IMG/VR virus record: IMGVR_UViG_3300025122_005335
Span: 16,051-80,050 of that record
Origin: a virus
DNA length: 64,000 nucleotides
Reading direction: 5' to 3' (one strand)
Within the stretch, counting starts at the first letter, position 1. Every line of letters starts with the position of its first letter. Shown here one piece after another: positions 1-64,000 of this stretch. The notes below the pieces were generated by a model, which saw nothing but the letters and a program-made list of their open reading frames with translations, searched no databases and was not told the DNA's origin. The position numbers and the translations under genes were made by a program.

Positions 1-106
1 CTAACTCAGATACGTCTTCTTTTAAGAATTTAGGAGTGGGGATAACTAGAATAAATTTATCCTTTCTTTCCTTGTTAAAAGGAGACTGGTTATAGTTCAC
101 AGGCAT
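1..106 (-). CDS. 5' part of a late gene running off the window (MPVNYNQSPFNKERKDKFILVIPTPKFLKEDVSEL...), possibly a tail completion/tube-like structural protein
   Basis: ATG at 106 on the minus strand, open to position 1, with TAAATA 6 nt upstream; directly downstream of terminase. Function is a guess from context. Confidence 0.45.
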   Translation of the reverse strand, partial: MPVNYNQSPFNKERKDKFILVIPTPKFLKEDVSEL

Positions 107-111
107 TAATA

Positions 112-1854
112 CTATTTATTCAACCCTAAATCACTAATAGGGGCATAAGATCTTTGCGTTTGGAAATCACCAGCATTAACCCAACCACGCGATTTCATAA
201 CTCCTAGCTCGGCGTTATTTTCCATATCAAATTTTTCATTAAAAACCACTGTATCCAATTCTGCTTCTTCTATGTTTTCACTTAACCAGTTTTTTTGTAA
301 TGGTGTATGGATACCATAATCATATCTTTTTAATTCAGCTGGTCTTCCATTATCATCTTGTCGTAATACTTCATAATATCTTTGTACTACTTCGTTGTCT
401 AATACCATTAATGCCCAACCTAAAGCCATTACCCTATCATCTAGCATATTAATACCCGGTTTGGCGGCCCATTTACCATTTGGATATTTTACGAAGTTTT
501 TAATTTCAATAAGCGTTTCAATCTCTCTAATATTAACCGCTTTTAATTCATTTACAAAATATCTCATATTTGTAATACATCTATATTTTGTATTTGTATG
601 TGCTAAAACACCGACTTTATTATTTTTTATTTTTCCTTGATTCACCCCGTATGTTACAACATTGGCATAACGTAAATTAAAATATAATTGTTCGACAACT
701 TGAGCACCACAGTTATTTCTTTCTATTAAAGCAGGTGGTGAACCCCATTGTAATAAAATTTCGTATAATTTTTGTGTGAAATGAAAAGGGTTAATTTCAG
801 TACTATGATATACGGCTACTTGTTCTATATTTGTTAGGTCTTTTAAATCTAGTATTTGTATAACACTGGCATTTTGTCCTAATCCTTCAGCAATATCAAC
901 ACCAACAACATATATACCATGGTCATCTGGTTCTCTCCATATTCTGTAATGTTCTTCTTCCATGATAATTTTAGGCTTTACACAATTAATTTTTAAAAAT
1001 TCAAAAATTTCTTCATTAATTGCCATTTCCCCTGTTGATAAAAATTCACAACCAAATTCTTGATCGAAAGCTTCTTGGCTTCCAATTGTACGCATTGTTT
1101 CAATTTGCCATTTTTCGTCTCTACCGGGGATTTCATTCCATAGAATTCTATCAAACCCCCAACCATTAGTTTCTTCTATAGCACCATTCCATATTTTGTA
1201 AAAAAGATTATCTGTTCCATTAGCAGTTGATGCTATAAAAACTTTTGATTTTTTAGAAGAAGAAATTACAGGGTAAACAGATTTCCAAAAAGATTCAACT
1301 AAGTGAGGTTCAATAAATGCCAACTCATCAAGAACTAATACGTTAATAGATTGACCACGTGCTGCTGTTCCAGTGGTGGTGCTGATACCAATTGTTGTAC
1401 CATTTGTAAATTTTAAAGATTCTTTACCATATTCACTTACACCGGGTTTTAACCAGTTTGGTAGCTCTTCGTATGCCATTCTTATTCTAGAAAATATTTC
1501 TTTTGCAGTACCTTCTTTATTAGCTACAATTAATATACGTTGATCATTATTAAAACAAGCATGCCATAAAGTATAAATTGTCATCATTGTGGTTTTACCA
1601 ATTTGTCGTGATGCTAATAATATAAAGAAGCGATTATCTCTCATCTTTCTTAAAGATCGTTTCTGGCATGAGTGTAAACTTATTTTTTCTCGTCCTCTAT
1701 CTAAGTTTACTATGTAAAAGAAGTTTTCAGCAAAATAAAGCAAATTTTGTGTTGCTTTTTTGAGCTCTTTTAACATCTTCGGCGTCCATTCGAATTTTGA
1801 ATTTTCAGTAGGGAGGTTAGGGTTGCCTAGATAGTAATCTCTTTTATTTTCCAT
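112..1854 (-). CDS. terL: terminase large subunit (T4 gp17-like)
   Basis: Walker A ASRQIGKTT, Walker B VLVLDELAF, coupling motif ASTANG, RNase H-like nuclease GVDIAEG...DDRVMA, N-terminal YLGNPNL. Confidence 0.97.
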   Translation of the reverse strand: MENKRDYYLGNPNLPTENSKFEWTPKMLKELKKATQNLLYFAENFFYIVNLDRGREKISLHSCQKRSLRKMRDNRFFILLASRQIGKTTMMTIYTLWHACFNNDQRILIVANKEGTAKEIFSRIRMAYEELPNWLKPGVSEYGKESLKFTNGTTIGISTTTGTAARGQSINVLVLDELAFIEPHLVESFWKSVYPVISSSKKSKVFIASTANGTDNLFYKIWNGAIEETNGWGFDRILWNEIPGRDEKWQIETMRTIGSQEAFDQEFGCEFLSTGEMAINEEIFEFLKINCVKPKIIMEEEHYRIWREPDDHGIYVVGVDIAEGLGQNASVIQILDLKDLTNIEQVAVYHSTEINPFHFTQKLYEILLQWGSPPALIERNNCGAQVVEQLYFNLRYANVVTYGVNQGKIKNNKVGVLAHTNTKYRCITNMRYFVNELKAVNIREIETLIEIKNFVKYPNGKWAAKPGINMLDDRVMALGWALMVLDNEVVQRYYEVLRQDDNGRPAELKRYDYGIHTPLQKNWLSENIEEAELDTVVFNEKFDMENNAELGVMKSRGWVNAGDFQTQRSYAPISDLGLNK

Positions 1855-1862
1855 TACACCAT

Positions 1863-1887
1863 TATTTAAACCAGTATCGTATAAATA
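1863..1887. promoter_or_regulatory. divergent T4-type late promoters (TAAATA on - for terL; TATAAATA on + for ORF 1893)
   Basis: tattta at 1863-1868 and tataaata at 1880-1887, 8 and 5 nt from the respective ATGs; gp55 is encoded in the window. Confidence 0.8.
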
Positions 1888-1892
1888 TAAAC

Positions 1893-3176
1893 ATGAACGC
1901 AGGGAAAAATCGTAAAAGAGATTTAGAACTTTTAAGTGAGGTGTATTCAGAAGCTATGGGTTACGCCGGTGGCCGTGGATCTGTTAATACTCAACCAGGT
2001 GCGGGTGGTACCGGAGATTACGATGATAGCACAGGGCAGATTACACAACGTGCTGAAGACCAAAACCCTTTAGAAAATCCGTTTGGAGAGAGTGAGGAGA
2101 CATACGAAGGTGAAGAAGAGAGCCAACAACGAAGAGCTGCGAGGCAATTGGAAGACGAGGGTTATACCGGAGGCAGGGCAGACAATAAAGGCAATTTGAT
2201 ATATAATAAAGGCACTTCGCATGCTCGAGTAGATACAGATGGGCAAATTAACGGCCAACCAGCGCAAGAGTTTTTTAGAGGAACCGGTACAGAAGATGCA
2301 GAAGATTTTGGAAGCCCTAATTCAAATAGATCAGGTTGGGGAAGTGATGCTTTTTCACACCCGGGTAGCAATGAGACAACTGATGAAGATGAAGGGGGAA
2401 TAATGGGTATAGATGATTGTGAAGATGAACCAGGTAAAATAGATGTAGTTATAAACCCAGCATCAGCGCACGGTATAAGAGATATTCTTAAAAATATTTT
2501 TAGTAAGGATGATGAAGATCAAGAAGATGATGATTGGATGGATGAGGAACCACCGGGGCTCAAATACGGCGTCGGTTCTGAAGAACCGGAAGGAATGAAG
2601 CATTATGATGATGCTGCACAAGCTCATAAAGCAGATGAAAGAGAAAATAGAAAAAATCTTCGCGCTCAAAATAGAATTGCTAAAAAATATGGTTTTAATC
2701 CTGACGAAAATGCTGAAGATACAGACGAATATGATACAAATCTTTTTAAACATCTTGATAAACGAAATACAGATGAGGCTGAGAAACAAGGTTTTGATCC
2801 AGGTTTAAAGAATGTTCGTCATAGTGATGAAGATGAAGTTGATCGAGAGGGAAGATATAAAGAACGTTGGGGTAAAGATCTAGACGACGAAAAAGATCGC
2901 GAAGGTAGTTCAAACGCTGGTGAATATACAAACGTAGATAAAGACGAATTTTGTGGACCATCTGGTGGTGCCGCAGATGGGACATACCCTGTTAATACAA
3001 GAAAAAGAGCAGAAGCTGCTAAACGGTTAGCGCATAATGCGCCAGACCCAGATGGAATAAAAAGATGCGCTGATAGAGCATTAGCTAAAGATTCTTATTA
3101 TTCTTCTAAAGGTGATAGAGCAATGACTCAAATAACTGAATCATATGAGCAAGTTTTAAAAAATGGCTTACTATAA
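1893..3176 (+). CDS. acidic low-complexity modular protein, probable internal head protein/polyprotein
   Basis: D/E/G-rich; repeated EDAE/EDQE/ENAE-type linkers; N-terminus MNAGKNRKRDL shared with ORF 3656; late promoter. Confidence 0.6.
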   Translation: MNAGKNRKRDLELLSEVYSEAMGYAGGRGSVNTQPGAGGTGDYDDSTGQITQRAEDQNPLENPFGESEETYEGEEESQQRRAARQLEDEGYTGGRADNKGNLIYNKGTSHARVDTDGQINGQPAQEFFRGTGTEDAEDFGSPNSNRSGWGSDAFSHPGSNETTDEDEGGIMGIDDCEDEPGKIDVVINPASAHGIRDILKNIFSKDDEDQEDDDWMDEEPPGLKYGVGSEEPEGMKHYDDAAQAHKADERENRKNLRAQNRIAKKYGFNPDENAEDTDEYDTNLFKHLDKRNTDEAEKQGFDPGLKNVRHSDEDEVDREGRYKERWGKDLDDEKDREGSSNAGEYTNVDKDEFCGPSGGAADGTYPVNTRKRAEAAKRLAHNAPDPDGIKRCADRALAKDSYYSSKGDRAMTQITESYEQVLKNGLL

Positions 3177-3645
3177 ATCAAAAGGTGATAGAACAATGAC
3201 CGACTTATGCGAAGCATATAGTCAAATAGTCGGTGAGCGAGAAATTGTAAACGAAAGAACGATAGCATCTTATGAAGGTGGTACCGAACGTCCGGTAGTT
3301 CAAGAAGTTCTTGGTGCTTTAGCTGGTGCTGCTGCTACAGGTGCTGCTTCAGCTTTAGGTGGTAAGGCCATGGATGCTATTACAGGAAATGAAGACCAAG
3401 AAGGCCCAGTGCAAGACTTTGAAGTTGGTTCATTTGTTAAGATTGATGATAGTCAAGGCGGTGGTTCAGGTGAGATAGTTGACATTTCAACAACAGAACC
3501 GGAGATGTATTGGATAGAAACAGATGACGATTCAACAAATGTTAGAGTACATAGAGATTTTCTAACGATTTCAAAAACAATTGCCGATGAAACGCGTCCA
3601 GAAGATGAACCCGGTCAATGGACCGCCGGAAGAACAGGACTATAA
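3163..3645 (+). CDS. hypothetical late protein with a possible SH3/KOW-like C-terminal domain
   Basis: N-terminus YYKSKGDRTMTDLCEAY repeats the C-terminus of ORF 1893; FEVGSFVKI...GSGEIVDI...YWIETDD...VRVHRDFL resembles an SH3/KOW barrel. Confidence 0.55.
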   Translation: MAYYKSKGDRTMTDLCEAYSQIVGEREIVNERTIASYEGGTERPVVQEVLGALAGAAATGAASALGGKAMDAITGNEDQEGPVQDFEVGSFVKIDDSQGGGSGEIVDISTTEPEMYWIETDDDSTNVRVHRDFLTISKTIADETRPEDEPGQWTAGRTGL

Positions 3646-3648
3646 ATA
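3641..3648 (+). promoter_or_regulatory. late promoter TATAAATA
   Basis: exact T4 late consensus 7 nt upstream of ATG 3656. Confidence 0.8.
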
Positions 3649-3655
3649 AAATTTT

Positions 3656-4756
3656 ATGAACGCAGGAAAAAATAGAAAAAGAGACCTAACTCAAATAGAA
3701 GAGGCTTATGAGGCTGTTGTAGGTAACCCCCCTGGTAAAGCTGCACACAAGCAGCAACTTAAGCCGGGTAAACCTATTAACAGAACATATGAACGCGCCG
3801 GTAAAAAAGTTAAGGTAAAGGGTGGTAACACTGACATACCTGCTGAAAAACCGGATGGTTATCAAGGATTTGTCCATGACAACTCAGGACCTAACGGTGC
3901 AGACAATTTTAAAAGCACAGAATTAGATCCCGACAACCCAAAAGTTAAGTTAGATAACGAGTATGATGTTACAGAGTTATCAGATGAAGGTGCTGATCTT
4001 TATTTTAAGTCTGAAAATGAAAAAATTAACAAAGAGAGTATAAATACTAATATGGCTAAGAAAAGATCTATTTTTGACCGTTTATACGAAGAAGTTATTG
4101 ATGATGAGCAGATCGATGCTGTAGAATTAGGTATTGATACAGATGTTGTTGATGATGTTGACGTTGAAGACGAAGACACAGTTACTATAACAATTCCGAA
4201 AGAACTTGCACATCATTTACATGACGCATTAATGGACGTTATGGACGCTGCTGATGATATCGAAGATGTCGAGGATGACCTCGGTGACGAAGATGATTGG
4301 GACGGCGATGAGGATGCAGAAGAAACTGCGAATCAGAAGACCTATGGTGGTAACAAGGGTGATGATCCACGACACTTTGATCGTAAAACAGGTCGTAAGA
4401 CCCAAGATAAAGATTACGAGGGTGAAGAGGAAGAAGAAAATTTCAATTACTTTGGTGAAGAGATCGAAGCCGAGATTCTTGGAACACCTTTAGTCAATCA
4501 GAAGGAAGGTAACCCAACACCAGTAACTGGTAGCGCCAACGTTGTTCACACTCAGTATACATCCAAAGTCGGAAGTAAAGAGGGTGACGGCAAAAGCGGT
4601 ATTAAATTAGATCCTGAAGGTACTGATGAAGGAACACCTTTAGTTAACCAGAAGAAGGGTAACGCAATGTCAGTAAAAGGAAAATCTAATGTTGTTAAGA
4701 GCAAGATTAAGGGTGGCGGTAAAGGCGACCAAGAGTTCTTTCAGAAGAACAGCTAA
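3656..4756 (+). CDS. acidic modular protein, probable prohead core/internal head protein
   Basis: N-terminus shared with ORF 1893, very acidic centre, duplicated GTPLVNQKxGN repeat, late promoter, followed by a terminator. Confidence 0.6.
   Translation: MNAGKNRKRDLTQIEEAYEAVVGNPPGKAAHKQQLKPGKPINRTYERAGKKVKVKGGNTDIPAEKPDGYQGFVHDNSGPNGADNFKSTELDPDNPKVKLDNEYDVTELSDEGADLYFKSENEKINKESINTNMAKKRSIFDRLYEEVIDDEQIDAVELGIDTDVVDDVDVEDEDTVTITIPKELAHHLHDALMDVMDAADDIEDVEDDLGDEDDWDGDEDAEETANQKTYGGNKGDDPRHFDRKTGRKTQDKDYEGEEEEENFNYFGEEIEAEILGTPLVNQKEGNPTPVTGSANVVHTQYTSKVGSKEGDGKSGIKLDPEGTDEGTPLVNQKKGNAMSVKGKSNVVKSKIKGGGKGDQEFFQKNS
4039..4046 (+). promoter_or_regulatory. internal late promoter TATAAATA with in-frame ATG at 4052
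   Basis: exact consensus, 5 nt spacer, ATG in frame with 3656. Confidence 0.65.
4481..4663 (+). repeat. imperfect direct repeat (ggaacacctttagtYaaYcagaag...ggtaac) at 4481 and 4631 encoding GTPLVNQKxGN
   Basis: visible at DNA and protein level, 150 nt apart. Confidence 0.85.
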
Positions 4757-4775
4757 TAAAAAATAGATATATTCT

Positions 4776-4801
4776 AAAGCCCCCGAAGGGGGCTTTTTTT
4801 T
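4776..4801 (+). terminator. intrinsic terminator
   Basis: aaagccccc-gaa-gggggcttt hairpin followed by a T run. Confidence 0.9.
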
Positions 4802-4815
4802 GCTTAAATATTAAC

Positions 4816-5232
4816 GTGAGCTTTGTTAAGTTTTTTACTGAAGGTGATGTTTCGAATTTTTGGTCACGAAAACCTAATACTGTGCGGAAATCCCCGGAGT
4901 GGTATCATCGAAATCGATATAATCTTGCTTCTACACAAAGTAGAGAACAGAAAGACGTGGTAGATGACCCAGCTAATAGAAAACATGCTCGAACAGTACC
5001 CGAATACAAGACAGAAAACATGAGTTTACCGGATGCCTATAAAGCTATAAAGAGTCAAGGTGGTCCAAAATCGATTCCAATAGGGTATTCAAATGTACGT
5101 CAATTAATGCAAAGATTTGGTATAAATCCCAGAAAGGTTATGGTTGGTAAGCCTGTGAGATTAAAAAATACAGGTGTTGCAATTGATTATAGACCAAACA
5201 ATACGTTTCATTTAGTAAGAACAGGAAGATAA
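4816..5232 (+). CDS. hypothetical basic late protein with capsid-targeting-like N-terminus (MSFVKFFTE)
   Basis: GTG start 5 nt after TAAATA (4805-4810). Confidence 0.6.
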   Translation: MSFVKFFTEGDVSNFWSRKPNTVRKSPEWYHRNRYNLASTQSREQKDVVDDPANRKHARTVPEYKTENMSLPDAYKAIKSQGGPKSIPIGYSNVRQLMQRFGINPRKVMVGKPVRLKNTGVAIDYRPNNTFHLVRTGR

Positions 5233-6119
5233 TGGCTATTAATATGGACAGATATAAGGGTATTAACCAAATTATGCCCAAATTTTTGCCTGGTGTACCT
5301 ACTCCCGATCCTAGTGAGCCGGGTTCTATATACCCGGGTCCAAAACCATATAATCAATGTTTTAGATTTACTAATAAAGCAAATAATGCATGTGAAAGAA
5401 TTGTTATTGACAATTGGTGGGAAGAAATAATTGCATTATTTGGTCAAATTGTAACGTATTGGCAGAACCCTTATCAGACATTATCTGCTGATGGTCTCCC
5501 TAAGGGAGCTATTAACTTAGAGGGTGGTGGCCCTGGTAATATATATGGTGAAGAACCTACTAAGATCTTTAAAGATCCTAAGAACATAATTATAGCAGTT
5601 GAACTAAATGAAAATGCAGTAGTTTTACAAAAATATGGTTTTGATTCTGATGATGAATTAACAGCTTATGTACATATTAGTGCATTTTATAATGAATTTG
5701 GCTGGTTACAAGAACCTAAAGCAGGTGATGTGTTTGAATTAACAGAATATGGAGATGACAGACCTTATCCTCGAACTGGTAAGAAATTTGAAATAACTGA
5801 AAGACTGGACGAAGACGTTGCTAGGATAAATCCATTAGCAGGTCATTATGTGTGGATGATAAAAGCTAAACGTTATGATTATAGTTTTGAGCCTGGGTTG
5901 AGTGCTGAAGGTGGTAGCCAACAAGTGTACGATGATAAATTTTCTGGTCGTTTGGCTGACGGAGAGAACCCAAGATCATCACCTAAGAGTTATGAAGGTG
6001 ATCTTGAACAACTATCTAAAGCCATATTTGATTATTCTGGTTTCGATTATGACGACGTTTATGGGGGATATGGTAATACTGAAAATCCTGAGTCGGGGCC
6101 GTTCGGGCCTGGCTCTTAA
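5232..6119 (+). CDS. neck/head-completion protein (T4 gp14-like)
   Basis: LQKYGFDSDDELTAY...EPKAGDVF...FEITE...HYVWMIKAKRYDYS pattern typical of gp14. Confidence 0.8.
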   Translation: MAINMDRYKGINQIMPKFLPGVPTPDPSEPGSIYPGPKPYNQCFRFTNKANNACERIVIDNWWEEIIALFGQIVTYWQNPYQTLSADGLPKGAINLEGGGPGNIYGEEPTKIFKDPKNIIIAVELNENAVVLQKYGFDSDDELTAYVHISAFYNEFGWLQEPKAGDVFELTEYGDDRPYPRTGKKFEITERLDEDVARINPLAGHYVWMIKAKRYDYSFEPGLSAEGGSQQVYDDKFSGRLADGENPRSSPKSYEGDLEQLSKAIFDYSGFDYDDVYGGYGNTENPESGPFGPGS

Positions 6120-6427
6120 CTTCTAGATCGTTCATAGAAACTAGAATAATCTGGAAGCGCTTCTCCTTTAATTTTTGCAATAAACTCGTCTGCTTCACGA
6201 CAACTTTCAAACTCTTCTACTACTATAGAACCATCACTACCTTTAAACGTGTAATTTACGCTTTTGTCTTGCTTTTTTATAAAAGATAAAGTGTATACCA
6301 CTTCTTCCATTAACCCCCTAGTTGGGGCTCTTTTAGTCATTACTTGTTTCCCCGGAATAGTTGGTCCCCCTATTCGGACACCACCAGATCTGGGTATATG
6401 TATTACTGTATTAAGAATGTAATGCAT
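6116..6427 (-). CDS. hypothetical protein
   Basis: ORF in a coupled minus-strand operon. Confidence 0.6.
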   Translation of the reverse strand: MHYILNTVIHIPRSGGVRIGGPTIPGKQVMTKRAPTRGLMEEVVYTLSFIKKQDKSVNYTFKGSDGSIVVEEFESCREADEFIAKIKGEALPDYSSFYERSRS

Positions 6428-6692
6428 CTTCTTGATATATAAATTCTTTAACGTTTCTTGCTGGGATTTTTACATCTCCCATTTTGTAATTTAAATATAC
6501 CGATTCATACATTTCAGATATATAATTTTTAAAAGCTAATGGTTTTATCCATGAATTATTCTTATTGACATCCATTCCCAATTTTTCTGCTTTGGCGGAA
6601 ACATAATTAACTGCGTCAAATAAACATAACCACCTTGAAGTTTCTTCATCAGACATTTCATCAAGCATTTTTTTCTTTGATAATTGTTGCAT
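6411..6692 (-). CDS. hypothetical protein
   Basis: ORF overlapping its neighbours in the operon; start uncertain. Confidence 0.6.
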   Translation of the reverse strand: MQQLSKKKMLDEMSDEETSRWLCLFDAVNYVSAKAEKLGMDVNKNNSWIKPLAFKNYISEMYESVYLNYKMGDVKIPARNVKEFIYQEDALHS

Positions 6693-7047
6693 ACCCTTCT
6701 ATTATAGATGAAATCCGTCCAGCGTCAAATGTAAAATTACTTAATTTAGTATTTTTAATTGCGTTTTCTATTACTTGTATATTTAACTTTAAAATGTTAT
6801 GGTTGCTTTTTATATTTTTAGAATTTTGTTCCAAAATATCATCAAATATTGTACGAATTAAATTTTCTAGAATTTTGTCTTTGTTTTTGGCATCAAGAGT
6901 TGCTTTGGCTGCCATTATTCCTCTAGTGTAAGAATTCCTATACGGTGTATCTTCGTAACGTTCTTTCGTGGTTTCAACTGCTACTGGTGGAATTAGTGTA
7001 TTAGTTTGTTCGTTATATTCTAGTTTCTCGTTATTCATAGTCTTCAT
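6661..7047 (-). CDS. hypothetical protein
   Basis: ORF in operon. Confidence 0.6.
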   Translation of the reverse strand: MKTMNNEKLEYNEQTNTLIPPVAVETTKERYEDTPYRNSYTRGIMAAKATLDAKNKDKILENLIRTIFDDILEQNSKNIKSNHNILKLNIQVIENAIKNTKLSNFTFDAGRISSIIEGYATIIKEKNA

Positions 7048-7456
7048 TGGTTACAAAGTTGTGTTTTTCAAATGGGTCACCTTCTATAGGTGTTGTTTTT
7101 AGAAATGTCTTTGTACCTATATATATTTTTATACCAATGTTACATTTAGGGCATTCATATTCATTATCCTCTGATACAACTATAGGTACAAACGCGGGGG
7201 TATTACAAGTTTCCACAGGACAAATTACTTCCAACCCTTGTTTTGTAAATTCTTTTATACGTTCGTTCTCTAAAGTTCTAAACTCTACTTCCAATTTTGA
7301 TTTATTCCATCTAGTAAAAAGATCATATACAATAAACTGCAATAATATGGATAAACCAAAAACAGCCCAGAAGTTTAAACCTAAAAAATAGCAGCAACCA
7401 CCAATAAACGCACTAATAACAAATACTATAGTAAGGGATTTAACAATTTGTAACAC
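7031..7456 (-). CDS. membrane protein with two N-terminal TM helices and a C-terminal zinc ribbon
   Basis: hydrophobic residues ~5-45; CPVETC...CPKC; early promoter upstream. Confidence 0.65.
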   Translation of the reverse strand: MLQIVKSLTIVFVISAFIGGCCYFLGLNFWAVFGLSILLQFIVYDLFTRWNKSKLEVEFRTLENERIKEFTKQGLEVICPVETCNTPAFVPIVVSEDNEYECPKCNIGIKIYIGTKTFLKTTPIEGDPFEKHNFVTNEDYE

Positions 7457-7462
7457 GTAATT

Positions 7463-7490
7463 ATTATATGAAAATAATTCAAGATATCAA
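7463..7490 (-). promoter_or_regulatory. early promoter TTGATA-N16-TATAAT
   Basis: 6 nt upstream of GTG 7456. Confidence 0.75.
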
Positions 7491-7849
7491 CTTTGTTGAT
7501 CAATGTTTCTTGTGTAACCAGCTTCTTTTCCGAGCTTACTTATATACTGTCTAGACACCCCTAAATCTCTTGCAATATCAGTATATTTTTCACCTGATTC
7601 AATTCTTCTCATTATATTCTCGATTTTTTCTGGATTAACTGCACCCGGGCGTCGACCTCTTGGGTGGGTAACACCCTGGGAATCTGCTATTTTTTTGACA
7701 AGCCATGGTGATAAAAAGAAATCATTAGCTATTTTAGCAAATGTATCTCCACCAGCAATTCTAACATTAATAGCTTTTATTAAATCAGGTGACAATTTTT
7801 TTGAACCTAGCGGTCGTGCCATCTCATTAAAGTAAGTTACAAATGACAT
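7487..7849 (-). CDS. tandem helix-turn-helix DNA-binding protein with capsid-targeting-like N-terminus
   Basis: GDTFAKIANDFFLSPWLVKKI and GEKYTDIARDLGVSRQYISKL; N-terminus MSFVTYFNE. Confidence 0.8.
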   Translation of the reverse strand: MSFVTYFNEMARPLGSKKLSPDLIKAINVRIAGGDTFAKIANDFFLSPWLVKKIADSQGVTHPRGRRPGAVNPEKIENIMRRIESGEKYTDIARDLGVSRQYISKLGKEAGYTRNIDQQS

Positions 7850-8328
7850 TACTTAGGTAACTTGTTTATTGCTTGAGAACCACCAGCGTCTGGTGGAGCA
7901 GTTGGTGCACCAGTACTATTATCGTCTATTTCGGGACCTTCACTTTGATAAGGTTTCCTTTGAACTATAACATCTAAATTATTGGTCATAGACTCAATAA
8001 TATTTTTTATTTTTTTACATTTTTTAATAAACCCATCTAAACTTGCTGCAGCATTTTCGCTTTCAAAAACAACAGGATTTTGTTTTGTTTGCATTGCTTT
8101 TGCTTGCACGTTATCAGCAGCTAGATATAACCCGCCAAGATCTTCAACTATATGAGTTAAAGGAAAGGGTAACTGTAAGGGAGCTCTATCATTTTCATTT
8201 CTACCAGATGCTTGTAATAAATCTGCTACCGTGACATGAGAGGCTTTTTGTTCTCGAGTAGCAATACCTCTCACCCACTTATTATACATTTTTATTTGAT
8301 CTTCTTCTAAAAGTTTTTTACTACCCAT
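7849..8328 (-). CDS. hypothetical late protein
   Basis: TAAATA at 8334-8339 on the minus strand; N-terminus MGSKKLLEE. Confidence 0.6.
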   Translation of the reverse strand: MGSKKLLEEDQIKMYNKWVRGIATREQKASHVTVADLLQASGRNENDRAPLQLPFPLTHIVEDLGGLYLAADNVQAKAMQTKQNPVVFESENAAASLDGFIKKCKKIKNIIESMTNNLDVIVQRKPYQSEGPEIDDNSTGAPTAPPDAGGSQAINKLPK

Positions 8329-8360
8329 ATTAATATTTATAAAAAAGCATAAATATATAC

Positions 8361-8792
8361 ATGAGCTTTTTCGGTAAACATTTTGTTAGATTGTTAGAAC
8401 AAGAAGAAATAGAAGATACAGTAACAATTACTGACACAGAAGCTATGGAGACACAGTTAGATCCAGGCACAGAAGTAACAGATTATGAAGTGGATGCACC
8501 AACTCTAGACGGTGGTGAAATTACAGCACAGAGTAATGCAGCACAAGCCAGAGAATTAGTAGACATCATTGCCGCTATGGAAGAATTTACTAATTATCTT
8601 AATAGTGAAAAAGCTGATTCAGTTCAATCTCTCCTTCATGCAGCTAGTTGTGATACGCTTTTTAATAAAATTGCAGGTGCTGAAACTAAGAAGATAGCGA
8701 GAGTTGCAATGGAGTTAAGTTCACTAATTGAAAATCTTAAAGGGTATCTACATACTGTAGAAACAGGTCCAGGTGCCGGGCAAGCGCGTTAA
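8361..8792 (+). CDS. hypothetical acidic late protein
   Basis: TAAATA 8350-8355, 5 nt before ATG; N-terminus MSFFGKHFVRLLEQ. Confidence 0.6.
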   Translation: MSFFGKHFVRLLEQEEIEDTVTITDTEAMETQLDPGTEVTDYEVDAPTLDGGEITAQSNAAQARELVDIIAAMEEFTNYLNSEKADSVQSLLHAASCDTLFNKIAGAETKKIARVAMELSSLIENLKGYLHTVETGPGAGQAR

Positions 8793-9826
8793 TTTATTTG
8801 AGACATCAGAACTTTACCCTTCAATCCTGAATGCGAGTGTTCGTCAATAAAGGTTGTAGGGATTTGATTTGTTTTAAGCCCCATTGCAATATCATTAAAA
8901 TCTTTATATTTTGTACCTAATTTTTTTGGCCAAATGAACACTTTATGTCCTTGATCTAATAAAATCGAAGTTTTGTTTTTTGCAGCTTGATCTTTCCATT
9001 GCGAATCTAACACTATTATTTTTTTGTGTAATGGAAATGCTTTGAGTTGGTTATGTTGAAGTTTTGTATACAAACTATCACTATTTTCAGTGATACCAGC
9101 TACTGCTACACCGTTAGAAACAAAGCATGCATCAATAGGGCCTTCAAAAATATAAATTGTGTCTTCTTTATCTGTTACCTGGTTAATATTAAAAATACTT
9201 TTTTCGCTTCTTATTTTAGATAGATATTTTGGGCTGTAAGAATGGTCTGTAAAAATTAATGTTCTTGTTTGATAATGAATTATTTTGTTGTTTGTATCAT
9301 AGAACGGTACAACTAATCTATTTTTGTGTGTTTTATCTTTTAAAGAAATATATAAAGCTTTTGGTTTGTTTATTGCTGTATCTAATTTTCGATTATTGAT
9401 ATAGTGCAATGCTTGCTTTATAATATTATTTCCTTTGTAATATTCGATTTGATTTTCGTCAAATAAATTAATACTATCTTCAGGTAATTTTTGTTTTAAT
9501 ATTTTTTCTACAAAAGTGTTTATTTGCTGTTCTTGATTAATATCTTTTGGTAATATATCAAATTCTTTACTTTCTTCTAATAATTTTTCATATGTTTCTC
9601 CAGATACCTCAATTATCCAATTTAAAGGACTTGAATGCCACCCACAATTGTGACAATGAAAATAGTTATCTTTTACTACGTAAAATAATCGTCGTTTTCT
9701 TCCCCAAGATTTACCTTCTCTACATACCGGGCAACCACCTTGATAGGTTTTAGCTAGTCTATTATACTTAGGTCTCCCTGCATATTGATAAAATTTTTGT
9801 ACTATATATGCCTCTGGTAACACCAT
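8789..9826 (-). CDS. DNA primase (T4 gp61-like)
   Basis: zinc domain CPVCRE...FHCHNCG; TOPRIM IFEGPIDACF, LDSQ, KDFND. Confidence 0.95.
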   Translation of the reverse strand: MVLPEAYIVQKFYQYAGRPKYNRLAKTYQGGCPVCREGKSWGRKRRLFYVVKDNYFHCHNCGWHSSPLNWIIEVSGETYEKLLEESKEFDILPKDINQEQQINTFVEKILKQKLPEDSINLFDENQIEYYKGNNIIKQALHYINNRKLDTAINKPKALYISLKDKTHKNRLVVPFYDTNNKIIHYQTRTLIFTDHSYSPKYLSKIRSEKSIFNINQVTDKEDTIYIFEGPIDACFVSNGVAVAGITENSDSLYTKLQHNQLKAFPLHKKIIVLDSQWKDQAAKNKTSILLDQGHKVFIWPKKLGTKYKDFNDIAMGLKTNQIPTTFIDEHSHSGLKGKVLMSQIN

Positions 9827-9843
9827 ACCAAAGATATTATATA

Positions 9844-10050
9844 TTACTTCTGCACGTCTTCAATGGAAACAATTCCTTTTCTTATAAATGCACCACTTGC
9901 TGGGTCAATCCAATGAGCTTCTGTATAAATTTTACCGCCTCTTTCTATTTTATGAATACGAGGAAAACACGACTCACCAGATATTGGGCTAGCGATTGGA
10001 ACTGCTCTAACCATTTGCATATTGTTAATGTTGTTATTCTGTTGTAGCAT
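9844..10050 (-). CDS. hypothetical small protein
   Basis: ORF overlapping the RNase H stop; TAAATA upstream within rnh. Confidence 0.55.
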   Translation of the reverse strand: MLQQNNNINNMQMVRAVPIASPISGESCFPRIHKIERGGKIYTEAHWIDPASGAFIRKGIVSIEDVQK

Positions 10051-10975
10051 ATCTGTTGTTTATATATTTATTATTTAATAGATTGACTTTATCTACAAGT
10101 TCTTGGATAATATCAGTTGAAAAGAATGAGTTAACCCATTTGTCTCTATTTGTTACTATACCGTCGATTCCCAATTCACAACACCTATTAAAGAATTTGG
10201 TTGAATCTTTTTTTGGCATACCCTGTTGTAATTGTTCCTTGTATGAAATTTCTTCTTCTTTATAGTATCTCCACCCATATTGTAGATCCATCATGTCATG
10301 ATTGTGTTCGTAGACTTTAAAGTTTTCTTTTGTTAAAATTTGATCCCAATGTGGTGTCTTGTTGTATTTTTCCAATAACTTTATCGCTCTTTTATGACCT
10401 ATTTTTGGTAATCCTTTTATATTATCACTGTTATCACCAATAATAGATTTGTAATCTAAAAAGTTTTGAAGAGATACCCCTTTAGTGAAGTTCTCAAAGT
10501 TTTCTTTTGTTATTGCTGCTTTTTGGATAGGGTTAAAAACCAGAGTATCCTGATCGATAAGTTGATACAAATCTTTGTCTACTGTAATAATTTGTTTCTT
10601 TCCATGTAACACTTCTGTTAACCAACTTATAACGTCATCAGCTTCTAACCTATATGGGTATATACTCTTTATTCCTAAGTGATCCATTAATTCTCTCAAC
10701 GTTTCATCATTTTTGTGAGCTTCTTTAGCTACTTCACCGTCTCTATTGCTCTTATAGTTTCCTTTTGATGTGGTTTTTCTGAAATTAGATGAAGGATATA
10801 GGAGTTTTTTATCCCATGCTGCATATATATGATCAGGTTTAAATTTATCTACATAAGATTTGACTGATCTTAAAAACATTAAGGTGGCCATATTAATATT
10901 ACCGTCTTTTATGTTTTTGTTTACCCAGAAAATTCTATAGAGTAAATTATTTGCGTCTAGAATAAGATTTTTCAT
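10034..10975 (-). CDS. rnh: 5'-3' exonuclease / T4 RNase H (FEN family)
   Basis: LILDANN, YKSNR, LEADDVI, TVDKDLYQL, GDNSDNIKG...IGHKRA. Confidence 0.93.
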   Translation of the reverse strand: MKNLILDANNLLYRIFWVNKNIKDGNINMATLMFLRSVKSYVDKFKPDHIYAAWDKKLLYPSSNFRKTTSKGNYKSNRDGEVAKEAHKNDETLRELMDHLGIKSIYPYRLEADDVISWLTEVLHGKKQIITVDKDLYQLIDQDTLVFNPIQKAAITKENFENFTKGVSLQNFLDYKSIIGDNSDNIKGLPKIGHKRAIKLLEKYNKTPHWDQILTKENFKVYEHNHDMMDLQYGWRYYKEEEISYKEQLQQGMPKKDSTKFFNRCCELGIDGIVTNRDKWVNSFFSTDIIQELVDKVNLLNNKYINNRYATTE

Positions 10976-11168
10976 TCTTTTTACCCTTTCTATTATTAGA
11001 TTTGTTGTTACCCTTATCAGAAAGTATAAAAAGTCTTTCTTTTACCGCTTTTTTCACCTTAGTTTTAGTGTTCGTAGAAGCAAATTCATACTTCGCAAAT
11101 TTTTCAACTAATGTATCGATTTCTTTTTCGTTTTTTGCTTTGAGGATCGTGTCTCTTAACGAATTCAT
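10947..11168 (-). CDS. hypothetical basic protein
   Basis: ATG at 11168 lies 6 nt after a perfect TTGACA-N16-TATAAT promoter. Confidence 0.6.
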   Translation of the reverse strand: MNSLRDTILKAKNEKEIDTLVEKFAKYEFASTNTKTKVKKAVKERLFILSDKGNNKSNNRKGKKNEKSYSRRK

Positions 11169-11174
11169 ACCCAA

Positions 11175-11202
11175 ATTATAGAGTATCTATATAGGATGTC
11201 AA
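11175..11202 (-). promoter_or_regulatory. early promoter TTGACA-N16-TATAAT
   Basis: perfect sigma70 hexamers with 16 nt spacer. Confidence 0.85.
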
Positions 11203-11211
11203 CTAACTTTG

Positions 11212-11484
11212 TTAATTTGTTGCTTCATATTGAGCTTTAATAACGTTATATACAGCTTTGGGTAGAACTTCTACAAAGTCTACTATTCCTTCTTTTAGAC
11301 CGCTTTCAAAATCGTTTTTAGGTACTTCTATTTTTTGATTATGGGGTATTGTTAAAAATATATGTTTTTCGGGGGTAGTAAGTATATAAGCGCAAAAATG
11401 ACCAGCATAATCACCATTTTTTATAGCATATAAATATCTAGGTTTGGGTTTTTTGGTATTTCTTATAATATTCGATAATTTCAT
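11212..11484 (-). CDS. hypothetical protein
   Basis: ORF overlapping the end of rmlB; start uncertain (11502 in the ORF track). Confidence 0.55.
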   Translation of the reverse strand: MKLSNIIRNTKKPKPRYLYAIKNGDYAGHFCAYILTTPEKHIFLTIPHNQKIEVPKNDFESGLKEGIVDFVEVLPKAVYNVIKAQYEATN

Positions 11485-12379
11485 TCCATTCATTCCTATC
11501 ATTTATACTTCTTTTTGCAGAAAACCCTAAGTCTTTTATTTTATTAAAATTTAATGCATATCTATAATCATGACCAGGTCTATCAGTAATGTATTTAATT
11601 TTAGCAGAAGTATCCGTATATTTAGCAATCATTTTTGCTATTTCATTGTTTGATATTTCTTCTCCTGTCCCGATATTGTAAACTTCTCCTGACTTTCCCT
11701 TTTCAGAAACTAATATAATACCTTCAGCATGATCTTCTGCATGTATCCATTCACGTACATTATTACCGTCACCGTAAATTGAAATTTCTTTATCGTTTAT
11801 TGCTGAAAAAATAGATTTTGGTAGTAACTTCTCTGCATGTTGACCTATTCCAAAATTATTACAACAACGGGTAACTCGAATATCCATTCCATATGTCTTA
11901 CAAAATGACAATGCAATCAAATCTGAGCTAGCTTTTGAAGCTGAATAGGGTGAATTTGGTTTTAAAGGTTCATTTTCGTCCCAACTTTCAAGATTACCCG
12001 TTAATGCACCGTATACTTCATCGGTGGATACATGAACTACTGGCTTGTTATATTGTTTTGCTAAGTTCAATACGTTCATTGTACCTATTATATTGGTATG
12101 GGCAAATATATTAGGGTCTGAAATGCTATTATCTACGTGAGATTCAGCTGCTAAGTGAAATATTTTGTCAAATTTATGAATTCTGAAGACACTTCCTAAC
12201 ATTTTCTCATCTAATATGTCACCCTTTATATTCCAGGTGTTTGGAACTGACTTTTTATCTACATACTCACACGCGTATGTTTGTTTGTCATAAACAATTG
12301 AATTATATCCTCTTTTTTTGAGGCTTCTTATTAGGTGACCACCAATAAACCCATAACCACCTGTAACTAAAACATTCAT
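11438..12379 (-). CDS. rmlB: dTDP-glucose 4,6-dehydratase
   Basis: TGGYGFIG, HLAAESHVD, HVSTDEVYG, PNSPYSASKA, NVREWIH, DRPGHDYRYA. Confidence 0.93.
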   Translation of the reverse strand: MNVLVTGGYGFIGGHLIRSLKKRGYNSIVYDKQTYACEYVDKKSVPNTWNIKGDILDEKMLGSVFRIHKFDKIFHLAAESHVDNSISDPNIFAHTNIIGTMNVLNLAKQYNKPVVHVSTDEVYGALTGNLESWDENEPLKPNSPYSASKASSDLIALSFCKTYGMDIRVTRCCNNFGIGQHAEKLLPKSIFSAINDKEISIYGDGNNVREWIHAEDHAEGIILVSEKGKSGEVYNIGTGEEISNNEIAKMIAKYTDTSAKIKYITDRPGHDYRYALNFNKIKDLGFSAKRSINDRNEWNEIIEYYKKYQKTQT

Positions 12380-13389
12380 ATATCTTTATCACCTAATTGA
12401 ATAATGCTTTCTTCTTGTCCTTTTTTATCTGCTATGTAACTTTTAACGGTTTTATCTAAAAATTCTTTATCAACAGTTGTAAATTTGTGTAAGTTCAAAT
12501 CAGAAGCTATCTTATTTGACAAAATACAATTACTTCTTTTAGCTACTGTAATATTTTCTTTATAAAATTGTTCTTCAGAATAAAAAGTAATGTCATGTAA
12601 CTTCCAATCCTTAGGTAACAGATTATTTTCGATTAATTGTTCTTTATTGTCATCAAAAACTTCAAATAACTCTTTGGAACTAAAAGTACCGCTACTTACT
12701 ACGTTGTATATACCAAATGGTGGCGGTTGAATCAACATATTATAGACAAAATTGAACAAATCATACAAATATGTTAAACTATTTGGTTCAGTTAAGATTT
12801 TTTTATAGCCTAACATTTTTGAAATAACGTTTTTTGGGTGATATATTTCACCAAAAGGCATTCTTATACGCAAATTATAACAATTAAAGCTACTTGTTAA
12901 GCTTAATTCACCGGCATGTTTTGTTTTACTGTACCAAGATGAATCTGGTTCAAATAATCCAAAATTTGGTACAACTTCTTCATCATATCCAGATTTATCA
13001 TCATTATACCCCGTAAAAATACAACCCGAAGAAATATTAACAAATGAAGGTATATTATTTGCTTGAGCTGCTGAAGCTAACGTTGTAGGTAGTACTGAAT
13101 TTAAAAGCCACACTAGTTCTTTTTCTTTTTCTGCATCATCAACGTTTTTTTCTCCTGTATAACCAGAACAATTAATAATAGCATCAAAAGATGTGCCTTC
13201 GCTGTTATAATTAGTTAAAAAATCTAAGAATAAATTATAATCTCTATAATTTATTTGTTCGCTAGAAATTGCATGTACTTCAAAATTTTCGTCTGCAGCT
13301 AAAAAATTACTAAGTTGGGATCCAATAAATCCCTTTCCTACAATTAGTACTTTTGTAATCGGTGAATTTAATTCGGAATTTTCGCTCAT
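12376..13389 (-). CDS. RmlD-like NAD-dependent sugar epimerase/reductase
   Basis: VGKGFIG, INCSGYTG..NVD, ISSGCIF, YSKTK, LRIRMPF. Confidence 0.8.
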   Translation of the reverse strand: MSENSELNSPITKVLIVGKGFIGSQLSNFLAADENFEVHAISSEQINYRDYNLFLDFLTNYNSEGTSFDAIINCSGYTGEKNVDDAEKEKELVWLLNSVLPTTLASAAQANNIPSFVNISSGCIFTGYNDDKSGYDEEVVPNFGLFEPDSSWYSKTKHAGELSLTSSFNCYNLRIRMPFGEIYHPKNVISKMLGYKKILTEPNSLTYLYDLFNFVYNMLIQPPPFGIYNVVSSGTFSSKELFEVFDDNKEQLIENNLLPKDWKLHDITFYSEEQFYKENITVAKRSNCILSNKIASDLNLHKFTTVDKEFLDKTVKSYIADKKGQEESIIQLGDKDI

Positions 13390-13430
13390 AAAGATATTTT
13401 AATATTAATCCTATTGAGTTCCACCTGATA

Positions 13431-14189
13431 TTACCAGTATGTGATATTTAAATGGTTTGCTATACCGTATATTGTAGTATGAACAGGTTTGTCTATTACT
13501 TTTCTTATATGTTCTAAGTGAGGAGAGCTAGTTTCTTCACTTGCTACAATATATCCATGTTGGCCTTTAGTAAAAACATTGTCGATATACCATTTTCTTA
13601 CATTGACGTTTAATTCATCCCAAGCAAAAGCAGAAATTACTAAATCATATTTGTCTTTTACTTCATCATCAACAGAAATATTATAATTACCTAGATATTT
13701 TTTAACTAATTTAATTACATTTGGGTGATCGTAGTCATAATATGATTTTATATCGCAATATTGACTTAATAATAAGAGCAACCCACCGTACCCTCCTCCG
13801 ATTTCAACAATACTTGTTGGTTTGCAATTTGATAATATGTCACCCACTTGTTTTAAATAGCGAAGCGTTGATGGATCAATTGAAATCTTTTCATTATTGT
13901 TTCTATTAAAAAAATTTCCTTTAAATTTACGAGATGAGCTAATAAATTCATCCCCTCCCAGCTTATCATTAATTAGATAACGGTTATCTTTTAATAATTC
14001 AGGATAATGTGTTTCTATATGACGTAAATATAAAGAACCCCTTTGTTTATCGACGTGACTTAAAATTGTTGTGTATTCACCTGAAATTTTAAATCTAGAA
14101 AACACTTTTTCATTTTCTGAAGCTTGTTTACATATGTCGTAATACAGTTTTGCTTCTCGTTCTTCTACTACCCAAACACGGTTACCCAT
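13431..14189 (-). CDS. putative sugar O-methyltransferase (class I SAM)
   Basis: STLRYLK, IVEIGGGYG, YDLVISAFAWDEL. Confidence 0.75.
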   Translation of the reverse strand: MGNRVWVVEEREAKLYYDICKQASENEKVFSRFKISGEYTTILSHVDKQRGSLYLRHIETHYPELLKDNRYLINDKLGGDEFISSSRKFKGNFFNRNNNEKISIDPSTLRYLKQVGDILSNCKPTSIVEIGGGYGGLLLLLSQYCDIKSYYDYDHPNVIKLVKKYLGNYNISVDDEVKDKYDLVISAFAWDELNVNVRKWYIDNVFTKGQHGYIVASEETSSPHLEHIRKVIDKPVHTTIYGIANHLNITYW

Positions 14190-14203
14190 AAACGTATTAT
14201 ATA

Positions 14204-14548
14204 TTATTCTAAGCTAGGTCCACCCATGGGACCAAACTGACTCATAACCACTTTGTGTAACAAGTTGCATAAAGCATCATGTTGCATGTTATTAGTATGA
14301 ATCATCTTTACTACACCGTTTCCATTTATATCATAACCAAGCATAATACAACAATCCATATATTCTTTTAATATCCTATCGAGTTCTTTGTGATTAGAAA
14401 GCTTTCTTTGGTTTTCTGCTGTAAATTTTCTACTTACTAATGTTTCAAATGCTTGCTTAATTTCTTTTTCAGAAAGGTCTTCTAGGGCCTTCTGCTTAGG
14501 TGCCGGTGTTGGTGACGGTGGCGTACCATTATCTTGTTTTGTGCTCAT
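14204..14548 (-). CDS. hypothetical protein
   Basis: ORF in operon. Confidence 0.6.
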   Translation of the reverse strand: MSTKQDNGTPPSPTPAPKQKALEDLSEKEIKQAFETLVSRKFTAENQRKLSNHKELDRILKEYMDCCIMLGYDINGNGVVKMIHTNNMQHDALCNLLHKVVMSQFGPMGGPSLE

Positions 14549-14879
14549 TTTTCTTTTTATAGTAAGGTGATAACTTGTTATTATTATTTACGCCCCAACT
14601 AACAATTAATTGTTCAATTACGGATTCCATCGATGGTGTATATAATTTAAAATTAGTAGGTATATTAATTCCACCATCGCTAAATTCAAAAACAGTATCA
14701 AAATCACTGTCGTAATTACTGTAACACGTACAAAAAATAGATTCTTCTCCGGGATTTATTAAAATTACCCATCTTCTTTTATCGTTTTTATCAAAATCGT
14801 TAAAAACGTCTAGTATGATAAACCCGTTGTCTCTTAATCTTTTTTTAAAGTAACCACATGTTTTAAGTTTATTTTTCAT
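14529..14879 (-). CDS. hypothetical protein
   Basis: ORF abutting the sliding clamp gene. Confidence 0.65.
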   Translation of the reverse strand: MKNKLKTCGYFKKRLRDNGFIILDVFNDFDKNDKRRWVILINPGEESIFCTCYSNYDSDFDTVFEFSDGGINIPTNFKLYTPSMESVIEQLIVSWGVNNNNKLSPYYKKKNEHKTR

Positions 14880-15599
14880 CTATACTTGAAGCCCAGGGAC
14901 GATATATTTTAACATTACATTATCACTTGACACTTCAAAAGTACTTAGTCCTTGTTCTGTATTAATCCTTACTATAATTTCATTTTGATTTGTACTAGCT
15001 AACAAACGAACAATATCAAAATGTATCGGGAAGCTAAGATTGTCTGCATCTGTTTCATCACAAACTTTTATTGAATAACTATCGACAGAAGAATTAGACC
15101 TGTCTGTAATTTCAGCAAATATTTCTCCGTTGTCAATATTAAAATATAATTTTTCCGACTCAGCTACAAAAGCAGCTCCTTTAGCTAGTTCGCTAATTTT
15201 AGACGAATTAATTTTAAATTCGATATTAAATGGTAGATTTAAAATCTTTTGTACACTTAATTTTGGAGCTTGAATAATATTATCATCTAAAAAATGATAT
15301 TTAAATCGCAATTGCTTATCCTTATATGATATACAATTTTCTTTATATTGTAATTTTACTTCACTTAGTTCAATAAATGATAAAATCTTTTCTAATTTTC
15401 TTACGTTAGGTATATTTAAAATTAAATTGTTTTCTACTTCCAAATTATATGATGCATATACTATCAACCCTTGCTCATTGTTTGTAATGCACTCTAGTTT
15501 ATTGTTTTTACTTTTAATAATAATAGCTTCAGTCAATGCACTTATCGGACGCAAATAATCTGTAACAAATTGATTTTTATTTTTGATGTTTATGATCAT
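14880..15599 (-). CDS. DNA polymerase sliding clamp (gp45-like)
   Basis: 239 aa with beta-alpha-beta periodicity of PCNA/gp45 clamps; replication context. Confidence 0.75.
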   Translation of the reverse strand: MIINIKNKNQFVTDYLRPISALTEAIIIKSKNNKLECITNNEQGLIVYASYNLEVENNLILNIPNVRKLEKILSFIELSEVKLQYKENCISYKDKQLRFKYHFLDDNIIQAPKLSVQKILNLPFNIEFKINSSKISELAKGAAFVAESEKLYFNIDNGEIFAEITDRSNSSVDSYSIKVCDETDADNLSFPIHFDIVRLLASTNQNEIIVRINTEQGLSTFEVSSDNVMLKYIVPGLQV

Positions 15600-15604
15600 A
15601 CCTA

Positions 15605-15632
15605 ATTATAGATACTCCTTTAAGAAGAACAA
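15605..15632 (-). promoter_or_regulatory. early promoter TTGTTC-N16-TATAAT
   Basis: 5 nt upstream of ATG 15599. Confidence 0.65.
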
Positions 15633-15633
15633 C

Positions 15634-16119
15634 TTACTTTTTTTCTTGCAAAAGATTTGCAATTTTATTTACTTTAGCTTCTATGTCAGATAATCTGTTA
15701 AAAATATCTTGTGCAGTAGCAGAATTATCAAAATTAAATTCAAATTGATTTGGATCGTGTTGGGTGGTTTCAGCCACGGGTTGAGGTTGGTGTTGTTGGT
15801 GGGGTTGACCCATTTGGGGTTGCATTTGAGGATTACCCACCAAGTTTAGAATATCTCTATCCATCACCTCTTTGTTTATTTGTTTTGCTTTTAACCCTGA
15901 AGACTGTTCAATAATATTTGAGTTTACTTCATTAAGTTCATTATGCATTGCACCGAACATACCCCTAATGGCCATTGCATCCTCCATAGGATTACCCTGA
16001 GAGCTTTCGCTCTCAGGGTTATAATTTGGATCCAACCCAGCGCTATAATTTACATCTGTACGTTTCGGTTGAGCGTGCGGATCCGGACCTTGTCCTACAG
16101 GCTGTTGGGGTTGTTCCAT
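15634..16119 (-). CDS. Q/P-rich disordered protein with C-terminal coiled coil
   Basis: PQMQPQMGQPHQQHQPQP; DPNQFEFNF; IFNRLSDIEAKVNKIANLL; coupled to gp32. Confidence 0.65.
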   Translation of the reverse strand: MEQPQQPVGQGPDPHAQPKRTDVNYSAGLDPNYNPESESSQGNPMEDAMAIRGMFGAMHNELNEVNSNIIEQSSGLKAKQINKEVMDRDILNLVGNPQMQPQMGQPHQQHQPQPVAETTQHDPNQFEFNFDNSATAQDIFNRLSDIEAKVNKIANLLQEKK

Positions 16120-16976
16120 TATTCGATATTGTCTAAGCTATTCAACAAACTTGCAATATCATCGTCGTCCTCGTCACCGTCATCATCTCCGGTTTTGTCA
16201 GCCGGCTTATCGGGTTCTGGTGCCGTCTCAAGAACTTTTGTTGATGTTTGTTGGGTATTAGCACTTTCATCAGTACTTATACAGAAGAAATGTTCGTTCA
16301 ACAATTCTTTTAGTTCATCATAGCTCTTTACTGTAAAGACTGTTTCAAGGTCTGTCATGGCTTCATACAGTTCTTTTGCCTTTTTAGTGTCAACACCTTC
16401 AACTGCCTTAGGCATCCCAAATTTAGATGATACATATGTTGGGAAATCACCTTGCTTTTCAACTTTGATACGAAAGTCGACACCATTTTTACTTAAATCA
16501 AAGATACGAGGACCTAACTCTTCGGCCTCCTCACCTTGCATAGCTTCCATGACGACTTTATGTAACTGTCTTCCAAAGCGCAACAACTTAATTGTGCCAT
16601 TATTGTCAGGGTTAACTGGGTCATTAATGACATAAACGTTAACTAACCAATTTTCACGCCGTAAAATTGATTTAGCCTTCTCTTTTTCTTCTAGAGTACC
16701 TGTCTTAGTGATGCGATAACGTGTTTCACCAATAGGATCACGTTCACCCCACGTTTGAGGACTGATTTGATTAATGTATTGGCCTGTAGCAAATGAAGTC
16801 CACCCATGTGTATAGTAATGGAAAAATGTTTTGCTTGGGTCTTTTATGTTAGGCAACAAACGCACTGTGTACGTATTACCAACTTCTGTACGCAAAAACT
16901 GAGAACGATTGGAATTCCCTCCGTCCTTAGTCATTTCGGTTTTTATGCTTTCAAATAATGATTTAATATCTGTCAT
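16119..16976 (-). CDS. single-stranded DNA-binding protein (T4 gp32-like)
   Basis: YTVRLLP, YYTHGW, NVYVINDPVNPDNNG, IFDLS..GVDFRIKV, YVSSKF, acidic tail DDDIASLL. Confidence 0.92.
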   Translation of the reverse strand: MTDIKSLFESIKTEMTKDGGNSNRSQFLRTEVGNTYTVRLLPNIKDPSKTFFHYYTHGWTSFATGQYINQISPQTWGERDPIGETRYRITKTGTLEEKEKAKSILRRENWLVNVYVINDPVNPDNNGTIKLLRFGRQLHKVVMEAMQGEEAEELGPRIFDLSKNGVDFRIKVEKQGDFPTYVSSKFGMPKAVEGVDTKKAKELYEAMTDLETVFTVKSYDELKELLNEHFFCISTDESANTQQTSTKVLETAPEPDKPADKTGDDDGDEDDDDIASLLNSLDNIE

Positions 16977-17041
16977 TTTAATTTTTATTAGTTATTTTTA
17001 ATTTTTGTTCGTATGGTAACACTGTTACCGTTACTTCCATT

Positions 17042-17069
17042 ATTATATATTATCCGACAATAGAATCAA
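17042..17069 (-). promoter_or_regulatory. early promoter TTGATT-N16-TATAAT for gp32, giving a ~60 nt leader
   Basis: hexamers at 17064-17069 and 17042-17047. Confidence 0.7.
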
Positions 17070-17712
17070 CTTTATTTTTACAGTGATTTACCACTTTTTC
17101 AAAAAATAATTTGGTTTCTTTCTTTTTATTGTAGAATTTTACTCGATGCTGACTAATATCTGCTATAACATCTTTGAGCATGAAATTTAATATATCTTTG
17201 TCATGGCTTTTTAGTTGTTTTTCGAAATTCTCGTACATAAACAGTAGATATATGGAAACATTTCCGGATTTAAGGTGAGAACAGAATATATTCAGGTTAT
17301 CTGTGGGGTTTTCCTTATATGAAACGTAATTATGGAACGTAATCTTGTTTTCTATGCAATATCGGGTTATAAACAATGCGGATTCTTGAAAGAACTGTTT
17401 TGTTTCTTGGGAATTTATATCTTGCTTGTTAAGCTTATTGATATAATCGAAATATAGCTTACATGCCTTTAAAGATGTATAAAATTTTAGATCTAAACTT
17501 GGTTTGTCGGTGTATACTTCATAAGGTGCCTTAAAAAACGTCTCTACGTTTATGTGATTATGCTTATTAAAAAACTGAGCAAGTTTTTTGCAAAACATTT
17601 GTTTGTCTTCAGTAAGATTTTCGAAATTGTTCCTAAATTTGTATGGTTTATTTTGTATTACTCTAGAAACTTTAAGGTGTATATTGTAAATTAGCTTTTC
17701 AAATTCAGTCAC
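17050..17712 (-). CDS. helicase loader (T4 gp59-like)
   Basis: 220 aa, basic and helical, directly upstream of gp32 as in T4; HLKSGNVSIY segment. Confidence 0.55.
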   Translation of the reverse strand: MTEFEKLIYNIHLKVSRVIQNKPYKFRNNFENLTEDKQMFCKKLAQFFNKHNHINVETFFKAPYEVYTDKPSLDLKFYTSLKACKLYFDYINKLNKQDINSQETKQFFQESALFITRYCIENKITFHNYVSYKENPTDNLNIFCSHLKSGNVSIYLLFMYENFEKQLKSHDKDILNFMLKDVIADISQHRVKFYNKKKETKLFFEKVVNHCKNKVDSIVG

Positions 17713-17733
17713 CTACTCATTATAACACATTTC

Positions 17734-18027
17734 TCACATAATCAATTTCTTTTTGTTGCTGTTTATGTATTTCATAATGTATTTACTTTTATGAAGTGAC
17801 GGATCATAGTGTAAAAACAGCCGTACCATTTCAAAATCAGTGTCAACGTCTATTATTTCCTTAAACAACGTACGTAATTTAGAGTCTTTTAATAAAAGAA
17901 TAAAGATATTGGGTAAATTTACTTTTTTGTTGTTAATTATGGAAATAAAAGAACAGAACCCCATAAAAGCATGGGCCGTTTCTTTACTTCTTGTCGATTC
18001 TACGGGATTGTGGTCTTCGTTTTTCAT
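17734..18027 (-). CDS. hypothetical protein
   Basis: ORF coupled to the DHH gene. Confidence 0.6.
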   Translation of the reverse strand: MKNEDHNPVESTRSKETAHAFMGFCSFISIINNKKVNLPNIFILLLKDSKLRTLFKEIIDVDTDFEMVRLFLHYDPSLHKSKYIMKYINSNKKKLIM

Positions 18028-18926
18028 AGTCCCGCTGGTTTAAACAGTTTTGTAAACTTTAAAAGTGTTTCGTTTATTTTTCCTCCTGCTGAGTCGGTAT
18101 GACCACCACCATTACAAAGCTTTGATGCTAATTTGTTTAAATTTGTTTTTTCGCCAGGTTTTTTCCTAAAACTGACTGATTTTGATTTACAATTAATGAT
18201 AAACACAATATCAGCCTTGTGGATTTTCAGTAACCCCGATGCTACTTCGTTAATATTATGGTCACACATACAAGATATAACCTTTTTCTGGTTTCCATCA
18301 ATATTTGTTGTTAGTGTAAATACGTCACATTCTTGTAAAAACGATTTTATTTTTCGATTTGCAAGAGTAATCATGTTTTTCTGAAACAATGTAAACTCTT
18401 TGAACCCTTCTTTAAACTCTTCAACAAACTTCTGCACTCTATTACCTGTATAACTCCACAAAACTTGATTAAGCCCAATACTTTCTTTTAAAGCTAACTT
18501 ATATGAATCGTAATCATTTACTAGCTCAATTAATTTAGCTTTTTGTTTGTTTAATTTGGAACTTGTACTTTTGTCCTTACAAAGAAGGTGTTTTAATACT
18601 AACTTTGTAGTAGAAGGGTAGTTACTATCTAATATTAATTGTGGTTTTCCAAAGTTAACATAGCTGTCTTTACCATTATGGTGGTCAATAACAATAATAT
18701 TTTTGTAATTAAGTATGTCACTGTGTTCACTTACATTTAAATCACAAATATATATGTTATCGTATTCGGAAATTTTATTATTGGTTAAAAAATTTAGAAA
18801 ATCTTCTCTAAAGTTTTTGTGTGTAGTTGTCTTATAGGGGGATTCACCTAATAACCACCCCAACACCATTAAACTACCCACACCGTCTAAATCCGAATCA
18901 GTAAATACGTAATTTTTACTGTTCAT
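18024..18926 (-). CDS. DHH/DHHA1 phosphoesterase
   Basis: DSDLDG, ICDL, IDHH, VNDYD, SVSFR, GGGHTDSAGG. Confidence 0.88.
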   Translation of the reverse strand: MNSKNYVFTDSDLDGVGSLMVLGWLLGESPYKTTTHKNFREDFLNFLTNNKISEYDNIYICDLNVSEHSDILNYKNIIVIDHHNGKDSYVNFGKPQLILDSNYPSTTKLVLKHLLCKDKSTSSKLNKQKAKLIELVNDYDSYKLALKESIGLNQVLWSYTGNRVQKFVEEFKEGFKEFTLFQKNMITLANRKIKSFLQECDVFTLTTNIDGNQKKVISCMCDHNINEVASGLLKIHKADIVFIINCKSKSVSFRKKPGEKTNLNKLASKLCNGGGHTDSAGGKINETLLKFTKLFKPAGL

Positions 18927-18956
18927 TGTTAATAATTAGTAAATTTTTCATCATTC

Positions 18957-20288
18957 TCAACTATTTGCTAAGGCTTCTATTGAATTCATTACATCTTGAG
19001 TTGAATTGTTTATGTCACCTTGATCACCGTCTGTTATAGTTAGTGTTGGGTAGTGTATACTTAGTTCGGTGGCACCATAGTTAGCTCCAAACCGGTTTTT
19101 CATAACACCAAGCCTAATTTGATCTAACCCCCTATCTTCTTCATCTTGATAAATAGAAAATATTGCATCTGCAGTCATGGCGAGCCCCATACTTTCACCT
19201 ATTGTGTCTAATCCCGGGTCTTGAGTATCATATCCCGACCTATTTAACTGTGTGGCAGTAATAATAGGGCAGTTATGGGTATAAGATAACGCTCTAACTT
19301 GTTCAGTAGCATATTTTACCCTTTCATAACTATTATTACCAATTGGTGAGTGCATTAGGTTAACATAATCAAGAACAAAAGCATCAATTTTAATTCCTTT
19401 CTGTTTTACCTTTTTCATAAATGCTCCCAACTGTGAAGCTGTAATGGTACTAGGTGGAAATTCTTTAATCAAAATTTTACCCTTAGGGTTTGATGTAACT
19501 TGTTCTTTTAACTTGTTTCTTAGTTCAGGAATTTCTAGTCTTAAGCTGTTTATTTCAATTCCTGTTAAATTACCAGCTAACCGTCTAGCATACATGAATT
19601 CACTCATTTCTAGTGATACTACTAACACCGTTTTTCCTTGTTTTGCTATGTTTACTGCTATGTTACCCAAAAAAACCGATTTACCGACATTAGTTTCACC
19701 TGCGAACACATATATTGCTCTACCATTTTCTAGGAATCCCCCATCTAACTTATCATCTACCCACCCCCACCCGGAAGATATCGTGGGTTCTTCAATTTGG
19801 AGATTATCAATTAACTTTTCGTGGTCTAAAATAAGGTCTAGACCTAAATCTACTGATAAATTTATACCACAACACTGTTCAAACTTGTCAAATATAATAG
19901 TAGGCTCTACTTTACCTTTACTACAGTCATCCGCTACTTCAAGCATTGTATGATACACGGCTTTTTCTTTTAGAAACCGTTCTGTATTAGCATACAATTC
20001 ATCTTCATTATAATTTTTATCTAATTTTTCAATTTTTAGTAGCGTTTCTTTTAAGTTTACTTTTAGTTCTTGTGTAATACAATAAGAAGCAATTTCTGTA
20101 GCAGAAGGAATAGTTTGTCTCTTAATAAAAAACGCTTTTATAATGCTAATAATGCTTTTAAAGTGTTTATTAGTAAAATATACTGGTTGAATATGGTCTA
20201 TTATTGATCCCAAATATCTAGAATCAGTAAAACTTTTATACAATACTACATTCTCATAGTAATCTAAATCTAACGATTTGTCCGACAT
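18957..20288 (-). CDS. replicative DnaB-like helicase (T4 gp41-like)
   Basis: AGETNVGKS, VSLEMSE, IKEFPP, LDYVNLM, TATQLNRSG, MKNRFG. Confidence 0.96.
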   Translation of the reverse strand: MSDKSLDLDYYENVVLYKSFTDSRYLGSIIDHIQPVYFTNKHFKSIISIIKAFFIKRQTIPSATEIASYCITQELKVNLKETLLKIEKLDKNYNEDELYANTERFLKEKAVYHTMLEVADDCSKGKVEPTIIFDKFEQCCGINLSVDLGLDLILDHEKLIDNLQIEEPTISSGWGWVDDKLDGGFLENGRAIYVFAGETNVGKSVFLGNIAVNIAKQGKTVLVVSLEMSEFMYARRLAGNLTGIEINSLRLEIPELRNKLKEQVTSNPKGKILIKEFPPSTITASQLGAFMKKVKQKGIKIDAFVLDYVNLMHSPIGNNSYERVKYATEQVRALSYTHNCPIITATQLNRSGYDTQDPGLDTIGESMGLAMTADAIFSIYQDEEDRGLDQIRLGVMKNRFGANYGATELSIHYPTLTITDGDQGDINNSTQDVMNSIEALANS

Positions 20289-20295
20289 ATAAACC

Positions 20296-20323
20296 AGTAT
20301 AGACTATATACTTGAATGATCAA
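20296..20323 (-). promoter_or_regulatory. early promoter TTGATC-N16-TATACT
   Basis: 7 nt upstream of the helicase ATG. Confidence 0.7.
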
Positions 20324-21386
20324 CAAGCGATTCTTGGTTGATTTGATCCCAAATCCAATCGTACGTCTGTTGTATGCCTTTAATAAGAGGATAGTGTGGT
20401 GACCAATCGAGTTTTTCTTGAATAAGTTTGTTGTCACTATTTCTGCCTCTTACTCCTAGTGGCCCTTCAATATATTTTCTACCTAATTTTTTACCGGCTA
20501 CGGTTTCTGCAGTTTCTACTAATGCGTTAATAGTCACCATTTCATCTGATCCTAAATTTACTGGACCTGACCAGTCTGACTCCATCAATTTTCTTATACC
20601 ATTAATACATTCATCTATATATAGAAAGGAACGTGTTTGTGTACCGTCACCCCATATTTCGATATCTTCGCCTTCTTTGGCTAACGCCACTTTTCTGCAA
20701 ATAGCAGCTGGAGCTTTTTCTCTACCACCTTTCCACGTACCTTTAGGACCATAAATGTTATGAAATCTAGCAATACGAACAGGTATATTGTAATTTCGTT
20801 CATATGCTAGATAGAGCCTTTCGGAAAATAACTTCTCCCAACCGTATTCGCTATCAGGTGCAGCAGGGTATGCTGAACTTTCTTCACAATTAGGATTATC
20901 AGCATCTAATTGATTGTGTTCAGGGTACATACATGCAGAACTGCTATAAAAAATCTTAGTTGTTACCTGTTCATATGGCATAACTCGAGAATCATTATAC
21001 CAGGGGGTTTTAACAAATTGGTTAAGCCGGTTGATTGCATCTAGGATATGTAAATTAATAGTTGCTGAGTTTCTCATAACGTTTGCATCATGCTCACCGG
21101 TAAAAATATACCCGGCACCACCCATATCAGCAGCTAGCTGATATATTTCATCAAATTGCCCTTGATATTGTTTCGGTACTGTACCATAATAGCTCCCTGT
21201 TCTAATACATCTTTCAACTATATCTTTTTCTGTTAAATCCCCTGTAATAAATTCATCGGCTTCTGATTTTCCGTAATCTGGGTGTTTAAGATCTACACCA
21301 CGTACCCAATAACCTTCTTTTTTAAGCCTACTTACAAGATGGTTACCAATAAACCCACCTGCTCCACATACTAAAGCTGTCTTCAT
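20304..21386 (-). CDS. NAD-dependent epimerase, GDP-mannose 3,5-epimerase-like
   Basis: GAGGFIG, LAADMGGAG, YSSSACMYP, YGWEKLFSE, RFHNIYGP, GGREKAPAA, GPLGVRGRNSDN. Confidence 0.9.
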   Translation of the reverse strand: MKTALVCGAGGFIGNHLVSRLKKEGYWVRGVDLKHPDYGKSEADEFITGDLTEKDIVERCIRTGSYYGTVPKQYQGQFDEIYQLAADMGGAGYIFTGEHDANVMRNSATINLHILDAINRLNQFVKTPWYNDSRVMPYEQVTTKIFYSSSACMYPEHNQLDADNPNCEESSAYPAAPDSEYGWEKLFSERLYLAYERNYNIPVRIARFHNIYGPKGTWKGGREKAPAAICRKVALAKEGEDIEIWGDGTQTRSFLYIDECINGIRKLMESDWSGPVNLGSDEMVTINALVETAETVAGKKLGRKYIEGPLGVRGRNSDNKLIQEKLDWSPHYPLIKGIQQTYDWIWDQINQESLVDHSSI

Positions 21387-21392
21387 ACAACT

Positions 21393-21420
21393 ATTATATT
21401 ATTTTAAATTTAGATATCAA
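21393..21420 (-). promoter_or_regulatory. early promoter TTGATA-N16-TATAAT
   Basis: 6 nt upstream of ATG 21386. Confidence 0.75.
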
Positions 21421-22016
21421 CTAAATTTTGTAGAAGCAATCATTACATGATCAGGAGTAGCAGTAGATATAAATTCAAATTTATAATCTGGGTTTATATC
21501 TTTTAATTTATTTTTAACAAGTGGTATTTCAGAAGCTCGTAGAAATGTTGGTATATCATCCATAATAATTGTACTTGTTTTATTTTTAAATAACGTTTTT
21601 ATAAGATCTAATTCTTCATTTAAAGGTATACCACCACCTTCGTCATGTGCATCGAGCCAAAAAGTAGCATCGGTATCAATTTTAGGTAGTAATTTTGTTA
21701 AAAATTGTACTGAACTACACTTATAAATCTCAACACACTCGGGTTTAACAATTTTATCATTATCAACCATTTCACTAATGAGATTGCTACAATAATCTAC
21801 CCTATATCCAAATATATCACATGAATAAAGTTTTGTATAACCAGCATTAATAGCGCTAGTTAAACCAATACCTTTGTGACACCCTGTCTCTATAAAAGTG
21901 TTGCTTTCAGATTTATATTTTTTAAAAAAATCAAATTGTTTTTTGTTATTATCCTCTAATGTTTCTCTATAATCGTTCATATTAATTAAAAATTGCAAAG
22001 GGGTTACTATCTTCAA
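21417..22016 (-). CDS. class I SAM-dependent methyltransferase-like protein
   Basis: FIETGCHKG, YSCDI, FWLDAH, IIMDD; true start probably the second Met. Confidence 0.7.
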   Translation of the reverse strand: MKIVTPLQFLINMNDYRETLEDNNKKQFDFFKKYKSESNTFIETGCHKGIGLTSAINAGYTKLYSCDIFGYRVDYCSNLISEMVDNDKIVKPECVEIYKCSSVQFLTKLLPKIDTDATFWLDAHDEGGGIPLNEELDLIKTLFKNKTSTIIMDDIPTFLRASEIPLVKNKLKDINPDYKFEFISTATPDHVMIASTKFS

Positions 22017-22656
22017 ATTTTACTATTTCAATAACCCCATATCCTGGATTATGTTTACTAGCATATCTTTCAAAGAACATTTGATATGCCCACCCATCAA
22101 GTAGTGGTTTGCTACCTTCAAATTGTACAGATGAAAATGTGTCTCCTTTTGTAAATAATGTACTGCCGTTTTTGGTTAAAAAAAGCTTACTATTTTCTTC
22201 ATCCCATACCCAACATGCATGAGTCCCCTTAAATGCTGAAAATGTTTCATAAAATATTTCATGATCTTCTTCAGGTGGAATCGGTAATAGGTCTAATTGT
22301 TCCATATATGCTGCTATATATGAACTATCTACTTCTTTGGTATCTGTTGATTCTACCACTTCTGTATAATTCGTAAGAACCCCATTGTGAGCAACATACC
22401 ACCTACCATAATGAAATGGATGTGAAGTATTTTCACTATATTTTCTAACTGAGTTAGTTGGAGCTTGATCATGTGCAAGATAATAATCCCAATCTTCTTG
22501 ATATAGTAAGTCTAAATCTACTAATTTGTTTTTAAAAACAAATATATCATGATTTTTTATACCGCAAAAGCTGAAAGCAAACCCACCTCGATCTTTATTG
22601 AGTTCATATAATTTAATAAATTCTTCTCGAGATGCTGTACCATAAATTGCGCACAT
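21982..22656 (-). CDS. class II (Ntn) glutamine amidotransferase, stand-alone
   Basis: N-terminal M-C-A-I-Y-G nucleophile, DRGG, AHDQAPT, SHPF, AHNGVLTN, VDSSYI. Confidence 0.88.
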   Translation of the reverse strand: MCAIYGTASREEFIKLYELNKDRGGFAFSFCGIKNHDIFVFKNKLVDLDLLYQEDWDYYLAHDQAPTNSVRKYSENTSHPFHYGRWYVAHNGVLTNYTEVVESTDTKEVDSSYIAAYMEQLDLLPIPPEEDHEIFYETFSAFKGTHACWVWDEENSKLFLTKNGSTLFTKGDTFSSVQFEGSKPLLDGWAYQMFFERYASKHNPGYGVIEIVKFEDSNPFAIFN

Positions 22657-22664
22657 ATGTTTAT

Positions 22665-22692
22665 ATTATATAGTATTGAATAAATATTTCAA
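22665..22692. promoter_or_regulatory. overlapping divergent promoters: early TTGAAA-N16-TATAAT (-) and late TAAATA (+, 22681-22686)
   Basis: hexamers read directly; 8 nt to ATG 22656 and 7 nt to ATG 22694. Confidence 0.75.
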
Positions 22693-22693
22693 T

Positions 22694-23245
22694 ATGAAAG
22701 ATCAGGATACCCAATTTCTTTATGAATCTTATCAAAAAACAATAATAGAAGGTCGGAAAAAACAATTTACAGATAGGGTAAGAAAAACCTTGGTAGATCC
22801 GGATACTGGTGAAGAAAGAAAAGAGTCTTATTATGAAATGATGATGAGGATAAAGGGTATCCGAGGTGGTGGTGGAGCAAGAAGTAGAGCTACTAGATTC
22901 AAAAAAGCAGTATCTAAAGATAAAGTTGCTTTAGGAAAACGTAAATTTAAGGTTGCAGACAAGGCTTACGAAACACCATTAAAAGGTTTACAAAAAAATG
23001 TAGTAAGTTTTGTAGAGATTAGGCCCTCTACTGCAAAAGAAATTTTAGATTTTTTATCAAAAATAGAAGATAAAAAAGAAGCAGAGAGAGTTCTAAAAGA
23101 TATGATCTTAGACGGGTTTTTAGATGAAGTTTTTAAAGATGAAGAAGCCCCAGAACCTGAAGTGGATCCTGATAAATTAGGTGAAATTGAAGCGTTTCAT
23201 GATCCTGCTGGCCCTGAAGCCGTTGATGATTTAGAAGATTATTGA
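22694..23245 (+). CDS. hypothetical late protein (basic centre, possible winged helix, acidic tail)
   Basis: ATG 22694 after TAAATA; N-terminus MKDQDTQFLYESY...IIE. Confidence 0.6.
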   Translation: MKDQDTQFLYESYQKTIIEGRKKQFTDRVRKTLVDPDTGEERKESYYEMMMRIKGIRGGGGARSRATRFKKAVSKDKVALGKRKFKVADKAYETPLKGLQKNVVSFVEIRPSTAKEILDFLSKIEDKKEAERVLKDMILDGFLDEVFKDEEAPEPEVDPDKLGEIEAFHDPAGPEAVDDLEDY

Positions 23246-23889
23246 AAAAATTCCATATTGTGTTCTTTAGCATCTGGCATATCGTTATATCGGCCTTCAT
23301 ATTCAAAATTACACTCTAAATCAATATTACTTGCAAATAATGTTCCTGGGTTTATAGTGGGCCAGGTGTCGTAAACAAATTCAAAGTTTTTATTTACAAA
23401 ATCTAAGAGCCAAGGTTTAAATCTATGCATATGCTCACTATCATGTAATATTATACAATCACATCTACCCGCCGATTCTTTAACCCAATTAGCTCTATTA
23501 TCATAACCACCTGTATCAACAAAAATTAAATCGTAAAAACTTTCTATTTTTTTATAGTATGGTGTACCTTTAACAAAAATACTTTGAGTTTCTAAAGTAA
23601 TTTTATAATTTTCATTTTCATATTTTTTCTTCATATTGTCATACCAATATGCTGGTGGGCTATTAAAATACTCAATACCCCAAACTTTTGCTTTACCGTT
23701 TTTTGTTAGATAACAAAAATAACTACTGCTACCATCACCGGTTCCACATTCTAAAATATTAAGTTTTTGATTGTTTTTATTTTTATATAAAAATTCTACA
23801 ATATACTTTAAAAAGGGTATATGAGAAGAATATGCAGTATTGTTTGCATAACCGGTTTTTGATAATTCTTCTTTGTTAAAAACATGCAT
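23239..23889 (-). CDS. class I SAM-dependent methyltransferase-like protein
   Basis: SSHIPFL, ILECGTGDGSS, DLIFVD, IILHDSE. Confidence 0.72.
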   Translation of the reverse strand: MHVFNKEELSKTGYANNTAYSSHIPFLKYIVEFLYKNKNNQKLNILECGTGDGSSSYFCYLTKNGKAKVWGIEYFNSPPAYWYDNMKKKYENENYKITLETQSIFVKGTPYYKKIESFYDLIFVDTGGYDNRANWVKESAGRCDCIILHDSEHMHRFKPWLLDFVNKNFEFVYDTWPTINPGTLFASNIDLECNFEYEGRYNDMPDAKEHNMEFFQ

Positions 23890-24683
23890 TAAGGGCCCCT
23901 AGTGCCTTCTCTACTTAAAAACACTTCTTCTGGGAAAGGGACACATTTGTTTTGTTTCCAAAATTCTGTTAAATCTTGGTTATATGGTTGAGGGTCAATA
24001 TAACCTGCATCGGCAAACCCTTTAATTCTTAAACTACTGCTTGGGGTTGATGCATCAGCAATTTCGTCACCACTATAACAGGTGTATGTATATTTGTAAT
24101 CAACTTTACTTGATGCTCCATACTCTACAATTGCTTTTTTGTCCATTGCTAAAAGAGGACACATAAGTTTGATTTGTTCTTTTCTATTCAAATCGATTAA
24201 TGCTTGAAATTGCTCCCTAAATTGTTCACTACCATCCCAATAACCAGCAAGACTATCTACTTGAGTTGCTCCATGATATACGGTATCGGCACCAATTGAT
24301 TCAGCATGTGCACATGCAATAGATAAAAATATTTGATTTCTAAATGGAACATAACTTACTGGTTGTGCTTCACCTATCATATCTTTTACATCTGGATTTT
24401 CTATTTCTTCATTAGTTAGTGAACTGGTTGTTATTAGTTCTTTCAAAAAGGTTACATCTATAATTTTATGATATATTTTTGTATCTTCAAAATTATGACT
24501 AAAACTTACCAGTTTAGCATGTTCAATTTGAATTTTAGCACATTCTATTTCACGTTTATGACGTTGGCCATAATCGAAAGTAATGCAATGTAATTCTCCT
24601 GAATTAAATTGAGCCATTCTTAGCATTGCAGCACTATCCATACCACCACTAAAAATCATTACACTTTTGTTTTTGTTAGACAT
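23889..24683 (-). CDS. queC: 7-cyano-7-deazaguanine synthase QueC (variant lacking three Zn-binding Cys)
   Basis: FSGGMDS, FDYGQRHKRE, SSLT, SYVPFRNQIF, GYWD, PLLAMDK, TYTCY. Confidence 0.9.
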   Translation of the reverse strand: MSNKNKSVMIFSGGMDSAAMLRMAQFNSGELHCITFDYGQRHKREIECAKIQIEHAKLVSFSHNFEDTKIYHKIIDVTFLKELITTSSLTNEEIENPDVKDMIGEAQPVSYVPFRNQIFLSIACAHAESIGADTVYHGATQVDSLAGYWDGSEQFREQFQALIDLNRKEQIKLMCPLLAMDKKAIVEYGASSKVDYKYTYTCYSGDEIADASTPSSSLRIKGFADAGYIDPQPYNQDLTEFWKQNKCVPFPEEVFLSREGTRGP

Positions 24684-24701
24684 AACTATATGATATAATA
24701 G

Positions 24702-26306
24702 TTACCAATGTTTACCATAATAAAAATCTTCAATTATGAGATAATCCATTTGCGTTGATTCTAACACTTTAACAGCATCAGAAATTGTATTTAGAATAGG
24801 TTTACCGGCAATGTTAAATGAAGTATTCAATAACACCCCATGACCGGCATGTTTATTAAATTGAGTTAACAAATCATATAGCCATTCATTTTGTTCTCTT
24901 GTTACTGTTTGTACTCTGGCAGTACCATCTATATGTGTGATGGAAGATAATTTTTTTCTCCACTCTTTTTTTACTTTAGGACAATAAAGCATGTGTTTGG
25001 ATTCCTCTTCCCATTCAAAATATTTGGATACATCTTCTAATCTTACAACAGGTGCAAATGGCCTGTACCATTCTCTATTTTTAACTTTAAAATTTAAAAT
25101 ATCTTTCATTTCAGGAAAAGCCGGGTTACAAAAAATAGATCTGTTACCTAATGCTCTTGGCCCGTGTTCACATCTCCCTCTTGCGCAACCAAAAATTTTC
25201 CCGTTTGCTAATTCAGATGCTATAATACTAAGATCAACAGGTTTTGCAGAGTTACTTTCTATCCAAGCTGGGTAAGTGTTTATATCTAATAGTTCAGTAC
25301 CACCGTAAGTTATATCTATTGGGGTCGCCGGTTTATTAAACCCGGCTAATAACCCTAAAGCAATACCACAATCATTAGTATTAGGAGCAACAAAACTTGG
25401 TCTTTCAGGAAACATTTCTTTTATTTTTGTAGCAAGTAGAATATTAAGTCCACACCCACCTGTTATAATAATAGGTAAATCTTTATACTTTTCGATGTAA
25501 GGCATAGCTACTTCGAAAAAACAATCTTCGAAAGCTTGTTGTGATGTTGCTGCTACGTCCCAGCTAATTTCCTTTTCTAAACGTTTATTATCATCAAAAA
25601 CTAAATTACAATTTTTCCCAATTATATCGGTTAATTTTCTAACGTAGTCTTCACCGTCTGGTTTTGCATAATAAAATTCTTTAAAATAAGGTAACCAGTC
25701 TTTTCTTACTTTACCGTAATTACAAAGACCCATAATTTTACCACTATAAACTAAATTACCATCTGATATCCATTCTTGTTTAATATCTGGACAATAGTGA
25801 GCAAAACACATATATGGGAAACCGAAATCATGATCATAGTTATGACGGTCTGCAGGGTTGGTTTTATCTAAATAGCTTACACCGTCTTTTCTATCAGCTG
25901 TAAAAATATTAAAAAAGCCATCATTACCACCACCATCAAAACTAAAAATTATTGCTTTTGAAAAATTAGATTGATAAAATGACCCACTAGCGTGTGCATG
26001 GTGATGCCAGCCTTCTAAAACATTTTTAGCAGGTATAAAATCTTTATAGCTGTAAGTTATATCATTATGCACACACTCTGTATTGATGTGTAATAGATTA
26101 TCAAAAGGTGGTTCGTACCCTAATTCTTTTTCAATATATTGCAATATTGCATAGACAGCTTCTTCTCTATTTGCTAGAGGTTTATATTGAGCTAACCCAA
26201 TATTTTTTATGTTAAAAAATCGTTCAAATTCTATAACATAATATTCGCCGTTATCTTCAAGTACAATTGCTCCGTTATGCGAACCATAAATCGCAATATT
26301 AGCCAT
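24702..26306 (-). CDS. carbamoyltransferase (NodU/CmcH family)
   Basis: HHHAHA, DGGG, GKIMGL, GGCGLN, GRCEHGPRALGNRS, REWYRPFAP, HIDGTARVQTV, LLNTSFN. Confidence 0.93.
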   Translation of the reverse strand: MANIAIYGSHNGAIVLEDNGEYYVIEFERFFNIKNIGLAQYKPLANREEAVYAILQYIEKELGYEPPFDNLLHINTECVHNDITYSYKDFIPAKNVLEGWHHHAHASGSFYQSNFSKAIIFSFDGGGNDGFFNIFTADRKDGVSYLDKTNPADRHNYDHDFGFPYMCFAHYCPDIKQEWISDGNLVYSGKIMGLCNYGKVRKDWLPYFKEFYYAKPDGEDYVRKLTDIIGKNCNLVFDDNKRLEKEISWDVAATSQQAFEDCFFEVAMPYIEKYKDLPIIITGGCGLNILLATKIKEMFPERPSFVAPNTNDCGIALGLLAGFNKPATPIDITYGGTELLDINTYPAWIESNSAKPVDLSIIASELANGKIFGCARGRCEHGPRALGNRSIFCNPAFPEMKDILNFKVKNREWYRPFAPVVRLEDVSKYFEWEEESKHMLYCPKVKKEWRKKLSSITHIDGTARVQTVTREQNEWLYDLLTQFNKHAGHGVLLNTSFNIAGKPILNTISDAVKVLESTQMDYLIIEDFYYGKHW

Positions 26307-26313
26307 AATGTTT

Positions 26314-27399
26314 TTATTTACCGTACTTATAGGCAGATTTCAACTTTTTATCCAACTCAGGAATAATGAATTTTTCCCAAAGATCTATATCTTTTTTCCA
26401 AGTTTTATAGTAACCGATTTTATCTCCCGCTTTGAATTTATCATCCTTACTCTCCATACCTATTTGATAGGTACTACCTGTCTGCGTTAGTATCCCATGA
26501 TTAACAGCCATGTCTCGTAACCCGCTATACCTATCTAAGCCAGTTTTAAAATTGAGGTAAATTTCAGCCTGTAAAAATGGTGGTACAAATCGATTTTTTG
26601 TGGTTAAAAATCTTAATGTAGCACCCGAGTAGTTGCGAGCTTCTGCTAGAATCTCGTCATCTTCATTAGAAGCGTCTTGTCTTTCTTTTTTATTAGCCAA
26701 TTGTACTAGTACACTAGCCATATACTGTGGGCCGCTTCCACCGGAAGCTGTTTTTACTAGGGTAGGGTGTAAAGCACCTGGGTTGTCATATGTATGATTA
26801 CTAAACAAAATTGTCGTACCAGATAGACCAGCTTTATATGTAAGTATTCTCATCATAGATTTGAGTTGTTTAGCTCTTAGCCCCATATCCATGGCACTTT
26901 TATCTTTTGCTGCATCTTCTACTTCTTTTTGTGATGCTAAATTACCTAAAGAATCAATACTTATAATAAATTTTCCTTGTAACCCCTTTTCAATAATGCT
27001 GTCTAATAAAGCCACAACTTGATTTCGGCATTGCTCAACGGTATATACAGGGACGTATTTTGTTTTAGTTGCATCTAACCCTACCCCTTCTGAGCTTTCT
27101 TTATCTACGGCAAATTCGGTATCAAATATAATAGGGTGCAAACCCATTTTTTGAGCATTACCTAAAATCTTATTAATAATGTATGTTTTGCCAGATTGTG
27201 AAGGCCCTGAAAACCCAACCAACCTTCCTTTCGGTACCCCACCTTCACGACACGAACCACCAATGATTGCATTCAATGCATAACACCCTGTATCATACCA
27301 AGTATCCACATTTGATAGTGCATTTTCACTCAAATATGTCGCTTCAGGATTTAATTTATTTAAACTTGCAAATACGCTTTCTATATCATCTTTAGCCAT
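26314..27399 (-). CDS. uvsX: RecA-like recombinase
   Basis: DTGCYALN, GPSQSGKT, FDTE, IDSLGNL, DMGLRAK, SNHTY, KNRF. Confidence 0.93.
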   Translation of the reverse strand: MAKDDIESVFASLNKLNPEATYLSENALSNVDTWYDTGCYALNAIIGGSCREGGVPKGRLVGFSGPSQSGKTYIINKILGNAQKMGLHPIIFDTEFAVDKESSEGVGLDATKTKYVPVYTVEQCRNQVVALLDSIIEKGLQGKFIISIDSLGNLASQKEVEDAAKDKSAMDMGLRAKQLKSMMRILTYKAGLSGTTILFSNHTYDNPGALHPTLVKTASGGSGPQYMASVLVQLANKKERQDASNEDDEILAEARNYSGATLRFLTTKNRFVPPFLQAEIYLNFKTGLDRYSGLRDMAVNHGILTQTGSTYQIGMESKDDKFKAGDKIGYYKTWKKDIDLWEKFIIPELDKKLKSAYKYGK

Positions 27400-27405
27400 T
27401 CACAT

Positions 27406-27433
27406 ATTATAATTTATAATACATTATTTTCAA
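27406..27433 (-). promoter_or_regulatory. early promoter TTGAAA-N16-TATAAT
   Basis: 6 nt upstream of the uvsX ATG. Confidence 0.78.
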
Positions 27434-27435
27434 GT

Positions 27436-27459
27436 AAAAAAAAGCGCCCTTTCGGGCGC
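27436..27459 (-). terminator. intrinsic terminator
   Basis: gcgccc-gaaa-gggcgc followed by T8 on the minus strand. Confidence 0.9.
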
Positions 27460-27474
27460 TTACCAACATTTTAA

Positions 27475-27843
27475 TTAATCATCAAACAATTTTACCACCT
27501 CAGGTTCGTCGGGTGTATCCGTATCCACCTGAGCGTCGGGTGCAGTAAGGGTTGTTATAATCGTATCATATTGGGTTTTTAGTTTACCGTCTAAATGATC
27601 AGCACAGTCACTATCCACTATAGTGGCTTTATTGAACGTCCAGGTTGTACCGGCATCTCGTCCTTCGGGGGTTAGAAATTCTCTAAAAAACATGGGCACT
27701 GTTTGTACTTGAAGTTGACTTTGTTCATTAGGCTGTACAAAAATGGTACAAGGGTTTTTAATTTTTAAAGCTGTATCTGTGTCTTCCACCACTTCACCGA
27801 TAATGGTACGCCCGACTGAATCTACAAAAATCTTAAGGTTCAT
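27475..27843 (-). CDS. hypothetical protein, possible Sm-like beta-barrel
   Basis: GRTIIGEV...LKIKNP..I pattern seen in T4-like Sm-fold proteins. Confidence 0.5.
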   Translation of the reverse strand: MNLKIFVDSVGRTIIGEVVEDTDTALKIKNPCTIFVQPNEQSQLQVQTVPMFFREFLTPEGRDAGTTWTFNKATIVDSDCADHLDGKLKTQYDTIITTLTAPDAQVDTDTPDEPEVVKLFDD

Positions 27844-27872
27844 AACAATATTTTATTTTAATCTAAATTAAA

Positions 27873-28433
27873 TCAACTAGTAATTATTCTGTCGTCATAC
27901 TCAATAACTCCTTTATCATCACGATACTTCGCAATCTCATTACCACGATAGTCCCAAAAGTTCTTATGCTCAGCATCAGAAATAGAATCTTTGTAACAGT
28001 CTGTAAAACAATTAGGAGTCTCATACAATCTAATATGATCAATCCACAAGTGCTGATATGGAGCAAACAAAATATTTTGAGCTAGGAACACTTCTTTAAC
28101 TAAATTCTCTACTGATGGGTTACAATATTCTTCACCACCACTTAGTGACATTTTATACAACTTACTATCTACACTAGCAGCGGCATCAATTAAAAGAGTA
28201 TCTTTAGGATTTAAAATAGCTCCATGATCTAAAATATCATCAATCCATTGACAACCTACACGCTTAATCTCTTTAAAATCAATAGCGTAACCAATATCTT
28301 CCATCTGACTAAAACCAAATGTTAATTCAAATAGGTACGTATGCCCATGCACATTAAAACATTTCATACGCTCATTCATCACTCGATGCATTGAATCAAA
28401 TGTCCCTTTTCTTGTTATTGTTTGTTTACTCAT
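27873..28433 (-). CDS. queD: 6-carboxy-5,6,7,8-tetrahydropterin synthase QueD (canonical CxxxHGH)
   Basis: FDSMHRV, KCFNVHGHTY, IDFKEIK, LDH, NPSVENL, RLYETPN. Confidence 0.9.
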   Translation of the reverse strand: MSKQTITRKGTFDSMHRVMNERMKCFNVHGHTYLFELTFGFSQMEDIGYAIDFKEIKRVGCQWIDDILDHGAILNPKDTLLIDAAASVDSKLYKMSLSGGEEYCNPSVENLVKEVFLAQNILFAPYQHLWIDHIRLYETPNCFTDCYKDSISDAEHKNFWDYRGNEIAKYRDDKGVIEYDDRIITS

Positions 28434-31020
28434 TTTCTGCTAAAATACTAAATAAGTCGCACTGTACTGCTTGATTGGGTAAATAACATTTCCAATTTAC
28501 CGCATTATAAAATCTTTCTAAAGGTGTAAAAATTAATTTTTCGTATATTTTGTCGTAGTTAGGTTTAAAATATTCATCAAATTCTTTTGGCCATTCATAT
28601 TTGTATGCTATAGCATCAATATTATACCTATTTGGTTTTTTAATGTAAAAATACCTCACTTTATCCCCTGATGCAATGCTTTCATACTTTTTATCAAGCT
28701 TATGTAATTTTAGCATTTTATTATAAAAATATGCTGCTTTACAATGTATAGGCATACCTTTAACTGTTTTCATTCCATCACATTGTCCCGCGTATTTTTC
28801 GTATCCTCTAATACCCATAACTGTTGCTATTTCTGTAATAGGTAATGATTTGAATTTTTCATACACTTCAGCCATAGCTTCATTTGTTTTTTGATAATCT
28901 TGCGTTTTAAGCATTATTTGTATGACATTTTTCATATATGGTTTTAATGAATTAGGTAATGTTGTTCTAACTACTTCTACCCCCGTATATTTTGTTTTGT
29001 TTATTTTTGCACCTTCATCATCCAAAATATTCATCACATATCTTTTTTTCTGCAAAAACACACCCACTTCTCCAATACATTCTCGTTTAAACAAAAATCT
29101 ACAATCTTTACTATTAAACGTTTTTTTACCCCACTTTATAATTTCATGATTTAGATACTTTACTAACTCAATTTCCATTTTATAAATGTCATCATGAACT
29201 TCCCCTTTTTCGTTTTTAAAGTTTAAACCTAAATGTTTAATCAAAAGTTCAATTGATGCATATGATGAATCTGTATCATTGTAGATAATTGGATCATTTG
29301 CTTTCAACTCTTTGTCACTCAACCCAGTTTTGTTTTTAATATAGTTTCTGATAATTATATTACTTTGTTTGATTACTGCTTGCCCTGTTAGTGTTACTGA
29401 TGATGCAATATCATCATCACCAACTGGTGCGTTTTTATTCCCAAAGTAACCGTATATTGAGTTAATTAAAATTTTAATTGTAAGTTGTTTTGTACCTAAA
29501 CGCTGTACATCGACCCCGGTTTCCTCATAGTCCGGATCTCTTTTTTTCATTACTGCATGTTTCTTTTTTAGTTCAACATATTCATCTTTTACTACTAACC
29601 GTTTACTATAGTAGTAATCTAAAATTTCTGGAATAATTCCCTTTTCTTGTTGATGAAATACAATATTTGCTTTTGATATTGTTAACTTATAATCTTTTAC
29701 CATTTTTATGAATTTAGGTATTGTAAATTCCTTTACTTTACCGTTTACCATTTCCATCACCACTTGATTGTCAGTTTTTTCTAAAATTTTTCCAACTTTA
29801 GTTTCTGGTGATAAGTTTAATGATATCATTACATTTGGGTATAGACTGTTTGCATCAAATGATAAAATGTAATTTTGAAACCCTTGTTGTGGTTCACTAA
29901 CATATGCACCCGGGTTCTTACCAGTATCCTGACCTCTGATAAATGTAGGTATGATTTGTTGTTTGTGTCTTGCTCGTATACAAAATGCCCCGTTGATTAC
30001 AGATAGTGCCCCCATTGCTGCATCAAATGTAACACACCCAACATATGCTAACATTCGTATTAAACCCAAATATTGTAATTTTATTTCTAATTTTACTAAC
30101 AAGTTTACATCCTGAATATTATAATCAATAAATTTGTTCCAATCTTTATCAGATAATGTTGCAAGATCCATTCCTTCAAATTCTACTTTTCGTTCACCTA
30201 ATTCTTGTTCCCCAATTGCATCTAGTTTATATGATTCTCTCAAAGGTGCAAATTTTTTGTATATATCCAAATAATCTAACAAAGCAATACCTTCAATATA
30301 CCACCTTATTTGTTGTCTACCAAAAGCACCTTGAAGACTTCTATAATATACATTTTTTACAGGAGATAATCTTTTCATCTGTTCTTCACCCATAATTCTT
30401 TCACATCTTTTAACAATATAAGGAATGTCAAAAAATTCAGAGTTCCAGCCACTTAAAATATCTGGATAGTCATTTTCTAAATAATCTAAAAATTTACTAA
30501 ACAATACTCTTTCTGTTTCGCAGTAAGTATATTTTAAATTTTTCCTACCCTTACCTGTATATTCTTTGGTACCCCAAGTATAAAATTTATTTTTCAAATT
30601 ATCATAAACCGTTATGACATTTATTGGGTGGTTGGCATTTTCAATATTAGGAAACCCATCAGGTGAATAAGTTTCAATATCCAATAACAACATTTTTATG
30701 GGATGTTTTGTAAATTCATCTGTCTCGTTTACTTGCCAAAAATTATCTAACAAAAATTGTTGTTTGATTGGTAAATTTTCAAACAATCTTTTAATTTGAT
30801 TGTTTCTAATAAATTGTCTTCTTTCTGATTCTCTTTTAAATGTAACCTTTCTTAGAGGGCTTTTGAATATAGACGTTGCATTTGAATGTCGTTTGTCTTT
30901 TGGTTCAATATACAAATATGGGTTATAACTTTGAATTACTTCAATTCTTTTTCCATCTTCATCCCAAGTAAACAGTCTCATTTGTTCTTGAGAAGGTTCA
31001 TAAACTACATTCCTATACAT
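28426..31020 (-). CDS. family B DNA polymerase (T4 gp43-like)
   Basis: Exo DIET, GWNSEFFDIPY, YNIQD; Pol FDANSLYP, KILINSIYG, YNDTDS, KKRY. Confidence 0.98.
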   Translation of the reverse strand: MYRNVVYEPSQEQMRLFTWDEDGKRIEVIQSYNPYLYIEPKDKRHSNATSIFKSPLRKVTFKRESERRQFIRNNQIKRLFENLPIKQQFLLDNFWQVNETDEFTKHPIKMLLLDIETYSPDGFPNIENANHPINVITVYDNLKNKFYTWGTKEYTGKGRKNLKYTYCETERVLFSKFLDYLENDYPDILSGWNSEFFDIPYIVKRCERIMGEEQMKRLSPVKNVYYRSLQGAFGRQQIRWYIEGIALLDYLDIYKKFAPLRESYKLDAIGEQELGERKVEFEGMDLATLSDKDWNKFIDYNIQDVNLLVKLEIKLQYLGLIRMLAYVGCVTFDAAMGALSVINGAFCIRARHKQQIIPTFIRGQDTGKNPGAYVSEPQQGFQNYILSFDANSLYPNVMISLNLSPETKVGKILEKTDNQVVMEMVNGKVKEFTIPKFIKMVKDYKLTISKANIVFHQQEKGIIPEILDYYYSKRLVVKDEYVELKKKHAVMKKRDPDYEETGVDVQRLGTKQLTIKILINSIYGYFGNKNAPVGDDDIASSVTLTGQAVIKQSNIIIRNYIKNKTGLSDKELKANDPIIYNDTDSSYASIELLIKHLGLNFKNEKGEVHDDIYKMEIELVKYLNHEIIKWGKKTFNSKDCRFLFKRECIGEVGVFLQKKRYVMNILDDEGAKINKTKYTGVEVVRTTLPNSLKPYMKNVIQIMLKTQDYQKTNEAMAEVYEKFKSLPITEIATVMGIRGYEKYAGQCDGMKTVKGMPIHCKAAYFYNKMLKLHKLDKKYESIASGDKVRYFYIKKPNRYNIDAIAYKYEWPKEFDEYFKPNYDKIYEKLIFTPLERFYNAVNWKCYLPNQAVQCDLFSILAENE

Positions 31021-31028
31021 GTGAGTTA

Positions 31029-31063
31029 ATTATAGTTTACTCTTCAAATATTTCAAGTAAATA
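31029..31063. promoter_or_regulatory. back-to-back early (TTGAAA-N16-TATAAT, -) and late (TAAATA, +) promoters
   Basis: attata 31029-34, tttcaa 31051-56, taaata 31058-63. Confidence 0.78.
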
Positions 31064-31068
31064 ATACT

Positions 31069-31938
31069 ATGAATGAAGGTCTGCTAGAAGGATTAAAAGA
31101 AATACCCAAAATAATAAACTTTACTTGGAAAGATAAAAATATTAGGGATAATAAACACCCGGTTATACAGAATGGGTTAAAAAGGATGATTGAGATAAAT
31201 CCGGATTGGGATGTTGTAATTAGTGATGACGATGATATAGAAAAGTATCTAAAAGAAAACTTGTCTTTAAAAAACTATACTGATATTAAAGATAGACACG
31301 TTGTTGAAAAAACAGATTTGTGGAGACTTGTAAAGTTATACAATGAAGGAGGGGTATATCACGATTTGGACAGATATTGTAATATTCCTATGAATTCAAT
31401 TATTACAAAAAATGTAAAATTTGTTTTACCAACACATGAAGATTATGGGTTTACTCACTGCTTTATGGCTACATCACCTGAAAATCCTATATTTTTAAAA
31501 GCCATTCATGATAATATTAAAAAAAGAAAAGATTTAGGAAGCAAAGAAATGGTAAATAAGGTATTGATATTGGGTGCAGTTACTTGGTGTGAAACCGTTT
31601 TTAATACTCTTTTTGATTATACAGATTATTCATACTATGAAGAAAATAATGGTGTAGATTGGAGGATGATGGAGGATGATATCAGACAACCACTACATGC
31701 ATGTAAATACACAACAACTTATAGAGAAGTACCCTGGAATTTCACCATGACATTTTGTCTTAGTGCTGATAAAGGGTTAAAACCTGCAGGTGCTTTTGAA
31801 GTTAGTAAAAAAATTGCAAAGCAAGAAAATGGTGAATTTTTAACTTACGATCAACAAGAATTGTTTTATGACTATAGACGTGACTTCTATAATACTTTTA
31901 AAATTAAACATTGGGCAAAAGAGAATAAGATCCATTAA
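31069..31938 (+). CDS. GT32 / DxD-type glycosyltransferase (OCH1-like)
   Basis: IPKIINFTW, NPDW, KTDLWRLVKLYNEGGVYHDLD. Confidence 0.85.
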   Translation: MNEGLLEGLKEIPKIINFTWKDKNIRDNKHPVIQNGLKRMIEINPDWDVVISDDDDIEKYLKENLSLKNYTDIKDRHVVEKTDLWRLVKLYNEGGVYHDLDRYCNIPMNSIITKNVKFVLPTHEDYGFTHCFMATSPENPIFLKAIHDNIKKRKDLGSKEMVNKVLILGAVTWCETVFNTLFDYTDYSYYEENNGVDWRMMEDDIRQPLHACKYTTTYREVPWNFTMTFCLSADKGLKPAGAFEVSKKIAKQENGEFLTYDQQELFYDYRRDFYNTFKIKHWAKENKIH

Positions 31939-33164
31939 ATTTTATTCTCTTTTAATGAGTTGAGGTGTTTGCGTTCTGGTGCACCATGTGGAAATTTATA
32001 TGATTCATAGAATTTTCCTATGTTTTGTGGTTTTTCTAAAAATCTAGATTCAGCAAAGTTTCTACCCTTTACAGATTCTTGAATAAATCTTCTTTCATCT
32101 TTCAAAACGAGGTTGATTTGATCGATCATTTCATCACCTGTTTTAAATTTAATGGGTGCATTTTCATATGTACAAATATCTTGACAAGCAATTGGTAGAC
32201 CATAGCAACTTGACTCTAAATGTTTTAGATCGCTCTTAGATTTGTTGAAGTTATTATCAATTAATGGGGCCACCATCATATTACCATTTAAAGTATAAAC
32301 TTTTTCCGGATAATCGAATAACTCACACCATGGGTGATATTCTATTTTACCGGTTTGTACTAAATCTACTAAATTACGCGGTATAGCTCCTAAAAATACC
32401 CACTGATAGTCTTTTATTGTCTTTCTAATAACGTCATTAACATGGTGGAAGTCATCTTTACCTTTTACTCTGTTATCTACATCAATGTGTGCACCCGATC
32501 CAGACCAGATAACTCTAGGTTTGTGTTTATTACGTTCATAATCTCTTTCGATTTTGTCTCTGTTATAAAAATTACCCATCCAAAATTTAGGAACATAATT
32601 CGGTATAACTGTTATCTTAGCATTATCTAACTTAGATGAATAATAGTCTTTCATAAACTTGCATGTTACTGTCATTTCATCGCAAAGTTCCATAATTTCT
32701 TGGATGCCTTCGCGAATTTCGTCGTCTGTAAAAGCAAATTTATATTTGTTGTAGTCAGGTATATCTTCTCTAAATGCTAAATCGTCGATTTCATAAATTA
32801 ATCTAAAACCTACTTGAGATGAAATTTCTTTTAGGTACTTTACAAACTTTCTTTGGTCGGGTGAAGCTTGTCGTTGAACTTTGATTGATTCTGTATTTCT
32901 GTAATGTTGTGGGTCGATTGTCATACAGGTAGAGGTGTGTACCATGCATTTACCGCTTGCATTTAGTAAGTATTCGGGCCATATAATTCTCCAAAAACCA
33001 CATCCACCGTAATCGGCGACATAATTCATAAAACGAGAAACAGGTGCAGGTTGATTATCTACAGGTATAGGGTTAGGTTGTTTAGTTTGTAGAGCAAAAT
33101 TAGATTGATATGGGTTTGATTTTGCAAAAGGTTGACCACCTTGCATAAATGGTGATTGAAACAT
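31935..33164 (-). CDS. GT-B fold glycosyltransferase with Q/P-rich N-terminus
   Basis: GCGFWRI, YEIDD, VIPNY, VAPLIDNNFNKSKSDLKHLE; TAAATA 33173-33178. Confidence 0.75.
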   Translation of the reverse strand: MFQSPFMQGGQPFAKSNPYQSNFALQTKQPNPIPVDNQPAPVSRFMNYVADYGGCGFWRIIWPEYLLNASGKCMVHTSTCMTIDPQHYRNTESIKVQRQASPDQRKFVKYLKEISSQVGFRLIYEIDDLAFREDIPDYNKYKFAFTDDEIREGIQEIMELCDEMTVTCKFMKDYYSSKLDNAKITVIPNYVPKFWMGNFYNRDKIERDYERNKHKPRVIWSGSGAHIDVDNRVKGKDDFHHVNDVIRKTIKDYQWVFLGAIPRNLVDLVQTGKIEYHPWCELFDYPEKVYTLNGNMMVAPLIDNNFNKSKSDLKHLESSCYGLPIACQDICTYENAPIKFKTGDEMIDQINLVLKDERRFIQESVKGRNFAESRFLEKPQNIGKFYESYKFPHGAPERKHLNSLKENKI

Positions 33165-33186
33165 GTTTGATTTATTTACTTACGTG

Positions 33187-35001
33187 TTAGTCTTTATCAA
33201 TTTCTGTATACTTAACTCTTCGAGTAATTCCATTGCTTTTTTCCAGATATATTACTTCACCTGTAGCAGCTTTAACACTTTCTTTCCTATGACTAATAAC
33301 ATATACACATTCCTTATATTTTTCTACTCTTTCTCTTAAAATAGATGTGACTAAATCTACCCCTCTTTCATCTAGACTACTATCAAATAGTTCATCATAG
33401 ATACTAAAGTTAAACGTTACGTCTCCTTGAAGTCTTCTAATATCCATGAAAGCAAACAAGCATGCTAAATCGATATTTTTTCTTTCTGCACCCGAAAAAT
33501 TAAAATAAGAACAGAGTTTATTTTTTTCATTTATAATTTGTTCTTCAAAATATTCATTGAAAATACAAATACAATTACTGTCCATCTTTTTTAAATAATA
33601 AGCAAGTTTTTGATTGAAGACGTGTAAAATTTGTTTTACAATATATGATTTCACACCTTCTTCTGATACAATATATTTTACAACATCAAACATGTTAATT
33701 TTCTTTTTAACTGTTTCGAGTTTTGATTTTATCTCTTTAACTTTGTTATTGTAATTGGTAATTATGGTATCTAAATTTGTATCTTCTGAATCTAATTCTT
33801 TTATATCAACCTTTAGTTGATCTTGCCAATCGAGAAGTTGCTTTGCTTTTTGTTTTAGAAGTTTTTGATTGGTTAATTCATCATTACCTCGTTTAATTTT
33901 TTTACGAAGTTTGTTAATACCCCTATTCAGTTTGTCTTCGTCAGAAACCACCGAATTATAATCTTTAGTAAATGTTTTAATTTCGGATTCAACATCGTCT
34001 ATACTTTTATTAGTTATTTTTATTTCATTTTTTATATGGTCTTTATCGTCGTTATCGATTTGACGTAAACAAGTGGGGCATATTTCTTCGTTTGTACCTA
34101 TTTTTACTAAATTTGATTTTAATTGGTTGCGTGAAGCTTTTAGTTCACTTATTTTATCTCTTTTTACGGTTTTTATTTTATCTAAATCTTTTAATTTATG
34201 TTCAAACTTGGAAATAAGTTTTTCATTTTCTTCAATTATTATATCTTTTATGTTCAATAACTTATTTTTTATTTCTAAAAGTTCGTGTTCATTATTTTTT
34301 TGGCGGGTTTTATATTTTTCTTTTTTATTTTTACGTTCTTCTACTATTTGTATTTTTTGATCTTTAAAATTATCTAAAGAAGTAACATTTTCATCAAACC
34401 TAGTTGATTCTATATCAAAATCTTTTTTGGTTTCATTATAATCGTTTCTTAAATGTGAAATCATGTCACCAAAAATTTGTAAATTGAAAATACCTTCTAT
34501 AAATTTTCGTTTTTCTACCTTCTTCTTAGCCATAAACGGTATAGTATTGTTTACAGTCATAATAACACAATTTTGAAAAACATCCTCACTACAATAAATT
34601 AGATCTTTAATAAATTCGTTTGTATTAATAATTGAATCTCTTGTTATGTCTTGTTCATTTTTGTAAATGTAGCATTTTGACGGGGAAAGGGTTCTATTAA
34701 TGGAATACGAATTGGTTTCCTGTGGGGTAACAACTTTGAAATTTATAAGTACCGAACATGTAGTGTTAGTAAGATTGTTAGGTATGAGTTCTTTCTTTAA
34801 ATCTCTTAAAGTGGAGCCAAATATAACAAAATTAATTGCATCAGCTATTGTACTTTTACCTACACCGTTTCTTCTGTCTTCTTTATCTTTATTAGAACCC
34901 GTAATAATATTAAACCCGCAATTGAACTTTACCTTTACTGGGTCATTACCTACTGAGAGAAAATTTTGAATAGTAACATCTTCGAAGAAGATTTGCTTCA
35001 T
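33187..35001 (-). CDS. SbcC/Rad50-like recombination nuclease ATPase subunit (gp46)
   Basis: NFLSVG, RNGVGKST, zinc hook CPTC, FSGAE, YDELFDSSLD, VISH. Confidence 0.95.
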   Translation of the reverse strand: MKQIFFEDVTIQNFLSVGNDPVKVKFNCGFNIITGSNKDKEDRRNGVGKSTIADAINFVIFGSTLRDLKKELIPNNLTNTTCSVLINFKVVTPQETNSYSINRTLSPSKCYIYKNEQDITRDSIINTNEFIKDLIYCSEDVFQNCVIMTVNNTIPFMAKKKVEKRKFIEGIFNLQIFGDMISHLRNDYNETKKDFDIESTRFDENVTSLDNFKDQKIQIVEERKNKKEKYKTRQKNNEHELLEIKNKLLNIKDIIIEENEKLISKFEHKLKDLDKIKTVKRDKISELKASRNQLKSNLVKIGTNEEICPTCLRQIDNDDKDHIKNEIKITNKSIDDVESEIKTFTKDYNSVVSDEDKLNRGINKLRKKIKRGNDELTNQKLLKQKAKQLLDWQDQLKVDIKELDSEDTNLDTIITNYNNKVKEIKSKLETVKKKINMFDVVKYIVSEEGVKSYIVKQILHVFNQKLAYYLKKMDSNCICIFNEYFEEQIINEKNKLCSYFNFSGAERKNIDLACLFAFMDIRRLQGDVTFNFSIYDELFDSSLDERGVDLVTSILRERVEKYKECVYVISHRKESVKAATGEVIYLEKSNGITRRVKYTEIDKD

Positions 35002-35023
35002 AAAATATAATTATACGTATATC

Positions 35024-35782
35024 CTATGAGGATCTACTTTTATTTTTTAGTTTTTGTATGATATCTTTTTTAGAAAAAACATCAATTAAATCTTTTATTT
35101 CACATTTGGTTTTCATATAAAAGACTTTCATACCTCTTAATACTCTCTCTTCTAGATCGTCTTTATATCTTTCCACGTGATCATGAAATATTATTTTATT
35201 TTCTACAGATGTTACGTGTGGAAACCAAAGAAACGGTGTGGATAAGTTTTTTTGTGATATTCTGTACGATAAATCTGACCACTCCATTGCAGCTCTATAC
35301 CTTTCATCAAAAAATCCCACTTTCTTAAAAATATCTTTATGTAAATAAACTAAATTAGCAGCGGTTCCATAATTTAATGTTAGTGTATTGTCTCCTAAGT
35401 CTATAGTTAGTCGTGTATTTTCATCTAACCCTCTTGGATCATCTTCATTATCACAAAAATATAAAGCTTTTAACTTTGTTTTATTGGCAACGTCTATGTA
35501 ATCTTGGAAAACACTGTCATCAATTATTTCTACTGTATCATTTATTATAAAAACGTGTTCAATAGTTTCATCTTTTAGTAGTTCCCTAATTCCCATATTG
35601 TAACAAGCACTTGGGTACTTGGTATACGTGGGACTTATGTATTTTTTTACGGACTTGTTAAAATCAGTTTTTTTACCGTCGTTCACAACAACGGTTTTGT
35701 CTAAAACCGGTGTGAGCCCCCTTAAACACTTTTTTAATTGAGAACCACCTAATGTTAAAACAACTATTCCTATTCCTTGCAT
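35024..35782 (-). CDS. GT2-like glycosyltransferase
   Basis: IGIVVLT, VVVNDG, YNMGI, VGFFDERY..AMEWSDLSYR; DxD degenerate (INDT). Confidence 0.75.
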   Translation of the reverse strand: MQGIGIVVLTLGGSQLKKCLRGLTPVLDKTVVVNDGKKTDFNKSVKKYISPTYTKYPSACYNMGIRELLKDETIEHVFIINDTVEIIDDSVFQDYIDVANKTKLKALYFCDNEDDPRGLDENTRLTIDLGDNTLTLNYGTAANLVYLHKDIFKKVGFFDERYRAAMEWSDLSYRISQKNLSTPFLWFPHVTSVENKIIFHDHVERYKDDLEERVLRGMKVFYMKTKCEIKDLIDVFSKKDIIQKLKNKSRSS

Positions 35783-36831
35783 TGTTTATATAAATCTACT
35801 GTATATTCTATTACTTCTTTTTTGTTGTTAACGTCTAACATGTTTATAAAATTGGTAATTGCTGTTTGATAATCTACACCCGAGTATTCGTACTCTAATT
35901 CACCTTCTACAGAAAATTTATTGTAATTAATTTCGTAATCAACAGTAATTGTGAAGGGTTTTAGGTTGTTTAAACATATCATGATGATATCTAAGTCGTC
36001 TGCTTGTACGTTTTTATCAATAACCAACTTTATTATATTGCCCTTTATTAATTTTCTTAGTTCAGGGGTTATACCATCGAAGGAAATAAGCTCACTTAGT
36101 AATATTTTTTTGTGTTTTGGCGATACCGTGTTTTTATAAAAAACAGGTTCTTGTATTTTATCAAAATCCAAAATATAGAACCCTTTTTCGCTTTCTGCAT
36201 CTCCAAAATCCATTTGGAATGGGTTACCTAGGTAAAGAATTTTACCATCTTTAAATTTACGTTCATCTTTTAAGTGAAAGTGCCCTGTAATTACCATTTT
36301 TGATTTTTTTAATAGAGAATGGGGGTTATCTCCACTGTCACATACCTTAAAATTGTTCATTTTAAAATTTTCTAGCTCAAAATGGCCAAATATAAGATCA
36401 GATTTTGGTATTTTTTTAATTTGTTCGCCCCAGGGTACAAAAGTTATTGTTTTATTGTGAATTTCTTCTGTGTGTAGCTTGTCAATAACGCTTATATTAT
36501 TCCAACCATTCAATAATGACAGTGAATTAACGCAACTAGTATCTTTATAATAGCAGTCGTGGTTACCGGTGATCATTACGATGTTATAATCCTTTAATAT
36601 ATCAAAAAATTGTTTTGCAATTTGTAGACTGTTAACAGCTATTTCATCTCTGTAGTGAAATAGATCACCACAAATCATAATATCTTTTATTTTTAATTTT
36701 TTTAAGTTTTTATCTAACCATTTACCCCAATCAAGCAGAATTTTATGCCAATTACTCTTGTTTTGGTGGATTCCTAAATGTATGTCTGATATGCAACAAA
36801 TTTTTGATTGTTTGAAATTTATAGTAACCAC
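35770..36831 (-). CDS. SbcD/Mre11-like nuclease subunit (gp47)
   Basis: SDIHLG, GDLF, GNHD, GHFE, GHFH, YLGNPFQMDFGD. Confidence 0.95.
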   Translation of the reverse strand: MVTINFKQSKICCISDIHLGIHQNKSNWHKILLDWGKWLDKNLKKLKIKDIMICGDLFHYRDEIAVNSLQIAKQFFDILKDYNIVMITGNHDCYYKDTSCVNSLSLLNGWNNISVIDKLHTEEIHNKTITFVPWGEQIKKIPKSDLIFGHFELENFKMNNFKVCDSGDNPHSLLKKSKMVITGHFHLKDERKFKDGKILYLGNPFQMDFGDAESEKGFYILDFDKIQEPVFYKNTVSPKHKKILLSELISFDGITPELRKLIKGNIIKLVIDKNVQADDLDIIMICLNNLKPFTITVDYEINYNKFSVEGELEYEYSGVDYQTAITNFINMLDVNNKKEVIEYTVDLYKQCKE

Positions 36832-36856
36832 TTTAAATATAATATATTAATTACAA

Positions 36857-37864
36857 ATGAGTACAACCCTTGTTACAGCAATTTATTATGGAGAAAGAGA
36901 AGGTGAGTTTGGAGGTCGGTGTTGGCAAGAGCAATACTATTTTTCTTCTTTTCAAAACATTTATAATTTTAACTTACCCACAGTAGTTTTTTGCGATAAG
37001 CGCGGCTATGAGAAAATTTTAAAATATTTTGACTACTTAGATTATATTGGTATTCCAAATAAATGGACAATCATTGTAAGCGAATTAGGAGACTTTAAAT
37101 TTAAAGATATTATAGGTTCACATAGAACTAGAGTTATTGAGTGGGAAAAGAAACAAACAGAAATAAGAAAAAAAGAAAACCCTGACGAACCTGGATTTTT
37201 TCATGCTCGTTGTGAAATACTTTGTCACAGAAAACTTTATTTTGTAAAAGAAGTAGCAGAAAAGAACCCGTTTAATACGGATAATTTTGTATGGGTTGAT
37301 TCCGGGTGCACCCATTGGGGATTAAACCCACATAGTTTAGGTGGTGTGGAAATTAATAACTTTTTTAACAAAAAACATTATTACCCATACAATAAAAACA
37401 ACGTGTTTACACCTGATGTGGGTAAAGGTATAGACAATTTAATTACTAAGCACAAATTTGTTGAAACCAAACATGGTAATCTTTGGTATAATTTACACCA
37501 CGTTAAGCTTTTGTCAAAACTATTAGAAACAGATTATGGTTTTGAAGAATCAAACAGTCATCTAATACACCAATTAGTTGGTGGTGTGATAGGAATTCAC
37601 CCTAGTGAGTTTAAACCGTTATTTGATTTCTACGAAAAGGCTTTATTACTTTTAACTAGTACAGAACCACCTAACACGGACTTTTTTACAGAAGAAATTA
37701 TTTTATCAGCTTACTATAAAATAAGAAATCAGTTTACGTTAGATTTTGAGGAATGGAACCATGATGTAAAAAGCGACCCAAGTTGGGTTGATTTCGGTGA
37801 TGAAGACCGAACACGGGTAAAGTGTTTTTACAAAGTATGGGACGAGTTTAAACAATTCGCGTAA
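36857..37864 (+). CDS. HtrL/WlaTC-like putative glycosyltransferase
   Basis: TLVTAIY, KLYFVKEVAEKNPFNTDNFVWVDSG, GGVIG, TEEIIL. Confidence 0.72.
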   Translation: MSTTLVTAIYYGEREGEFGGRCWQEQYYFSSFQNIYNFNLPTVVFCDKRGYEKILKYFDYLDYIGIPNKWTIIVSELGDFKFKDIIGSHRTRVIEWEKKQTEIRKKENPDEPGFFHARCEILCHRKLYFVKEVAEKNPFNTDNFVWVDSGCTHWGLNPHSLGGVEINNFFNKKHYYPYNKNNVFTPDVGKGIDNLITKHKFVETKHGNLWYNLHHVKLLSKLLETDYGFEESNSHLIHQLVGGVIGIHPSEFKPLFDFYEKALLLLTSTEPPNTDFFTEEIILSAYYKIRNQFTLDFEEWNHDVKSDPSWVDFGDEDRTRVKCFYKVWDEFKQFA

Positions 37865-38350
37865 TCAATTATAATAGGCCTCATTTTCGTCCGTGGGTTT
37901 AACATAAACTGTTGTTTGTGCGTTTTGGCCATCGTTTAACGACTCTTCGTAAATTCTTTCTTTATATTCATTAAGAGCTTCATGGTGTCGTTTTTCTTTT
38001 TTAATTCGATTAATAAATGCATGAAACGCAATTGTAGTAAAATATGAAAAAGGATTGTATTTGTTACCATTTGAATCTGTTGCTTCTAAATTGAATTTTT
38101 TATTGAAAAGAGCTGTAAACATTTTTACAACTGCATCACCGATCATTTCATCTTTGTAGCTATAATTTATAAAATTAGGCGCATAACTTAAACCGTGAGC
38201 AATTTTTGTTATCATTTCACCAAGCTCATTTCCACATACGTCGGTTTTATAATAAGTTGCAATTGCTTCTTTGAATTCTTTTGAATTAACGTAATGTTCT
38301 TTACTTTTAGGTTTAATTTTAACGCCGTTTTTAGGTTTTTTTGCTTGCAT
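37865..38350 (-). CDS. late-transcription sigma factor (T4 gp55-like)
   Basis: HYVNSKEF, IAHGLSYAPNFINYSYKDEMIGDA, NPFSYFTTIAFHAFINRIKKEK. Confidence 0.95.
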   Translation of the reverse strand: MQAKKPKNGVKIKPKSKEHYVNSKEFKEAIATYYKTDVCGNELGEMITKIAHGLSYAPNFINYSYKDEMIGDAVVKMFTALFNKKFNLEATDSNGNKYNPFSYFTTIAFHAFINRIKKEKRHHEALNEYKERIYEESLNDGQNAQTTVYVKPTDENEAYYN

Positions 38351-38361
38351 GGCTATCTTTA

Positions 38362-38389
38362 ATTATAATATTGTTATGTATAAGTTCAA
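38362..38389 (-). promoter_or_regulatory. early promoter TTGAAC-N16-TATAAT
   Basis: 11 nt upstream of the gp55 ATG. Confidence 0.75.
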
Positions 38390-38394
38390 CACTA

Positions 38395-39831
38395 TCATTC
38401 GTATAAATCTTTTATTTTTACACATATGTTTTCTTGTGTATATAAATCTATTCTTTTATCGGAATGAACTTCACCATACCGCAACTGGTCTGCAATATCA
38501 ACTATAGTTAATTTGTTTTTGCTTTCGTGCAAACGAAGTCCACGACCGATCGACTGTAAGATTTTAATTTTAGCTTTACCGCCACTAGCAAAAACAATGT
38601 AATGTAAATTATTGATACTGATACCAGTAGAGAAAATCCTGCTAATAGCAATACAAATAATATTATCATCCCGCTCAATAAGTTTTTTAACTTTATCACG
38701 CTCTTCAACATCTACTTCTCCTCTTATAAAATATATTTTTTTTTCTTTATCGTTATTACTTAGTTCTTTGTAAAGTGCTTCTCCATGTCTTATATAATCT
38801 ACTAAAATTAGAGAATTGTTTTTTACGCCTGTTGTAAGTTTTTTTATTATATTATTTCGAAATACGTTTTCGAAAAGAAATTCAAATTCTTGTCTATATC
38901 TTTCACCTGGGTCTGATATATCGATAGAATACTTGGGTCGTTGTTTGTAATGTAATCTCACTACTTGTGCAACAGCATTAGTAACAAAATTTTCTATACG
39001 AAGTTCATAACTCTTTTTTTGGTATATAACTGGACCAATTTTACCTATTATGTTCCACTGATCTGAATTATTATCTGGTAACGTTCCTGTAAATCCAAAC
39101 TTATTTTCTGTTCTTATATTTTTTATAATTTTGTTTACTTTATTTGACCTTCTTACTTTATGACACTCATCAATTACTAATATATCTACGTGTTCTACCC
39201 AGTCTAAATTTGTTTTTTCGCTTTGTAAAATACCTAAATTAGCAATAATAACATTATTTGTTAGATCAACGGGTGAGTTACCGGTCCATTTACCGACTGA
39301 AAATGAAACATTATACTTTTTAAAATCATTGAACGTTTGATTTACTAATCCTAAATCGGGAACTATAACTAAAACTTTCCACGTGTCTTTATTCACTTCT
39401 TGGTAGATTCTTTCCAGCATACTAGCCATGGCTAATGTCTTACCACCAGCAGTTGCTAACATAACAACACCTCTTCCTTTATCTAAACACTCATTTACAA
39501 TTTCTTTTTGATAATCTCTTAATTGTAAAGAAAGTTTACCATTACCACCATGAAGTATTTGAGGTTTAATAATTTCTTTAATACTATTTTCTAGATGTAT
39601 TTTATCTGAAGGAAATTCTTTTTTAATAAATTGAATTATATTAGCTGTAAGACCAACTTCATATTTACCCGCGGGGGTTATAACATAAGTTCTTGCAGGC
39701 ATATATCTACCATACCTTCTAGCAAATCTAGCACCCTCATTTTCAAAAGAGAAATGTTCTCTTATTATGTTAAGGTTATCTGTTTTTAGAAAAGCTTGAC
39801 GTTTTCTTTTATCGTAGTGAAATACTACCAT
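38395..39831 (-). CDS. uvsW: SF2 DNA helicase
   Basis: LRDYQ, ATAGGKT, IDECH, GFTGT, FSTGISI, QSIGRGLR. Confidence 0.95.
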   Translation of the reverse strand: MVVFHYDKRKRQAFLKTDNLNIIREHFSFENEGARFARRYGRYMPARTYVITPAGKYEVGLTANIIQFIKKEFPSDKIHLENSIKEIIKPQILHGGNGKLSLQLRDYQKEIVNECLDKGRGVVMLATAGGKTLAMASMLERIYQEVNKDTWKVLVIVPDLGLVNQTFNDFKKYNVSFSVGKWTGNSPVDLTNNVIIANLGILQSEKTNLDWVEHVDILVIDECHKVRRSNKVNKIIKNIRTENKFGFTGTLPDNNSDQWNIIGKIGPVIYQKKSYELRIENFVTNAVAQVVRLHYKQRPKYSIDISDPGERYRQEFEFLFENVFRNNIIKKLTTGVKNNSLILVDYIRHGEALYKELSNNDKEKKIYFIRGEVDVEERDKVKKLIERDDNIICIAISRIFSTGISINNLHYIVFASGGKAKIKILQSIGRGLRLHESKNKLTIVDIADQLRYGEVHSDKRIDLYTQENICVKIKDLYE

Positions 39832-39838
39832 TACATTG

Positions 39839-39866
39839 ATTGTAAAATATTTACCGTGTTTTTCAA
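39839..39866 (-). promoter_or_regulatory. early promoter TTGAAA-N16-TACAAT (TAAATA embedded in the spacer)
   Basis: 7 nt upstream of the uvsW ATG. Confidence 0.7.
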
Positions 39867-39877
39867 GATAAATATTT

Positions 39878-39910
39878 AAAAAAATACCCCCGTCTACGAA
39901 TAGACGGGGT
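39878..39910 (-). terminator. intrinsic terminator
   Basis: ccccgtcta-ttcg-tagacgggg hairpin then a T run on the minus strand. Confidence 0.85.
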
Positions 39911-39936
39911 GTTTTAGAATTGTTAGAAGATTATAA

Positions 39937-40227
39937 TTATTTAACTTCCCAACTCAATCCATTTGTCCATTTAAGAACGTGATTAAGTATCCACGCATAA
40001 ACCCAGCCACCTAACCACCCAGCAATACCAAATCCGACAATACTCGGTATAGTACTTGTAACAGTCTCTCCTATTGTATGTACGGCTCCATCGACGTCAC
40101 CTAATGTACCAGCAGCAAGCAATGCTAACACTGGTAAAACAATGACCTTTACAGCTCCGGTGAATGCGCCCAGCAAACCGACTACATTTGCTACGGACAG
40201 CACTCCAACTTTAGTTAATTTCTTCAT
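39937..40227 (-). CDS. small inner-membrane protein (DUF3566-like), late
   Basis: two hydrophobic segments; KVGVLS...YAWILN...GLSWEV; TAAATA 40235-40240. Confidence 0.65.
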   Translation of the reverse strand: MKKLTKVGVLSVANVVGLLGAFTGAVKVIVLPVLALLAAGTLGDVDGAVHTIGETVTSTIPSIVGFGIAGWLGGWVYAWILNHVLKWTNGLSWEVK

Positions 40228-40256
40228 TACCGTTTATTTAAGCGAAACCCCTTCAT

Positions 40257-40499
40257 TTATTTGCTATACCCACCACGTATTTTCTTTAATTCCTTATGGA
40301 TTTCGAAAATAACCAACAGTAATTCAGCGTAAATGCGACAAACAATAGGACCACCTATAGCAATAGCTAACCCCTCGAGTAAACCAGCAGTAAAGGCTGT
40401 AAATAACCCAACAATAATAGCAACAACGGCCCCAATATAAGAGATTATCTTTAAGATCCCGGGAGTGATCATGTATTCGTAATTTAAGAATGCTTTCAT
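40257..40499 (-). CDS. small two-TM membrane protein (DUF4282-like), late
   Basis: FLNYEYMITPGILKIISYIG...GPIVCRIYAELLLVIFEI; TAAATA 40506-40511. Confidence 0.75.
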   Translation of the reverse strand: MKAFLNYEYMITPGILKIISYIGAVVAIIVGLFTAFTAGLLEGLAIAIGGPIVCRIYAELLLVIFEIHKELKKIRGGYSK

Positions 40500-40567
40500 G
40501 AAAATTATTTATTGATATGCTCCAAAAATTTATATTAATAATAAGGCTCTTGGGAGACTCCCAGTAA

Positions 40568-41392
40568 TTATTCAGGTAACTCTTCTTTGGACAAATTACC
40601 ACCAAATTGTTCATATTCTGGTGTGGTAATATCGATATTGTCTTTTGCTAACATTTTTTTAAAATAATCAATGTATAATCTATCAAATAACCCCCATCTC
40701 ACAAGTTCTACGTATTGAATTAACGGTGAATCAGTTTGATCTTCTTCTCTAGTTAAAAATGTACCACCTTTACCTTGTCTACAAGCAACGTAATTCCATT
40801 TTTTAGAATATTTCCTTAAGTCTTCATCTGTTTCTAATACCCACCCAGAAAAATCACCCTCTTTACTCTTTAAAAGTTCGATAAATCTATCTTTATTCCA
40901 TATTGCTGCTTGAAGAGAGTTCCGATATTCGTTATTATTAGATATTCTCCCAAAATTTGTATTATTAATAGGGCCTTCGGAGACTCCCAATAATGGTAAG
41001 TCAGGCCCTGGCATTGATACACAACGCATTTTTGTTATATCGTTCCTTTCCATGTAGTTTAGTGCATGGTAAAAGTTATTTGATTCTACAGGATTAACTA
41101 TTATTTGGTCTTCCACCATGAATAACACATATTTTGTTGTAATTTTCTTTAACCCTTCTAAGACCATGGGCTTAAAATGGGTGGCATTTTCATCCCATTC
41201 AACGTTTGTAACAACGCAGTTTACGTTTTTGCTTTTAAAGTTTTGCTTGTTGCTTATTGTATACACTTCATATGGGCATTTCCAATTTTTCTTGTGGTAA
41301 AAGTCCCATATCTTAAGAATAGGTTGGTAAGTATCAGAACTTAATACTAAAATAGAACAATCAAAGTTGGGTTTCATATAAGCATAGTTCAT
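40568..41392 (-). CDS. GT-A fold glycosyltransferase-like protein
   Basis: ILVLSSDTY, YVLFMVEDQ, SLQAAIWNK. Confidence 0.65.
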   Translation of the reverse strand: MNYAYMKPNFDCSILVLSSDTYQPILKIWDFYHKKNWKCPYEVYTISNKQNFKSKNVNCVVTNVEWDENATHFKPMVLEGLKKITTKYVLFMVEDQIIVNPVESNNFYHALNYMERNDITKMRCVSMPGPDLPLLGVSEGPINNTNFGRISNNNEYRNSLQAAIWNKDRFIELLKSKEGDFSGWVLETDEDLRKYSKKWNYVACRQGKGGTFLTREEDQTDSPLIQYVELVRWGLFDRLYIDYFKKMLAKDNIDITTPEYEQFGGNLSKEELPE

Positions 41393-42092
41393 CTAGGCTT
41401 CCTACAACATGTTGTTTTTCATGTTGTTTAAATTTATAGTCATATATTATATATTGTCTATCTAACAAATCATTATACGTTAAAGATACATATATTTCAT
41501 CTTCACCCACACTATTTGGCCATGTATATCCTTTTTTTCTTGCATTAATGAAAGAACTAAAAAATAAATCGGGTGATTTCCAATAATGTGTACCGATGAG
41601 ACCGTGGTTTGATATAACTTGCTTTTCTGTAAAGTTGGTTGCAATAGATTGTTGGGTGGTTGCAATGTAACTATAGTGTGGATCACATGTGTTGACTGTT
41701 ATAACTGCTCCATCCGGGTCTTTTTCTTTTAAAAATTTTAAAAATCTTTCGGGTTCCCAATCTAATATTTGGTCTACGTTTGTTTGTAGTAGTGGTTTTG
41801 AATCATCTATAAATCCTTTTATTTTATATAGTGTTTCTGCAGGGCCACTAGTTACTTCATCTATAATTTGTATTTTAGCATCGGGACAAAAGTCAGTTAT
41901 ATGGTTATATGCACCGTATTTTTCTTCGTGTTCCTTTAATACAATAAAATAATACGTTCCTGGTAACCCAATACTTTCGTAAGCTCTTTGGACCATTGAT
42001 TTACCTTGTATATCTATAAAAGGTTTGGGGGTATCGATTCCTACTTCTTTAAAAGCTGAACTTTTACCAGCCATAGGTATAACAATGTTCAT
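41361..42092 (-). CDS. sugar-phosphate nucleotidyltransferase (GT-A fold)
   Basis: MNIVIPMAG, PKPFIDI.GKSM, GPAET, NVDQ, EIYVSLTYN; start reassigned to ATG 42092. Confidence 0.8.
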   Translation of the reverse strand: MNIVIPMAGKSSAFKEVGIDTPKPFIDIQGKSMVQRAYESIGLPGTYYFIVLKEHEEKYGAYNHITDFCPDAKIQIIDEVTSGPAETLYKIKGFIDDSKPLLQTNVDQILDWEPERFLKFLKEKDPDGAVITVNTCDPHYSYIATTQQSIATNFTEKQVISNHGLIGTHYWKSPDLFFSSFINARKKGYTWPNSVGEDEIYVSLTYNDLLDRQYIIYDYKFKQHEKQHVVGSLDELCLYETQL

Positions 42093-42093
42093 T

Positions 42094-42576
42094 TTATGAT
42101 TTAATAGTGTTTTTAATATATTCAAATAGGTGAGCTGCAACACCACCACCACCGTTTACAGGTAAGACACAAGAAATTTTTTGTATTTCGGATATCGCAT
42201 CTTTAGGACAAAAAGCATAACCAACTTCTTTCATAATATCTAAGTCTTGTATATCATCTCCTACAAAAGCCACGTCTTGTTTAGGTGTATTATACTCAAA
42301 ACATATGTCATTGAGTTTGGTTACTTTGTTTTCACCGTTTCTGTGTACAACATTAAGCATTTCAAATTTCCTTCTTTTAGCAAATCCTGGATTTATGTCT
42401 AAACTTCCTGTAAACAAGGCTACTTTAATTGAAAGTTCATTATAAAAGCGTCTTAATGCTGTAATATCTTTTTGATTATATCTTTTCCACAGTACTTCTC
42501 CTTCTTGGTTATATGCTGCGGTACCATCTGTTAATACCCCATCAATATCAAATAAAATTAGTCTTAAGTCGTTCAT
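42094..42576 (-). CDS. kdsC: HAD phosphatase, KdsC/YrbI family
   Basis: FDIDGVLTDG, FVGDDIQDL, CPKDA, GGGG. Confidence 0.85.
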   Translation of the reverse strand: MNDLRLILFDIDGVLTDGTAAYNQEGEVLWKRYNQKDITALRRFYNELSIKVALFTGSLDINPGFAKRRKFEMLNVVHRNGENKVTKLNDICFEYNTPKQDVAFVGDDIQDLDIMKEVGYAFCPKDAISEIQKISCVLPVNGGGGVAAHLFEYIKNTIKS

Positions 42577-42971
42577 TGAGTTTCTAATTTTTGTATTTCA
42601 ATAATATTTCTAATATCAAAACCAATTGAACTCAAAATTCTTTCTACTCTTTCAAGATAATCAATTAAAAGCAGGTTTTCTTCAATTTCTGAATTGATAT
42701 TTTTTATAAAATCGGAATTTTCAGCAACCTTTTCGGCTGCTGGTGTTGAAAGCCTAACATTACTTTGTTCTTGTATTTTTTTTGTAACTTCAACTAACCT
42801 ATCCTTCTTTTTCTTTCTTAAAATATTGACTTCATGTTTATGTCTCATTAATCTTCCAACCCATATGTGTCTTCTACCAGGTAATTGTAATTGAACGTCT
42901 TTCAAGTTAAATTCATCAATAGATAAATGTTCAACAAGTTCTTTTGAATAGGTTTCTAATATATCAGACAT
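42573..42971 (-). CDS. uvsY: recombination mediator
   Basis: LSIDEFNL, helical body, C-terminal GFDIRNIIEIQKLE. Confidence 0.8.
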   Translation of the reverse strand: MSDILETYSKELVEHLSIDEFNLKDVQLQLPGRRHIWVGRLMRHKHEVNILRKKKKDRLVEVTKKIQEQSNVRLSTPAAEKVAENSDFIKNINSEIEENLLLIDYLERVERILSSIGFDIRNIIEIQKLETQ

Positions 42972-43002
42972 TTAATTAAATATTATCACATATTTACAAT
43001 AG

Positions 43003-43563
43003 ATGTCAATATATAAAAACGCATTTTTAAAGGCTTTGTTACTAGATGATGGTAATGTGGCTGGTTCTGGTGGTGCTTTAGGTGATTGGACACAATCTCA
43101 CTTTTCTGGAGACTTTTATGCCCCGGGTGATGCTAGAAGGCCTTTTGGTATGGGTGCAATGCAAAGAAGGGCCGGTACTAGTAAGAAGAAAAAAAAGAAA
43201 AAGAAAAAGAAGGGTAAGAAGAAAAAGTCTACAATAAAAGAATATAGAAATATTGAACCTACGGGTGATGGAGGGCAACCTCAGATTAGCCCCGAAACAC
43301 AGGAATTACTTACTATAGTAAAAGAAACTAGGACCTCTGCAGAATTTGGTCTAGCAGAATATAAAGTAGCAGAAATTTGGAACGGGTGGGGTGACGAACT
43401 TCAAAAAAAAATTAAACGTGAAATACATGCAATTAATGGACCACATATGGGAACTTCAGAGGAAGACATTCTTTTATTGCTTATACGTCTAGCTGAAAAA
43501 AAATCAGAAGATGATGAAGGGGATATTGATCCAAACGGTGGTTGGGGTGGTTTGTCCATATAA
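43003..43563 (+). CDS. hypothetical protein with poly-lysine tract
   Basis: YAPGDARRP motif then K10-G-K4; acidic C-terminus. Confidence 0.65.
   Translation: MSIYKNAFLKALLLDDGNVAGSGGALGDWTQSHFSGDFYAPGDARRPFGMGAMQRRAGTSKKKKKKKKKKGKKKKSTIKEYRNIEPTGDGGQPQISPETQELLTIVKETRTSAEFGLAEYKVAEIWNGWGDELQKKIKREIHAINGPHMGTSEEDILLLLIRLAEKKSEDDEGDIDPNGGWGGLSI
43183..43227 (+). repeat. purine-rich low-complexity tract encoding KKKKKKKKKKGKKKK
   Basis: mixed AAA/AAG codons. Confidence 0.9.
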
Positions 43564-43577
43564 ATTAATTAAATTTT

Positions 43578-43991
43578 TTGGTGGATAACTACGGTCACTG
43601 GACTTATAATCTCGAAGAGAAAGAGATACCCGACACCTTCTACGGTTTTATTTACCAGATAACGAATACAACTAACGACAGGAAATATATTGGTAAAAAA
43701 CAATCAACTACAATTCTAAAACGACCACCTCTTAAGGGTAGAAAAAACAAAAGGCATGTGGTTAAGGAAACAGATTGGAAAATATATACTGGTTCATCAG
43801 ATAAGTTAAATGAAGACATTCAAAAGTTAGGTAAAGACAAGTTTAAGTTTGAAATACTGAGATTCTGTCAAAGTAAAAGTGAACTTGCGTATTATGAAGC
43901 AAAAATGCAATTTGATAAAGATGTCTTATTAAAAGAAGATTATTACAACGGTATTATTAACTTAAGATTGGGTAAAATAAAAAAAACTTGA
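43578..43991 (+). CDS. GIY-YIG endonuclease, catalytic domain only
   Basis: GFIYQITNTTNDRKYIGKK, FKFEIL, E, YYN. Confidence 0.88.
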   Translation: MVDNYGHWTYNLEEKEIPDTFYGFIYQITNTTNDRKYIGKKQSTTILKRPPLKGRKNKRHVVKETDWKIYTGSSDKLNEDIQKLGKDKFKFEILRFCQSKSELAYYEAKMQFDKDVLLKEDYYNGIINLRLGKIKKT

Positions 43992-44021
43992 TTTCATACG
44001 TAACTATTTTAATATGACTTT

Positions 44022-44591
44022 GTGAGACTTAGCTTACCAGAATACAATATTGTATTAATTGACTTCCAAGACATACATAAAAAATATGAAAAGGATTTAT
44101 TGGATGATATTCACAATTATCAATTGATGGACAGCTTGGTAGAGTCTCAATTTATTAATAAAGACATAAAAAAGTTGTTATTTCATCATACCATAAAGAA
44201 TTGCGTAGAATATATTAATAAAGTTAATTCAAAGAATAAGGTGGTATTATACTTTAACAATACTCAGTTTTATGAAAGCGAAATTTTAAAATATATCGAT
44301 GAAAGAGATTATTTAAAACTAATTACAAACCTATTACTTAAAATACGTAATTTATTACCAATAAAAACAGTAATTTCACATAGAAGTTTGATGTTCTTCA
44401 AAGAGTTAATAAAAAAAGATGATGGAAGAGCAAAAGGAACCGTATTAAAAATATATTCTACGTTGCAAAAATTTAAAATAGAGAATTTTACATTTGCCAG
44501 GGTTAAGAAGTTTGCTAAAAAATATGATTTGACCTTTTTATCGAACGAATATTTTAATAATATTAAAACTAAGCAGCTTCTTTTTAAATGA
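44022..44591 (+). CDS. hypothetical protein, possibly a degenerate PIN/FEN-like domain
   Basis: IVLIDF N-terminal strand and KVVLYF resemble the RNase H N-terminus; catalytic acids mostly absent. Confidence 0.45.
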   Translation: MRLSLPEYNIVLIDFQDIHKKYEKDLLDDIHNYQLMDSLVESQFINKDIKKLLFHHTIKNCVEYINKVNSKNKVVLYFNNTQFYESEILKYIDERDYLKLITNLLLKIRNLLPIKTVISHRSLMFFKELIKKDDGRAKGTVLKIYSTLQKFKIENFTFARVKKFAKKYDLTFLSNEYFNNIKTKQLLFK

Positions 44592-44608
44592 TAGAATAAA
44601 TATAAGAA

Positions 44609-45028
44609 ATGAAATTTGATCGTGCTATAGCCGAAGGGTTTTCTACATACGTAAAAGAGGATAAAGATCGAAAAGGAACCATTTCATTAAAAGATGCTGA
44701 AGAAATTAAAGACTTAGCATATGCAATATTGGGTCTTAAAGATGAATTAGGTTCTGACTATAGAGATCTAACATCAAAAGCAGCTAGAGTTTTGGTTCCT
44801 ATTGAAATGATGCTAAGATATTCAGGTGAAGAAGATGAAGAGCTGACATCTCCTGGTGGTGATACAGATAAACAAGAGCAACAAGATTTCGAATCGGTGA
44901 ATCCGGATGAATTGGCGTCTAAGTTAGCTGAAACTGATCCAGACGTTCAACAAGCAATGGATAATCAAAAGAAGGCGGTTATAGATAATATTGATCAACA
45001 TACAGCTGAAATAAAAAAGGGATTCTAA
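44609..45028 (+). CDS. hypothetical acidic late protein
   Basis: TAAATA 44597-44602; N-terminus MKFDRAIAE; EEDEE linker. Confidence 0.6.
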   Translation: MKFDRAIAEGFSTYVKEDKDRKGTISLKDAEEIKDLAYAILGLKDELGSDYRDLTSKAARVLVPIEMMLRYSGEEDEELTSPGGDTDKQEQQDFESVNPDELASKLAETDPDVQQAMDNQKKAVIDNIDQHTAEIKKGF

Positions 45029-45030
45029 TA

Positions 45031-45405
45031 ATGAAGATACATAGTAAATTTTTCACATTAATAAAAAAGAAACGCGAAGTTTTAAAAGAGCAAATGCCAA
45101 TGGCACCCCCACCTGCTGCACCTGCTGCGCCCCCCGCACCTGCAGCTCCTGGTACAGAAACCGTAACTGATACAGAAACTGTTGATATTCAAGAACCGGA
45201 ACCCGAATTTAAAGAATTAACACCTGAAGGTGAAGTAGAGTTAATTAGATTAATTAGAAAAGCATTAGTATTAGAGCCTACTGAAGGTACAATTCCCCCT
45301 AAAATTCTAGATGAAGAAATCAATGAAAATAATGGCCGGGTAATGTTAGCAAGAATGAAAGAATTTTTAAATACATATTCTGATGATCCCGATATTAACT
45401 ACTAA
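45031..45405 (+). CDS. hypothetical proline-rich late protein
   Basis: N-terminal ...VLKEQ then PPPAAPAAPPAPAAP. Confidence 0.6.
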   Translation: MKIHSKFFTLIKKKREVLKEQMPMAPPPAAPAAPPAPAAPGTETVTDTETVDIQEPEPEFKELTPEGEVELIRLIRKALVLEPTEGTIPPKILDEEINENNGRVMLARMKEFLNTYSDDPDINY

Positions 45406-46937
45406 TGAAAAAAAACAAGAAAAAGTTTAAAACATTAACTGAATTATATGGTCAGATAAATCAAAAGTTGCCGCCTCTACGGAGACAAGCTATTTTGATG
45501 AATGAATGGACAATAACAGCTTCTGACGAGGTAGGTGGGGTGGTTGATTTAGGGGATGTTGATGAAAAATTTTACAACCGGTTAAGAAAAGATATAATAA
45601 ACCATCGTGGTGGTGCAAAAGATCTTATAGATAAACTAGTTGCTGGTGGTAACTGGGCTTCAGGCATGCCTAATCGTGAATACCAATCTAAAATTCTTTT
45701 ACCGGTACATGAACTTTGCACCGGTAAAGACGATCTAGTTCAAGAGGTTGATATTGATGGTTTAAAAAATCTAATAAAGGATAAAAAATCCTTAACTGGG
45801 TTTCGTGATGATTTAATAGAAGCAATTGATAAAAATACGGCTTTTAATTTTAATAGTTCTTTAGAAGAAGCTGCTAGAACAGCATTTATAGGTGATGTGC
45901 CCGGATTAGTATCTGAATTATTTGCATTAGATTATCAACAGTCAGGTGTTTCTGTAGGGAAGGGGGAATTAGTAGCTACATTATTTTCTAATGCTGTAAA
46001 AGGAAAAAGTGGTGATTTATATATTGATGGCTTAGGTGATGTTGAGGTAAAAGGTACTAAAGGTCGTCCCGGTAAGACGGGTGGTACAGCACACAGTGCT
46101 ATGAAAGAGTTACCACGAATGCTTAAAGATAGAGGGCATGATGTATTTACTGGGAAAGAAAAACAAAAATATCTTGTTAATCTTACTAGTGCTATAAATG
46201 AATTGCGATCATATATTAAAATTCAAATAGAAAAAAACGAAGCTGAAGTGGGTAATAATCTTATAGAATTGGCAAACTATATCAAGGAGTTTACCGCCCC
46301 AGAAAATCTAGAAAACATAACATATGAAGAGTTATTTAATGGATTTAAACTTAATGCAGCAAGCAGTTTAAATTCTTCTGGGCTTACAGGCCAACAACTA
46401 AAAGCTTCACATAATAAACTAGGAAAGTTAACTAAGGCATATCAAGATTATATAAGATCAAGAGAAACAATATTAACACCTGACCAAGAATCTTATTCAT
46501 GGGGCGACATAGTTAAACAATATTTCCTCAGCGATTGGGGATTATCAAAAGATGCCTTGATTGATGGTTTTGTTGTTTTAGCTAATGAAAAAGAAGAATC
46601 TTTTAATGTAGGAGAATTAAGAGAAGCTTTAGATGTAATTTTAGATAAAGATACTCGAAAGGGTTTATTAGGACCAGCTGGTAAAAAAATTCTTTCAGCT
46701 ATTATTGGTACTATTCATTCTGTATTATATCAGAACTACGAAGATTTTAAAGTTATGTTATTGGTAAATTCTACTACACACCAAGCACTACCGTTAACTT
46801 ATGAAGGGGATAACTTAACAGAAAGAATGATTAATCATTATGATACAATTTCATCTTTAGTAGATGGTAATCGATTGAGAATTACATTATCTTTAGACTC
46901 CAGAAATAAAGGTTTAAGCTTTGAATTTATTGAGTGA
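45405..46937 (+). CDS. putative PD-(D/E)xK nuclease-domain protein
   Basis: VGKGELVATLF...SGDLYIDGLGDVEVKG = E...GD...EVK catalytic arrangement. Confidence 0.62.
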   Translation: MKKNKKKFKTLTELYGQINQKLPPLRRQAILMNEWTITASDEVGGVVDLGDVDEKFYNRLRKDIINHRGGAKDLIDKLVAGGNWASGMPNREYQSKILLPVHELCTGKDDLVQEVDIDGLKNLIKDKKSLTGFRDDLIEAIDKNTAFNFNSSLEEAARTAFIGDVPGLVSELFALDYQQSGVSVGKGELVATLFSNAVKGKSGDLYIDGLGDVEVKGTKGRPGKTGGTAHSAMKELPRMLKDRGHDVFTGKEKQKYLVNLTSAINELRSYIKIQIEKNEAEVGNNLIELANYIKEFTAPENLENITYEELFNGFKLNAASSLNSSGLTGQQLKASHNKLGKLTKAYQDYIRSRETILTPDQESYSWGDIVKQYFLSDWGLSKDALIDGFVVLANEKEESFNVGELREALDVILDKDTRKGLLGPAGKKILSAIIGTIHSVLYQNYEDFKVMLLVNSTTHQALPLTYEGDNLTERMINHYDTISSLVDGNRLRITLSLDSRNKGLSFEFIE

Positions 46938-48328
46938 TGAAATTTGAACACGAATTAATATTTGAAAAATATACTAATAGGGTATTAGTTAATGAAGGTG
47001 GTGCTGCCGGCCACATGTTACACCCTTTTGACTTACCTGATGTAACTTCAGGTGATACGTTGATAGACAAATTTAAAGAAACTGTTCGTATTTTAGATGA
47101 TGTCGGTGGTTCAATAAAAATAGATGGTACTAACGTAAGCTTTAAATTAGTAACGGGGGACAATGGCGTTAAACAATTTGCTTTAGACAGAGGTTCCATG
47201 TCCGAGTTAGATGTAAATGGTGTAACAATAGAAAAGTTACCAGAGCGTTTTCTCCCTCAAGGTGGTACACCACATGGCATGGTTGCTGCAGGTAGAACGT
47301 TGTTAACTATTATGAACCAGTCATTACCGTATATAAGTGATGAATTAAGAAAGTTAGGATTATGGGAAGACCCTACAAAGTTTATTAATGCTGAATTTGT
47401 ACAAGGCACTACTAATGTAGTTGAGTATGATAAAGACTTTTTAGCATTTCATGGTATAAATCAATTTTTAGAAAAACACAATCGTCAAGGGGAATTAGTT
47501 CGTCCTGGTTTGGAAAGGGAACAAATTGTAGACCCTGTTACAGGTCAAGTAAAATTAGAAAAGGGGGGCTCTAAAGCTGTACCTTATAGTCAAGAAGCTT
47601 TAGATCAATTAGCTGAGCAAGTTAAACCAATAGCAAAAAATTATAATTTTGAGATTCTTACAAAAGCAACAGTAAAGAAAAAAGGTCACCCCAACTTTAA
47701 TACCCCTTTAAGTCAAAACGTATCAATAAAAATTTCGGATAAAGAAGAAGAAACCGACCCTACAACAGGCGAAACAAGAATAATAACGAATGAAGAAGTT
47801 ATAACCCAGCCTTTAAGAAAGTGGTTAGATAGTGCTGTTAACCCTAGAGATTATATGCTTACTACTACAAGTGGTAGAAAAGAAAGAGCAGTAGGTAAGA
47901 CAAATTATTTAGATGTTATTGATAGTGTTACGACCGGTAAACCACTAAACAAGATGTATATAGAACAAGATATAGAACCAGCAATAAATGGTGCTATGAT
48001 TTATCATGCAACTAAGGAACTAGGAAATGAACTATTAAACCACTACACTTCTGTTTTAGGTGATGCAAGTGCGCATGAAGGCATTGTTGTACCCACCAAC
48101 CCACCTTATAAAATTACTGGTGAATTTATCATACAAGGTATGCAAAGCAAATTTAGACAAGCTGCGCAAGCTGATGAAGACGACCAATCAGCACCTGGGA
48201 TAAATTTTGGTAAAGGTTATCAAAATGTAAATGCACAGTCTGCAAATTATGCAGCAAGTAATAAAGACCCTGGTGGTACCCCATACACACGGTATCCTGG
48301 GCCTGGTAAAGGCGTTTATCTTCAATAA
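46934..48328 (+). CDS. ATP-dependent ligase-fold nucleotidyltransferase (DUF6267-like)
   Basis: EGGAAGHMLHPFD; motif I SIKIDGTN, III NAEFV, IIIa FLAFHG, IV HEGIVV, V YKITG. Confidence 0.7.
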   Translation: MMKFEHELIFEKYTNRVLVNEGGAAGHMLHPFDLPDVTSGDTLIDKFKETVRILDDVGGSIKIDGTNVSFKLVTGDNGVKQFALDRGSMSELDVNGVTIEKLPERFLPQGGTPHGMVAAGRTLLTIMNQSLPYISDELRKLGLWEDPTKFINAEFVQGTTNVVEYDKDFLAFHGINQFLEKHNRQGELVRPGLEREQIVDPVTGQVKLEKGGSKAVPYSQEALDQLAEQVKPIAKNYNFEILTKATVKKKGHPNFNTPLSQNVSIKISDKEEETDPTTGETRIITNEEVITQPLRKWLDSAVNPRDYMLTTTSGRKERAVGKTNYLDVIDSVTTGKPLNKMYIEQDIEPAINGAMIYHATKELGNELLNHYTSVLGDASAHEGIVVPTNPPYKITGEFIIQGMQSKFRQAAQADEDDQSAPGINFGKGYQNVNAQSANYAASNKDPGGTPYTRYPGPGKGVYLQ

Positions 48329-48336
48329 TTAATAAT

Positions 48337-49617
48337 ATGGGTTTCTTAAGATATCACCCGAGATTGGGTGATTTACAAGGTCCTGATTGTACCATTTTTA
48401 ATTACGATACGGTATATTTGCTTTGTGAAGAAGGACCTGTCGTATATGAACATAGCATTGGTGGTTATATAGCACCACAATTGGGTGGTAGGATTCGTGA
48501 TATAGATTGGTATTATTTTTTTAAAGAAATAGAAGAACTAAAACCAAAATTAATAGTCTTACCCGAGTGTTACGTAAATGGTAATTACCCCGATTTTAAA
48601 GCAAAAATAGAAAACGAATTAAGACAACTTGGATACGATGAAGATAAAATATGGGTATATATTCAAAAAGAACAAAATTTTTATCATGGAGAAATACATG
48701 TAGAACCGGAATGGCAATACACAGATGATGTTTATTACAGTAATATTATTTACCACACTATAGGGCATAATGTTCCTGCTACTGATCATGAAATATATAC
48801 AAAATTTCAAGGATATAAATTTTGCAAGCAAGGGTTTTTATGTGAATCGTTTCATAAACTATATGCATTAAGACATACAACCCCGGAACTTCAATTTGAA
48901 AAAAGATTACAAGCTAATATAAAACCTGGTGAATTAATTTTTTACGGTAATCAAAGTACTAGTAATAGACCTATTATTTTTGAAGCAATTGCTCATAGTA
49001 AAAAATTAAATGCAAAAAATATAGTCTATGGAAACGAAAATTTGACTGATTTGGTTTTAGCTAACCAAGGAATAGGTTTATCTTGCGATGGTTTGGTTTT
49101 TTCTACGATTAGAGATACTGAATTTGGTGTAAATGCTACACCGTCTATAAAAATAACTAGAGCATGTTCTGATTTATTGGATAAAAATAATATCCATATG
49201 TTTAGATCAAGATATTGGAAACAGGTTCCTAATACTCTAGTACCAAGTGAAGACACCAAAAATAAGTTTACAAAAATTTTAGAAGATGCATACGAAGAAT
49301 ATATGGATTGCGTTTTTAAGGACAGAAAAAAAGCGTTAAGACAAATCAAATATCAATTTATTATAACTTTATTACAAAAATTTTATAATATAGAGCTTTT
49401 TTTGTTTGATATTTTATTTGGTGATGGTTTAGAAGAATTTATCGATACAATGCCTTTGAATGTGGATTATTCGGTATTTAAAAAAGCTGCAAAACCACAA
49501 TATTTACAAAGTAATGAAAGAGAAAAAATGTGTTCAGGTTATATTGATCAGTTAATAAAATTGTTTGATAGGAAATTTAAAAGTAAATACGATCGATTTT
49601 ATAGAGATATAAATTGA
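48337..49617 (+). CDS. hypothetical protein, possible GT-B glycosyltransferase
   Basis: IFYGNQS...IGLSCDG....IRDTEFG resembles a GT-B C-terminal motif. Confidence 0.4.
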   Translation: MGFLRYHPRLGDLQGPDCTIFNYDTVYLLCEEGPVVYEHSIGGYIAPQLGGRIRDIDWYYFFKEIEELKPKLIVLPECYVNGNYPDFKAKIENELRQLGYDEDKIWVYIQKEQNFYHGEIHVEPEWQYTDDVYYSNIIYHTIGHNVPATDHEIYTKFQGYKFCKQGFLCESFHKLYALRHTTPELQFEKRLQANIKPGELIFYGNQSTSNRPIIFEAIAHSKKLNAKNIVYGNENLTDLVLANQGIGLSCDGLVFSTIRDTEFGVNATPSIKITRACSDLLDKNNIHMFRSRYWKQVPNTLVPSEDTKNKFTKILEDAYEEYMDCVFKDRKKALRQIKYQFIITLLQKFYNIELFLFDILFGDGLEEFIDTMPLNVDYSVFKKAAKPQYLQSNEREKMCSGYIDQLIKLFDRKFKSKYDRFYRDIN

Positions 49618-49629
49618 TAAATATTATTA

Positions 49630-50259
49630 GTGAGAACGTTTAAACGCTATTTTTTAAATGAAGAAGACAAACCTTTTATAAAAGATAAGATTGTTAATAG
49701 AACCGTTGCGCTCGTCCCGGGGAGCTTCAAACCACCCCATAAAGGTCACTTTGAAATGTTTAAACATTATGCAAGAAATGCTGATGAAGTATATGTTGTG
49801 ATCAGTGAACCTCAAAACCCAAAAAGTGTACGACGAACACCAGAAGGAAGATATATACCTGCAGAAATAGCACAGCAAATATTTCAAATATATGCGGAAA
49901 ATGAAGGTATTAGAAATATTCAATTTATAACCGACCCTGCACCCGTTAAGTTTGTATATGATTATTTTGCAGAAAGAACACAACCAGGGGATAAGATTAT
50001 TTTAGGTGTTGGTGGTAAAGGTGAAGACGCTGCTAGATACAAAAATGCAGCAAAATATGCACCTGAAGGGGTACAATTTGATATAGATGTTTTTCCAACC
50101 GTTGGGGGGGATGAACCACTTAGTGCATCAGATATACGAAACAAATTAGATAGTTTAACCCCTGAAGAGTTATTACCTTATATACCTGATTCTCTACGTA
50201 ATAATGAAACGGTCGTAAATACTGTTTATAATTTACTAACAACCCTTCCTACTGATTAG
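49630..50259 (+). CDS. HIGH-family cytidylyl/adenylyltransferase-like protein with capsid-targeting-like N-terminus
   Basis: PGSFKPPHKGH, ILGVG, LSASDIR; N-terminus MRTFKRYFLNE; TAAATA 49618-49623. Confidence 0.85.
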   Translation: MRTFKRYFLNEEDKPFIKDKIVNRTVALVPGSFKPPHKGHFEMFKHYARNADEVYVVISEPQNPKSVRRTPEGRYIPAEIAQQIFQIYAENEGIRNIQFITDPAPVKFVYDYFAERTQPGDKIILGVGGKGEDAARYKNAAKYAPEGVQFDIDVFPTVGGDEPLSASDIRNKLDSLTPEELLPYIPDSLRNNETVVNTVYNLLTTLPTD

Positions 50260-50986
50260 AAAGTTCTTCTTTAGTTTCAATTTCTGGGGTCGTAGGATCT
50301 GGTAGAACGTCCGGTCTTTCGACTATTTGTTCTACCTTTTTCGAAACTCCTGCCATTGACCGCTCAAAACGCTTAGCTAAAGATACCCATTCCAAGGCTT
50401 TACTTTCAACTTGACTATACTCTTTAAGTGAATTCAGGGTTCGTGCACCAGTTATCAAAGGTGTTAAAAATTGACTCTTAACAAGATACACTACAAATTT
50501 GAATATAGGCATAAAAAGCCAGCCACTATATTGTGCAACTTGTCCAGCGCGTCGACAAAAATCATCATCAATACGTTTGACATCGAAACCTGCTATATGT
50601 GATATTATCGTAGCTAAATCAATACTAGCAGCACTGTTAGGATTAAGCTGCGTGATAGCATTCCATGCTTGTTCCTCAGCGTCCCAATCTTCGTCGTCCG
50701 TCCCAATCGACCAGTCCATGCACATGAAATCTACAAGATCTTCTTTCCTTATATTGCTCGCTACACTACCAGCAACCGAAAGGATATTAACAAATTCATC
50801 TCTTATTTGATTGCACTGCTGGAGTTTTTCTTCATCTGATACTCTTTCACCTGTCGAAGTGTTATAGTCGTCTCTTAATACATTGTTTATTTTATTTGTG
50901 AATAAACCGATTAACCCTCCAGCGCGACCACCAATTGGTTGTTTATCATATGCTTCCCATATTAGTTGTGTGTCTTTATTTTTCAT
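50249..50986 (-). CDS. hypothetical late protein
   Basis: N-terminus MKNKDTQLIWEAY; second gene after late promoter 51330-51335. Confidence 0.6.
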   Translation of the reverse strand: MKNKDTQLIWEAYDKQPIGGRAGGLIGLFTNKINNVLRDDYNTSTGERVSDEEKLQQCNQIRDEFVNILSVAGSVASNIRKEDLVDFMCMDWSIGTDDEDWDAEEQAWNAITQLNPNSAASIDLATIISHIAGFDVKRIDDDFCRRAGQVAQYSGWLFMPIFKFVVYLVKSQFLTPLITGARTLNSLKEYSQVESKALEWVSLAKRFERSMAGVSKKVEQIVERPDVLPDPTTPEIETKEELSNQ

Positions 50987-50987
50987 A

Positions 50988-51323
50988 CTAATTAGAAAGT
51001 TCTTCTTTGTATTTTGCTTTTTGATTAGAACAAATTGCTAATGCTCTTTTTAAAACATTATTATAATTTTCTTCGTTTTCTTCATCATCACCATCACCTT
51101 TATGTTGGGTAATAAATTTTAAAAGAGATAGTTCGTCACTAGATAAATCGTAAGGTTTACCACCTATCTCAACGGTGTGTTTTTTTTCATCTTTTTCCGA
51201 AGGCTTTAGTACTGTTAAATTTGACTGTGGGTAATCTGCAAAGTCGGCAGCTTGTGGGCCCATATTAAATGCTAATGCACCAGATTCAAAAATCTTTTGC
51301 ATCTTGAAGTCATCTGGATTCAT
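50988..51323 (-). CDS. hypothetical late protein
   Basis: TAAATA 6 nt upstream; N-terminus ...MQKIFES; DEENEE linker. Confidence 0.6.
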   Translation of the reverse strand: MNPDDFKMQKIFESGALAFNMGPQAADFADYPQSNLTVLKPSEKDEKKHTVEIGGKPYDLSSDELSLLKFITQHKGDGDDEENEENYNNVLKRALAICSNQKAKYKEELSN

Positions 51324-51329
51324 TTCTAG

Positions 51330-51354
51330 TATTTAATAGAGATTGTTATAAATA
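51330..51354. promoter_or_regulatory. divergent late promoters (TAAATA on -, TATAAATA on +)
   Basis: tattta 51330-51335; tataaata 51347-51354. Confidence 0.75.
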
Positions 51355-51384
51355 ACTATAGTTAGAGAGAACAACGGATACACG

Positions 51385-51840
51385 GTGAAAACAACATTTA
51401 ACGATAAGATCGACAGCCTTATGAAAATTCATGAAGGTGATGGGTTATCTTGGCAGACTAACCCAAAAGCTCCTCATGATTATACTGGTTCAATGACAGG
51501 TGGTGATACTGATGCTGAAAATGCTGATCCTGATGCTGATGAAGAAGAAAAAGACAAAAAACCACAAAAGCAAAAAGATATAGAAAGTCTCAGAGCATTA
51601 AAAGCAGACCCTGATATTGAACATGCAGTAAAAAATTACGGTACGGTGAGAAAATATCAGAAAATGTTGGATAGAAAAATTAATAAATTACGAGGTAAAG
51701 ATCGTCGCGAAGAGGATGCAGAAAGTTGGGTTGATCCGGCTCATAAGGGTGATTGTACACCTATGTCAAAAGCGTCTTGTACCCCTCGTAGAAAAGCATT
51801 CGCGAGAAGAGCAAAAGCTGGGGATTTTAAGAAAAAGTAA
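51385..51840 (+). CDS. modular late protein with basic Cys/His-containing C-terminal peptide
   Basis: N-terminus MKTTFNDKIDSLMKIHE; EEDAE linker then WVDPAHKGDCTPMSKASCTPRRKAFARR. Confidence 0.6.
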   Translation: MKTTFNDKIDSLMKIHEGDGLSWQTNPKAPHDYTGSMTGGDTDAENADPDADEEEKDKKPQKQKDIESLRALKADPDIEHAVKNYGTVRKYQKMLDRKINKLRGKDRREEDAESWVDPAHKGDCTPMSKASCTPRRKAFARRAKAGDFKKK

Positions 51841-51842
51841 TA

Positions 51843-52052
51843 ATGAATTTTTTTAACGTTTGGCCTAAATCAGATAATTTCACTCACGAATTAGTTGTTG
51901 AATATAAAGACCTTGTACACTATGTGAGAAATCTTCCTGAGGGTACTGAAGAAATACAAACAGTTGACGACAAACTAAAAGATTTAGAGAAACAAATTAT
52001 ACAAAAATTTGGTCGCCAAGTAATTAAAGATGTTTGGATGTCTATCGAATAA
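51843..52052 (+). CDS. hypothetical small protein
   Basis: ORF 2 nt after the previous stop. Confidence 0.55.
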   Translation: MNFFNVWPKSDNFTHELVVEYKDLVHYVRNLPEGTEEIQTVDDKLKDLEKQIIQKFGRQVIKDVWMSIE

Positions 52053-52076
52053 AAAAGGGCTTACTTACGTAAACCC
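52051..52076 (-). terminator. intrinsic terminator for the outer-membrane protein gene
   Basis: gggtttac-gtaa-gtaagccc followed by T6 on the minus strand. Confidence 0.7.
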
Positions 52077-52099
52077 CTGACTCCCTAATTTTATTCTTA

Positions 52100-52783
52100 T
52101 TAGAAAGAATATCTAACGCCGACTCCAACTGACCAACCATCTTCGTCTCCGAATGGCGAATCGTCACTATTAAGATAATACGTGTTTACATATGGATCCC
52201 AATCTCCCCATTCGAGGTTAAGGGTACCACCGAACTTTTGATAATCGTAATTATCCATAGCACCGAACTCTACATACGGAGTAAGGCTTAACCAATCCCC
52301 GATAAGATCAAATGATTTACCGGTTATATCAACAGTAACACCTTGATAATCAAGGTCATTATTATCCCAAAGTGTCAGACCAACATCTGCCCATTTACCA
52401 ACAACGGGTAAACTTTCAAATGTTACTCCTACACCATACTCTGTACTATCGATTGCAGCATTGTGATGTTGTAGTTCTACAGAAGCTTCAAAAGAAAAAG
52501 CTCCGGCGTCGACACCGCGTCTAAGCCCTAAAACGGTATGGTTGACACTGTCACCCCCACCTAACCTAGGAACGTTGTGAACCCCACCAAAAGCATATGC
52601 CCAGTCTAAATTCAATCCCCCAACAACACCAATACCAAGTGCATCATCGGAATAATTTAAACCACGAACATGGTGTTCAGTAGCGTATTGTACTTCACCA
52701 ACAACGCTTAAGTCGCCAGCATTAGTGTTCTGCATGGTAATACCAGCAGCCATCATAATAGAAAAAAGTAATGTTTTCCTCAT
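52100..52783 (-). CDS. outer-membrane beta-barrel protein (putative porin, TorF-like)
   Basis: Sec signal peptide (MRKTLLFSIMMAAG...TNA), amphipathic beta strands, BAM signal VGVGVRYSF-COOH, YATEHHVRG near the N-terminus. Confidence 0.8.
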   Translation of the reverse strand: MRKTLLFSIMMAAGITMQNTNAGDLSVVGEVQYATEHHVRGLNYSDDALGIGVVGGLNLDWAYAFGGVHNVPRLGGGDSVNHTVLGLRRGVDAGAFSFEASVELQHHNAAIDSTEYGVGVTFESLPVVGKWADVGLTLWDNNDLDYQGVTVDITGKSFDLIGDWLSLTPYVEFGAMDNYDYQKFGGTLNLEWGDWDPYVNTYYLNSDDSPFGDEDGWSVGVGVRYSF

Positions 52784-52884
52784 ATATTGTCATTATTTAT
52801 TAGTTCCTTTAAAAGTTAAACTAGATATGTCTTCAGAACTATCAACTGTGATTGATAAATAATAAAAAACATATATATACTCTT

Positions 52885-53070
52885 ATGGATACACAAAAAC
52901 AAGAAATTTTAGATACGGTTGCTTCATATATTAAAAACGTTGATCTTTATGTAGAGAAGAACAATAAATCTGCTTCAACTAGAGCTCGTAAAGCATTAGC
53001 TGATCTTGTTAAATTGGCAAGGGATGAACGTAAAAGTATATTAGAGGCAAGAAAAAGTAATGTTAAGTAA
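52885..53070 (+). CDS. histone H1-like (Hc1-family) DNA-binding protein
   Basis: NNKSASTRARKALADLVKLARDERKSI; TAAATA 52856-52861. Confidence 0.75.
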   Translation: MDTQKQEILDTVASYIKNVDLYVEKNNKSASTRARKALADLVKLARDERKSILEARKSNVK

Positions 53071-53509
53071 TTTTTCTAATATATATAGACAGTATATTAT
53101 CAATGAAATTAATGTTGATGAAGATGATATAGTTGGTTTAGTAGAACGCATTTATATTGATGGTATAGGTGATGTAGATGCAAAAATAGATTCTGGTAAT
53201 GGTGCATATAATGTAATACACGGGGATGTATTACGTAAAAGGGGTGATAATATAATTGTAAAAACCGTTAACGGTGTAAAATTAAAAAAGAAAGTTGTTG
53301 ATAAAGTTGTCATTCATATAGGATCAGGGAATAAAGAAGTAAGACCTGTTGTAAATTTTGATATAAAATTAGGTGATGAAGAATATAAAGACATACCTTT
53401 TTCTATTGCAAATAGAAGTGAAAATGAATATGGTATTTTAGTTGGTAAACAATTTCTTTCAAAAATAGATAAACTTATAGATGTTGATAAAGAGTTTGAA
53501 CAAGACTAA
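53060..53509 (+). CDS. retropepsin-like aspartic protease (RimK-associated type) with capsid-targeting-like N-terminus
   Basis: AKIDSGN, RPVV, FSIANRSENEYGILVG; N-terminus ...FSNIYRQYIINE. Confidence 0.82.
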   Translation: MLSNFSNIYRQYIINEINVDEDDIVGLVERIYIDGIGDVDAKIDSGNGAYNVIHGDVLRKRGDNIIVKTVNGVKLKKKVVDKVVIHIGSGNKEVRPVVNFDIKLGDEEYKDIPFSIANRSENEYGILVGKQFLSKIDKLIDVDKEFEQD

Positions 53510-53517
53510 GTCTTGAT

Positions 53518-54261
53518 ATGTCCATTGAAAGTTCTGAAGTAGTCGGTGTTTTTCCAACACCGTTTATGTTTGTAACAGTAGATGAAGAAACAAGAAAAAA
53601 AGTTTTAAAAGAAGTTTTAAAAGAATTTAAAACAAATTGTGAAGATGCAGCAACTCACTTTAAAGCAGGTAAATATGTAGAGCAATTAGAAGGGTTAAAA
53701 TCTTTTTGTAAAGCAACCGGTACAAATACATATCAATCAAACCCCGACTTACAAAAAAGAGAAGAATTTTCATTTTTTAATGATATTATTTTTGATGCGT
53801 GTAGAATTTGGGAAGAACAAACTAATATTAACGTTGAAACTTTTGACATTAATCTAATGTGGTGTAACTTTTATAGATCACCGGGTGGTCAAAATAATGA
53901 ACATTTTCATCCTAATAGTTTTTTGAGTTGCGTTTTTATTCTAGAAGACCCTAGTATTGAACCTATAGACGGGGTTAGACATAAGCTGGGTTCTACCACC
54001 TTTTACTCACCAGTTAATCAAAATTTTGTTATATCACCCAGTATAGGGGAACGAGGATCTCCGTATTATAACCCAACTATGCTCCCTGATGTAAAAAAAG
54101 GTGACTTGCTTATGTTTCCTAGTTGGTTAAGGCATTCCGCGGACCCATATCATCTTGCCCCGGTTGTAGATCAAGATCAATTCAGAATTACCATATCTGC
54201 TAATATTATGATAAGGGGTGATGCTGGAAAGATAGAAACTTTAACGCACCATAATTATTAA
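53518..54261 (+). CDS. 2OG-Fe(II) oxygenase (TIGR02466-like)
   Basis: VFPTP, MWCNF, HFHPNSFLSCV, GDLLMFPSWLRH, RITISAN. Confidence 0.85.
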   Translation: MSIESSEVVGVFPTPFMFVTVDEETRKKVLKEVLKEFKTNCEDAATHFKAGKYVEQLEGLKSFCKATGTNTYQSNPDLQKREEFSFFNDIIFDACRIWEEQTNINVETFDINLMWCNFYRSPGGQNNEHFHPNSFLSCVFILEDPSIEPIDGVRHKLGSTTFYSPVNQNFVISPSIGERGSPYYNPTMLPDVKKGDLLMFPSWLRHSADPYHLAPVVDQDQFRITISANIMIRGDAGKIETLTHHNY

Positions 54262-54812
54262 TCCATAACAAACACTTCTACCAATTTATCTATTACTGCT
54301 TGGTCATTGGAAAGATCAATTTTTGTTTTTTCTTGTTGTTGTAGTTTTTCCATCTCTTTTAATCTTTCATTACTCAAATCTTCATAATCACCATATACAT
54401 TTTCTTCACCAATTACGTCGAAGGTAATATCTAAGTCGTGTGCACTTGATTCTAAAGCCGGTACATATTCACCGATATCATGAAATACTAAATTGAAAAG
54501 TTGTTTTGTTTCATAATTAGCCTTATTTTTACTCCTACCAACAAAATCTTCAATATCATCGATACTTACTTTTCCTTTTAATTGTCCAATTGGGTCCGTT
54601 AGTGACCCATAACACATTATAAAAAGATAGCGCTTAGTTATCATAGCGCAATCTTTAATTACAAAGTAAGCTGGTTTTTGCTTAATTACAATACCTGTTT
54701 CGGGTTCTTCAGCAGCTTTACGAGCTGGTCCCCATAAATTTTTCTCTCTGAGAGTACAAGCTTTTAAAACAGCTTTTTCAAATCCAAATGTATCTGTACT
54801 TTTATTTCCCAC
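54258..54812 (-). CDS. hypothetical late protein
   Basis: GTG start 5 nt after TAAATA (54818-54823). Confidence 0.6.
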   Translation of the reverse strand: MGNKSTDTFGFEKAVLKACTLREKNLWGPARKAAEEPETGIVIKQKPAYFVIKDCAMITKRYLFIMCYGSLTDPIGQLKGKVSIDDIEDFVGRSKNKANYETKQLFNLVFHDIGEYVPALESSAHDLDITFDVIGEENVYGDYEDLSNERLKEMEKLQQQEKTKIDLSNDQAVIDKLVEVFVMD

Positions 54813-54855
54813 GACTATATTTATTTGATAAAAAAGTAAATCAATAAATATTTAT

Positions 54856-55194
54856 GTGAAGACGTACCCTGTTGGTGCAACCGTTGAAATTGATAAACTC
54901 TTAAGTAACAAGTTGAGAGACATATATGGTGCATCGCTTAGATTACAGTTAGATGATTCATTCCCCGGCTCTTCTTTAAATGACCCTCTAGAAGCAACGT
55001 TATTACAGGAACCTAAACTACACCCTCAAGATAAAATATGGGTATATAAAGCGAATATTACAGGTACAAATATAGACATACCTTTACGTCAAGATGAATT
55101 TGATGTAGTAAGTTTAACTGAAAATTTATATACAGGTTACCACAAACAAATTAAATTACCTTCATTTAAAAGCTATGTTGAATTTTTTACATAG
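54856..55194 (+). CDS. hypothetical late protein with targeting-like motif at the C-terminus (LPSFKSYVE)
   Basis: GTG start 5 nt after TAAATA 54845-54850. Confidence 0.55.
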   Translation: MKTYPVGATVEIDKLLSNKLRDIYGASLRLQLDDSFPGSSLNDPLEATLLQEPKLHPQDKIWVYKANITGTNIDIPLRQDEFDVVSLTENLYTGYHKQIKLPSFKSYVEFFT

Positions 55195-55831
55195 TTTGTA
55201 CGAAGTGATAAAACTCAGCTCTTGTTTTTTCATCATCATAAAACGAGCCACTTAGTTTTGATGTTTTCATCATACAACCATCGTGTTTTACACCCCTTAA
55301 ACAAGCACATGTATGTGTTGCACTAATTACTACAGCAACACCAGCATTCTTTTCACATATATCATTAATTGCACTATGTATTTGAATTGTTAACCCTTCT
55401 TGAATTTGAGGTCTTCTTGCATAATACTCTACAATGCGATTAAGTTTACTTAAACCAATAACTCTACCTTCTAAACTAGGAATATAAGCAACGTGTGCTT
55501 GACCCGTAAAAGGTAAATGATGATGACTGCAAAGACTTTTAACAGGAATACCACCTTGAAAAACAATACCATCATATCCATCTGATGGAAATGAAGTTAT
55601 TCTTGGTGGTTGTGAATAACACCCAACGGCCATATCATTAACAAATGCTTTTGCAACTCTCATTGGTGTGTTGTCGCTATTCGCATCATTTCTCCAATCA
55701 AAACCTAAAGCATCCAAATAAGCTTCATATGCTTTTGATGCTTTATTAATAATAGTTTGTTTTTCTTCTTCGGTTCTAGGAGATGAACTATTAGCTTTTG
55801 GTAATAAAAATTCTTTTACTCTATCAGACAT
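55187..55831 (-). CDS. folE: GTP cyclohydrolase I
   Basis: TPMRVAK, SLCSHHHLPF, GLSKLNRIV, RRPQIQE, HTCACLRGV. Confidence 0.96.
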   Translation of the reverse strand: MSDRVKEFLLPKANSSSPRTEEEKQTIINKASKAYEAYLDALGFDWRNDANSDNTPMRVAKAFVNDMAVGCYSQPPRITSFPSDGYDGIVFQGGIPVKSLCSHHHLPFTGQAHVAYIPSLEGRVIGLSKLNRIVEYYARRPQIQEGLTIQIHSAINDICEKNAGVAVVISATHTCACLRGVKHDGCMMKTSKLSGSFYDDEKTRAEFYHFVQTM

Positions 55832-55839
55832 ATAATTTA

Positions 55840-55878
55840 ATTATATTCACTTTACTTTTAGATTCAAGGTTTTAAATA
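55840..55878. promoter_or_regulatory. back-to-back early (TTGAAT-N16-TATAAT, -) and late (TAAATA, +) promoters
   Basis: attata 55840-45, attcaa 55862-67, taaata 55873-78. Confidence 0.75.
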
Positions 55879-55883
55879 TCTAG

Positions 55884-56492
55884 ATGCCTTTTATTCATCC
55901 TCTTAAACTTCTATTTGTGCATATTCCTAAAAATGGAGGTACTTCAATTGAGAAAAAATTTGATATCAACGACAATTCTTTAGAATGTTGTTATAGATTA
56001 GAAGAGTTACCTTATTATTGTAAAGAAAAAGACGATACTTTGATTTTTTCACCCCAACATTTTACTCCGAGTTTAATTAAAGAATATTACGAAGGGTTTT
56101 TAAAGACATACAAAAAGTTTACCGTAGTAAGAGACCCCTATACTCGCGCCATTTCTGAATATTTGTTTAGAGAAAGAACCCTTACTGAATTTAATGATTC
56201 TCATTTTTTATCCTGGTGGAAAAACTTTATAAAATCCAAATCAGACCATAGTTTACAACAAAGTGAATATTTTAAGAATATAAACTATGATTTTATTCTT
56301 AGATTTGAAACGTTAATACAAGATTTTAACTCTATGTGTGAAAAGTTAGATATACCGCCTGGTTTGCCCCATATAAATAAGTCTCATATTAGTTCTTCTG
56401 AATGCATCTCTTTACTTTCGGAAGAATCCATTAAATTCATTAATGAATATTATAGAGAGGATTTTACAAATTTTGGCTATAAATTATTATAA
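55884..56492 (+). CDS. sulfotransferase family 2 protein
   Basis: FVHIPKNGGTSI (5'-PSB), VRDPYTRAISEY (3'-PB), RFETL, YYREDFTNFGY. Confidence 0.88.
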   Translation: MPFIHPLKLLFVHIPKNGGTSIEKKFDINDNSLECCYRLEELPYYCKEKDDTLIFSPQHFTPSLIKEYYEGFLKTYKKFTVVRDPYTRAISEYLFRERTLTEFNDSHFLSWWKNFIKSKSDHSLQQSEYFKNINYDFILRFETLIQDFNSMCEKLDIPPGLPHINKSHISSSECISLLSEESIKFINEYYREDFTNFGYKLL

Positions 56493-57577
56493 TGAAACCT
56501 ATTCTCGTTACTTGTGTATATGATGCTAGATCTGATTGGCTCGTAGGAGGTAAAGATAATGATGAAGAACTATATGAAGGTTCTTTAAGAAATTTATCAA
56601 ATTTTAAAATGCCTATGCATTTGTATTGCTGGCCTCATGAGGTGGAATTAATGACAAGCATTGTAAAACCGTATTTTGATGAATTTAAAATTATAGGTTT
56701 AGATTTATTTGAATGGCCTAGATCCTATGAAATGTTAGAAACAAAAAATAAATTTGTATGGCACAAACTTCAAGACGGTAAAGATGATGGTAAAATATAT
56801 ATGTATAGTCCTAGAAACGAGCTTTTATGTCATTGGAAACTTCAATGGTGTCTGGCAGCTAAGGAAAATGAATGGGGTTGTGATAGAGTTGTGTGGGTGG
56901 ATGCTGGTGTTACTGAATGGTGTAAAATCCCAGTATCATTAGGGGGTGCTGAATACCTTTATAGTCATAACGGTGCTTTAGCTAACCAATACCCTGATTC
57001 TCATTTTTACCCGGAAAACAAAAATAATATTTTTACTCCGAAATTCACAGAAGGGTTAAAACGAATTTGGAAAGATAAAAAATGGTTTAATCTTACTCAA
57101 GATGCGTGTAATGATAGGCTTCAAGAATTTGATTGGAATACACACGACCATTTTACTAGTACAACACTACAAAAAATAATGGGCTGGGAACAATTTGGTA
57201 CACACCTTTCAGAAGAAGATGGTGAGAAGAAACAATTTCATTTAAATTCTTCCAAAGTAAAAAATATACACAAAGAATTTGGTGCAGAATATCCGTTTTG
57301 GACAGTGGGTACTATATTTGGTGGTGAATTTGAAGAATTGGAAAATGTTATTTTACCCTTATACATGAAATTATTGGATGCATTTACCGATAATCATAGT
57401 ATACCACCTATAACCGAAGAACCTTATTATAGCGTTATAGCTGAAGAAAAGGGATATAATTTATTTTGGTTTGATACTTGGTCTCACGATAAAGAAGATG
57501 AGCCATGTTGTCACGTTGTGGGAGTAAAGCCTTTTTACACCACGGTACTTGATATTATTAATTATACAAATGATTAA
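56492..57577 (+). CDS. HtrL/WlaTC-like putative glycosyltransferase (paralog of 36857)
   Basis: LVTCVY, RNELLCHWKL, VWVDAG, SLGGAE, NNIFTP, GTIFGG, TEEP. Confidence 0.68.
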   Translation: MKPILVTCVYDARSDWLVGGKDNDEELYEGSLRNLSNFKMPMHLYCWPHEVELMTSIVKPYFDEFKIIGLDLFEWPRSYEMLETKNKFVWHKLQDGKDDGKIYMYSPRNELLCHWKLQWCLAAKENEWGCDRVVWVDAGVTEWCKIPVSLGGAEYLYSHNGALANQYPDSHFYPENKNNIFTPKFTEGLKRIWKDKKWFNLTQDACNDRLQEFDWNTHDHFTSTTLQKIMGWEQFGTHLSEEDGEKKQFHLNSSKVKNIHKEFGAEYPFWTVGTIFGGEFEELENVILPLYMKLLDAFTDNHSIPPITEEPYYSVIAEEKGYNLFWFDTWSHDKEDEPCCHVVGVKPFYTTVLDIINYTND

Positions 57578-57588
57578 ATATTAATATC

Positions 57589-58035
57589 ATGAAGAACTTT
57601 GACAGTATCTTAACCGAATGTTTAAAAAACAAAGGGTTAAAATATATCCGGTTCAAAGTAGACCCTACTTTAAACAAAGGATTCGAAATGTCGTGGAGTT
57701 ACGAAGGGTTTGTGCTACAAGAACTTACAAATGAAGCATGCGGTGGTGTACCGGGAGGTTTACCACCCATTTTAAAGGTGCTCATGCCCGGCGGACCGTT
57801 ACCTGGTATTTTTGATATTAAAAAACCTGTTTTAACACCTTCTAAACCTAAATCAGTACATATGTTTAAAAAATATATTGCTAAGAAAATGAAAGATCAA
57901 ATAAGCGGTAAAGAGTTAGAACAAATCAAAAATACCAATAGTATCGATGATATTGAGCACTATCTTAAACAGAGCGGTGTCCAAGATGGTGAACTAACAA
58001 AAATCTATAAAAAATTATTGAAACATGCCACTTAA
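57589..58035 (+). CDS. hypothetical late protein
   Basis: TAAATA 57575-57580; N-terminus [10 protein letters not shown]. Confidence 0.6.
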
Positions 58036-58264
58036 AAAAGGAAAAACAGACTCTATTATTAGTAGTAATATAAAAAAATTAAAAGGGGAAAATTATCCTC
58101 AAGACCAAGCAGTTGCTATTGCTATGAGTGAAGCTGGTAAAAAGAAACGTAAGAAAGTTAAAGAATCCAATAGCAAAATGGATAAAATAGCTAGTAAATA
58201 TGTTGATAACCGTGTTAAGTCGCATTTATCTGAAATGTATCACGAAGATGAGGATGACGTTTAG
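58025..58264 (+). CDS. small basic phage protein (MPLKKG...QAVAIA family)
   Basis: MPLKKGK...ISSNIKKL...[14 protein letters not shown]. Confidence 0.65.
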
Positions 58265-58306
58265 AATAAATGATAGATAGAGACGACACTCTTTTAGGTA
58301 TATAAG

Positions 58307-58334
58307 TTGACTCTATTTGTACCTAATTTATAAT
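58307..58334 (+). promoter_or_regulatory. early promoter TTGACT-N16-TATAAT
   Basis: 6 nt upstream of ATG 58341. Confidence 0.8.
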
Positions 58335-58340
58335 AGAGGC

Positions 58341-59168
58341 ATGAAATTTCAGAGTACTAAAGTTATTGAATTAGGTAGCTGTGCTTTTAGGCAACCTAAA
58401 GCCAATCATTCTCATTGTAGATTTATACACGGTTACAGACTTACAGCTAAATTTTGGTTTAGCGCTAACGAACTAGACGAACATAATTGGGTGGTAGATT
58501 TTGGTGGGCTAAAAGGTCTTAAAGATAAATTAAGAAATCAATTTGATCATACAACTTGTATTGCAGCAGATGATCCAGCATTACCCGTTTTTAAAGAATT
58601 AGAAAAAGCCGGGGCATGTGATTTGAGAGTAATGCCAACTGGTACAGGGATTGAAAGAATTGCTCAGTGGTGCTACGATACCGCAGACTTTTTTATTAAA
58701 GCAGCTACTAATAATAGATGTTGGGTTGAAAATGTTGAAGTCTCTGAGCATGAAGATAATAGTGCTGTATTTACTAGGATAGTTACCCAAACTATGAGAT
58801 ATAGTGATGAATACAAATCTGAAGATGTTGATTGGAATGCATATAGAGAGGCAGAAGCATGTGGCCCACAAGCTAATCCTAAAGATTTTGTAAAATCCAC
58901 ACCGGTGCATGAATTAGGTGAAGCTAATGATCCTATAGTACAAGGGCCCCCACTGCCAGATAATACACCTTCAGAGGCAGAGCAGCAAGCTAGTCAGGAA
59001 GCTAAAGATGATGAAGCTCAACGTAACTTACCGGGTGCTAAAAGAACAAAATCTGTTGGTGCAAGAATTGGACCAGCTCCTGTATCGCACGATTTAAGTG
59101 ATCCATTTGCTGGTACTAGCTGGGGGTCAGATAAACCAGGTGATCCTTATGCACCTAAAAGGGGTTAA
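58341..59168 (+). CDS. second QueD/PTPS-like T-fold protein with ~125 aa disordered C-terminal extension
   Basis: SCAFRQ...SHCRFIHGY, WVVDFGGLK, FDHT, VEVSEHEDNSA; start reassigned to 58341. Confidence 0.82.
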   Translation: MKFQSTKVIELGSCAFRQPKANHSHCRFIHGYRLTAKFWFSANELDEHNWVVDFGGLKGLKDKLRNQFDHTTCIAADDPALPVFKELEKAGACDLRVMPTGTGIERIAQWCYDTADFFIKAATNNRCWVENVEVSEHEDNSAVFTRIVTQTMRYSDEYKSEDVDWNAYREAEACGPQANPKDFVKSTPVHELGEANDPIVQGPPLPDNTPSEAEQQASQEAKDDEAQRNLPGAKRTKSVGARIGPAPVSHDLSDPFAGTSWGSDKPGDPYAPKRG

Positions 59169-59353
59169 TGATTGAAAAAGAAAAAGACCCACTTATTGAT
59201 AAATTAGCAGGGGATGTTTTCTCAAAAATGGCTGAAATAGGTAAGCCATTTGACAAAGGTACAGATCACCCGGCCGCTCATATAGTATCCCCGGAAGATG
59301 CTGTTAGAGAGCTCTTAAAAATTCAAAAAGACCAAGCACCTGACTCAAAATAA
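59168..59353 (+). CDS. hypothetical small protein
   Basis: ORF coupled to both neighbours. Confidence 0.5.
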   Translation: MIEKEKDPLIDKLAGDVFSKMAEIGKPFDKGTDHPAAHIVSPEDAVRELLKIQKDQAPDSK

Positions 59354-59354
59354 A

Positions 59355-59957
59355 TTGCCCATATACCATTCAAAGGGATTTCCAGAATCAAAATTGGCAC
59401 ACAAATATCTAGATGGATTAAAAGGTGTAGAGATTGGCGGATCGTATCATAATGCGTGGGGTTTAGATATTATTAACGTCGATCGAGCTGATCCACCAGA
59501 AGGTAATGGCTCTAGAGAAGTGTGCGGTGAAGATTTACCAGTGCATGTAGTTGCAAATGGTGATGAATTACCATTTGAGGACAAATTTTTTGACTTTGTT
59601 ATTTCGTCTCATGTACTTGAACACATATTTGATCCAATAAAAGCTTTAAAAGAATGGCAAAGGGTAGCGCGTCGATATATTTTTATTATTGTACCGCATA
59701 GAGATAGATGTGGTGATAAACAAAGATCAATTACATTAGCCAGTGAACTAAATAGAAGATATTACAATTTATTAAAAGAATCGGATGAAGGGGATTCATC
59801 CATAGATGCTCATCACAATGTTTGGACCACAAAATCATTTTTAAACCTATGCAAAACTTTTGAATTTAACGTTATTGACTACTTAGATGTAGACGATAAA
59901 GTTGGTAATGGTTTTGCTATAGTAATTGAAACCGGTCAAACATCAGATAATACATGA
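59355..59957 (+). CDS. class I SAM-dependent methyltransferase (type 11-like)
   Basis: GVEIGG, LPFEDKFFDFVISSHVLEH, ALKEWQRV. Confidence 0.85.
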   Translation: MPIYHSKGFPESKLAHKYLDGLKGVEIGGSYHNAWGLDIINVDRADPPEGNGSREVCGEDLPVHVVANGDELPFEDKFFDFVISSHVLEHIFDPIKALKEWQRVARRYIFIIVPHRDRCGDKQRSITLASELNRRYYNLLKESDEGDSSIDAHHNVWTTKSFLNLCKTFEFNVIDYLDVDDKVGNGFAIVIETGQTSDNT

Positions 59958-60673
59958 ACAATGTGTTTTAGTATTTTACTTCTAACTATATCATCACTTC
60001 CAAAATAAAATGTCGATATACCGTGGGTCTTACTTATATCATTGTCAAATGCTTCAATGATAGAAGAAAACCCAGATTTACCATTAATGTCTGATTGATT
60101 AGAATCACCAATTACAACATATTTAGATCCTTGACCAAACCTTGTTAAAATGGTCGTTATTTCTTGTTTTGTAAGATTTTGAGCTTCATCTACTATTACC
60201 ATTGATTTATTAAATGTTAACCCCCTAGTAAAATTTACAGGTAAACATTTAATATATTCCTTTTTAAACAAAGAGTTAGCTGTGGTCTTTGTTACCAATT
60301 CATCCAATTTATCCATTAACGGTAAAGAATAAGGAAGGAATTTTTCATCAAGCACTCCCGGTAAATGTCCGATTTTTTGATTAGCAGACTCCACAACACT
60401 TCTCAAATATATTATTTGTTCCATTTTATTTGCTGCTAAAAGAGTTAGACCCCCGAAAACAGATAAATATGTTTTTGCAGTGCCTGCGAACCCATCAGCA
60501 AAAACAATTTTAGTATCTTCAGCTAGAAGAGTTTGTATAAACTCTTTTTGATTTCGTGTAAAATCAAATTTATTTTTAACGTTAAAGTTTAAATCCCAGT
60601 TACCATGTAAATCTGTAGTGTGTAACTGTTCCGACTCGAAAACCGCGGCTAGCCGCGAGCGTTTTGTTGCCAT
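59936..60673 (-). CDS. phoH: PhoH-like ATPase
   Basis: GFAGTAKT, RSVVE, IGHLPG, FTRGLTF, DEAQN, TRFG, GDSNQSD, DIVRS. Confidence 0.95.
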   Translation of the reverse strand: MATKRSRLAAVFESEQLHTTDLHGNWDLNFNVKNKFDFTRNQKEFIQTLLAEDTKIVFADGFAGTAKTYLSVFGGLTLLAANKMEQIIYLRSVVESANQKIGHLPGVLDEKFLPYSLPLMDKLDELVTKTTANSLFKKEYIKCLPVNFTRGLTFNKSMVIVDEAQNLTKQEITTILTRFGQGSKYVVIGDSNQSDINGKSGFSSIIEAFDNDISKTHGISTFYFGSDDIVRSKILKHIVHVLSDV

Positions 60674-60681
60674 ACTATTAA

Positions 60682-60718
60682 TATTTAATCTTGATACCCC
60701 GTTTGTTGTAAGTATTAT
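60682..60718. promoter_or_regulatory. back-to-back late (TAAATA, -, phoH) and early (TTGATA-N16-TATTAT, +, queE) promoters
   Basis: tattta 60682-87; ttgata 60691-96; tattat 60713-18. Confidence 0.72.
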
Positions 60719-60725
60719 TATTGAT

Positions 60726-61469
60726 ATGAGTGATAGTCAAGAAACAATTTATTTGTCTGATGATAAAATATTTTATACTGTAGAAGGAGAAGGCGAGCTT
60801 GTAGGGTACCCCTCTGTGTTTATGCGGCTTTCGATGTGTAATTTAACATGTCAGGGATTTGCCTCAGAATCCTCACCACACGGTTGTGATAGTTTTATTT
60901 CGTGGAGGGTTAAAAATAAAATGACTCTTGGTGAGGTTGTTTCCATGATGGAAGATAACGGGTATAAAGATCATATGTACAATGGTGCAATTTGGAAAAT
61001 TACTGGTGGTGAACCGTTAGTACAACAAAAAGCATTACTTAAGTTGTTACATTATATTGAAGTTGAATGGGGATGGGTTCCTCGAATAGACTTTGAAACT
61101 AATGCAACTATTATGCCTGATAAAGAATGGTCCAGAGTAGGTGCAACATTTACAACATCTCCTAAAATGAGTAATAACGGAGACCCTGTAGATAGGCGCT
61201 ATAAACCTGAGGTTTTAGAGTGGCATGCTAATAGAGGATCTGGTTTTAAGTTCGTTATTGATAAAGAGTCAGATATAGATGAAGTCTTCGGTAAGTTTAT
61301 TGTACCGTTTGATATACCAACTGGGCAGGTTTGGTTAATGCCTTGTTGTGGTAGTAGAGAGGAACATATAGAAAAGGCTCCTATGGTTGCTGAACTAGCT
61401 AAGAAGTATAGATTTAATTTTAGCCCCAGATTGCACTTATTGGTGTGGGGTATGGCATTAAAAGTTTAA
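60726..61469 (+). CDS. queE: 7-carboxy-7-deazaguanine synthase QueE (radical SAM, Cx3Cx11C)
   Basis: FYTVEGEG...PSVFMRLSMCNLTC...GCDS, ITGGEP, ETN, SPK, KFV, PRLH; start reassigned to 60726. Confidence 0.92.
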   Translation: MSDSQETIYLSDDKIFYTVEGEGELVGYPSVFMRLSMCNLTCQGFASESSPHGCDSFISWRVKNKMTLGEVVSMMEDNGYKDHMYNGAIWKITGGEPLVQQKALLKLLHYIEVEWGWVPRIDFETNATIMPDKEWSRVGATFTTSPKMSNNGDPVDRRYKPEVLEWHANRGSGFKFVIDKESDIDEVFGKFIVPFDIPTGQVWLMPCCGSREEHIEKAPMVAELAKKYRFNFSPRLHLLVWGMALKV

Positions 61470-61508
61470 GCCTGATAGATTAAACCAGCAACTTTAATAA
61501 AATATATT

Positions 61509-62348
61509 ATGTCTAATAGTGGTTGGGTCGTTCCAAATTTTTATAAAGCTCCTCAGGATTCATTGTTTGATAAAGAGTTCGATTATTTTGTAAGCTTGGG
61601 TCATAGGTGTTGTGTTGGTCAAGCACTTAACTACATGCGTAAATCTTCTTTTCCGTTTGATTGGCAAGTAACAAAAATGTCTGCCCTAGCAAATATTTTT
61701 AAAAATGAATTTAAAAACTTTTATCCTGATAGCGGTGTAGATTTTGCTCATGTGATCTACTATCAGGATGAAAATAATCAAGAAACTGATAGAATTAATG
61801 AAGAAGCAACATATGAAATATATAATCGCCGTAGTAAGAGATTAGTTAAGTTAATCAAAGAGAACGAACGGAGATTGCTGTTTGTCCGACACAAGTATGT
61901 TTGGTATTGGTCTAAACATCCCGACCATGCTGCTCAATATGATGCAAACCCCGTAGATTACGATATTCAACAGTTAGTTGAAGTTTCAGACATTTTAAAG
62001 AACCAATATGGTAATGATAAGTTTGAAATTTTATATGTTTATCAAGATATGAATGATTTTAAAGAGTTTGATTGGAATGAAAGAGGGGAAATTGATCAAG
62101 AGTCCTTTAAATTGCCCTCCGGTTCAGAACAAATGGAACAAGCTAAACAATTTACGTATGTTGAACAGTTGGGTTTCAAAGATAAACATATTACACCCGT
62201 TGTAGTAAAACCCAATAACGTCAGAGTAGAGGGTAATGCAATGTGCAGTGCTATAAATTCGTTTGTTAATCTTTCTACTGTTCAAGATTTTGATCTCCCT
62301 TATGGGTTTGAACAATATAAACTTACTAGAAACATTGACATTGAATAA
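61509..62348 (+). CDS. DUF1796-like (putative papain-like) protein, often near glycan genes
   Basis: FVSLGHRCC, SFPFDW, YNRRSKRL, LLFVR. Confidence 0.65.
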   Translation: MSNSGWVVPNFYKAPQDSLFDKEFDYFVSLGHRCCVGQALNYMRKSSFPFDWQVTKMSALANIFKNEFKNFYPDSGVDFAHVIYYQDENNQETDRINEEATYEIYNRRSKRLVKLIKENERRLLFVRHKYVWYWSKHPDHAAQYDANPVDYDIQQLVEVSDILKNQYGNDKFEILYVYQDMNDFKEFDWNERGEIDQESFKLPSGSEQMEQAKQFTYVEQLGFKDKHITPVVVKPNNVRVEGNAMCSAINSFVNLSTVQDFDLPYGFEQYKLTRNIDIE

Positions 62349-63123
62349 TTTTCACCATTCAGGGGAATTGGGTGACATAATTTATTCACTCCCGACAGTT
62401 AGAGCTTTAGGCGGGGGTAATTTTTATATTTCAAACGAATATTCAGGTATGCATCTTAATACAAGATTTGACCAAAATCTTTTTGATAATGTAAAAGAAA
62501 TATTAGAACCTCTTCCTTATATAAACGATGTTTGCTTTGATTTCCCTCATGGTGAATTTATTGACCTAAATGTATTTAGAAAAGGGTACGAAGATTGGAT
62601 TGCTGGAAAATTAACCGATGATCAAGCTGTACTCATACGAACAACAAATATTATATCACTACATAAACAACACTTTAACATTGGGAATGTTTCTTCTTCA
62701 CCGTGGCTTTTTGCAAATAAAAAACCCATAGAAAACAAACCCATTATTATTAATAGAACACACCGATATAACAATTATAAATTTCCATGGAAACAAATAA
62801 TACAGAGATTTGGTGATAAATGTGGTTTTGTGGGATTTGAAGGTGAACATGAAGCATTTTGCAATGATATCTCACCTGTAGACCATGTTAAAACAGATAC
62901 GCTCAAAGAATTGATAGAAATTATTAATGGAGGTAAAGTTTTTATTGGTAACCAGTCTTTTTGTTATTCTTTATGTCAAGGATTAAAAAAATATTCAATA
63001 CTTGAAACTGATAGCCATATGAATAATTGTAGATATAAAAGATGTGGTAATTTAGTTGAATCTATCGATACCGATACTATAATATTTTTTATACAAAAGA
63101 AATTAGATAAACATGGACTTTAA
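62341..63123 (+). CDS. GT9 / heptosyltransferase-like glycosyltransferase
   Basis: HSGELGDIIYSLP, PYINDV, FIGNQS; likely TTG start at 62341. Confidence 0.72.
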   Translation: MNNFHHSGELGDIIYSLPTVRALGGGNFYISNEYSGMHLNTRFDQNLFDNVKEILEPLPYINDVCFDFPHGEFIDLNVFRKGYEDWIAGKLTDDQAVLIRTTNIISLHKQHFNIGNVSSSPWLFANKKPIENKPIIINRTHRYNNYKFPWKQIIQRFGDKCGFVGFEGEHEAFCNDISPVDHVKTDTLKELIEIINGGKVFIGNQSFCYSLCQGLKKYSILETDSHMNNCRYKRCGNLVESIDTDTIIFFIQKKLDKHGL

Positions 63124-64000
63124 TTTTAATATTACTATGCCTGAAGCTCTAGTTAATGGGGCAATAGATTATGATTTTGTTTTTTGTGGTTTTGAGGATG
63201 ATAATAGGCAGTTAGTTAAAAGATTTGATTTAAAAACTGTTAGTAAAGAGCATTGTTTTTCGTTCTCCTGTTCTTCTGAACCTGTATTTTTAATTATTTG
63301 GCCGCATAAAGGGGGAGAGTGGTTAGAGTCAATTGAGGTAGGGTTAGATTCCAAAATCACACCACCGAAATATTGTAACGGTTCAATTAATATTGAAGAC
63401 CACAAAAAAAGAATTCTTTATATTGGTCAAAGTGGTTCTAGTGGTTATGCTAATGCTGCAAAAGGTTACATTACAGACTTTTTTATTAAAGGGTTTAATA
63501 TTGAATGGCTGCCTCTAGTGTTTGATGATACTAAAGAGTGTAGTAGTTATGTGGATATATTATGTGAAAGTTTAAAAATTAAAGAAGTTGGAAACAATTA
63601 TGATGAGGTATATTTACATTGTACCCCTGATTTGTGGCCTAGTTATATAAAAACATACGGTGATAATTTCAAAGGTGCAACTGTTACAGGTGTGTCGGTG
63701 TGGGAGACAGATTTACTTCCTGAAGAATGGTTAAATGCGCTTAATAGTGTAGATTTCAATATTGTACCATCTACCTTTAATAAAGATGTTTATACGAACT
63801 CAGGTGTAATTAAGCCTGTTATTGTAAGACAACATTTATTTTATAAACAGTATCTACCAGAAAAAACCAATATAAATATTATTACGAACAATTGCGTTGA
63901 AATGGTACCGGAAAAATATACATTTTATAATATAAGTGAATTCAATAATAGAAAAGGTATAGAAGATGCGATAGAAGTTTTTTCTGATGTTTTTGGAGAC
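63113..64000 (+). CDS. GT4-like glycosyltransferase, truncated by the window end (absent from the ORF track)
   Basis: manual translation from ATG 63113: ...ILYIGQSGSSGYANAAK...HCTPDLW...VWETDLLP...IVPSTFN...FYNISEFNNRKGIE. Confidence 0.82.
   Translation, partial: MDFNFNITMPEALVNGAIDYDFVFCGFEDDNRQLVKRFDLKTVSKEHCFSFSCSSEPVFLIIWPHKGGEWLESIEVGLDSKITPPKYCNGSINIEDHKKRILYIGQSGSSGYANAAKGYITDFFIKGFNIEWLPLVFDDTKECSSYVDILCESLKIKEVGNNYDEVYLHCTPDLWPSYIKTYGDNFKGATVTGVSVWETDLLPEEWLNALNSVDFNIVPSTFNKDVYTNSGVIKPVIVRQHLFYKQYLPEKTNINIITNNCVEMVPEKYTFYNISEFNNRKGIEDAIEVFSDVFGD

Follow-up and report, generated by a model that had tools for sequence, protein, structure and literature searches.

The window, a stretch of 64,000 nucleotides, lies on an 80-kb contig (32% GC; 38% complete by CheckV) from an uncultured, deep-branching marine T4-like myovirus. 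Genes were called mechanically from the first ATG, GTG or TTG after a stop codon, which gave 106 genes on the contig. Of the 87 gene starts in the window, 46 had a promoter element next to the start codon (Table 1), exceeding the about 30 genes counted in the initial annotation. The layout had been described as window-wide, which was not the case, since about half of the genes lacked a promoter of their own and overlapped or abutted the upstream gene. Fifteen spacers listed there were reproduced (gp43, 8 nt; uvsX, 6; gp45, 5; gp41, 7; uvsW, 7; folE, 8; terL, 8; 1893, 5; 3656, 7; 4816, 5; 8361, 5; 31069, 5; 49630, 6; 55884, 5; queE-like at ATG 60726, 7). The 6 nt given for queD2 was also matched, but only tentatively, to 27843 or 7456.

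Table 1. Elements adjacent to start codons, and related features, by window position.
Position	Strand	Element	Spacer (nt)	Start codon (gene)
104..118	-	late box AATAAATA	6	ATG 106 (tail tube)
1852..1868	-	late box TTTAAATA	8	ATG 1854 (terminase large subunit)
1882..1895	+	late box TATAAATA	5	ATG 1893 (427 aa, product without assigned function)
3643..3658	+	late box TATAAATA	7	ATG 3656
4038..4054	+	in-frame internal late box TATAAATA	5	ATG 4052, inside gene 3656-4756
4776..4818	+	terminator hairpin (4776-4796) and T run, then CTTAAATA	5	GTG 4816
6690..6728	-	TTGACG-N16-TATAAT	8	ATG 6692
7454..7490	-	TTGATA-N16-TATAAT	6	GTG 7456
8326..8363	-	late box, 32-nt divergent gap	5	ATG 8328
8326..8363	+	late box, same gap	5	ATG 8361
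9824..9863	-	TTGAAG-N16-TATAAT (or TAATAT)	9 (or 7)	ATG 9826 (primase)
11166..11202	-	TTGACA-N16-TATAAT (12/12 consensus)	6	ATG 11168
13387..13401	-	TAAAAT	6	ATG 13389
14187..14201	-	TATAAT	6	ATG 14189
15597..15632	-	TTGTTC-N16-TATAAT	5	ATG 15599 (gp45 sliding clamp)
16974..17069	-	TTGATT-N16-TATAAT (17069-17042); exception, ~58-nt leader		ATG 16976 (gp32, SSB)
17710..17724	-	TGtTATAAT	6	GTG 17712
20286..20323	-	TTGATC-N16-TATACT	7	ATG 20288 (gp41 helicase)
21384..21420	-	TTGATA-N16-TATAAT	6	ATG 21386 (sugar epimerase)
22654..22696	-	TTGAAA..TATAAT, divergent pair		ATG 22656
22654..22696	+	AATAAATA, same pair	7	ATG 22694
24681..24695	-	TATCAT	6	ATG 24683 (QueC-like)
26304..26320	-	GGTAAATA	8	ATG 26306 (carbamoyltransferase)
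27397..27433	-	TTGAAA-N16-TATAAT, intergenic gap 75 nt	6	ATG 27399 (UvsX)
27841..27855	-	TAAAAT (TTGATT upstream)	6	ATG 27843
31018..31071	-	TTGAAA-N16-TATAAT, 48-nt divergent gap	8	ATG 31020 (gp43 DNA polymerase)
31018..31071	+	AGTAAATA, same gap	5	ATG 31069
33162..33178	-	AGTAAATA	8	ATG 33164 (glycosyltransferase)
34999..35015	-	TATAAT	8	ATG 35001 (gp46/SbcC-like)
36829..36859	-	TATTAT, 25-nt divergent gap	7	GTG 36831 (gp47/SbcD-like)
36829..36859	+	TATATT, same gap	8	ATG 36857
37865..38350	-	gene		gp55 late sigma factor homologue (161 aa; phrog_234, E 1e-28)
39829..39866	-	TTGAAA-N16-TACAAT, gap 105 nt	7	ATG 39831 (UvsW helicase)
40225..40240	-	CTTAAATA	7	ATG 40227
40497..40511	-	AATAAATA	6	ATG 40499
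42969..43009	-	TTGACA-N16/18-GATAAT/TAATAT	8-10	ATG 42971 (UvsY-like)
43988..44024	+	TTGATT-N16-TAATAT	6	GTG 44022
44597..44611	+	AATAAATA	6	ATG 44609
49618..49632	+	GATAAATA	6	GTG 49630
51321..51335	-	ATTAAATA	6	ATG 51323
54810..54858	-	AATAAATA, 43-nt divergent gap	5	GTG 54812
54810..54858	+	AATAAATA, same gap	5	GTG 54856
55829..55886	-	TTGAAT-N16-TATAAT, 52-nt divergent gap	8	ATG 55831 (GTP cyclohydrolase I)
55829..55886	+	TTTAAATA, same gap	5	ATG 55884 (sulfotransferase-like)
57575..57591	+	ATTAAATA	8	ATG 57589
58307..58343	+	TTGACT-N16-TATAAT	6	ATG 58341
60671..60728	-	ATTAAATA, overlapping divergent pair	8	ATG 60673 (PhoH)
60671..60728	+	TTGATA-N16-TATTAT, same pair	7	ATG 60726 (radical-SAM QueE-like)
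61498..61511	+	TAAAAT	5	ATG 61509

Two classes of elements before start codons

The late box had the form (A/T)TAAATA, without a -35 element, and was found upstream of the tail sheath, tail tube and terminase genes. Among the 106 genes, TAAATA occurred within 60 nt upstream of the start in 37 cases, 24 of them with a spacer of 5-8 nt (10, 5, 3 and 6 cases at 5, 6, 7 and 8 nt; mode 5). Shuffling of the upstream regions gave 1.1 such cases and rotation gave 2.1 (maximum 9 in 2000), so that TAAATA in this register was enriched 24 to 1-2, and internal ATG/GTG pseudo-starts gave 0.05 per 106. Genome-wide, TAAATA was two-fold depleted (111 sites; dinucleotide shuffles gave 212 +/- 15), and 24 of the 111 sites stood 5-8 nt before a gene start.

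At 26 further starts, TTGAnn-N16-18-TAnnnT, or a near-consensus TATAAT alone, stood 5-9 nt before the start codon, with a mode of 6. Six more genes on the contig matched the layout once their start was moved in frame by a few codons into the ORF. TATAAT was present within 60 nt upstream of 17 starts, 12 of them with a spacer of 5-9 nt, and the strict form TTGA-N16-18-TAnAnT was observed at this spacing 11 times, compared with 0.16 and 1.07 in the null sets. The -35 TTGA, 16-18 nt upstream, accompanied the TATAAT class only, and this class preceded gp43, gp41, gp45, UvsX, UvsW, primase and gp46/47. The use of different motifs by replication and late genes, as the initial annotation had it, was thus recovered, and a gp55 homologue is encoded. 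This split by gene function, together with the -35 TTGA of the TATAAT class, supports the view that the motifs are two promoter classes and not AT-rich noise.

Start-site context, Shine-Dalgarno pairing and conservation

The -10 hexamer of sigma70 promoters occupies -12 to -7. In T4 late transcription, which employs the gp55 sigma factor, the co-activator gp33 and the gp45 clamp, the TATAAATA box occupies -13 to -6 (PMC2988020, PMC7892883). Because the modal spacers are 5 nt (late) and 6 nt (sigma70 type), the canonical +1 would fall on the first base (A or G) of the start codon. A pyrimidine at -1 was found at 34 of 50 promoter-adjacent starts versus 20 of 56 others (p=0.001), and TTG start codons at 2 of 50 versus 9 of 56. 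Spacers exceeded the mode by 1-3 nt in nearly half of the promoter-adjacent genes, and spacers of 7-8 nt would therefore give leaders of 1-3 nt, unless the polymerase shifts its start. Such leaders reduce leaderless translation in E. coli. The earlier proposal that most mRNAs start within 0-2 nt of the AUG thus agrees with the modal spacers, the -1 pyrimidine and the conserved geometry, but less well with these longer spacers. The proposed leaderless programme likewise suits the promoter-adjacent genes, but not gp32, gp55 or gene 51385. The gp32 leader carries a hairpin at its 5' end, followed by an A/U tract of 37 nt ahead of the ATG; the gp55 promoter (TTGAAC-N16-TATAAT) has a spacer of 11 nt and leaves a short leader, and gene 51385 (spacer 31) is also leadered. 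The initial suggestion was that such a programme might let phage mRNAs evade a shut-off of leadered translation.

Shine-Dalgarno (SD) pairing was scored by the energy of the duplex that positions -20 to -2 form with the anti-SD ACCUCCUUA, with a cut-off of -4.5 kcal/mol or lower. None of the 38 L/E genes reached this value, in line with the SD-free starts described initially. The share reaching it was 8% for the full gene set, 7-9% for controls and 55% for T4 genes, and pairing across all genes was at background level. About half of the genes were promoter-less and operon-internal. Most of these overlapped (33 of 50) or abutted the upstream gene, so that their translation must start internally on polycistronic RNA; since they manage without SD, a 5'-terminal AUG is not strictly required in this host. 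About a dozen promoter-adjacent genes lay no more than 17 nt behind a same-strand gene, and many, at 5-17 nt, would thus also be present in read-through polycistronic RNAs. At GTG 4816, the terminator stands too close to the start codon to leave space for any other promoter.

In relatives with 77-99% terL and 81-96% gp43 identity, the register was kept while the spacer sequence varied. Before terL, 25 related loci retained TAAATA, and their 12 spacer sequences were 5, 7 or 8 nt long; the 1893 orthologue had seven spacer sequences among 25 related loci, 5 nt long in 24 and 6 nt in one. Relatives also kept the internal late box of gene 3656-4756, again with a 5-nt spacer but of another sequence. 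The gp43 promoter geometry was retained in relatives of 53-96% identity (spacers 6-8), and the 53% group kept TTGnnn-N16-TATAAT-N6-7-ATG.

Alternative readings and known systems

The possibility that start codons were mis-called, with true starts further downstream behind ordinary leaders, is very improbable. The longest-ORF rule was wrong for seven genes, but each corrected start moved towards the promoter and none away (the true start ATG 58341 is 24 nt downstream of the longest-ORF start, and the longest-ORF TTG 11174 adjoins the -10 box of the ATG 11168 promoter). Profile (HMM) alignments opened at residues 1-10 for terL, gp43, UvsX, carbamoyltransferase (residue 2, so that ATG 26306 is correct), epimerases, QueC, SbcC/D and gp41, and the called starts are therefore taken as correct. 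The next in-frame start was usually more than 30 codons away, and these later starts were not preceded by an SD. We give equally little credence to the motifs being AU-rich signals for translation initiation (S1 binding or a Kozak-like context, for instance) or mere side effects of TAA stops and the longest-ORF rule. TAA is contained in both TAAATA and TATAAT, some boxes (3656, 106) overlap the preceding stop, A+T makes up 68% of the genome, and a generic sigma70 consensus scan performed no better than on shuffles (96 matches versus 89). However, the commonest spacers (TAAATA 5, TATAAT 6) set the motif TAA out of frame with the start, and 16-17 of the 24 late boxes lay in divergent gaps or gaps of at least 20 nt. 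The restriction of the -35 element to one class, the functional split with gp55 encoded, and the depletion of TAAATA elsewhere also argue against this reading, as do the promoter-less internal genes, which lacked the motif and were A-rich at -1 to -4.

Somewhat less improbable, though still unlikely, is that the promoters are real and their position a passive result of compaction in an SD-independent host, with most protein coming from read-through polycistronic or short-leader RNAs and 5'-AUG initiation being minor and without a special role. The tiny intergenic gaps, the overlapping and SD-free internal genes, the spread of spacers over 5-9 nt and the promoter-adjacent genes close behind a same-strand gene are compatible with this. 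However, 16 of the 25 genes with gaps of at least 40 nt kept the box 5-9 nt from the start, which argues that compaction is not the cause, and it stayed at 5-8 nt even in gaps of 40-105 nt; divergent pairs occupied gaps of 32-52 nt, and at 4776-4818 a box and a start came immediately behind a terminator. Moreover, the class modes differ, each fitting the canonical +1 of its promoter type, there is an enrichment of Y(-1)R(+1), spacer length is retained despite sequence drift, and gp32 indicates that a long leader is used where needed.

Start-adjacent promoters were compared with those of known systems. Like T4, this phage encodes a gp55 homologue and a gp45 clamp, and has an 8-bp A/T box with a TAAATA core and no -35 upstream of structural and packaging genes, the hexamer being depleted elsewhere. 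In T4 (75-125 kb region), however, the distance from box to start is 9-46 nt instead of 5-8 nt, and SD is far more frequent; the first two box positions are relaxed in this phage, and gp33 was not found on the partial contig. Cyanophage Syn9 has spacers of 15-39 nt with SD and lacks the layout. Because T4 and Syn9 differ in this way, both with SD, the pipeline does not create the pattern. In the cultured T4-like pelagimyophage HTVC008M of Pelagibacter, whose terL is only ~36% identical, 9 of the 29 TAAATA sites upstream of genes had a spacer of exactly 5 nt and some TATAAT boxes stood 6 nt before starts, but the picture was mixed: a clear AAGGAG SD and leaders were present at 48% of genes, MCP, sheath, tube and portal among them.

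Most transcripts of the Thermus phages phiYS40 and Lalka27a are leaderless, and phiYS40 shifts IF2/IF3 (PMC3594737; bioRxiv 10.64898/2026.04.20.719267). The likeness would lie in a programme, spanning temporal classes, that relies largely on mRNAs starting with the A or G of the initiator codon. However, theirs was shown by 5'-end mapping and ours is read from sequence; their host phylum is rich in leaderless genes, and they are unrelated phages with other late motifs (TAGGGT in Lalka27a), whereas this phage is T4-like with gp55-type promoters. In Deinococcus-Thermus, and in the leaderless classes of gene finders, the RBS is likewise replaced by a TANNNT box that stands a few bp upstream of the start, and spacing to the ORF matters (PMC12340547). 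There it is a feature of about one third of the genes of a cellular genome; here it is found in a phage, where it is joined by a strong -35 element and by another promoter class that is specific to the phage. In Deinococcus, an ORF-adjacent -10 motif was experimentally shown to yield leaderless mRNA (PMC12340547), which offers a precedent by analogy.

We propose that the host primary-sigma RNA polymerase would read the TTGAnn-N16-TATAAT promoters of early and replication genes, and that polymerase with the phage gp55 sigma factor, presumably joined by the gp45 clamp, would read the (A/T)TAAATA boxes of late genes. As the -10 elements end 5-8 nt before the ATG or GTG, the first gene of a unit would be leaderless or near-leaderless, and ribosomes may bind its 5'-terminal start codon without SD pairing. 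Downstream genes, mostly overlapping the preceding stop, could be translated by coupling or re-initiation, or by SD-independent internal initiation. The initial observation was thus confirmed, and its leaderless interpretation partly supported. We consider it likely that transcription units of this phage lineage start at the start codon itself or no more than 3 nt away from it, in both promoter classes and free of SD, and that, unlike in T4, mRNAs opening with the start codon serve about half of the genes.

Phage and gene content

The linear IMG/VR contig, of which positions 16051-80050 form the window, has a length of 80,050 bp, a GC content of about 32% and a CheckV completeness of 38%. It carries T4-type genes for replication and recombination (gp43 DNA polymerase, UvsX, UvsW, gp41 helicase, primase, gp45, gp32, gp46/47 and a UvsY-like protein) and for packaging and structure (terminase large subunit, tail sheath and tail tube). 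This T4-type gene set, together with an identity of only 31-37% to the closest cultured phages in gp43 and terL, marks the phage as a deep-branching, uncultured T4-like myovirus. No tRNA genes and no Rfam families were found in the window. A search of 185,579 species genomes with terL by itself, repeated with an alignment of terL sequences, found no relative. For window 1-10000, the sequencing runs listed as carrying the sequence were DNA contig runs, with no RNA run among them. On this contig, which is only 38% complete, the major capsid gene was not located, and the co-activator gp33 had no match among the 10 small ORFs and other proteins scanned.

Pfam and PHROGs gave no match for the genes starting at 1893, 3656, 45405, 46934 and 48337. 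The late proteins encoded by the first two have an identical N-terminus, which could be a targeting or propeptide signal. Gene 3656 also contains an in-frame internal late box, from which the predicted shorter product would start with MAKKRSIF; the box and its 5-nt spacing are kept in relatives, and the spacer differs (ctaat vs atagt). The promoters of the 7-deazaguanine and sugar genes are late-type for some genes and early-type for others.

Coordinates of genes, promoters and related sites (window positions unless marked)
Feature	Position	Strand	Description
gp55 late sigma factor	37865-38350	-	phrog_234 'late sigma transcription factor', E 9.8e-29
gp45 sliding clamp	14880-15599	-	phrog_223 processivity factor, E 1.3e-13
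AAGGAG before gp45	15611-15632	-	SD-like word
gp32 (SSB)	16974-17069	-	TTGATT-N16-TATAAT at 17069-17042, then leader
Terminator and late box	4776-4818		strong hairpin, then directly CTTAAATA, 5 nt, GTG
Divergent pairs	8329-8360, 54813-54855, 31021-31068, 55832-55883		gaps of 32-52 nt; one box per strand, each in register
Best TTGAnn-N16-18-TAnnnT site	11202-11175		12/12 consensus match
Internal late box	4038-4054	+	TATAAATA-N5-ATG 4052, inside gene 3656-4756
Shared N-terminus MNAGKNRKRDL	1893-1925, 3656-3688	+	two late proteins
7-deazaguanine and sugar genes	20304-28433, 55187-61469		amid replication genes; QueC-like, QueD-like, GTP cyclohydrolase I, radical-SAM QueE-like; also carbamoyltransferase, several glycosyltransferases, sugar epimerases
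Gap before ribonucleotide reductase gene	contig 8886-9066		181 nt, upstream of window

Register between promoter motifs and start codons

Genes were called over the whole contig by a mechanical, motif-blind procedure (first ATG, GTG or TTG after a stop codon, overlaps resolved greedily by codon score), which gave 106 genes. The late motif TAAATA was found 37 times within 60 nt upstream of a called start, and in 24 cases the spacer between the end of the box and the start codon was 5-8 nt (5 nt, 10 cases; 6 nt, 5; 7 nt, 3; 8 nt, 6). Shuffling each upstream region gave an expectation of 1.1 for this register, and a rotation null, in which the motifs of each region were kept and the register was destroyed, gave 2.1 (the highest count of the 2000 trials was 9). 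Of 2,234 internal ATG/GTG pseudo-starts, one had TAAATA in the 5-8 register. The early motif TATAAT was found 17 times in the same 60-nt regions, 12 of these at a spacer of 5-9 nt with peaks at 6 and 8, and the composite TTGA-N16-18-TAnAnT ended 5-9 nt before a start in 11 cases, compared with 0.16 and 1.07 expected. A -10-like element ended 5-9 nt upstream of 46 of the 87 gene starts in the window and of 56 of the 106 on the contig. The initial annotation had placed a -10-type element 5-8 nt before about 30 starts. All the spacings it gave were reproduced, that of queD2 only tentatively, and the counts were far above those of shuffled sequence, which confirms the promoter-start register as an observation.

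When in-frame starts within 40 codons were allowed, seven further cases were found, including ATG 11168, 22694, 58341 and 60726; one of the seven genes had a weaker TATTAT box beforehand, and the control gave 2 matches among 433 deep in-frame ATG/GTG codons. TAAATA occurred 111 times genome-wide, compared with 212 ± 15 times in dinucleotide shuffles, and 24 of the 111 copies sit 5-8 nt before a start. This two-fold depletion suggests selection against stray late promoters. A generic scan with sigma70 and terminator consensus sequences gave 96 sites, compared with 89 in shuffles, and did not discriminate in this AT-rich DNA, so that sites are informative only through their register with starts.

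Promoter identity and predicted transcription start

The TAAATA class precedes the genes of the tail sheath, tail tube, terminase, several unknown proteins and some transferases, and the TATAAT class precedes those of gp43, gp41, gp45, UvsX, UvsW, primase, gp46, gp47, folE and QueC. The late box has the form (A/T)TAAATA, is TATAAATA-like, and lies before sheath, tube, terL and 20 other genes with no accompanying TTGA. A -35 element TTGAnn, 16-18 nt upstream (usually 16), accompanies the TATAAT class only, and TTGAnn-N16-18-TAnnnT was present at 17 sites in the window. The register is not an effect of short gaps, since 16 of the 25 genes with gaps of at least 40 nt keep the box at 5-9 nt, for example UvsW (gap 105), UvsX (75) and sheath (59). 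A stop-codon or start-rule artefact is likewise contradicted, because the TAA within the motifs is out of frame with the start at the commonest spacers and 16-17 of the 24 late boxes are in gaps that are divergent or long. The start codons appear sound, since the profile alignments of terL, gp43, UvsX, carbamoyltransferase, epimerases, QueC, SbcC/D and gp41 start within residues 1-10. At one site a terminator directly precedes the late box and a GTG, so that no other promoter can serve that gene, and divergent gene pairs have a box for each strand. The phage also codes for a homologue of the late sigma factor gp55. Several independent features therefore say, at the level of sequence, that both motif classes are promoters.

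The sigma70 -10 hexamer spans -12 to -7, so that a 6-nt spacer places +1 on the first base of the start codon. The T4 late box spans -13 to -6 (PMC2988020), and therefore a 5-nt spacer does the same. Most telling for predicted initiation on the start codon is that the observed modes differ, 5 for TAAATA and 6 for the TATAAT class, and that each fits the geometry canonical for its class. Transcription starts prefer Y(-1)R(+1), and this preference fits the pyrimidine found at -1 in 34 of the 50 promoter-adjacent genes compared with 20 of the 56 others (Fisher p=0.001). ATG or GTG, with which a purine +1 is possible, begins 48 of the 50 promoter-adjacent genes; TTG begins 2 of these, compared with 9 of the 56 others. 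Folding of the first 45 nt showed no difference (-3.6 kcal/mol in promoter-adjacent genes, -3.1 in other genes). In Deinococcus, it was shown experimentally that a -10 motif a few bp before an ORF is the promoter of a leaderless mRNA and that a specific spacing is needed (PMC12340547).

The first genes of transcription units are thus likely to be leaderless or near-leaderless. Of the earlier proposal that leaderless mRNAs are used window-wide, the predicted +1 on the start codon and the pyrimidine at -1 support the leaderless part. However, 'window-wide' was overstated, because gp32 (leader of about 58 nt), gp55 (own TATAAT 11 nt from the ATG) and gene 51385 (TAAATA 31 nt upstream) are exceptions. 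Spacers of 7-8 nt would imply leaders of 1-3 nt or a shifted transcription start. The gp32 leader has a small 5' hairpin (GGUAACA..UGUUACC) and a 37-nt A/U tract, a layout similar to that of the T4 gene 32 autoregulatory operator, although the fold is statistically weak (z -1.5). No non-coding stretch of the contig is longer than the gap ahead of the ribonucleotide reductase gene, where no promoter adjoins the start.

Translation signals, relatives and known systems

Shine-Dalgarno (SD) potential was measured as the duplex energy with the anti-SD sequence ACCUCCUUA over positions -20 to -2, with a threshold of -4.5 kcal/mol or lower. None of the 38 genes with a late or early promoter directly upstream reached the threshold, in agreement with the initial annotation, which had found no SD before such starts. 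Among all genes, 8% reached it, compared with 7-9% of shuffled or random controls, and the same pipeline gave 55% for T4, 48% for the cultured T4-like pelagimyophage HTVC008M and 36% for the cyanophage Syn9. An AAGGAG in front of gp45 was the only strong SD-like word near any promoter-adjacent start; because its place, 15 nt from the ATG, is upstream of the -10 box, it would be missing from the promoter-proximal transcript. Genes that have no promoter of their own are mostly operon-internal: 33 of the 50 with a same-strand upstream gene overlap its end (9 at offset -1, 5 at -4), six more of the 50 lie within 8 nt, and positions -1 to -4 of promoter-less genes are A-rich. With SD at background in all genes and internal genes overlapping, the phage as a whole looks SD-independent, its first genes leaderless-looking and its later genes coupled-looking.

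The absence of SD raised the possibility of a Bacteroidetes host, which was rejected because the early promoters are TTGAnn/TATAAT and not TTTG/TAnnTTTG; inspection of the sigma70-type sites showed that the TAnnTTTG form was absent. A much stronger proposal is that the whole clade is fully SD-independent, with ribosomes loading on the 5'-terminal AUG or GUG and then passing overlapping stops and starts by termination-reinitiation, which could allow the phage to disable host SD- or IF3-dependent initiation while the early and late programmes continue. We regard this as improbable; conceivable targets under it would be the anti-SD end of 16S rRNA, or initiation factors as in the Thermus phage phiYS40.

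The promoter-start register was also analyzed in relatives, comprising 29 IMG/VR loci found by terL (60-99% identity) and 29 found by gp43 (53-96%). In the 77-99% terL loci, the peak of TAAATA was at a spacer of 5 nt, with 17 of 36 occurrences in one subgroup and 12 of 22 in another. The orthologue of gene 1893 had seven spacer sequences in 25 loci, with a length of 5 in 24 and 6 in one, and the terL spacers of relatives comprised 12 sequences with lengths of 5, 7 or 8. Among the 155 distinct upstream regions of the gp43 loci with 81-96% identity, 25 of 36 TAAATA boxes were at 5-8 nt and 33 of 56 TATAAT boxes at 6-8 nt, and SD was at 6%. The gp43 promoter of relatives kept the form TTGAnn-N16/17-TATAAT/TATACT-N6-8-ATG with changed intervening sequence. 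In the 53% gp43 group, TTGCTn-N16-TAT(T/A)AT-N6-7-ATG was still present, but without a clear late-box register, and in the 60% terL relative the terL gene is preceded by a leader of 24 nt.

T4-type late transcription is well known, and its gp55 gene, the gene of gp45 (the clamp that is its activator in T4) and its TATAAATA-like box, with no -35 element, before structural genes are all present here. T4 itself is the classical example of a phage whose mRNAs have leaders and depend on SD, with RegA and gp32 among its translational repressors. TAAATA lies 9-46 nt before starts in T4 and 15-39 nt in Syn9, in both with SD, whereas here it lies at 5-8 nt without SD. HTVC008M is mixed, with a spacer of exactly 5 nt after TAAATA in 9 of 29 cases but clear AAGGAG leaders before MCP, sheath, tube and portal and an SD-led gp45. 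In its 50001-100000 region, TAAATA or TATAAT lies 5-6 nt before the ATG of the neck protein, tail completion protein and endonuclease V. A -10 element 5-9 nt before the start, no SD, and ATG/GTG starts are common to leaderless bacterial genes and this phage. Promoter-adjacent ORFs are documented in Deinococcus-Thermus (PMC12340547), and in the leaderless programmes of the Thermus phages phiYS40 (PMC3594737) and Lalka27a (bioRxiv 10.64898/2026.04.20.719267) transcripts begin at the initiator codon itself, on its A or G. Literature searches on leaderless expression and T4-like phages, cyanophages or Pelagibacter returned only gene-finder citations and no description of this layout, an absence that is not proof. 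As far as this literature shows, the combination is new: a T4-like lineage without SD in which promoters of both the gp55 type and the sigma70 type are fused to start codons.

The register corrects gene starts (7 here), allows transcription units and temporal class to be predicted directly from sequence, and makes the phage a host-independent test case for transcription start selection by the gp55 holoenzyme. The lineage concerned is a branch of T4-like phages that is widespread in marine and estuarine waters. If the leaderless reading is true, the T4 transcription machinery would be compatible with a leaderless expression programme, and leaderless translation would be important in abundant aquatic bacteria beyond Actinobacteria and Deinococcus-Thermus.

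Follow-up and report, generated by a model that had tools for sequence, protein, structure and literature searches.

Unrelated late proteins in a clade of uncultured marine T4-like phages carry an N-terminal tag resembling the T4 capsid-targeting sequence

The locus and its lineage

We analysed a window of 64,000 nucleotides, i.e., the final 64 kb of an 80-kb contig from an uncultured marine T4-like myovirus, in which late genes encode short terminal peptides of two types, here called Type A and Type B. An earlier note had described about 20 carriers of such peptides, and all 16 of the 16 peptides that it cited are present in the sequence, with correct positions and strands; the credible carriers in the window number roughly 8-10. 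As the note proposed, most carriers follow late-type promoter motifs (TAAATA type, 5-8 nt upstream) or lie within late operons. Throughout, a slash marks the junction after a peptide.

This phage is one of many uncultured T4-like myoviruses of marine origin that form a large clade, and it is very distant from cultured T4-like phages, its gp17 being ~33-36% identical to theirs. For comparison across the clade we used ~200 related contigs, which yielded 2,389 distinct proteins in 648 families. This contig, only ~38% complete, lacks gp20-gp23, the gp21-type prohead protease (Peptidase_S77) among them; the protease is present on a relative (G001, gp17 84% identical; PF03420 E 7e-38, PHROG_207 E 3e-61), which also encodes gp23. 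L-x-E sites occur in the gp21 N-terminus, the scaffold and the capsid proteins of this lineage: gp21 of G001 begins MSYKLLVE/T, the delta region of its gp23 ends in CLNE/A, the scaffold family holds a nearly invariant DILTE/D, and the scaffold N-terminus reads MDKITDILQE/K. These sites mirror real T4 sequences, in which gp67, gp68, gp21, gp22, gp24, Alt and Inh all have [LI]xE at residues 6-10.

Type B leaders in the window

We consider g8361, g7849, g46937, g49630, g57589, g44609, g53060, g43003 and g45031 to be credible carriers of the Type B tag, and g45405, g4816, g7487 and g50988 to be weaker ones. The best candidate for a cleavable targeting peptide is that of g8361, a 143-aa acidic protein beginning with MSFFGKHFVRLLE/QEE (8361..8399, +). 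Its family comprises 29 distinct N-termini at 31-88% identity, all of the form M-x2-[FY]-x3-F-x2-hydrophobic-hydrophobic-E/[QA]-[DE]-E, with M1, F8 and E13 invariant, and in the AF2 model residues 3-15 form a helix and residues 51-135 a helical domain, with 16-24 modelled as a disordered linker. The sequence CATAAATA lies 5 nt upstream. Divergent to this gene is g7849, uncited in the earlier note, whose 159-aa product starts MGSKKLLEE/D (8302..8328, -); homologues at 24-80% identity keep [KR]-hydrophobic-hydrophobic-x-E/D, and TATAAATA is found 5 nt upstream. This tag resembles the N-terminus of the relative's gp21.

Two enzyme families reveal the modularity of the tag, since their homologues have the same core with or without it. 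The ligase-like nucleotidyltransferase g46937 carries a 20-residue tag, MKFEHELIFEKYTNRVLVNE/GGAAGHM (46937..46996, +), in front of a conserved core whose first residues are GGAAGHM. Untagged homologues at 15-17 related loci begin MGGAAGHM, with Shine-Dalgarno-like sequences upstream, and ~25 distinct tags (e.g., MKSFKQFIINE/ and MISFKQFVLE/) all end in [LIV]-x-E right before GG. Codons differ between these ligase-like tags while the residues are kept, so selection acts on the protein. The HIGH-motif adenylyl/cytidylyltransferase g49630 starts with MRTFKRYFLNE/EDKP (49630..49662, +), with GATAAATA 6 nt upstream; its NCBIfam domain begins past the tag, at residue 26, and its homologues include at least 13 untagged proteins (MEKIALLPGGFKPPHAGH) and 11 tagged variants such as MTFKRFLAE/Q and MLTFKDYFLKE/Q. 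In both families, every tag closes with [LIV]-x-Glu at the very edge of the conserved enzyme core, and the junction Glu is invariant in these two families as well as in those of g8361 and g7849.

Several other carriers have leaders of the same kind. The 148-aa protein g57589 has a 10-residue tag before a Cys (57589..57618, +) with a residue spacing equal to that of T4 MKTYQEFIAE, the pattern is matched by 7 of the 9 proteins in its family, and TAAATA lies 8 nt upstream; separately, the tag resembles the scaffold N-terminus MDKITDILQE/K. For g44609, a 139-aa acidic protein starting MKFDRAIAE/GF (44609..44635, +) with AATAAATA 6 nt upstream, orthologues keep MKFDxAIxEG[FY], and a similar leader, MKFDQLINE/, heads nucleotidyltransferase homologues on other contigs. 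In the late operon beginning at 44609, g45031 is the second cistron, with the leader MKIHSKFFTLIKKKREVLKE/Q (45031..45090, +) followed by a Pro/Ala-rich linker; its orthologues keep SKFF..LIK....VL.E/Q. The retropepsin-like protein g53060 has a 16-residue leader, MLSNFSNIYRQYIINE/I (53060..53107, +), past which a RimB/RloA-type profile begins at ~residue 19, and distant family members start MKTFKQYIQE/K, MIKFKQYFYE/K or MQSFKLFYE/K.

The leader of g43003, MSIYKNAFLKALLLDD/GNVAGSGG (43003..43050, +), has Asp in place of its relatives' Glu. The 22 members of this family combine the tag with a GNVAG-SGGALG core and a tail rich in Lys. The unstudied 54-aa product of T4 gene 61.1 has the same layout, with a CTS-like leader (MKTFKEFIKE/D) followed by VAG-SGG and, again, a Lys-rich tail; pairwise comparison of gp61.1 with the marine family gave no significant match (best E 0.05). 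Unlike gp61.1, the window copy is 186 aa long and has an extra acidic C-terminal part. We also observed that the family resembles the N-arm of the capsid protein, with residues 32-56 of g43003 matching residues 89-113 of the relative's gp23 at 48% identity (E 0.003).

Among the weaker candidates, g45405 has a ~34-residue N-terminal module, ..FKTLTELY..LPPLRRQ..MNE/W (45405..45506, +), of which distant homologues keep [FW]K[ST]L.[DE][IL]Y...LPRQ. At two loci (L161 and L163) tags have been swapped between families, and this module replaces the short tag before the ligase core GGAAGHM. Of 4 close orthologues, 2 have Asp as the acidic residue, and conservation is lowest over the first 20 residues of the protein. 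Among close orthologues of g49630, too, no part is less conserved than the N-terminus, and for both proteins this counts against the head-loading reading. The leader of g4816, VSFVKFFTE/GD (4816..4842, +), is pattern-positive and family members are matched by the tag profile; the family conserves F-K-x-[FY]-F and not the Glu. Also pattern-positive is the HTH protein g7487 with MSFVTYFNE/M (7823..7849, -), for which no diverse homologues were found and whose N-terminal link to g4816 is marginal (E 0.011). Finally, g50988 carries ..MQKIFE/SGALAFN (51285..51323, -), which matches neither the Type A nor the Type B tag profile, and its orthologues keep K-[IL]-hydrophobic-E-S-G-[AG]-LAFN.

Type A is a separate terminal helix

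Unlike Type B, Type A is a separate ~19-aa amphipathic helix at protein termini, with 9 N-terminal, 3 C-terminal and 0 internal matches in independent loci. In the window it sits on three adjacent acidic proteins, g1893 (at both ends), g3163 and g3656, beside the terminase and neck genes. The 427-aa g1893 has its N-terminal module at 1893..1964 (+; profile score 26 bits), preceded by TATAAATA 5 nt upstream as at g7849, and a second module at its C-terminus, SKGDRAMTQITESYEQVL (3108..3164, +), which was absent from the seed set. This C-terminal module is present in every g1893 orthologue (12-22 bits vs a reversed-sequence maximum of 3.1), recurs in independent loci and is kept even where g3163 is missing. 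The N-terminal module of g3163, ..SKGDRTMTDLCEAYSQIVG (3163..3237, +), is 55% identical to the g1893 C-terminus, and upon leaving g3163 out of the profile it was linked to the 1893/3656 N-termini with E 0.003 and to the 1893 C-terminus with E 1e-5; its Glu is Asp in one subclade.

The third protein, the conserved acidic g3656, has its module at the N-terminus (3656..3727, +) and adjoins the terminase clade-wide; its family numbers 68 clusters in marine metagenomes. In distant members, L-x2-hydrophobic-x3-Y is all that is left of the module, with a nearly invariant Tyr18 and with Lys or Ser at the position of the Glu, and the reading of Type A as a Glu-dependent cleavage signal is not supported. 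A further peptide, listed in the earlier note as a protein start at 4052, is really the internal, nearly invariant motif SIFDRLYEEV of the g3656 protein (4067..4096, +), in which F, D, L, E and V are invariant across 23 diverse homologues; by analogy with T4 core proteins it could be an internal L-x-E site.

Two further Type A-like peptides stand apart. The lone late gene g22694, located among DNA-metabolism genes, begins MKDQDTQFLYE/SYQ (22694..22750, +), with the peptide kept both in an orthologue in L039 and in a similar leader in L133 (MDKDSNLIYENY); no profile link to the 1893 group was found. With the same evidence, g50249 begins MKNKDTQLIWE/AYD (50930..50986, -) and is absent from relatives at 57-62% identity, and is therefore a variable gene. 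The two share their first ~60 residues, and g1893 and g3656 are paralogous over 240 aa (23% identity, E 8e-8), so for these two pairs the carriers are not, as had been claimed, otherwise nonhomologous.

Motif statistics in the window and across the clade

Once paralogy and the choice of pattern are corrected for, neither motif holds up in the window taken by itself. The Type A pattern [LI]xExY occurs at 10 of 107 N-termini vs 1.3 expected; with paralogues merged and 27,000 comparable patterns scanned, LxExY reached P=7e-5, which is not significant, and the arbitrary pattern NxLxT outscored it in the same scan. The loose Type B pattern, [hydrophobic]xE at residues 8-13, was found at 27 of 107 N-termini vs 17.7 expected, also on gp43, gp32 and gp41. 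All-against-all comparison of N-termini gave 14 pairs vs 5 in each control, a small excess made up mostly of paralogues. When we applied the T4 rule, fixed a priori as [LI]xE having its E within residues 7-20, 11 of 26 genes with their own late promoter were positive vs 17 of 81 others (Fisher P 0.04; binomial P 0.002; interior rate 16.5%), a modest enrichment. The T4-derived pattern also marks the GIY-YIG endonuclease g43578. Applied to T4 itself, the loose pattern marked 12 of 255 proteins, a 2.7-fold enrichment, including lysozyme, Dda and RnlA; since 2-4 of these 12 are known head proteins, a pattern match alone is ~25% precise, and the motif as originally written is too loose.

The dispersed tag system, which window-only statistics did not bear out, emerged for Type B upon comparison across the clade. 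The T4-derived pattern marked 24 of the 648 families vs 9.2 expected (P 3e-5), and against shuffling of residues 2-16 the count was 26 families vs 9.4 +/- 2.9 (z 5.7, 2.8-fold); this z indicates that the signal depends on residue order beyond composition, K, L, F and I being overrepresented at N-termini. A tag profile trained on the two enzyme families located this peptide in at least 10 others, at their true N-termini, with 24 matches at ≥6 bits vs 1 in reversed sequences. The consensus, M-K-T-F-K-Q-[FY]-hydrophobic-hydrophobic-x-E, heads at least 12 unrelated families, essentially at true N-termini only, and tag lengths range from 8 to ~35 residues. It is nearly the leader of the T4 internal proteins, i.e., MKTFKEF... 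in IPI and MKTYQEFIAE in IPII/III, so the likeness to T4 capsid targeting drawn in the earlier note was well founded for Type B, which is modular and, in the two enzyme families, always ends in [LIV]-x-Glu. Conversely, when a profile built from marine tags only was run on the T4 proteome, the top ranks were gp61.1 and IPI, both at residue 1. Judged from these comparisons, Type B is a real, transferable N-terminal tag and essentially the T4 internal-protein capsid-targeting sequence (CTS).

Discussion

The reading that we lean toward, with somewhat better than even confidence, is that this clade has kept the T4 head-loading system, with tag carriers being scaffold-docked, gp21-cleaved and injected, and with Type A serving as a separate docking helix. 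Here, an N-terminal amphipathic peptide would tether its protein to the scaffolding core inside the prohead; such a peptide has an aromatic residue at ~position 4, another that is aromatic or hydrophobic 3-4 residues on, and then hydrophobic-x-Glu. The gp21-type protease would then cut after the Glu and remove the peptide, and the mature protein would stay in the head and enter the host with the DNA. Type A would probably dock acidic, disordered, gp67/gp68-like proteins in the same core, with cleavage optional. Because the N-terminal peptide is almost identical to the T4 head-loading tag, several unrelated late proteins are probably packaged and injected with the DNA. In T4, Asp at the position of the cleavage Glu blocks processing, and such variants still reach the head (PMC9026906); loss of the Glu is therefore compatible with head targeting. 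Points against the head-loading reading are the weak window-only statistics, the low precision of the pattern in T4, the unconserved Glu of the g3656 and g4816 families and the Asp in g43003 and in one g3163 subclade.

As in the T4 CTS system, leaders of 10-20 residues stand on otherwise unrelated proteins, the lineage encodes a gp21-type protease, and promoter motifs suggest that the carriers are late-expressed. Tag length is variable here, and the putative cargo differs: T4 internal proteins are small and basic, whereas the tagged proteins here include enzymes (ligase-like, HIGH nucleotidyltransferase, retropepsin-like) and acidic proteins, joined in relatives by a HAD-type phosphatase. For T4 Alt and gp21, processing by gp21 occurs at both N- and C-termini (PMC9026906), and g1893 likewise has a terminal module at both ends. 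Like gp67, which begins MEGLIE/A and has a poly-Asp/Glu tail, g1893 and g3656 are strongly acidic and of low complexity; no sequence homology to T4 Alt, gp67 or gp68 and no ADP-ribosyltransferase domain were found in them, and, in contrast to those T4 proteins, the module Glu is not conserved in distant homologues. In the jumbo phages phiKZ, 201phi2-1 and SPN3US, many head proteins are cut after Glu by a gp21-like protease (PMC5694885, PMC7411985), with propeptides mostly >100 residues long and a motif [S/A/G]-x-E (PMC5694885). The pairs 1893/3656 and 22694/50249 are akin to jumbo-phage paralogues, which have conserved N-termini and diverged bodies. We rejected the long-propeptide class for the leaders described here, given their length of 8 to ~35 residues and [LIV] at P3.

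An unlikely but serious competitor is that most of the cited peptides are ordinary N-terminal amphipathic helices, whether they open a fold or mediate an interaction, and match a loose motif by chance, with few or no proteins packaged. This would fit the poor precision of the pattern in T4 despite its enrichment there, the failure of the window motifs under multiple-testing correction and the matches on replication proteins and the endonuclease; moreover, entire N-terminal regions are conserved in many families, so motif conservation does not discriminate. Left unexplained are the tagged and untagged homologues with the same core, the tag swapping, the [LIV]-x-Glu exactly at the core boundary and the likeness to T4 internal-protein leaders in at least 12 families.

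A shade less probable is that the peptides escape proteolytic removal and serve docking or assembly elsewhere, with another destination or partner, possibly same-operon hetero-oligomers, the portal or neck, the membrane or a host protein. This reading concerns chiefly the Type A helices of g1893, g3163 and g3656, where the adjacency of the three carriers beside terminase and neck genes, the module at a C-terminus, the Asp found for Glu in some members and the retention of the hydrophobic face and Tyr rather than the Glu in the g3656 family all point its way; the head targeting of T4 Asp variants speaks against it, as do the residue-for-residue CTS match of Type B, its invariant Glu with [LIV] at P3 and its co-occurrence with the gp21 protease. 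It is improbable that we are looking at a translation-level feature, in which A/U-rich N-terminal extensions are selected for leaderless-mRNA initiation, notably before GC-rich cores such as GGAAGHM. A leaderless-type architecture does prevail window-wide, with promoters 5-8 nt before start codons and no Shine-Dalgarno sequence, and both the Shine-Dalgarno-like sequences of untagged ligase homologues and the K, L, F and I richness of N-termini would suit it; however, the order of residues matters, codons vary under kept residues and an invariant Glu, Type A also occurs at a C-terminus, and T4 uses Shine-Dalgarno sites yet has the same tag.

On the T4-type head-loading reading, a distant uncultured marine clade would be a further case of known T4-type tagging. 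More tentatively, and with the odds clearly against it, the tag may preload an RNA/nucleotide-repair kit, made up of the ligase-like protein, the HIGH nucleotidyltransferase, g45405 and, in relatives, the HAD-type phosphatase, that counters tRNA- or RNA-cleaving host defences. If true, the kit would be injected with the DNA and such defences would be countered before any phage gene is expressed, and gain, loss or swapping of the tag would be the way in which evolution switches an enzyme between synthesis after infection and delivery alongside the genome.

Motif enrichment within the window

All peptides that the earlier note had cited as capsid-targeting-like N-termini of ~20 unrelated late proteins were found in the window sequence. 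The carriers are not all unrelated, as two pairs, 1893/3656 and 22694/50249 (first ~60 residues), are paralogous, and position 4052, cited as an N-terminal site, falls inside the 3656 protein. Among the 107 genes called on the contig, the core [LI]xExY of the Type A motif occurred at 10 N-termini for 1.3 expected. This enrichment was dropped as evidence because it fails correction for the number of patterns: After collapse of paralogues and a scan of 27,000 three-residue patterns, LxExY yielded an unremarkable P of 7e-5, and an arbitrary pattern scored better. An N-x-L-x-T pattern, found at 6 N-termini contig-wide versus 0.26 expected (P 3e-7), exceeds the studied motif and is probably a multiple-testing artifact.

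The loose Type B motif ([hydrophobic]xE at residues 8 to 13) matched 27/107 N-termini versus 17.7 expected, with gp43, gp32, and gp41 among the matches, and an all-against-all comparison of N-termini gave a small excess over controls. An a priori T4 rule ([LI]xE, with the Glu at residues 7 to 20) was modestly enriched, matching 11 of 26 genes that have their own late promoter versus 17 of 81 others, at an interior rate of 16.5%. The notion that the N-terminus is the best-conserved part of each carrier was discarded, since it holds for g3163 and g44609 only and the N-terminus is the least conserved part of g45405 and g49630. From the window alone, the tag finding would be weak.

Type B tags across the clade

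The capsid-targeting sequence (CTS) of T4 internal proteins, MKTYQEFIAE, is cut once, after its Glu (PMC8442874); residues 4 and 7 matter most for targeting and residues 8 and 10 for processing, and replacing residue 10 with Asp prevents processing yet leaves targeting intact (PMC9026906). With a pattern fixed from these functional positions, our comparison of ~200 related loci found 24 of 648 families matching, versus 9.2 expected. Tested against shuffling of residues 2 to 16, 26 families were observed versus 9.4 ± 2.9 (z 5.7), and gp21 itself, the prohead protease, was among the positives. A profile trained solely on the ligase and nucleotidyltransferase tags detected at least 10 more families; its apparent interior matches all begin at an internal Met and are thus start-codon miscalls of the longest-ORF rule. 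The tag codons vary while the residues are kept, and a signal acting at the DNA or RNA level was rejected on this codon variation together with the dependence on residue order and the C-terminal copy of the Type A module. As judged from these comparisons, Type B is a real tag at the clade level.

The individual families display the tag in several settings. In the g8361 family, 29 distinct N-termini of 31 to 88% identity all read M-x2-[FY]-x3-F-x2-hydrophobic-hydrophobic-E/[QA]-[DE]-E (the slash marks the predicted cut), with M1, F8, and E13 invariant. The g8361 structure, predicted at moderate confidence (mean pLDDT 65), places the tag in a helix (residues 3 to 15) followed by a disordered acidic linker and a helical domain. 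The adjoining g7849 family keeps [KR]-hydrophobic-hydrophobic-x-E/D.

Modularity is seen in the ligase-like g46937 family (>546 relatives), whose core begins GGAAGHM. At 15 to 17 loci the protein starts exactly at this core, untagged, and elsewhere ~25 different leaders (MKSFKQFIINE/, MKTFKNYILNE/, MISFKQFVLE/, and others) all end in [LIV]-x-E right before the GG; such tagged and untagged homologue pairs predict a mature N-terminus at GGAAGHM. The HIGH nucleotidyltransferase family of g49630, in which the profile-defined domain starts at residue 26, is split into untagged and tagged forms in the same way. In loci L161 and L163 (ligase-like gene at about 10001-11137), the ligase core bears, in place of the short tag, a long g45405-type N-terminal module of ~35 residues. 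The core is also found fused to the HIGH nucleotidyltransferase (595 to 637 aa; L133:9986-11773) and in a fusion of 1,483 aa (L139:8539-12990). The several forms of the ligase core point to active shuffling of domains and tags in this cassette.

Other tagged proteins were seen alongside these. A second, putative peptidase, g53060 (53060-53509, plus strand), lies tagged in a late operon and matches retropepsin-like aspartic peptidase models below curated cut-offs (RloA3, E 5e-11); its RimB-type profile begins at about residue 19, and distant relatives start MKTFKQYIQE/K. The small protein g43003 (43003-43563, plus strand) belongs to a 22-member family in which a tag is joined to a core reading GNVAG-SGGALG and to a tail rich in Lys, a layout shared with T4 gp61.1, although the sequence similarity is not significant. 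Residues 32 to 56 of g43003 match the capsid N-arm just past the predicted cut (residues 89 to 113 of a relative's gp23; 48% identity, E 0.003). A leader of a third type, MK[LN]L[LF]E[NS]WR.[YF][LI].E, which likewise ends in hydrophobic-x-Glu, heads a HAD-type phosphatase-like protein with the motif FDFDDT among related loci L121 to L199, as well as no fewer than three further families.

Searches of PHROGs, Pfam, and NCBIfam returned no family for almost all carriers, those of Type A included. The ligase-like protein had no hit in a sequence search of the PDB, the ESM Atlas returned no usable result for g50249 and, for g3656, viral clusters without names only, and tblastn against cultured phages matched neither g3656 nor the ligase-like body, with the fused nucleotidyltransferase part alone producing a match.

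Comparison with T4 and the head-maturation machinery

The marine tag consensus is essentially the T4 internal-protein leader: In the T4 record, IPI starts MKTFKEF and IPII and IPIII start MKTYQEFIAE. When run on the T4 proteome, the marine tag profile placed gp61.1 and IPI at the top, each matching from residue 1. The loose pattern matched 12 of 255 T4 proteins versus 4.5 ± 2.1 after shuffling, and positives include lysozyme, Dda, and RnlA; because only 2 to 4 of the 12 are head proteins, a motif match alone is poor evidence. The weight of the case for the tags lies instead in their modularity, the invariant junction Glu, and sequence identity to the T4 leader.

The IMG/VR viral contig itself (80,050 bp, estimated 38% complete, the window spanning bases 16051-80050) carries tail sheath and tube genes in the 16 kb that precede the window, and no portal, protease, scaffold, or capsid gene was found on this 38% of the genome. 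The machinery is encoded in the relative G001, whose terminase is 84% identical: a Peptidase_S77/gp21 protease (L033:4364-5044; E 7e-38, PHROG E 3e-61), a gp23 capsid protein (E 8e-88), and gp13-like and gp4-like proteins. Its gp21 begins MSYKLLVE/T, the gp23 delta region ends CLNE/ANNVSGG, and the scaffold-position protein starts MDKITDILQE/K, within a 496-cluster family where DILTE/D is almost invariant. The same Glu-cut rule is seen in the actual T4 sequences of gp67, gp68, gp21, gp22, gp24, an Alt-like protein, and Inh, and both termini of T4 Alt and of T4 gp21 undergo processing (PMC9026906). The lineage thus has the T4 head-maturation machinery. Directly upstream of gp21 in G001, a methyltransferase (L033:3722-4342; PHROG E 6e-28) has the tag-like leader MLLDYDELVE/KY and may be packaged.

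The window has a G+C content of ~33% and no tRNA genes. Its minus strand encodes T4-type genes for replication and recombination, and its plus strand several late operons. The large terminase encoded here (112-1854, minus strand) shares only 33 to 37% identity with the terminases of cultured T4-like phages, e.g., Pelagibacter phage HTVC008M and rhizobiophages, and megablast of both window halves against phage records gave no match, with nothing near-identical. A Shine-Dalgarno sequence is missing from nearly all 107 genes (for example, 1893, 3656, 8361, 20304-21386 (minus), and 28426-31020 (minus)), and the start codon lies 5 to 8 nt past the end of an element of the TAAATA (late) or TATAAT type. 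With such an element before nearly every start, mRNAs would be leaderless or near-leaderless genome-wide, which suggests a host of a kind not using Shine-Dalgarno sites. Among the replication genes (uvsX, gp43), at 23889-28433 (minus), we also noted, on reading of the N-terminal sequences only, QueC-like (SGGMDS motif), QueD-like, and carbamoyltransferase-like N-termini, which suggest a 7-deazaguanine-type DNA modification.

Type A as a different terminal helix

Type A behaves differently. The last 27 residues of g1893 are duplicated as the first 27 of g3163, a tandem duplication across a 14-nt gene overlap (3108-3237, plus strand); orthologues retain the two copies, and the one at the g1893 C-terminus stays where 3163 is absent. 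A 19-residue Type A profile built from N-termini matched the C-terminus of every g1893 orthologue at 12 to 22 bits (reversed-sequence control maximum, 3.1), and it also detected the module N-terminally on a 332-aa protein, itself unrelated, from a relative with a 60% identical terminase. When 987 proteins of an independent set were scanned, all matches above the control ceiling lay at protein ends (nine N-terminal, three C-terminal, none internal). Leave-one-family-out profiles linked the 1893/3656 N-termini, the 3163 N-terminus, and the 1893 C-terminus to one another only; a single Type A family was rejected, as the 22694/50249 pair remained unlinked.

The proteins that bear Type A are acidic, with low-complexity sequence. 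Across the g3656 family (68 clusters in marine metagenomes), distant members keep the N-terminal helix in the form L-x2-hydrophobic-x3-Y, whose Tyr hardly varies, yet the supposed cleavage Glu is replaced by Lys or Ser, and one g3163 subclade has Asp at that position. From this conservation, Type A looks like a docking helix rather than a Glu-dependent site. A PIP-box or clamp-binding motif, also considered, was dropped because its register is inconsistent among the members.

Implications for T4-like phages

The proposal of ~20 tagged cargo proteins therefore survives in reduced form: About 8 to 10 window proteins are credible CTS-type carriers, several of those cited are weak, and Type A, with Lys or Ser for Glu in distant g3656 homologues, is a separate helix. 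The observation is confirmed in part and the packaging interpretation supported in part. By analogy, the presumed mechanism is the already-known one of T4, and the idea of diverse T-even internal proteins with nothing but the CTS in common is well established (PMC3012670); a literature search found no paper linking the CTS to marine T4-like phages.

If true, the injected protein set would be readable from sequence alone in very abundant uncultured marine myoviruses, and enzymes would be delivered ready-made besides small basic internal proteins. This would bear on phage counter-defence, and the tags could serve as a natural means of bringing foreign proteins into the capsids of non-coli phages. 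Should the tags function as they do in T4, loading of the head by CTS would be an ancient trait of the whole T4 superfamily and not a T-even peculiarity.
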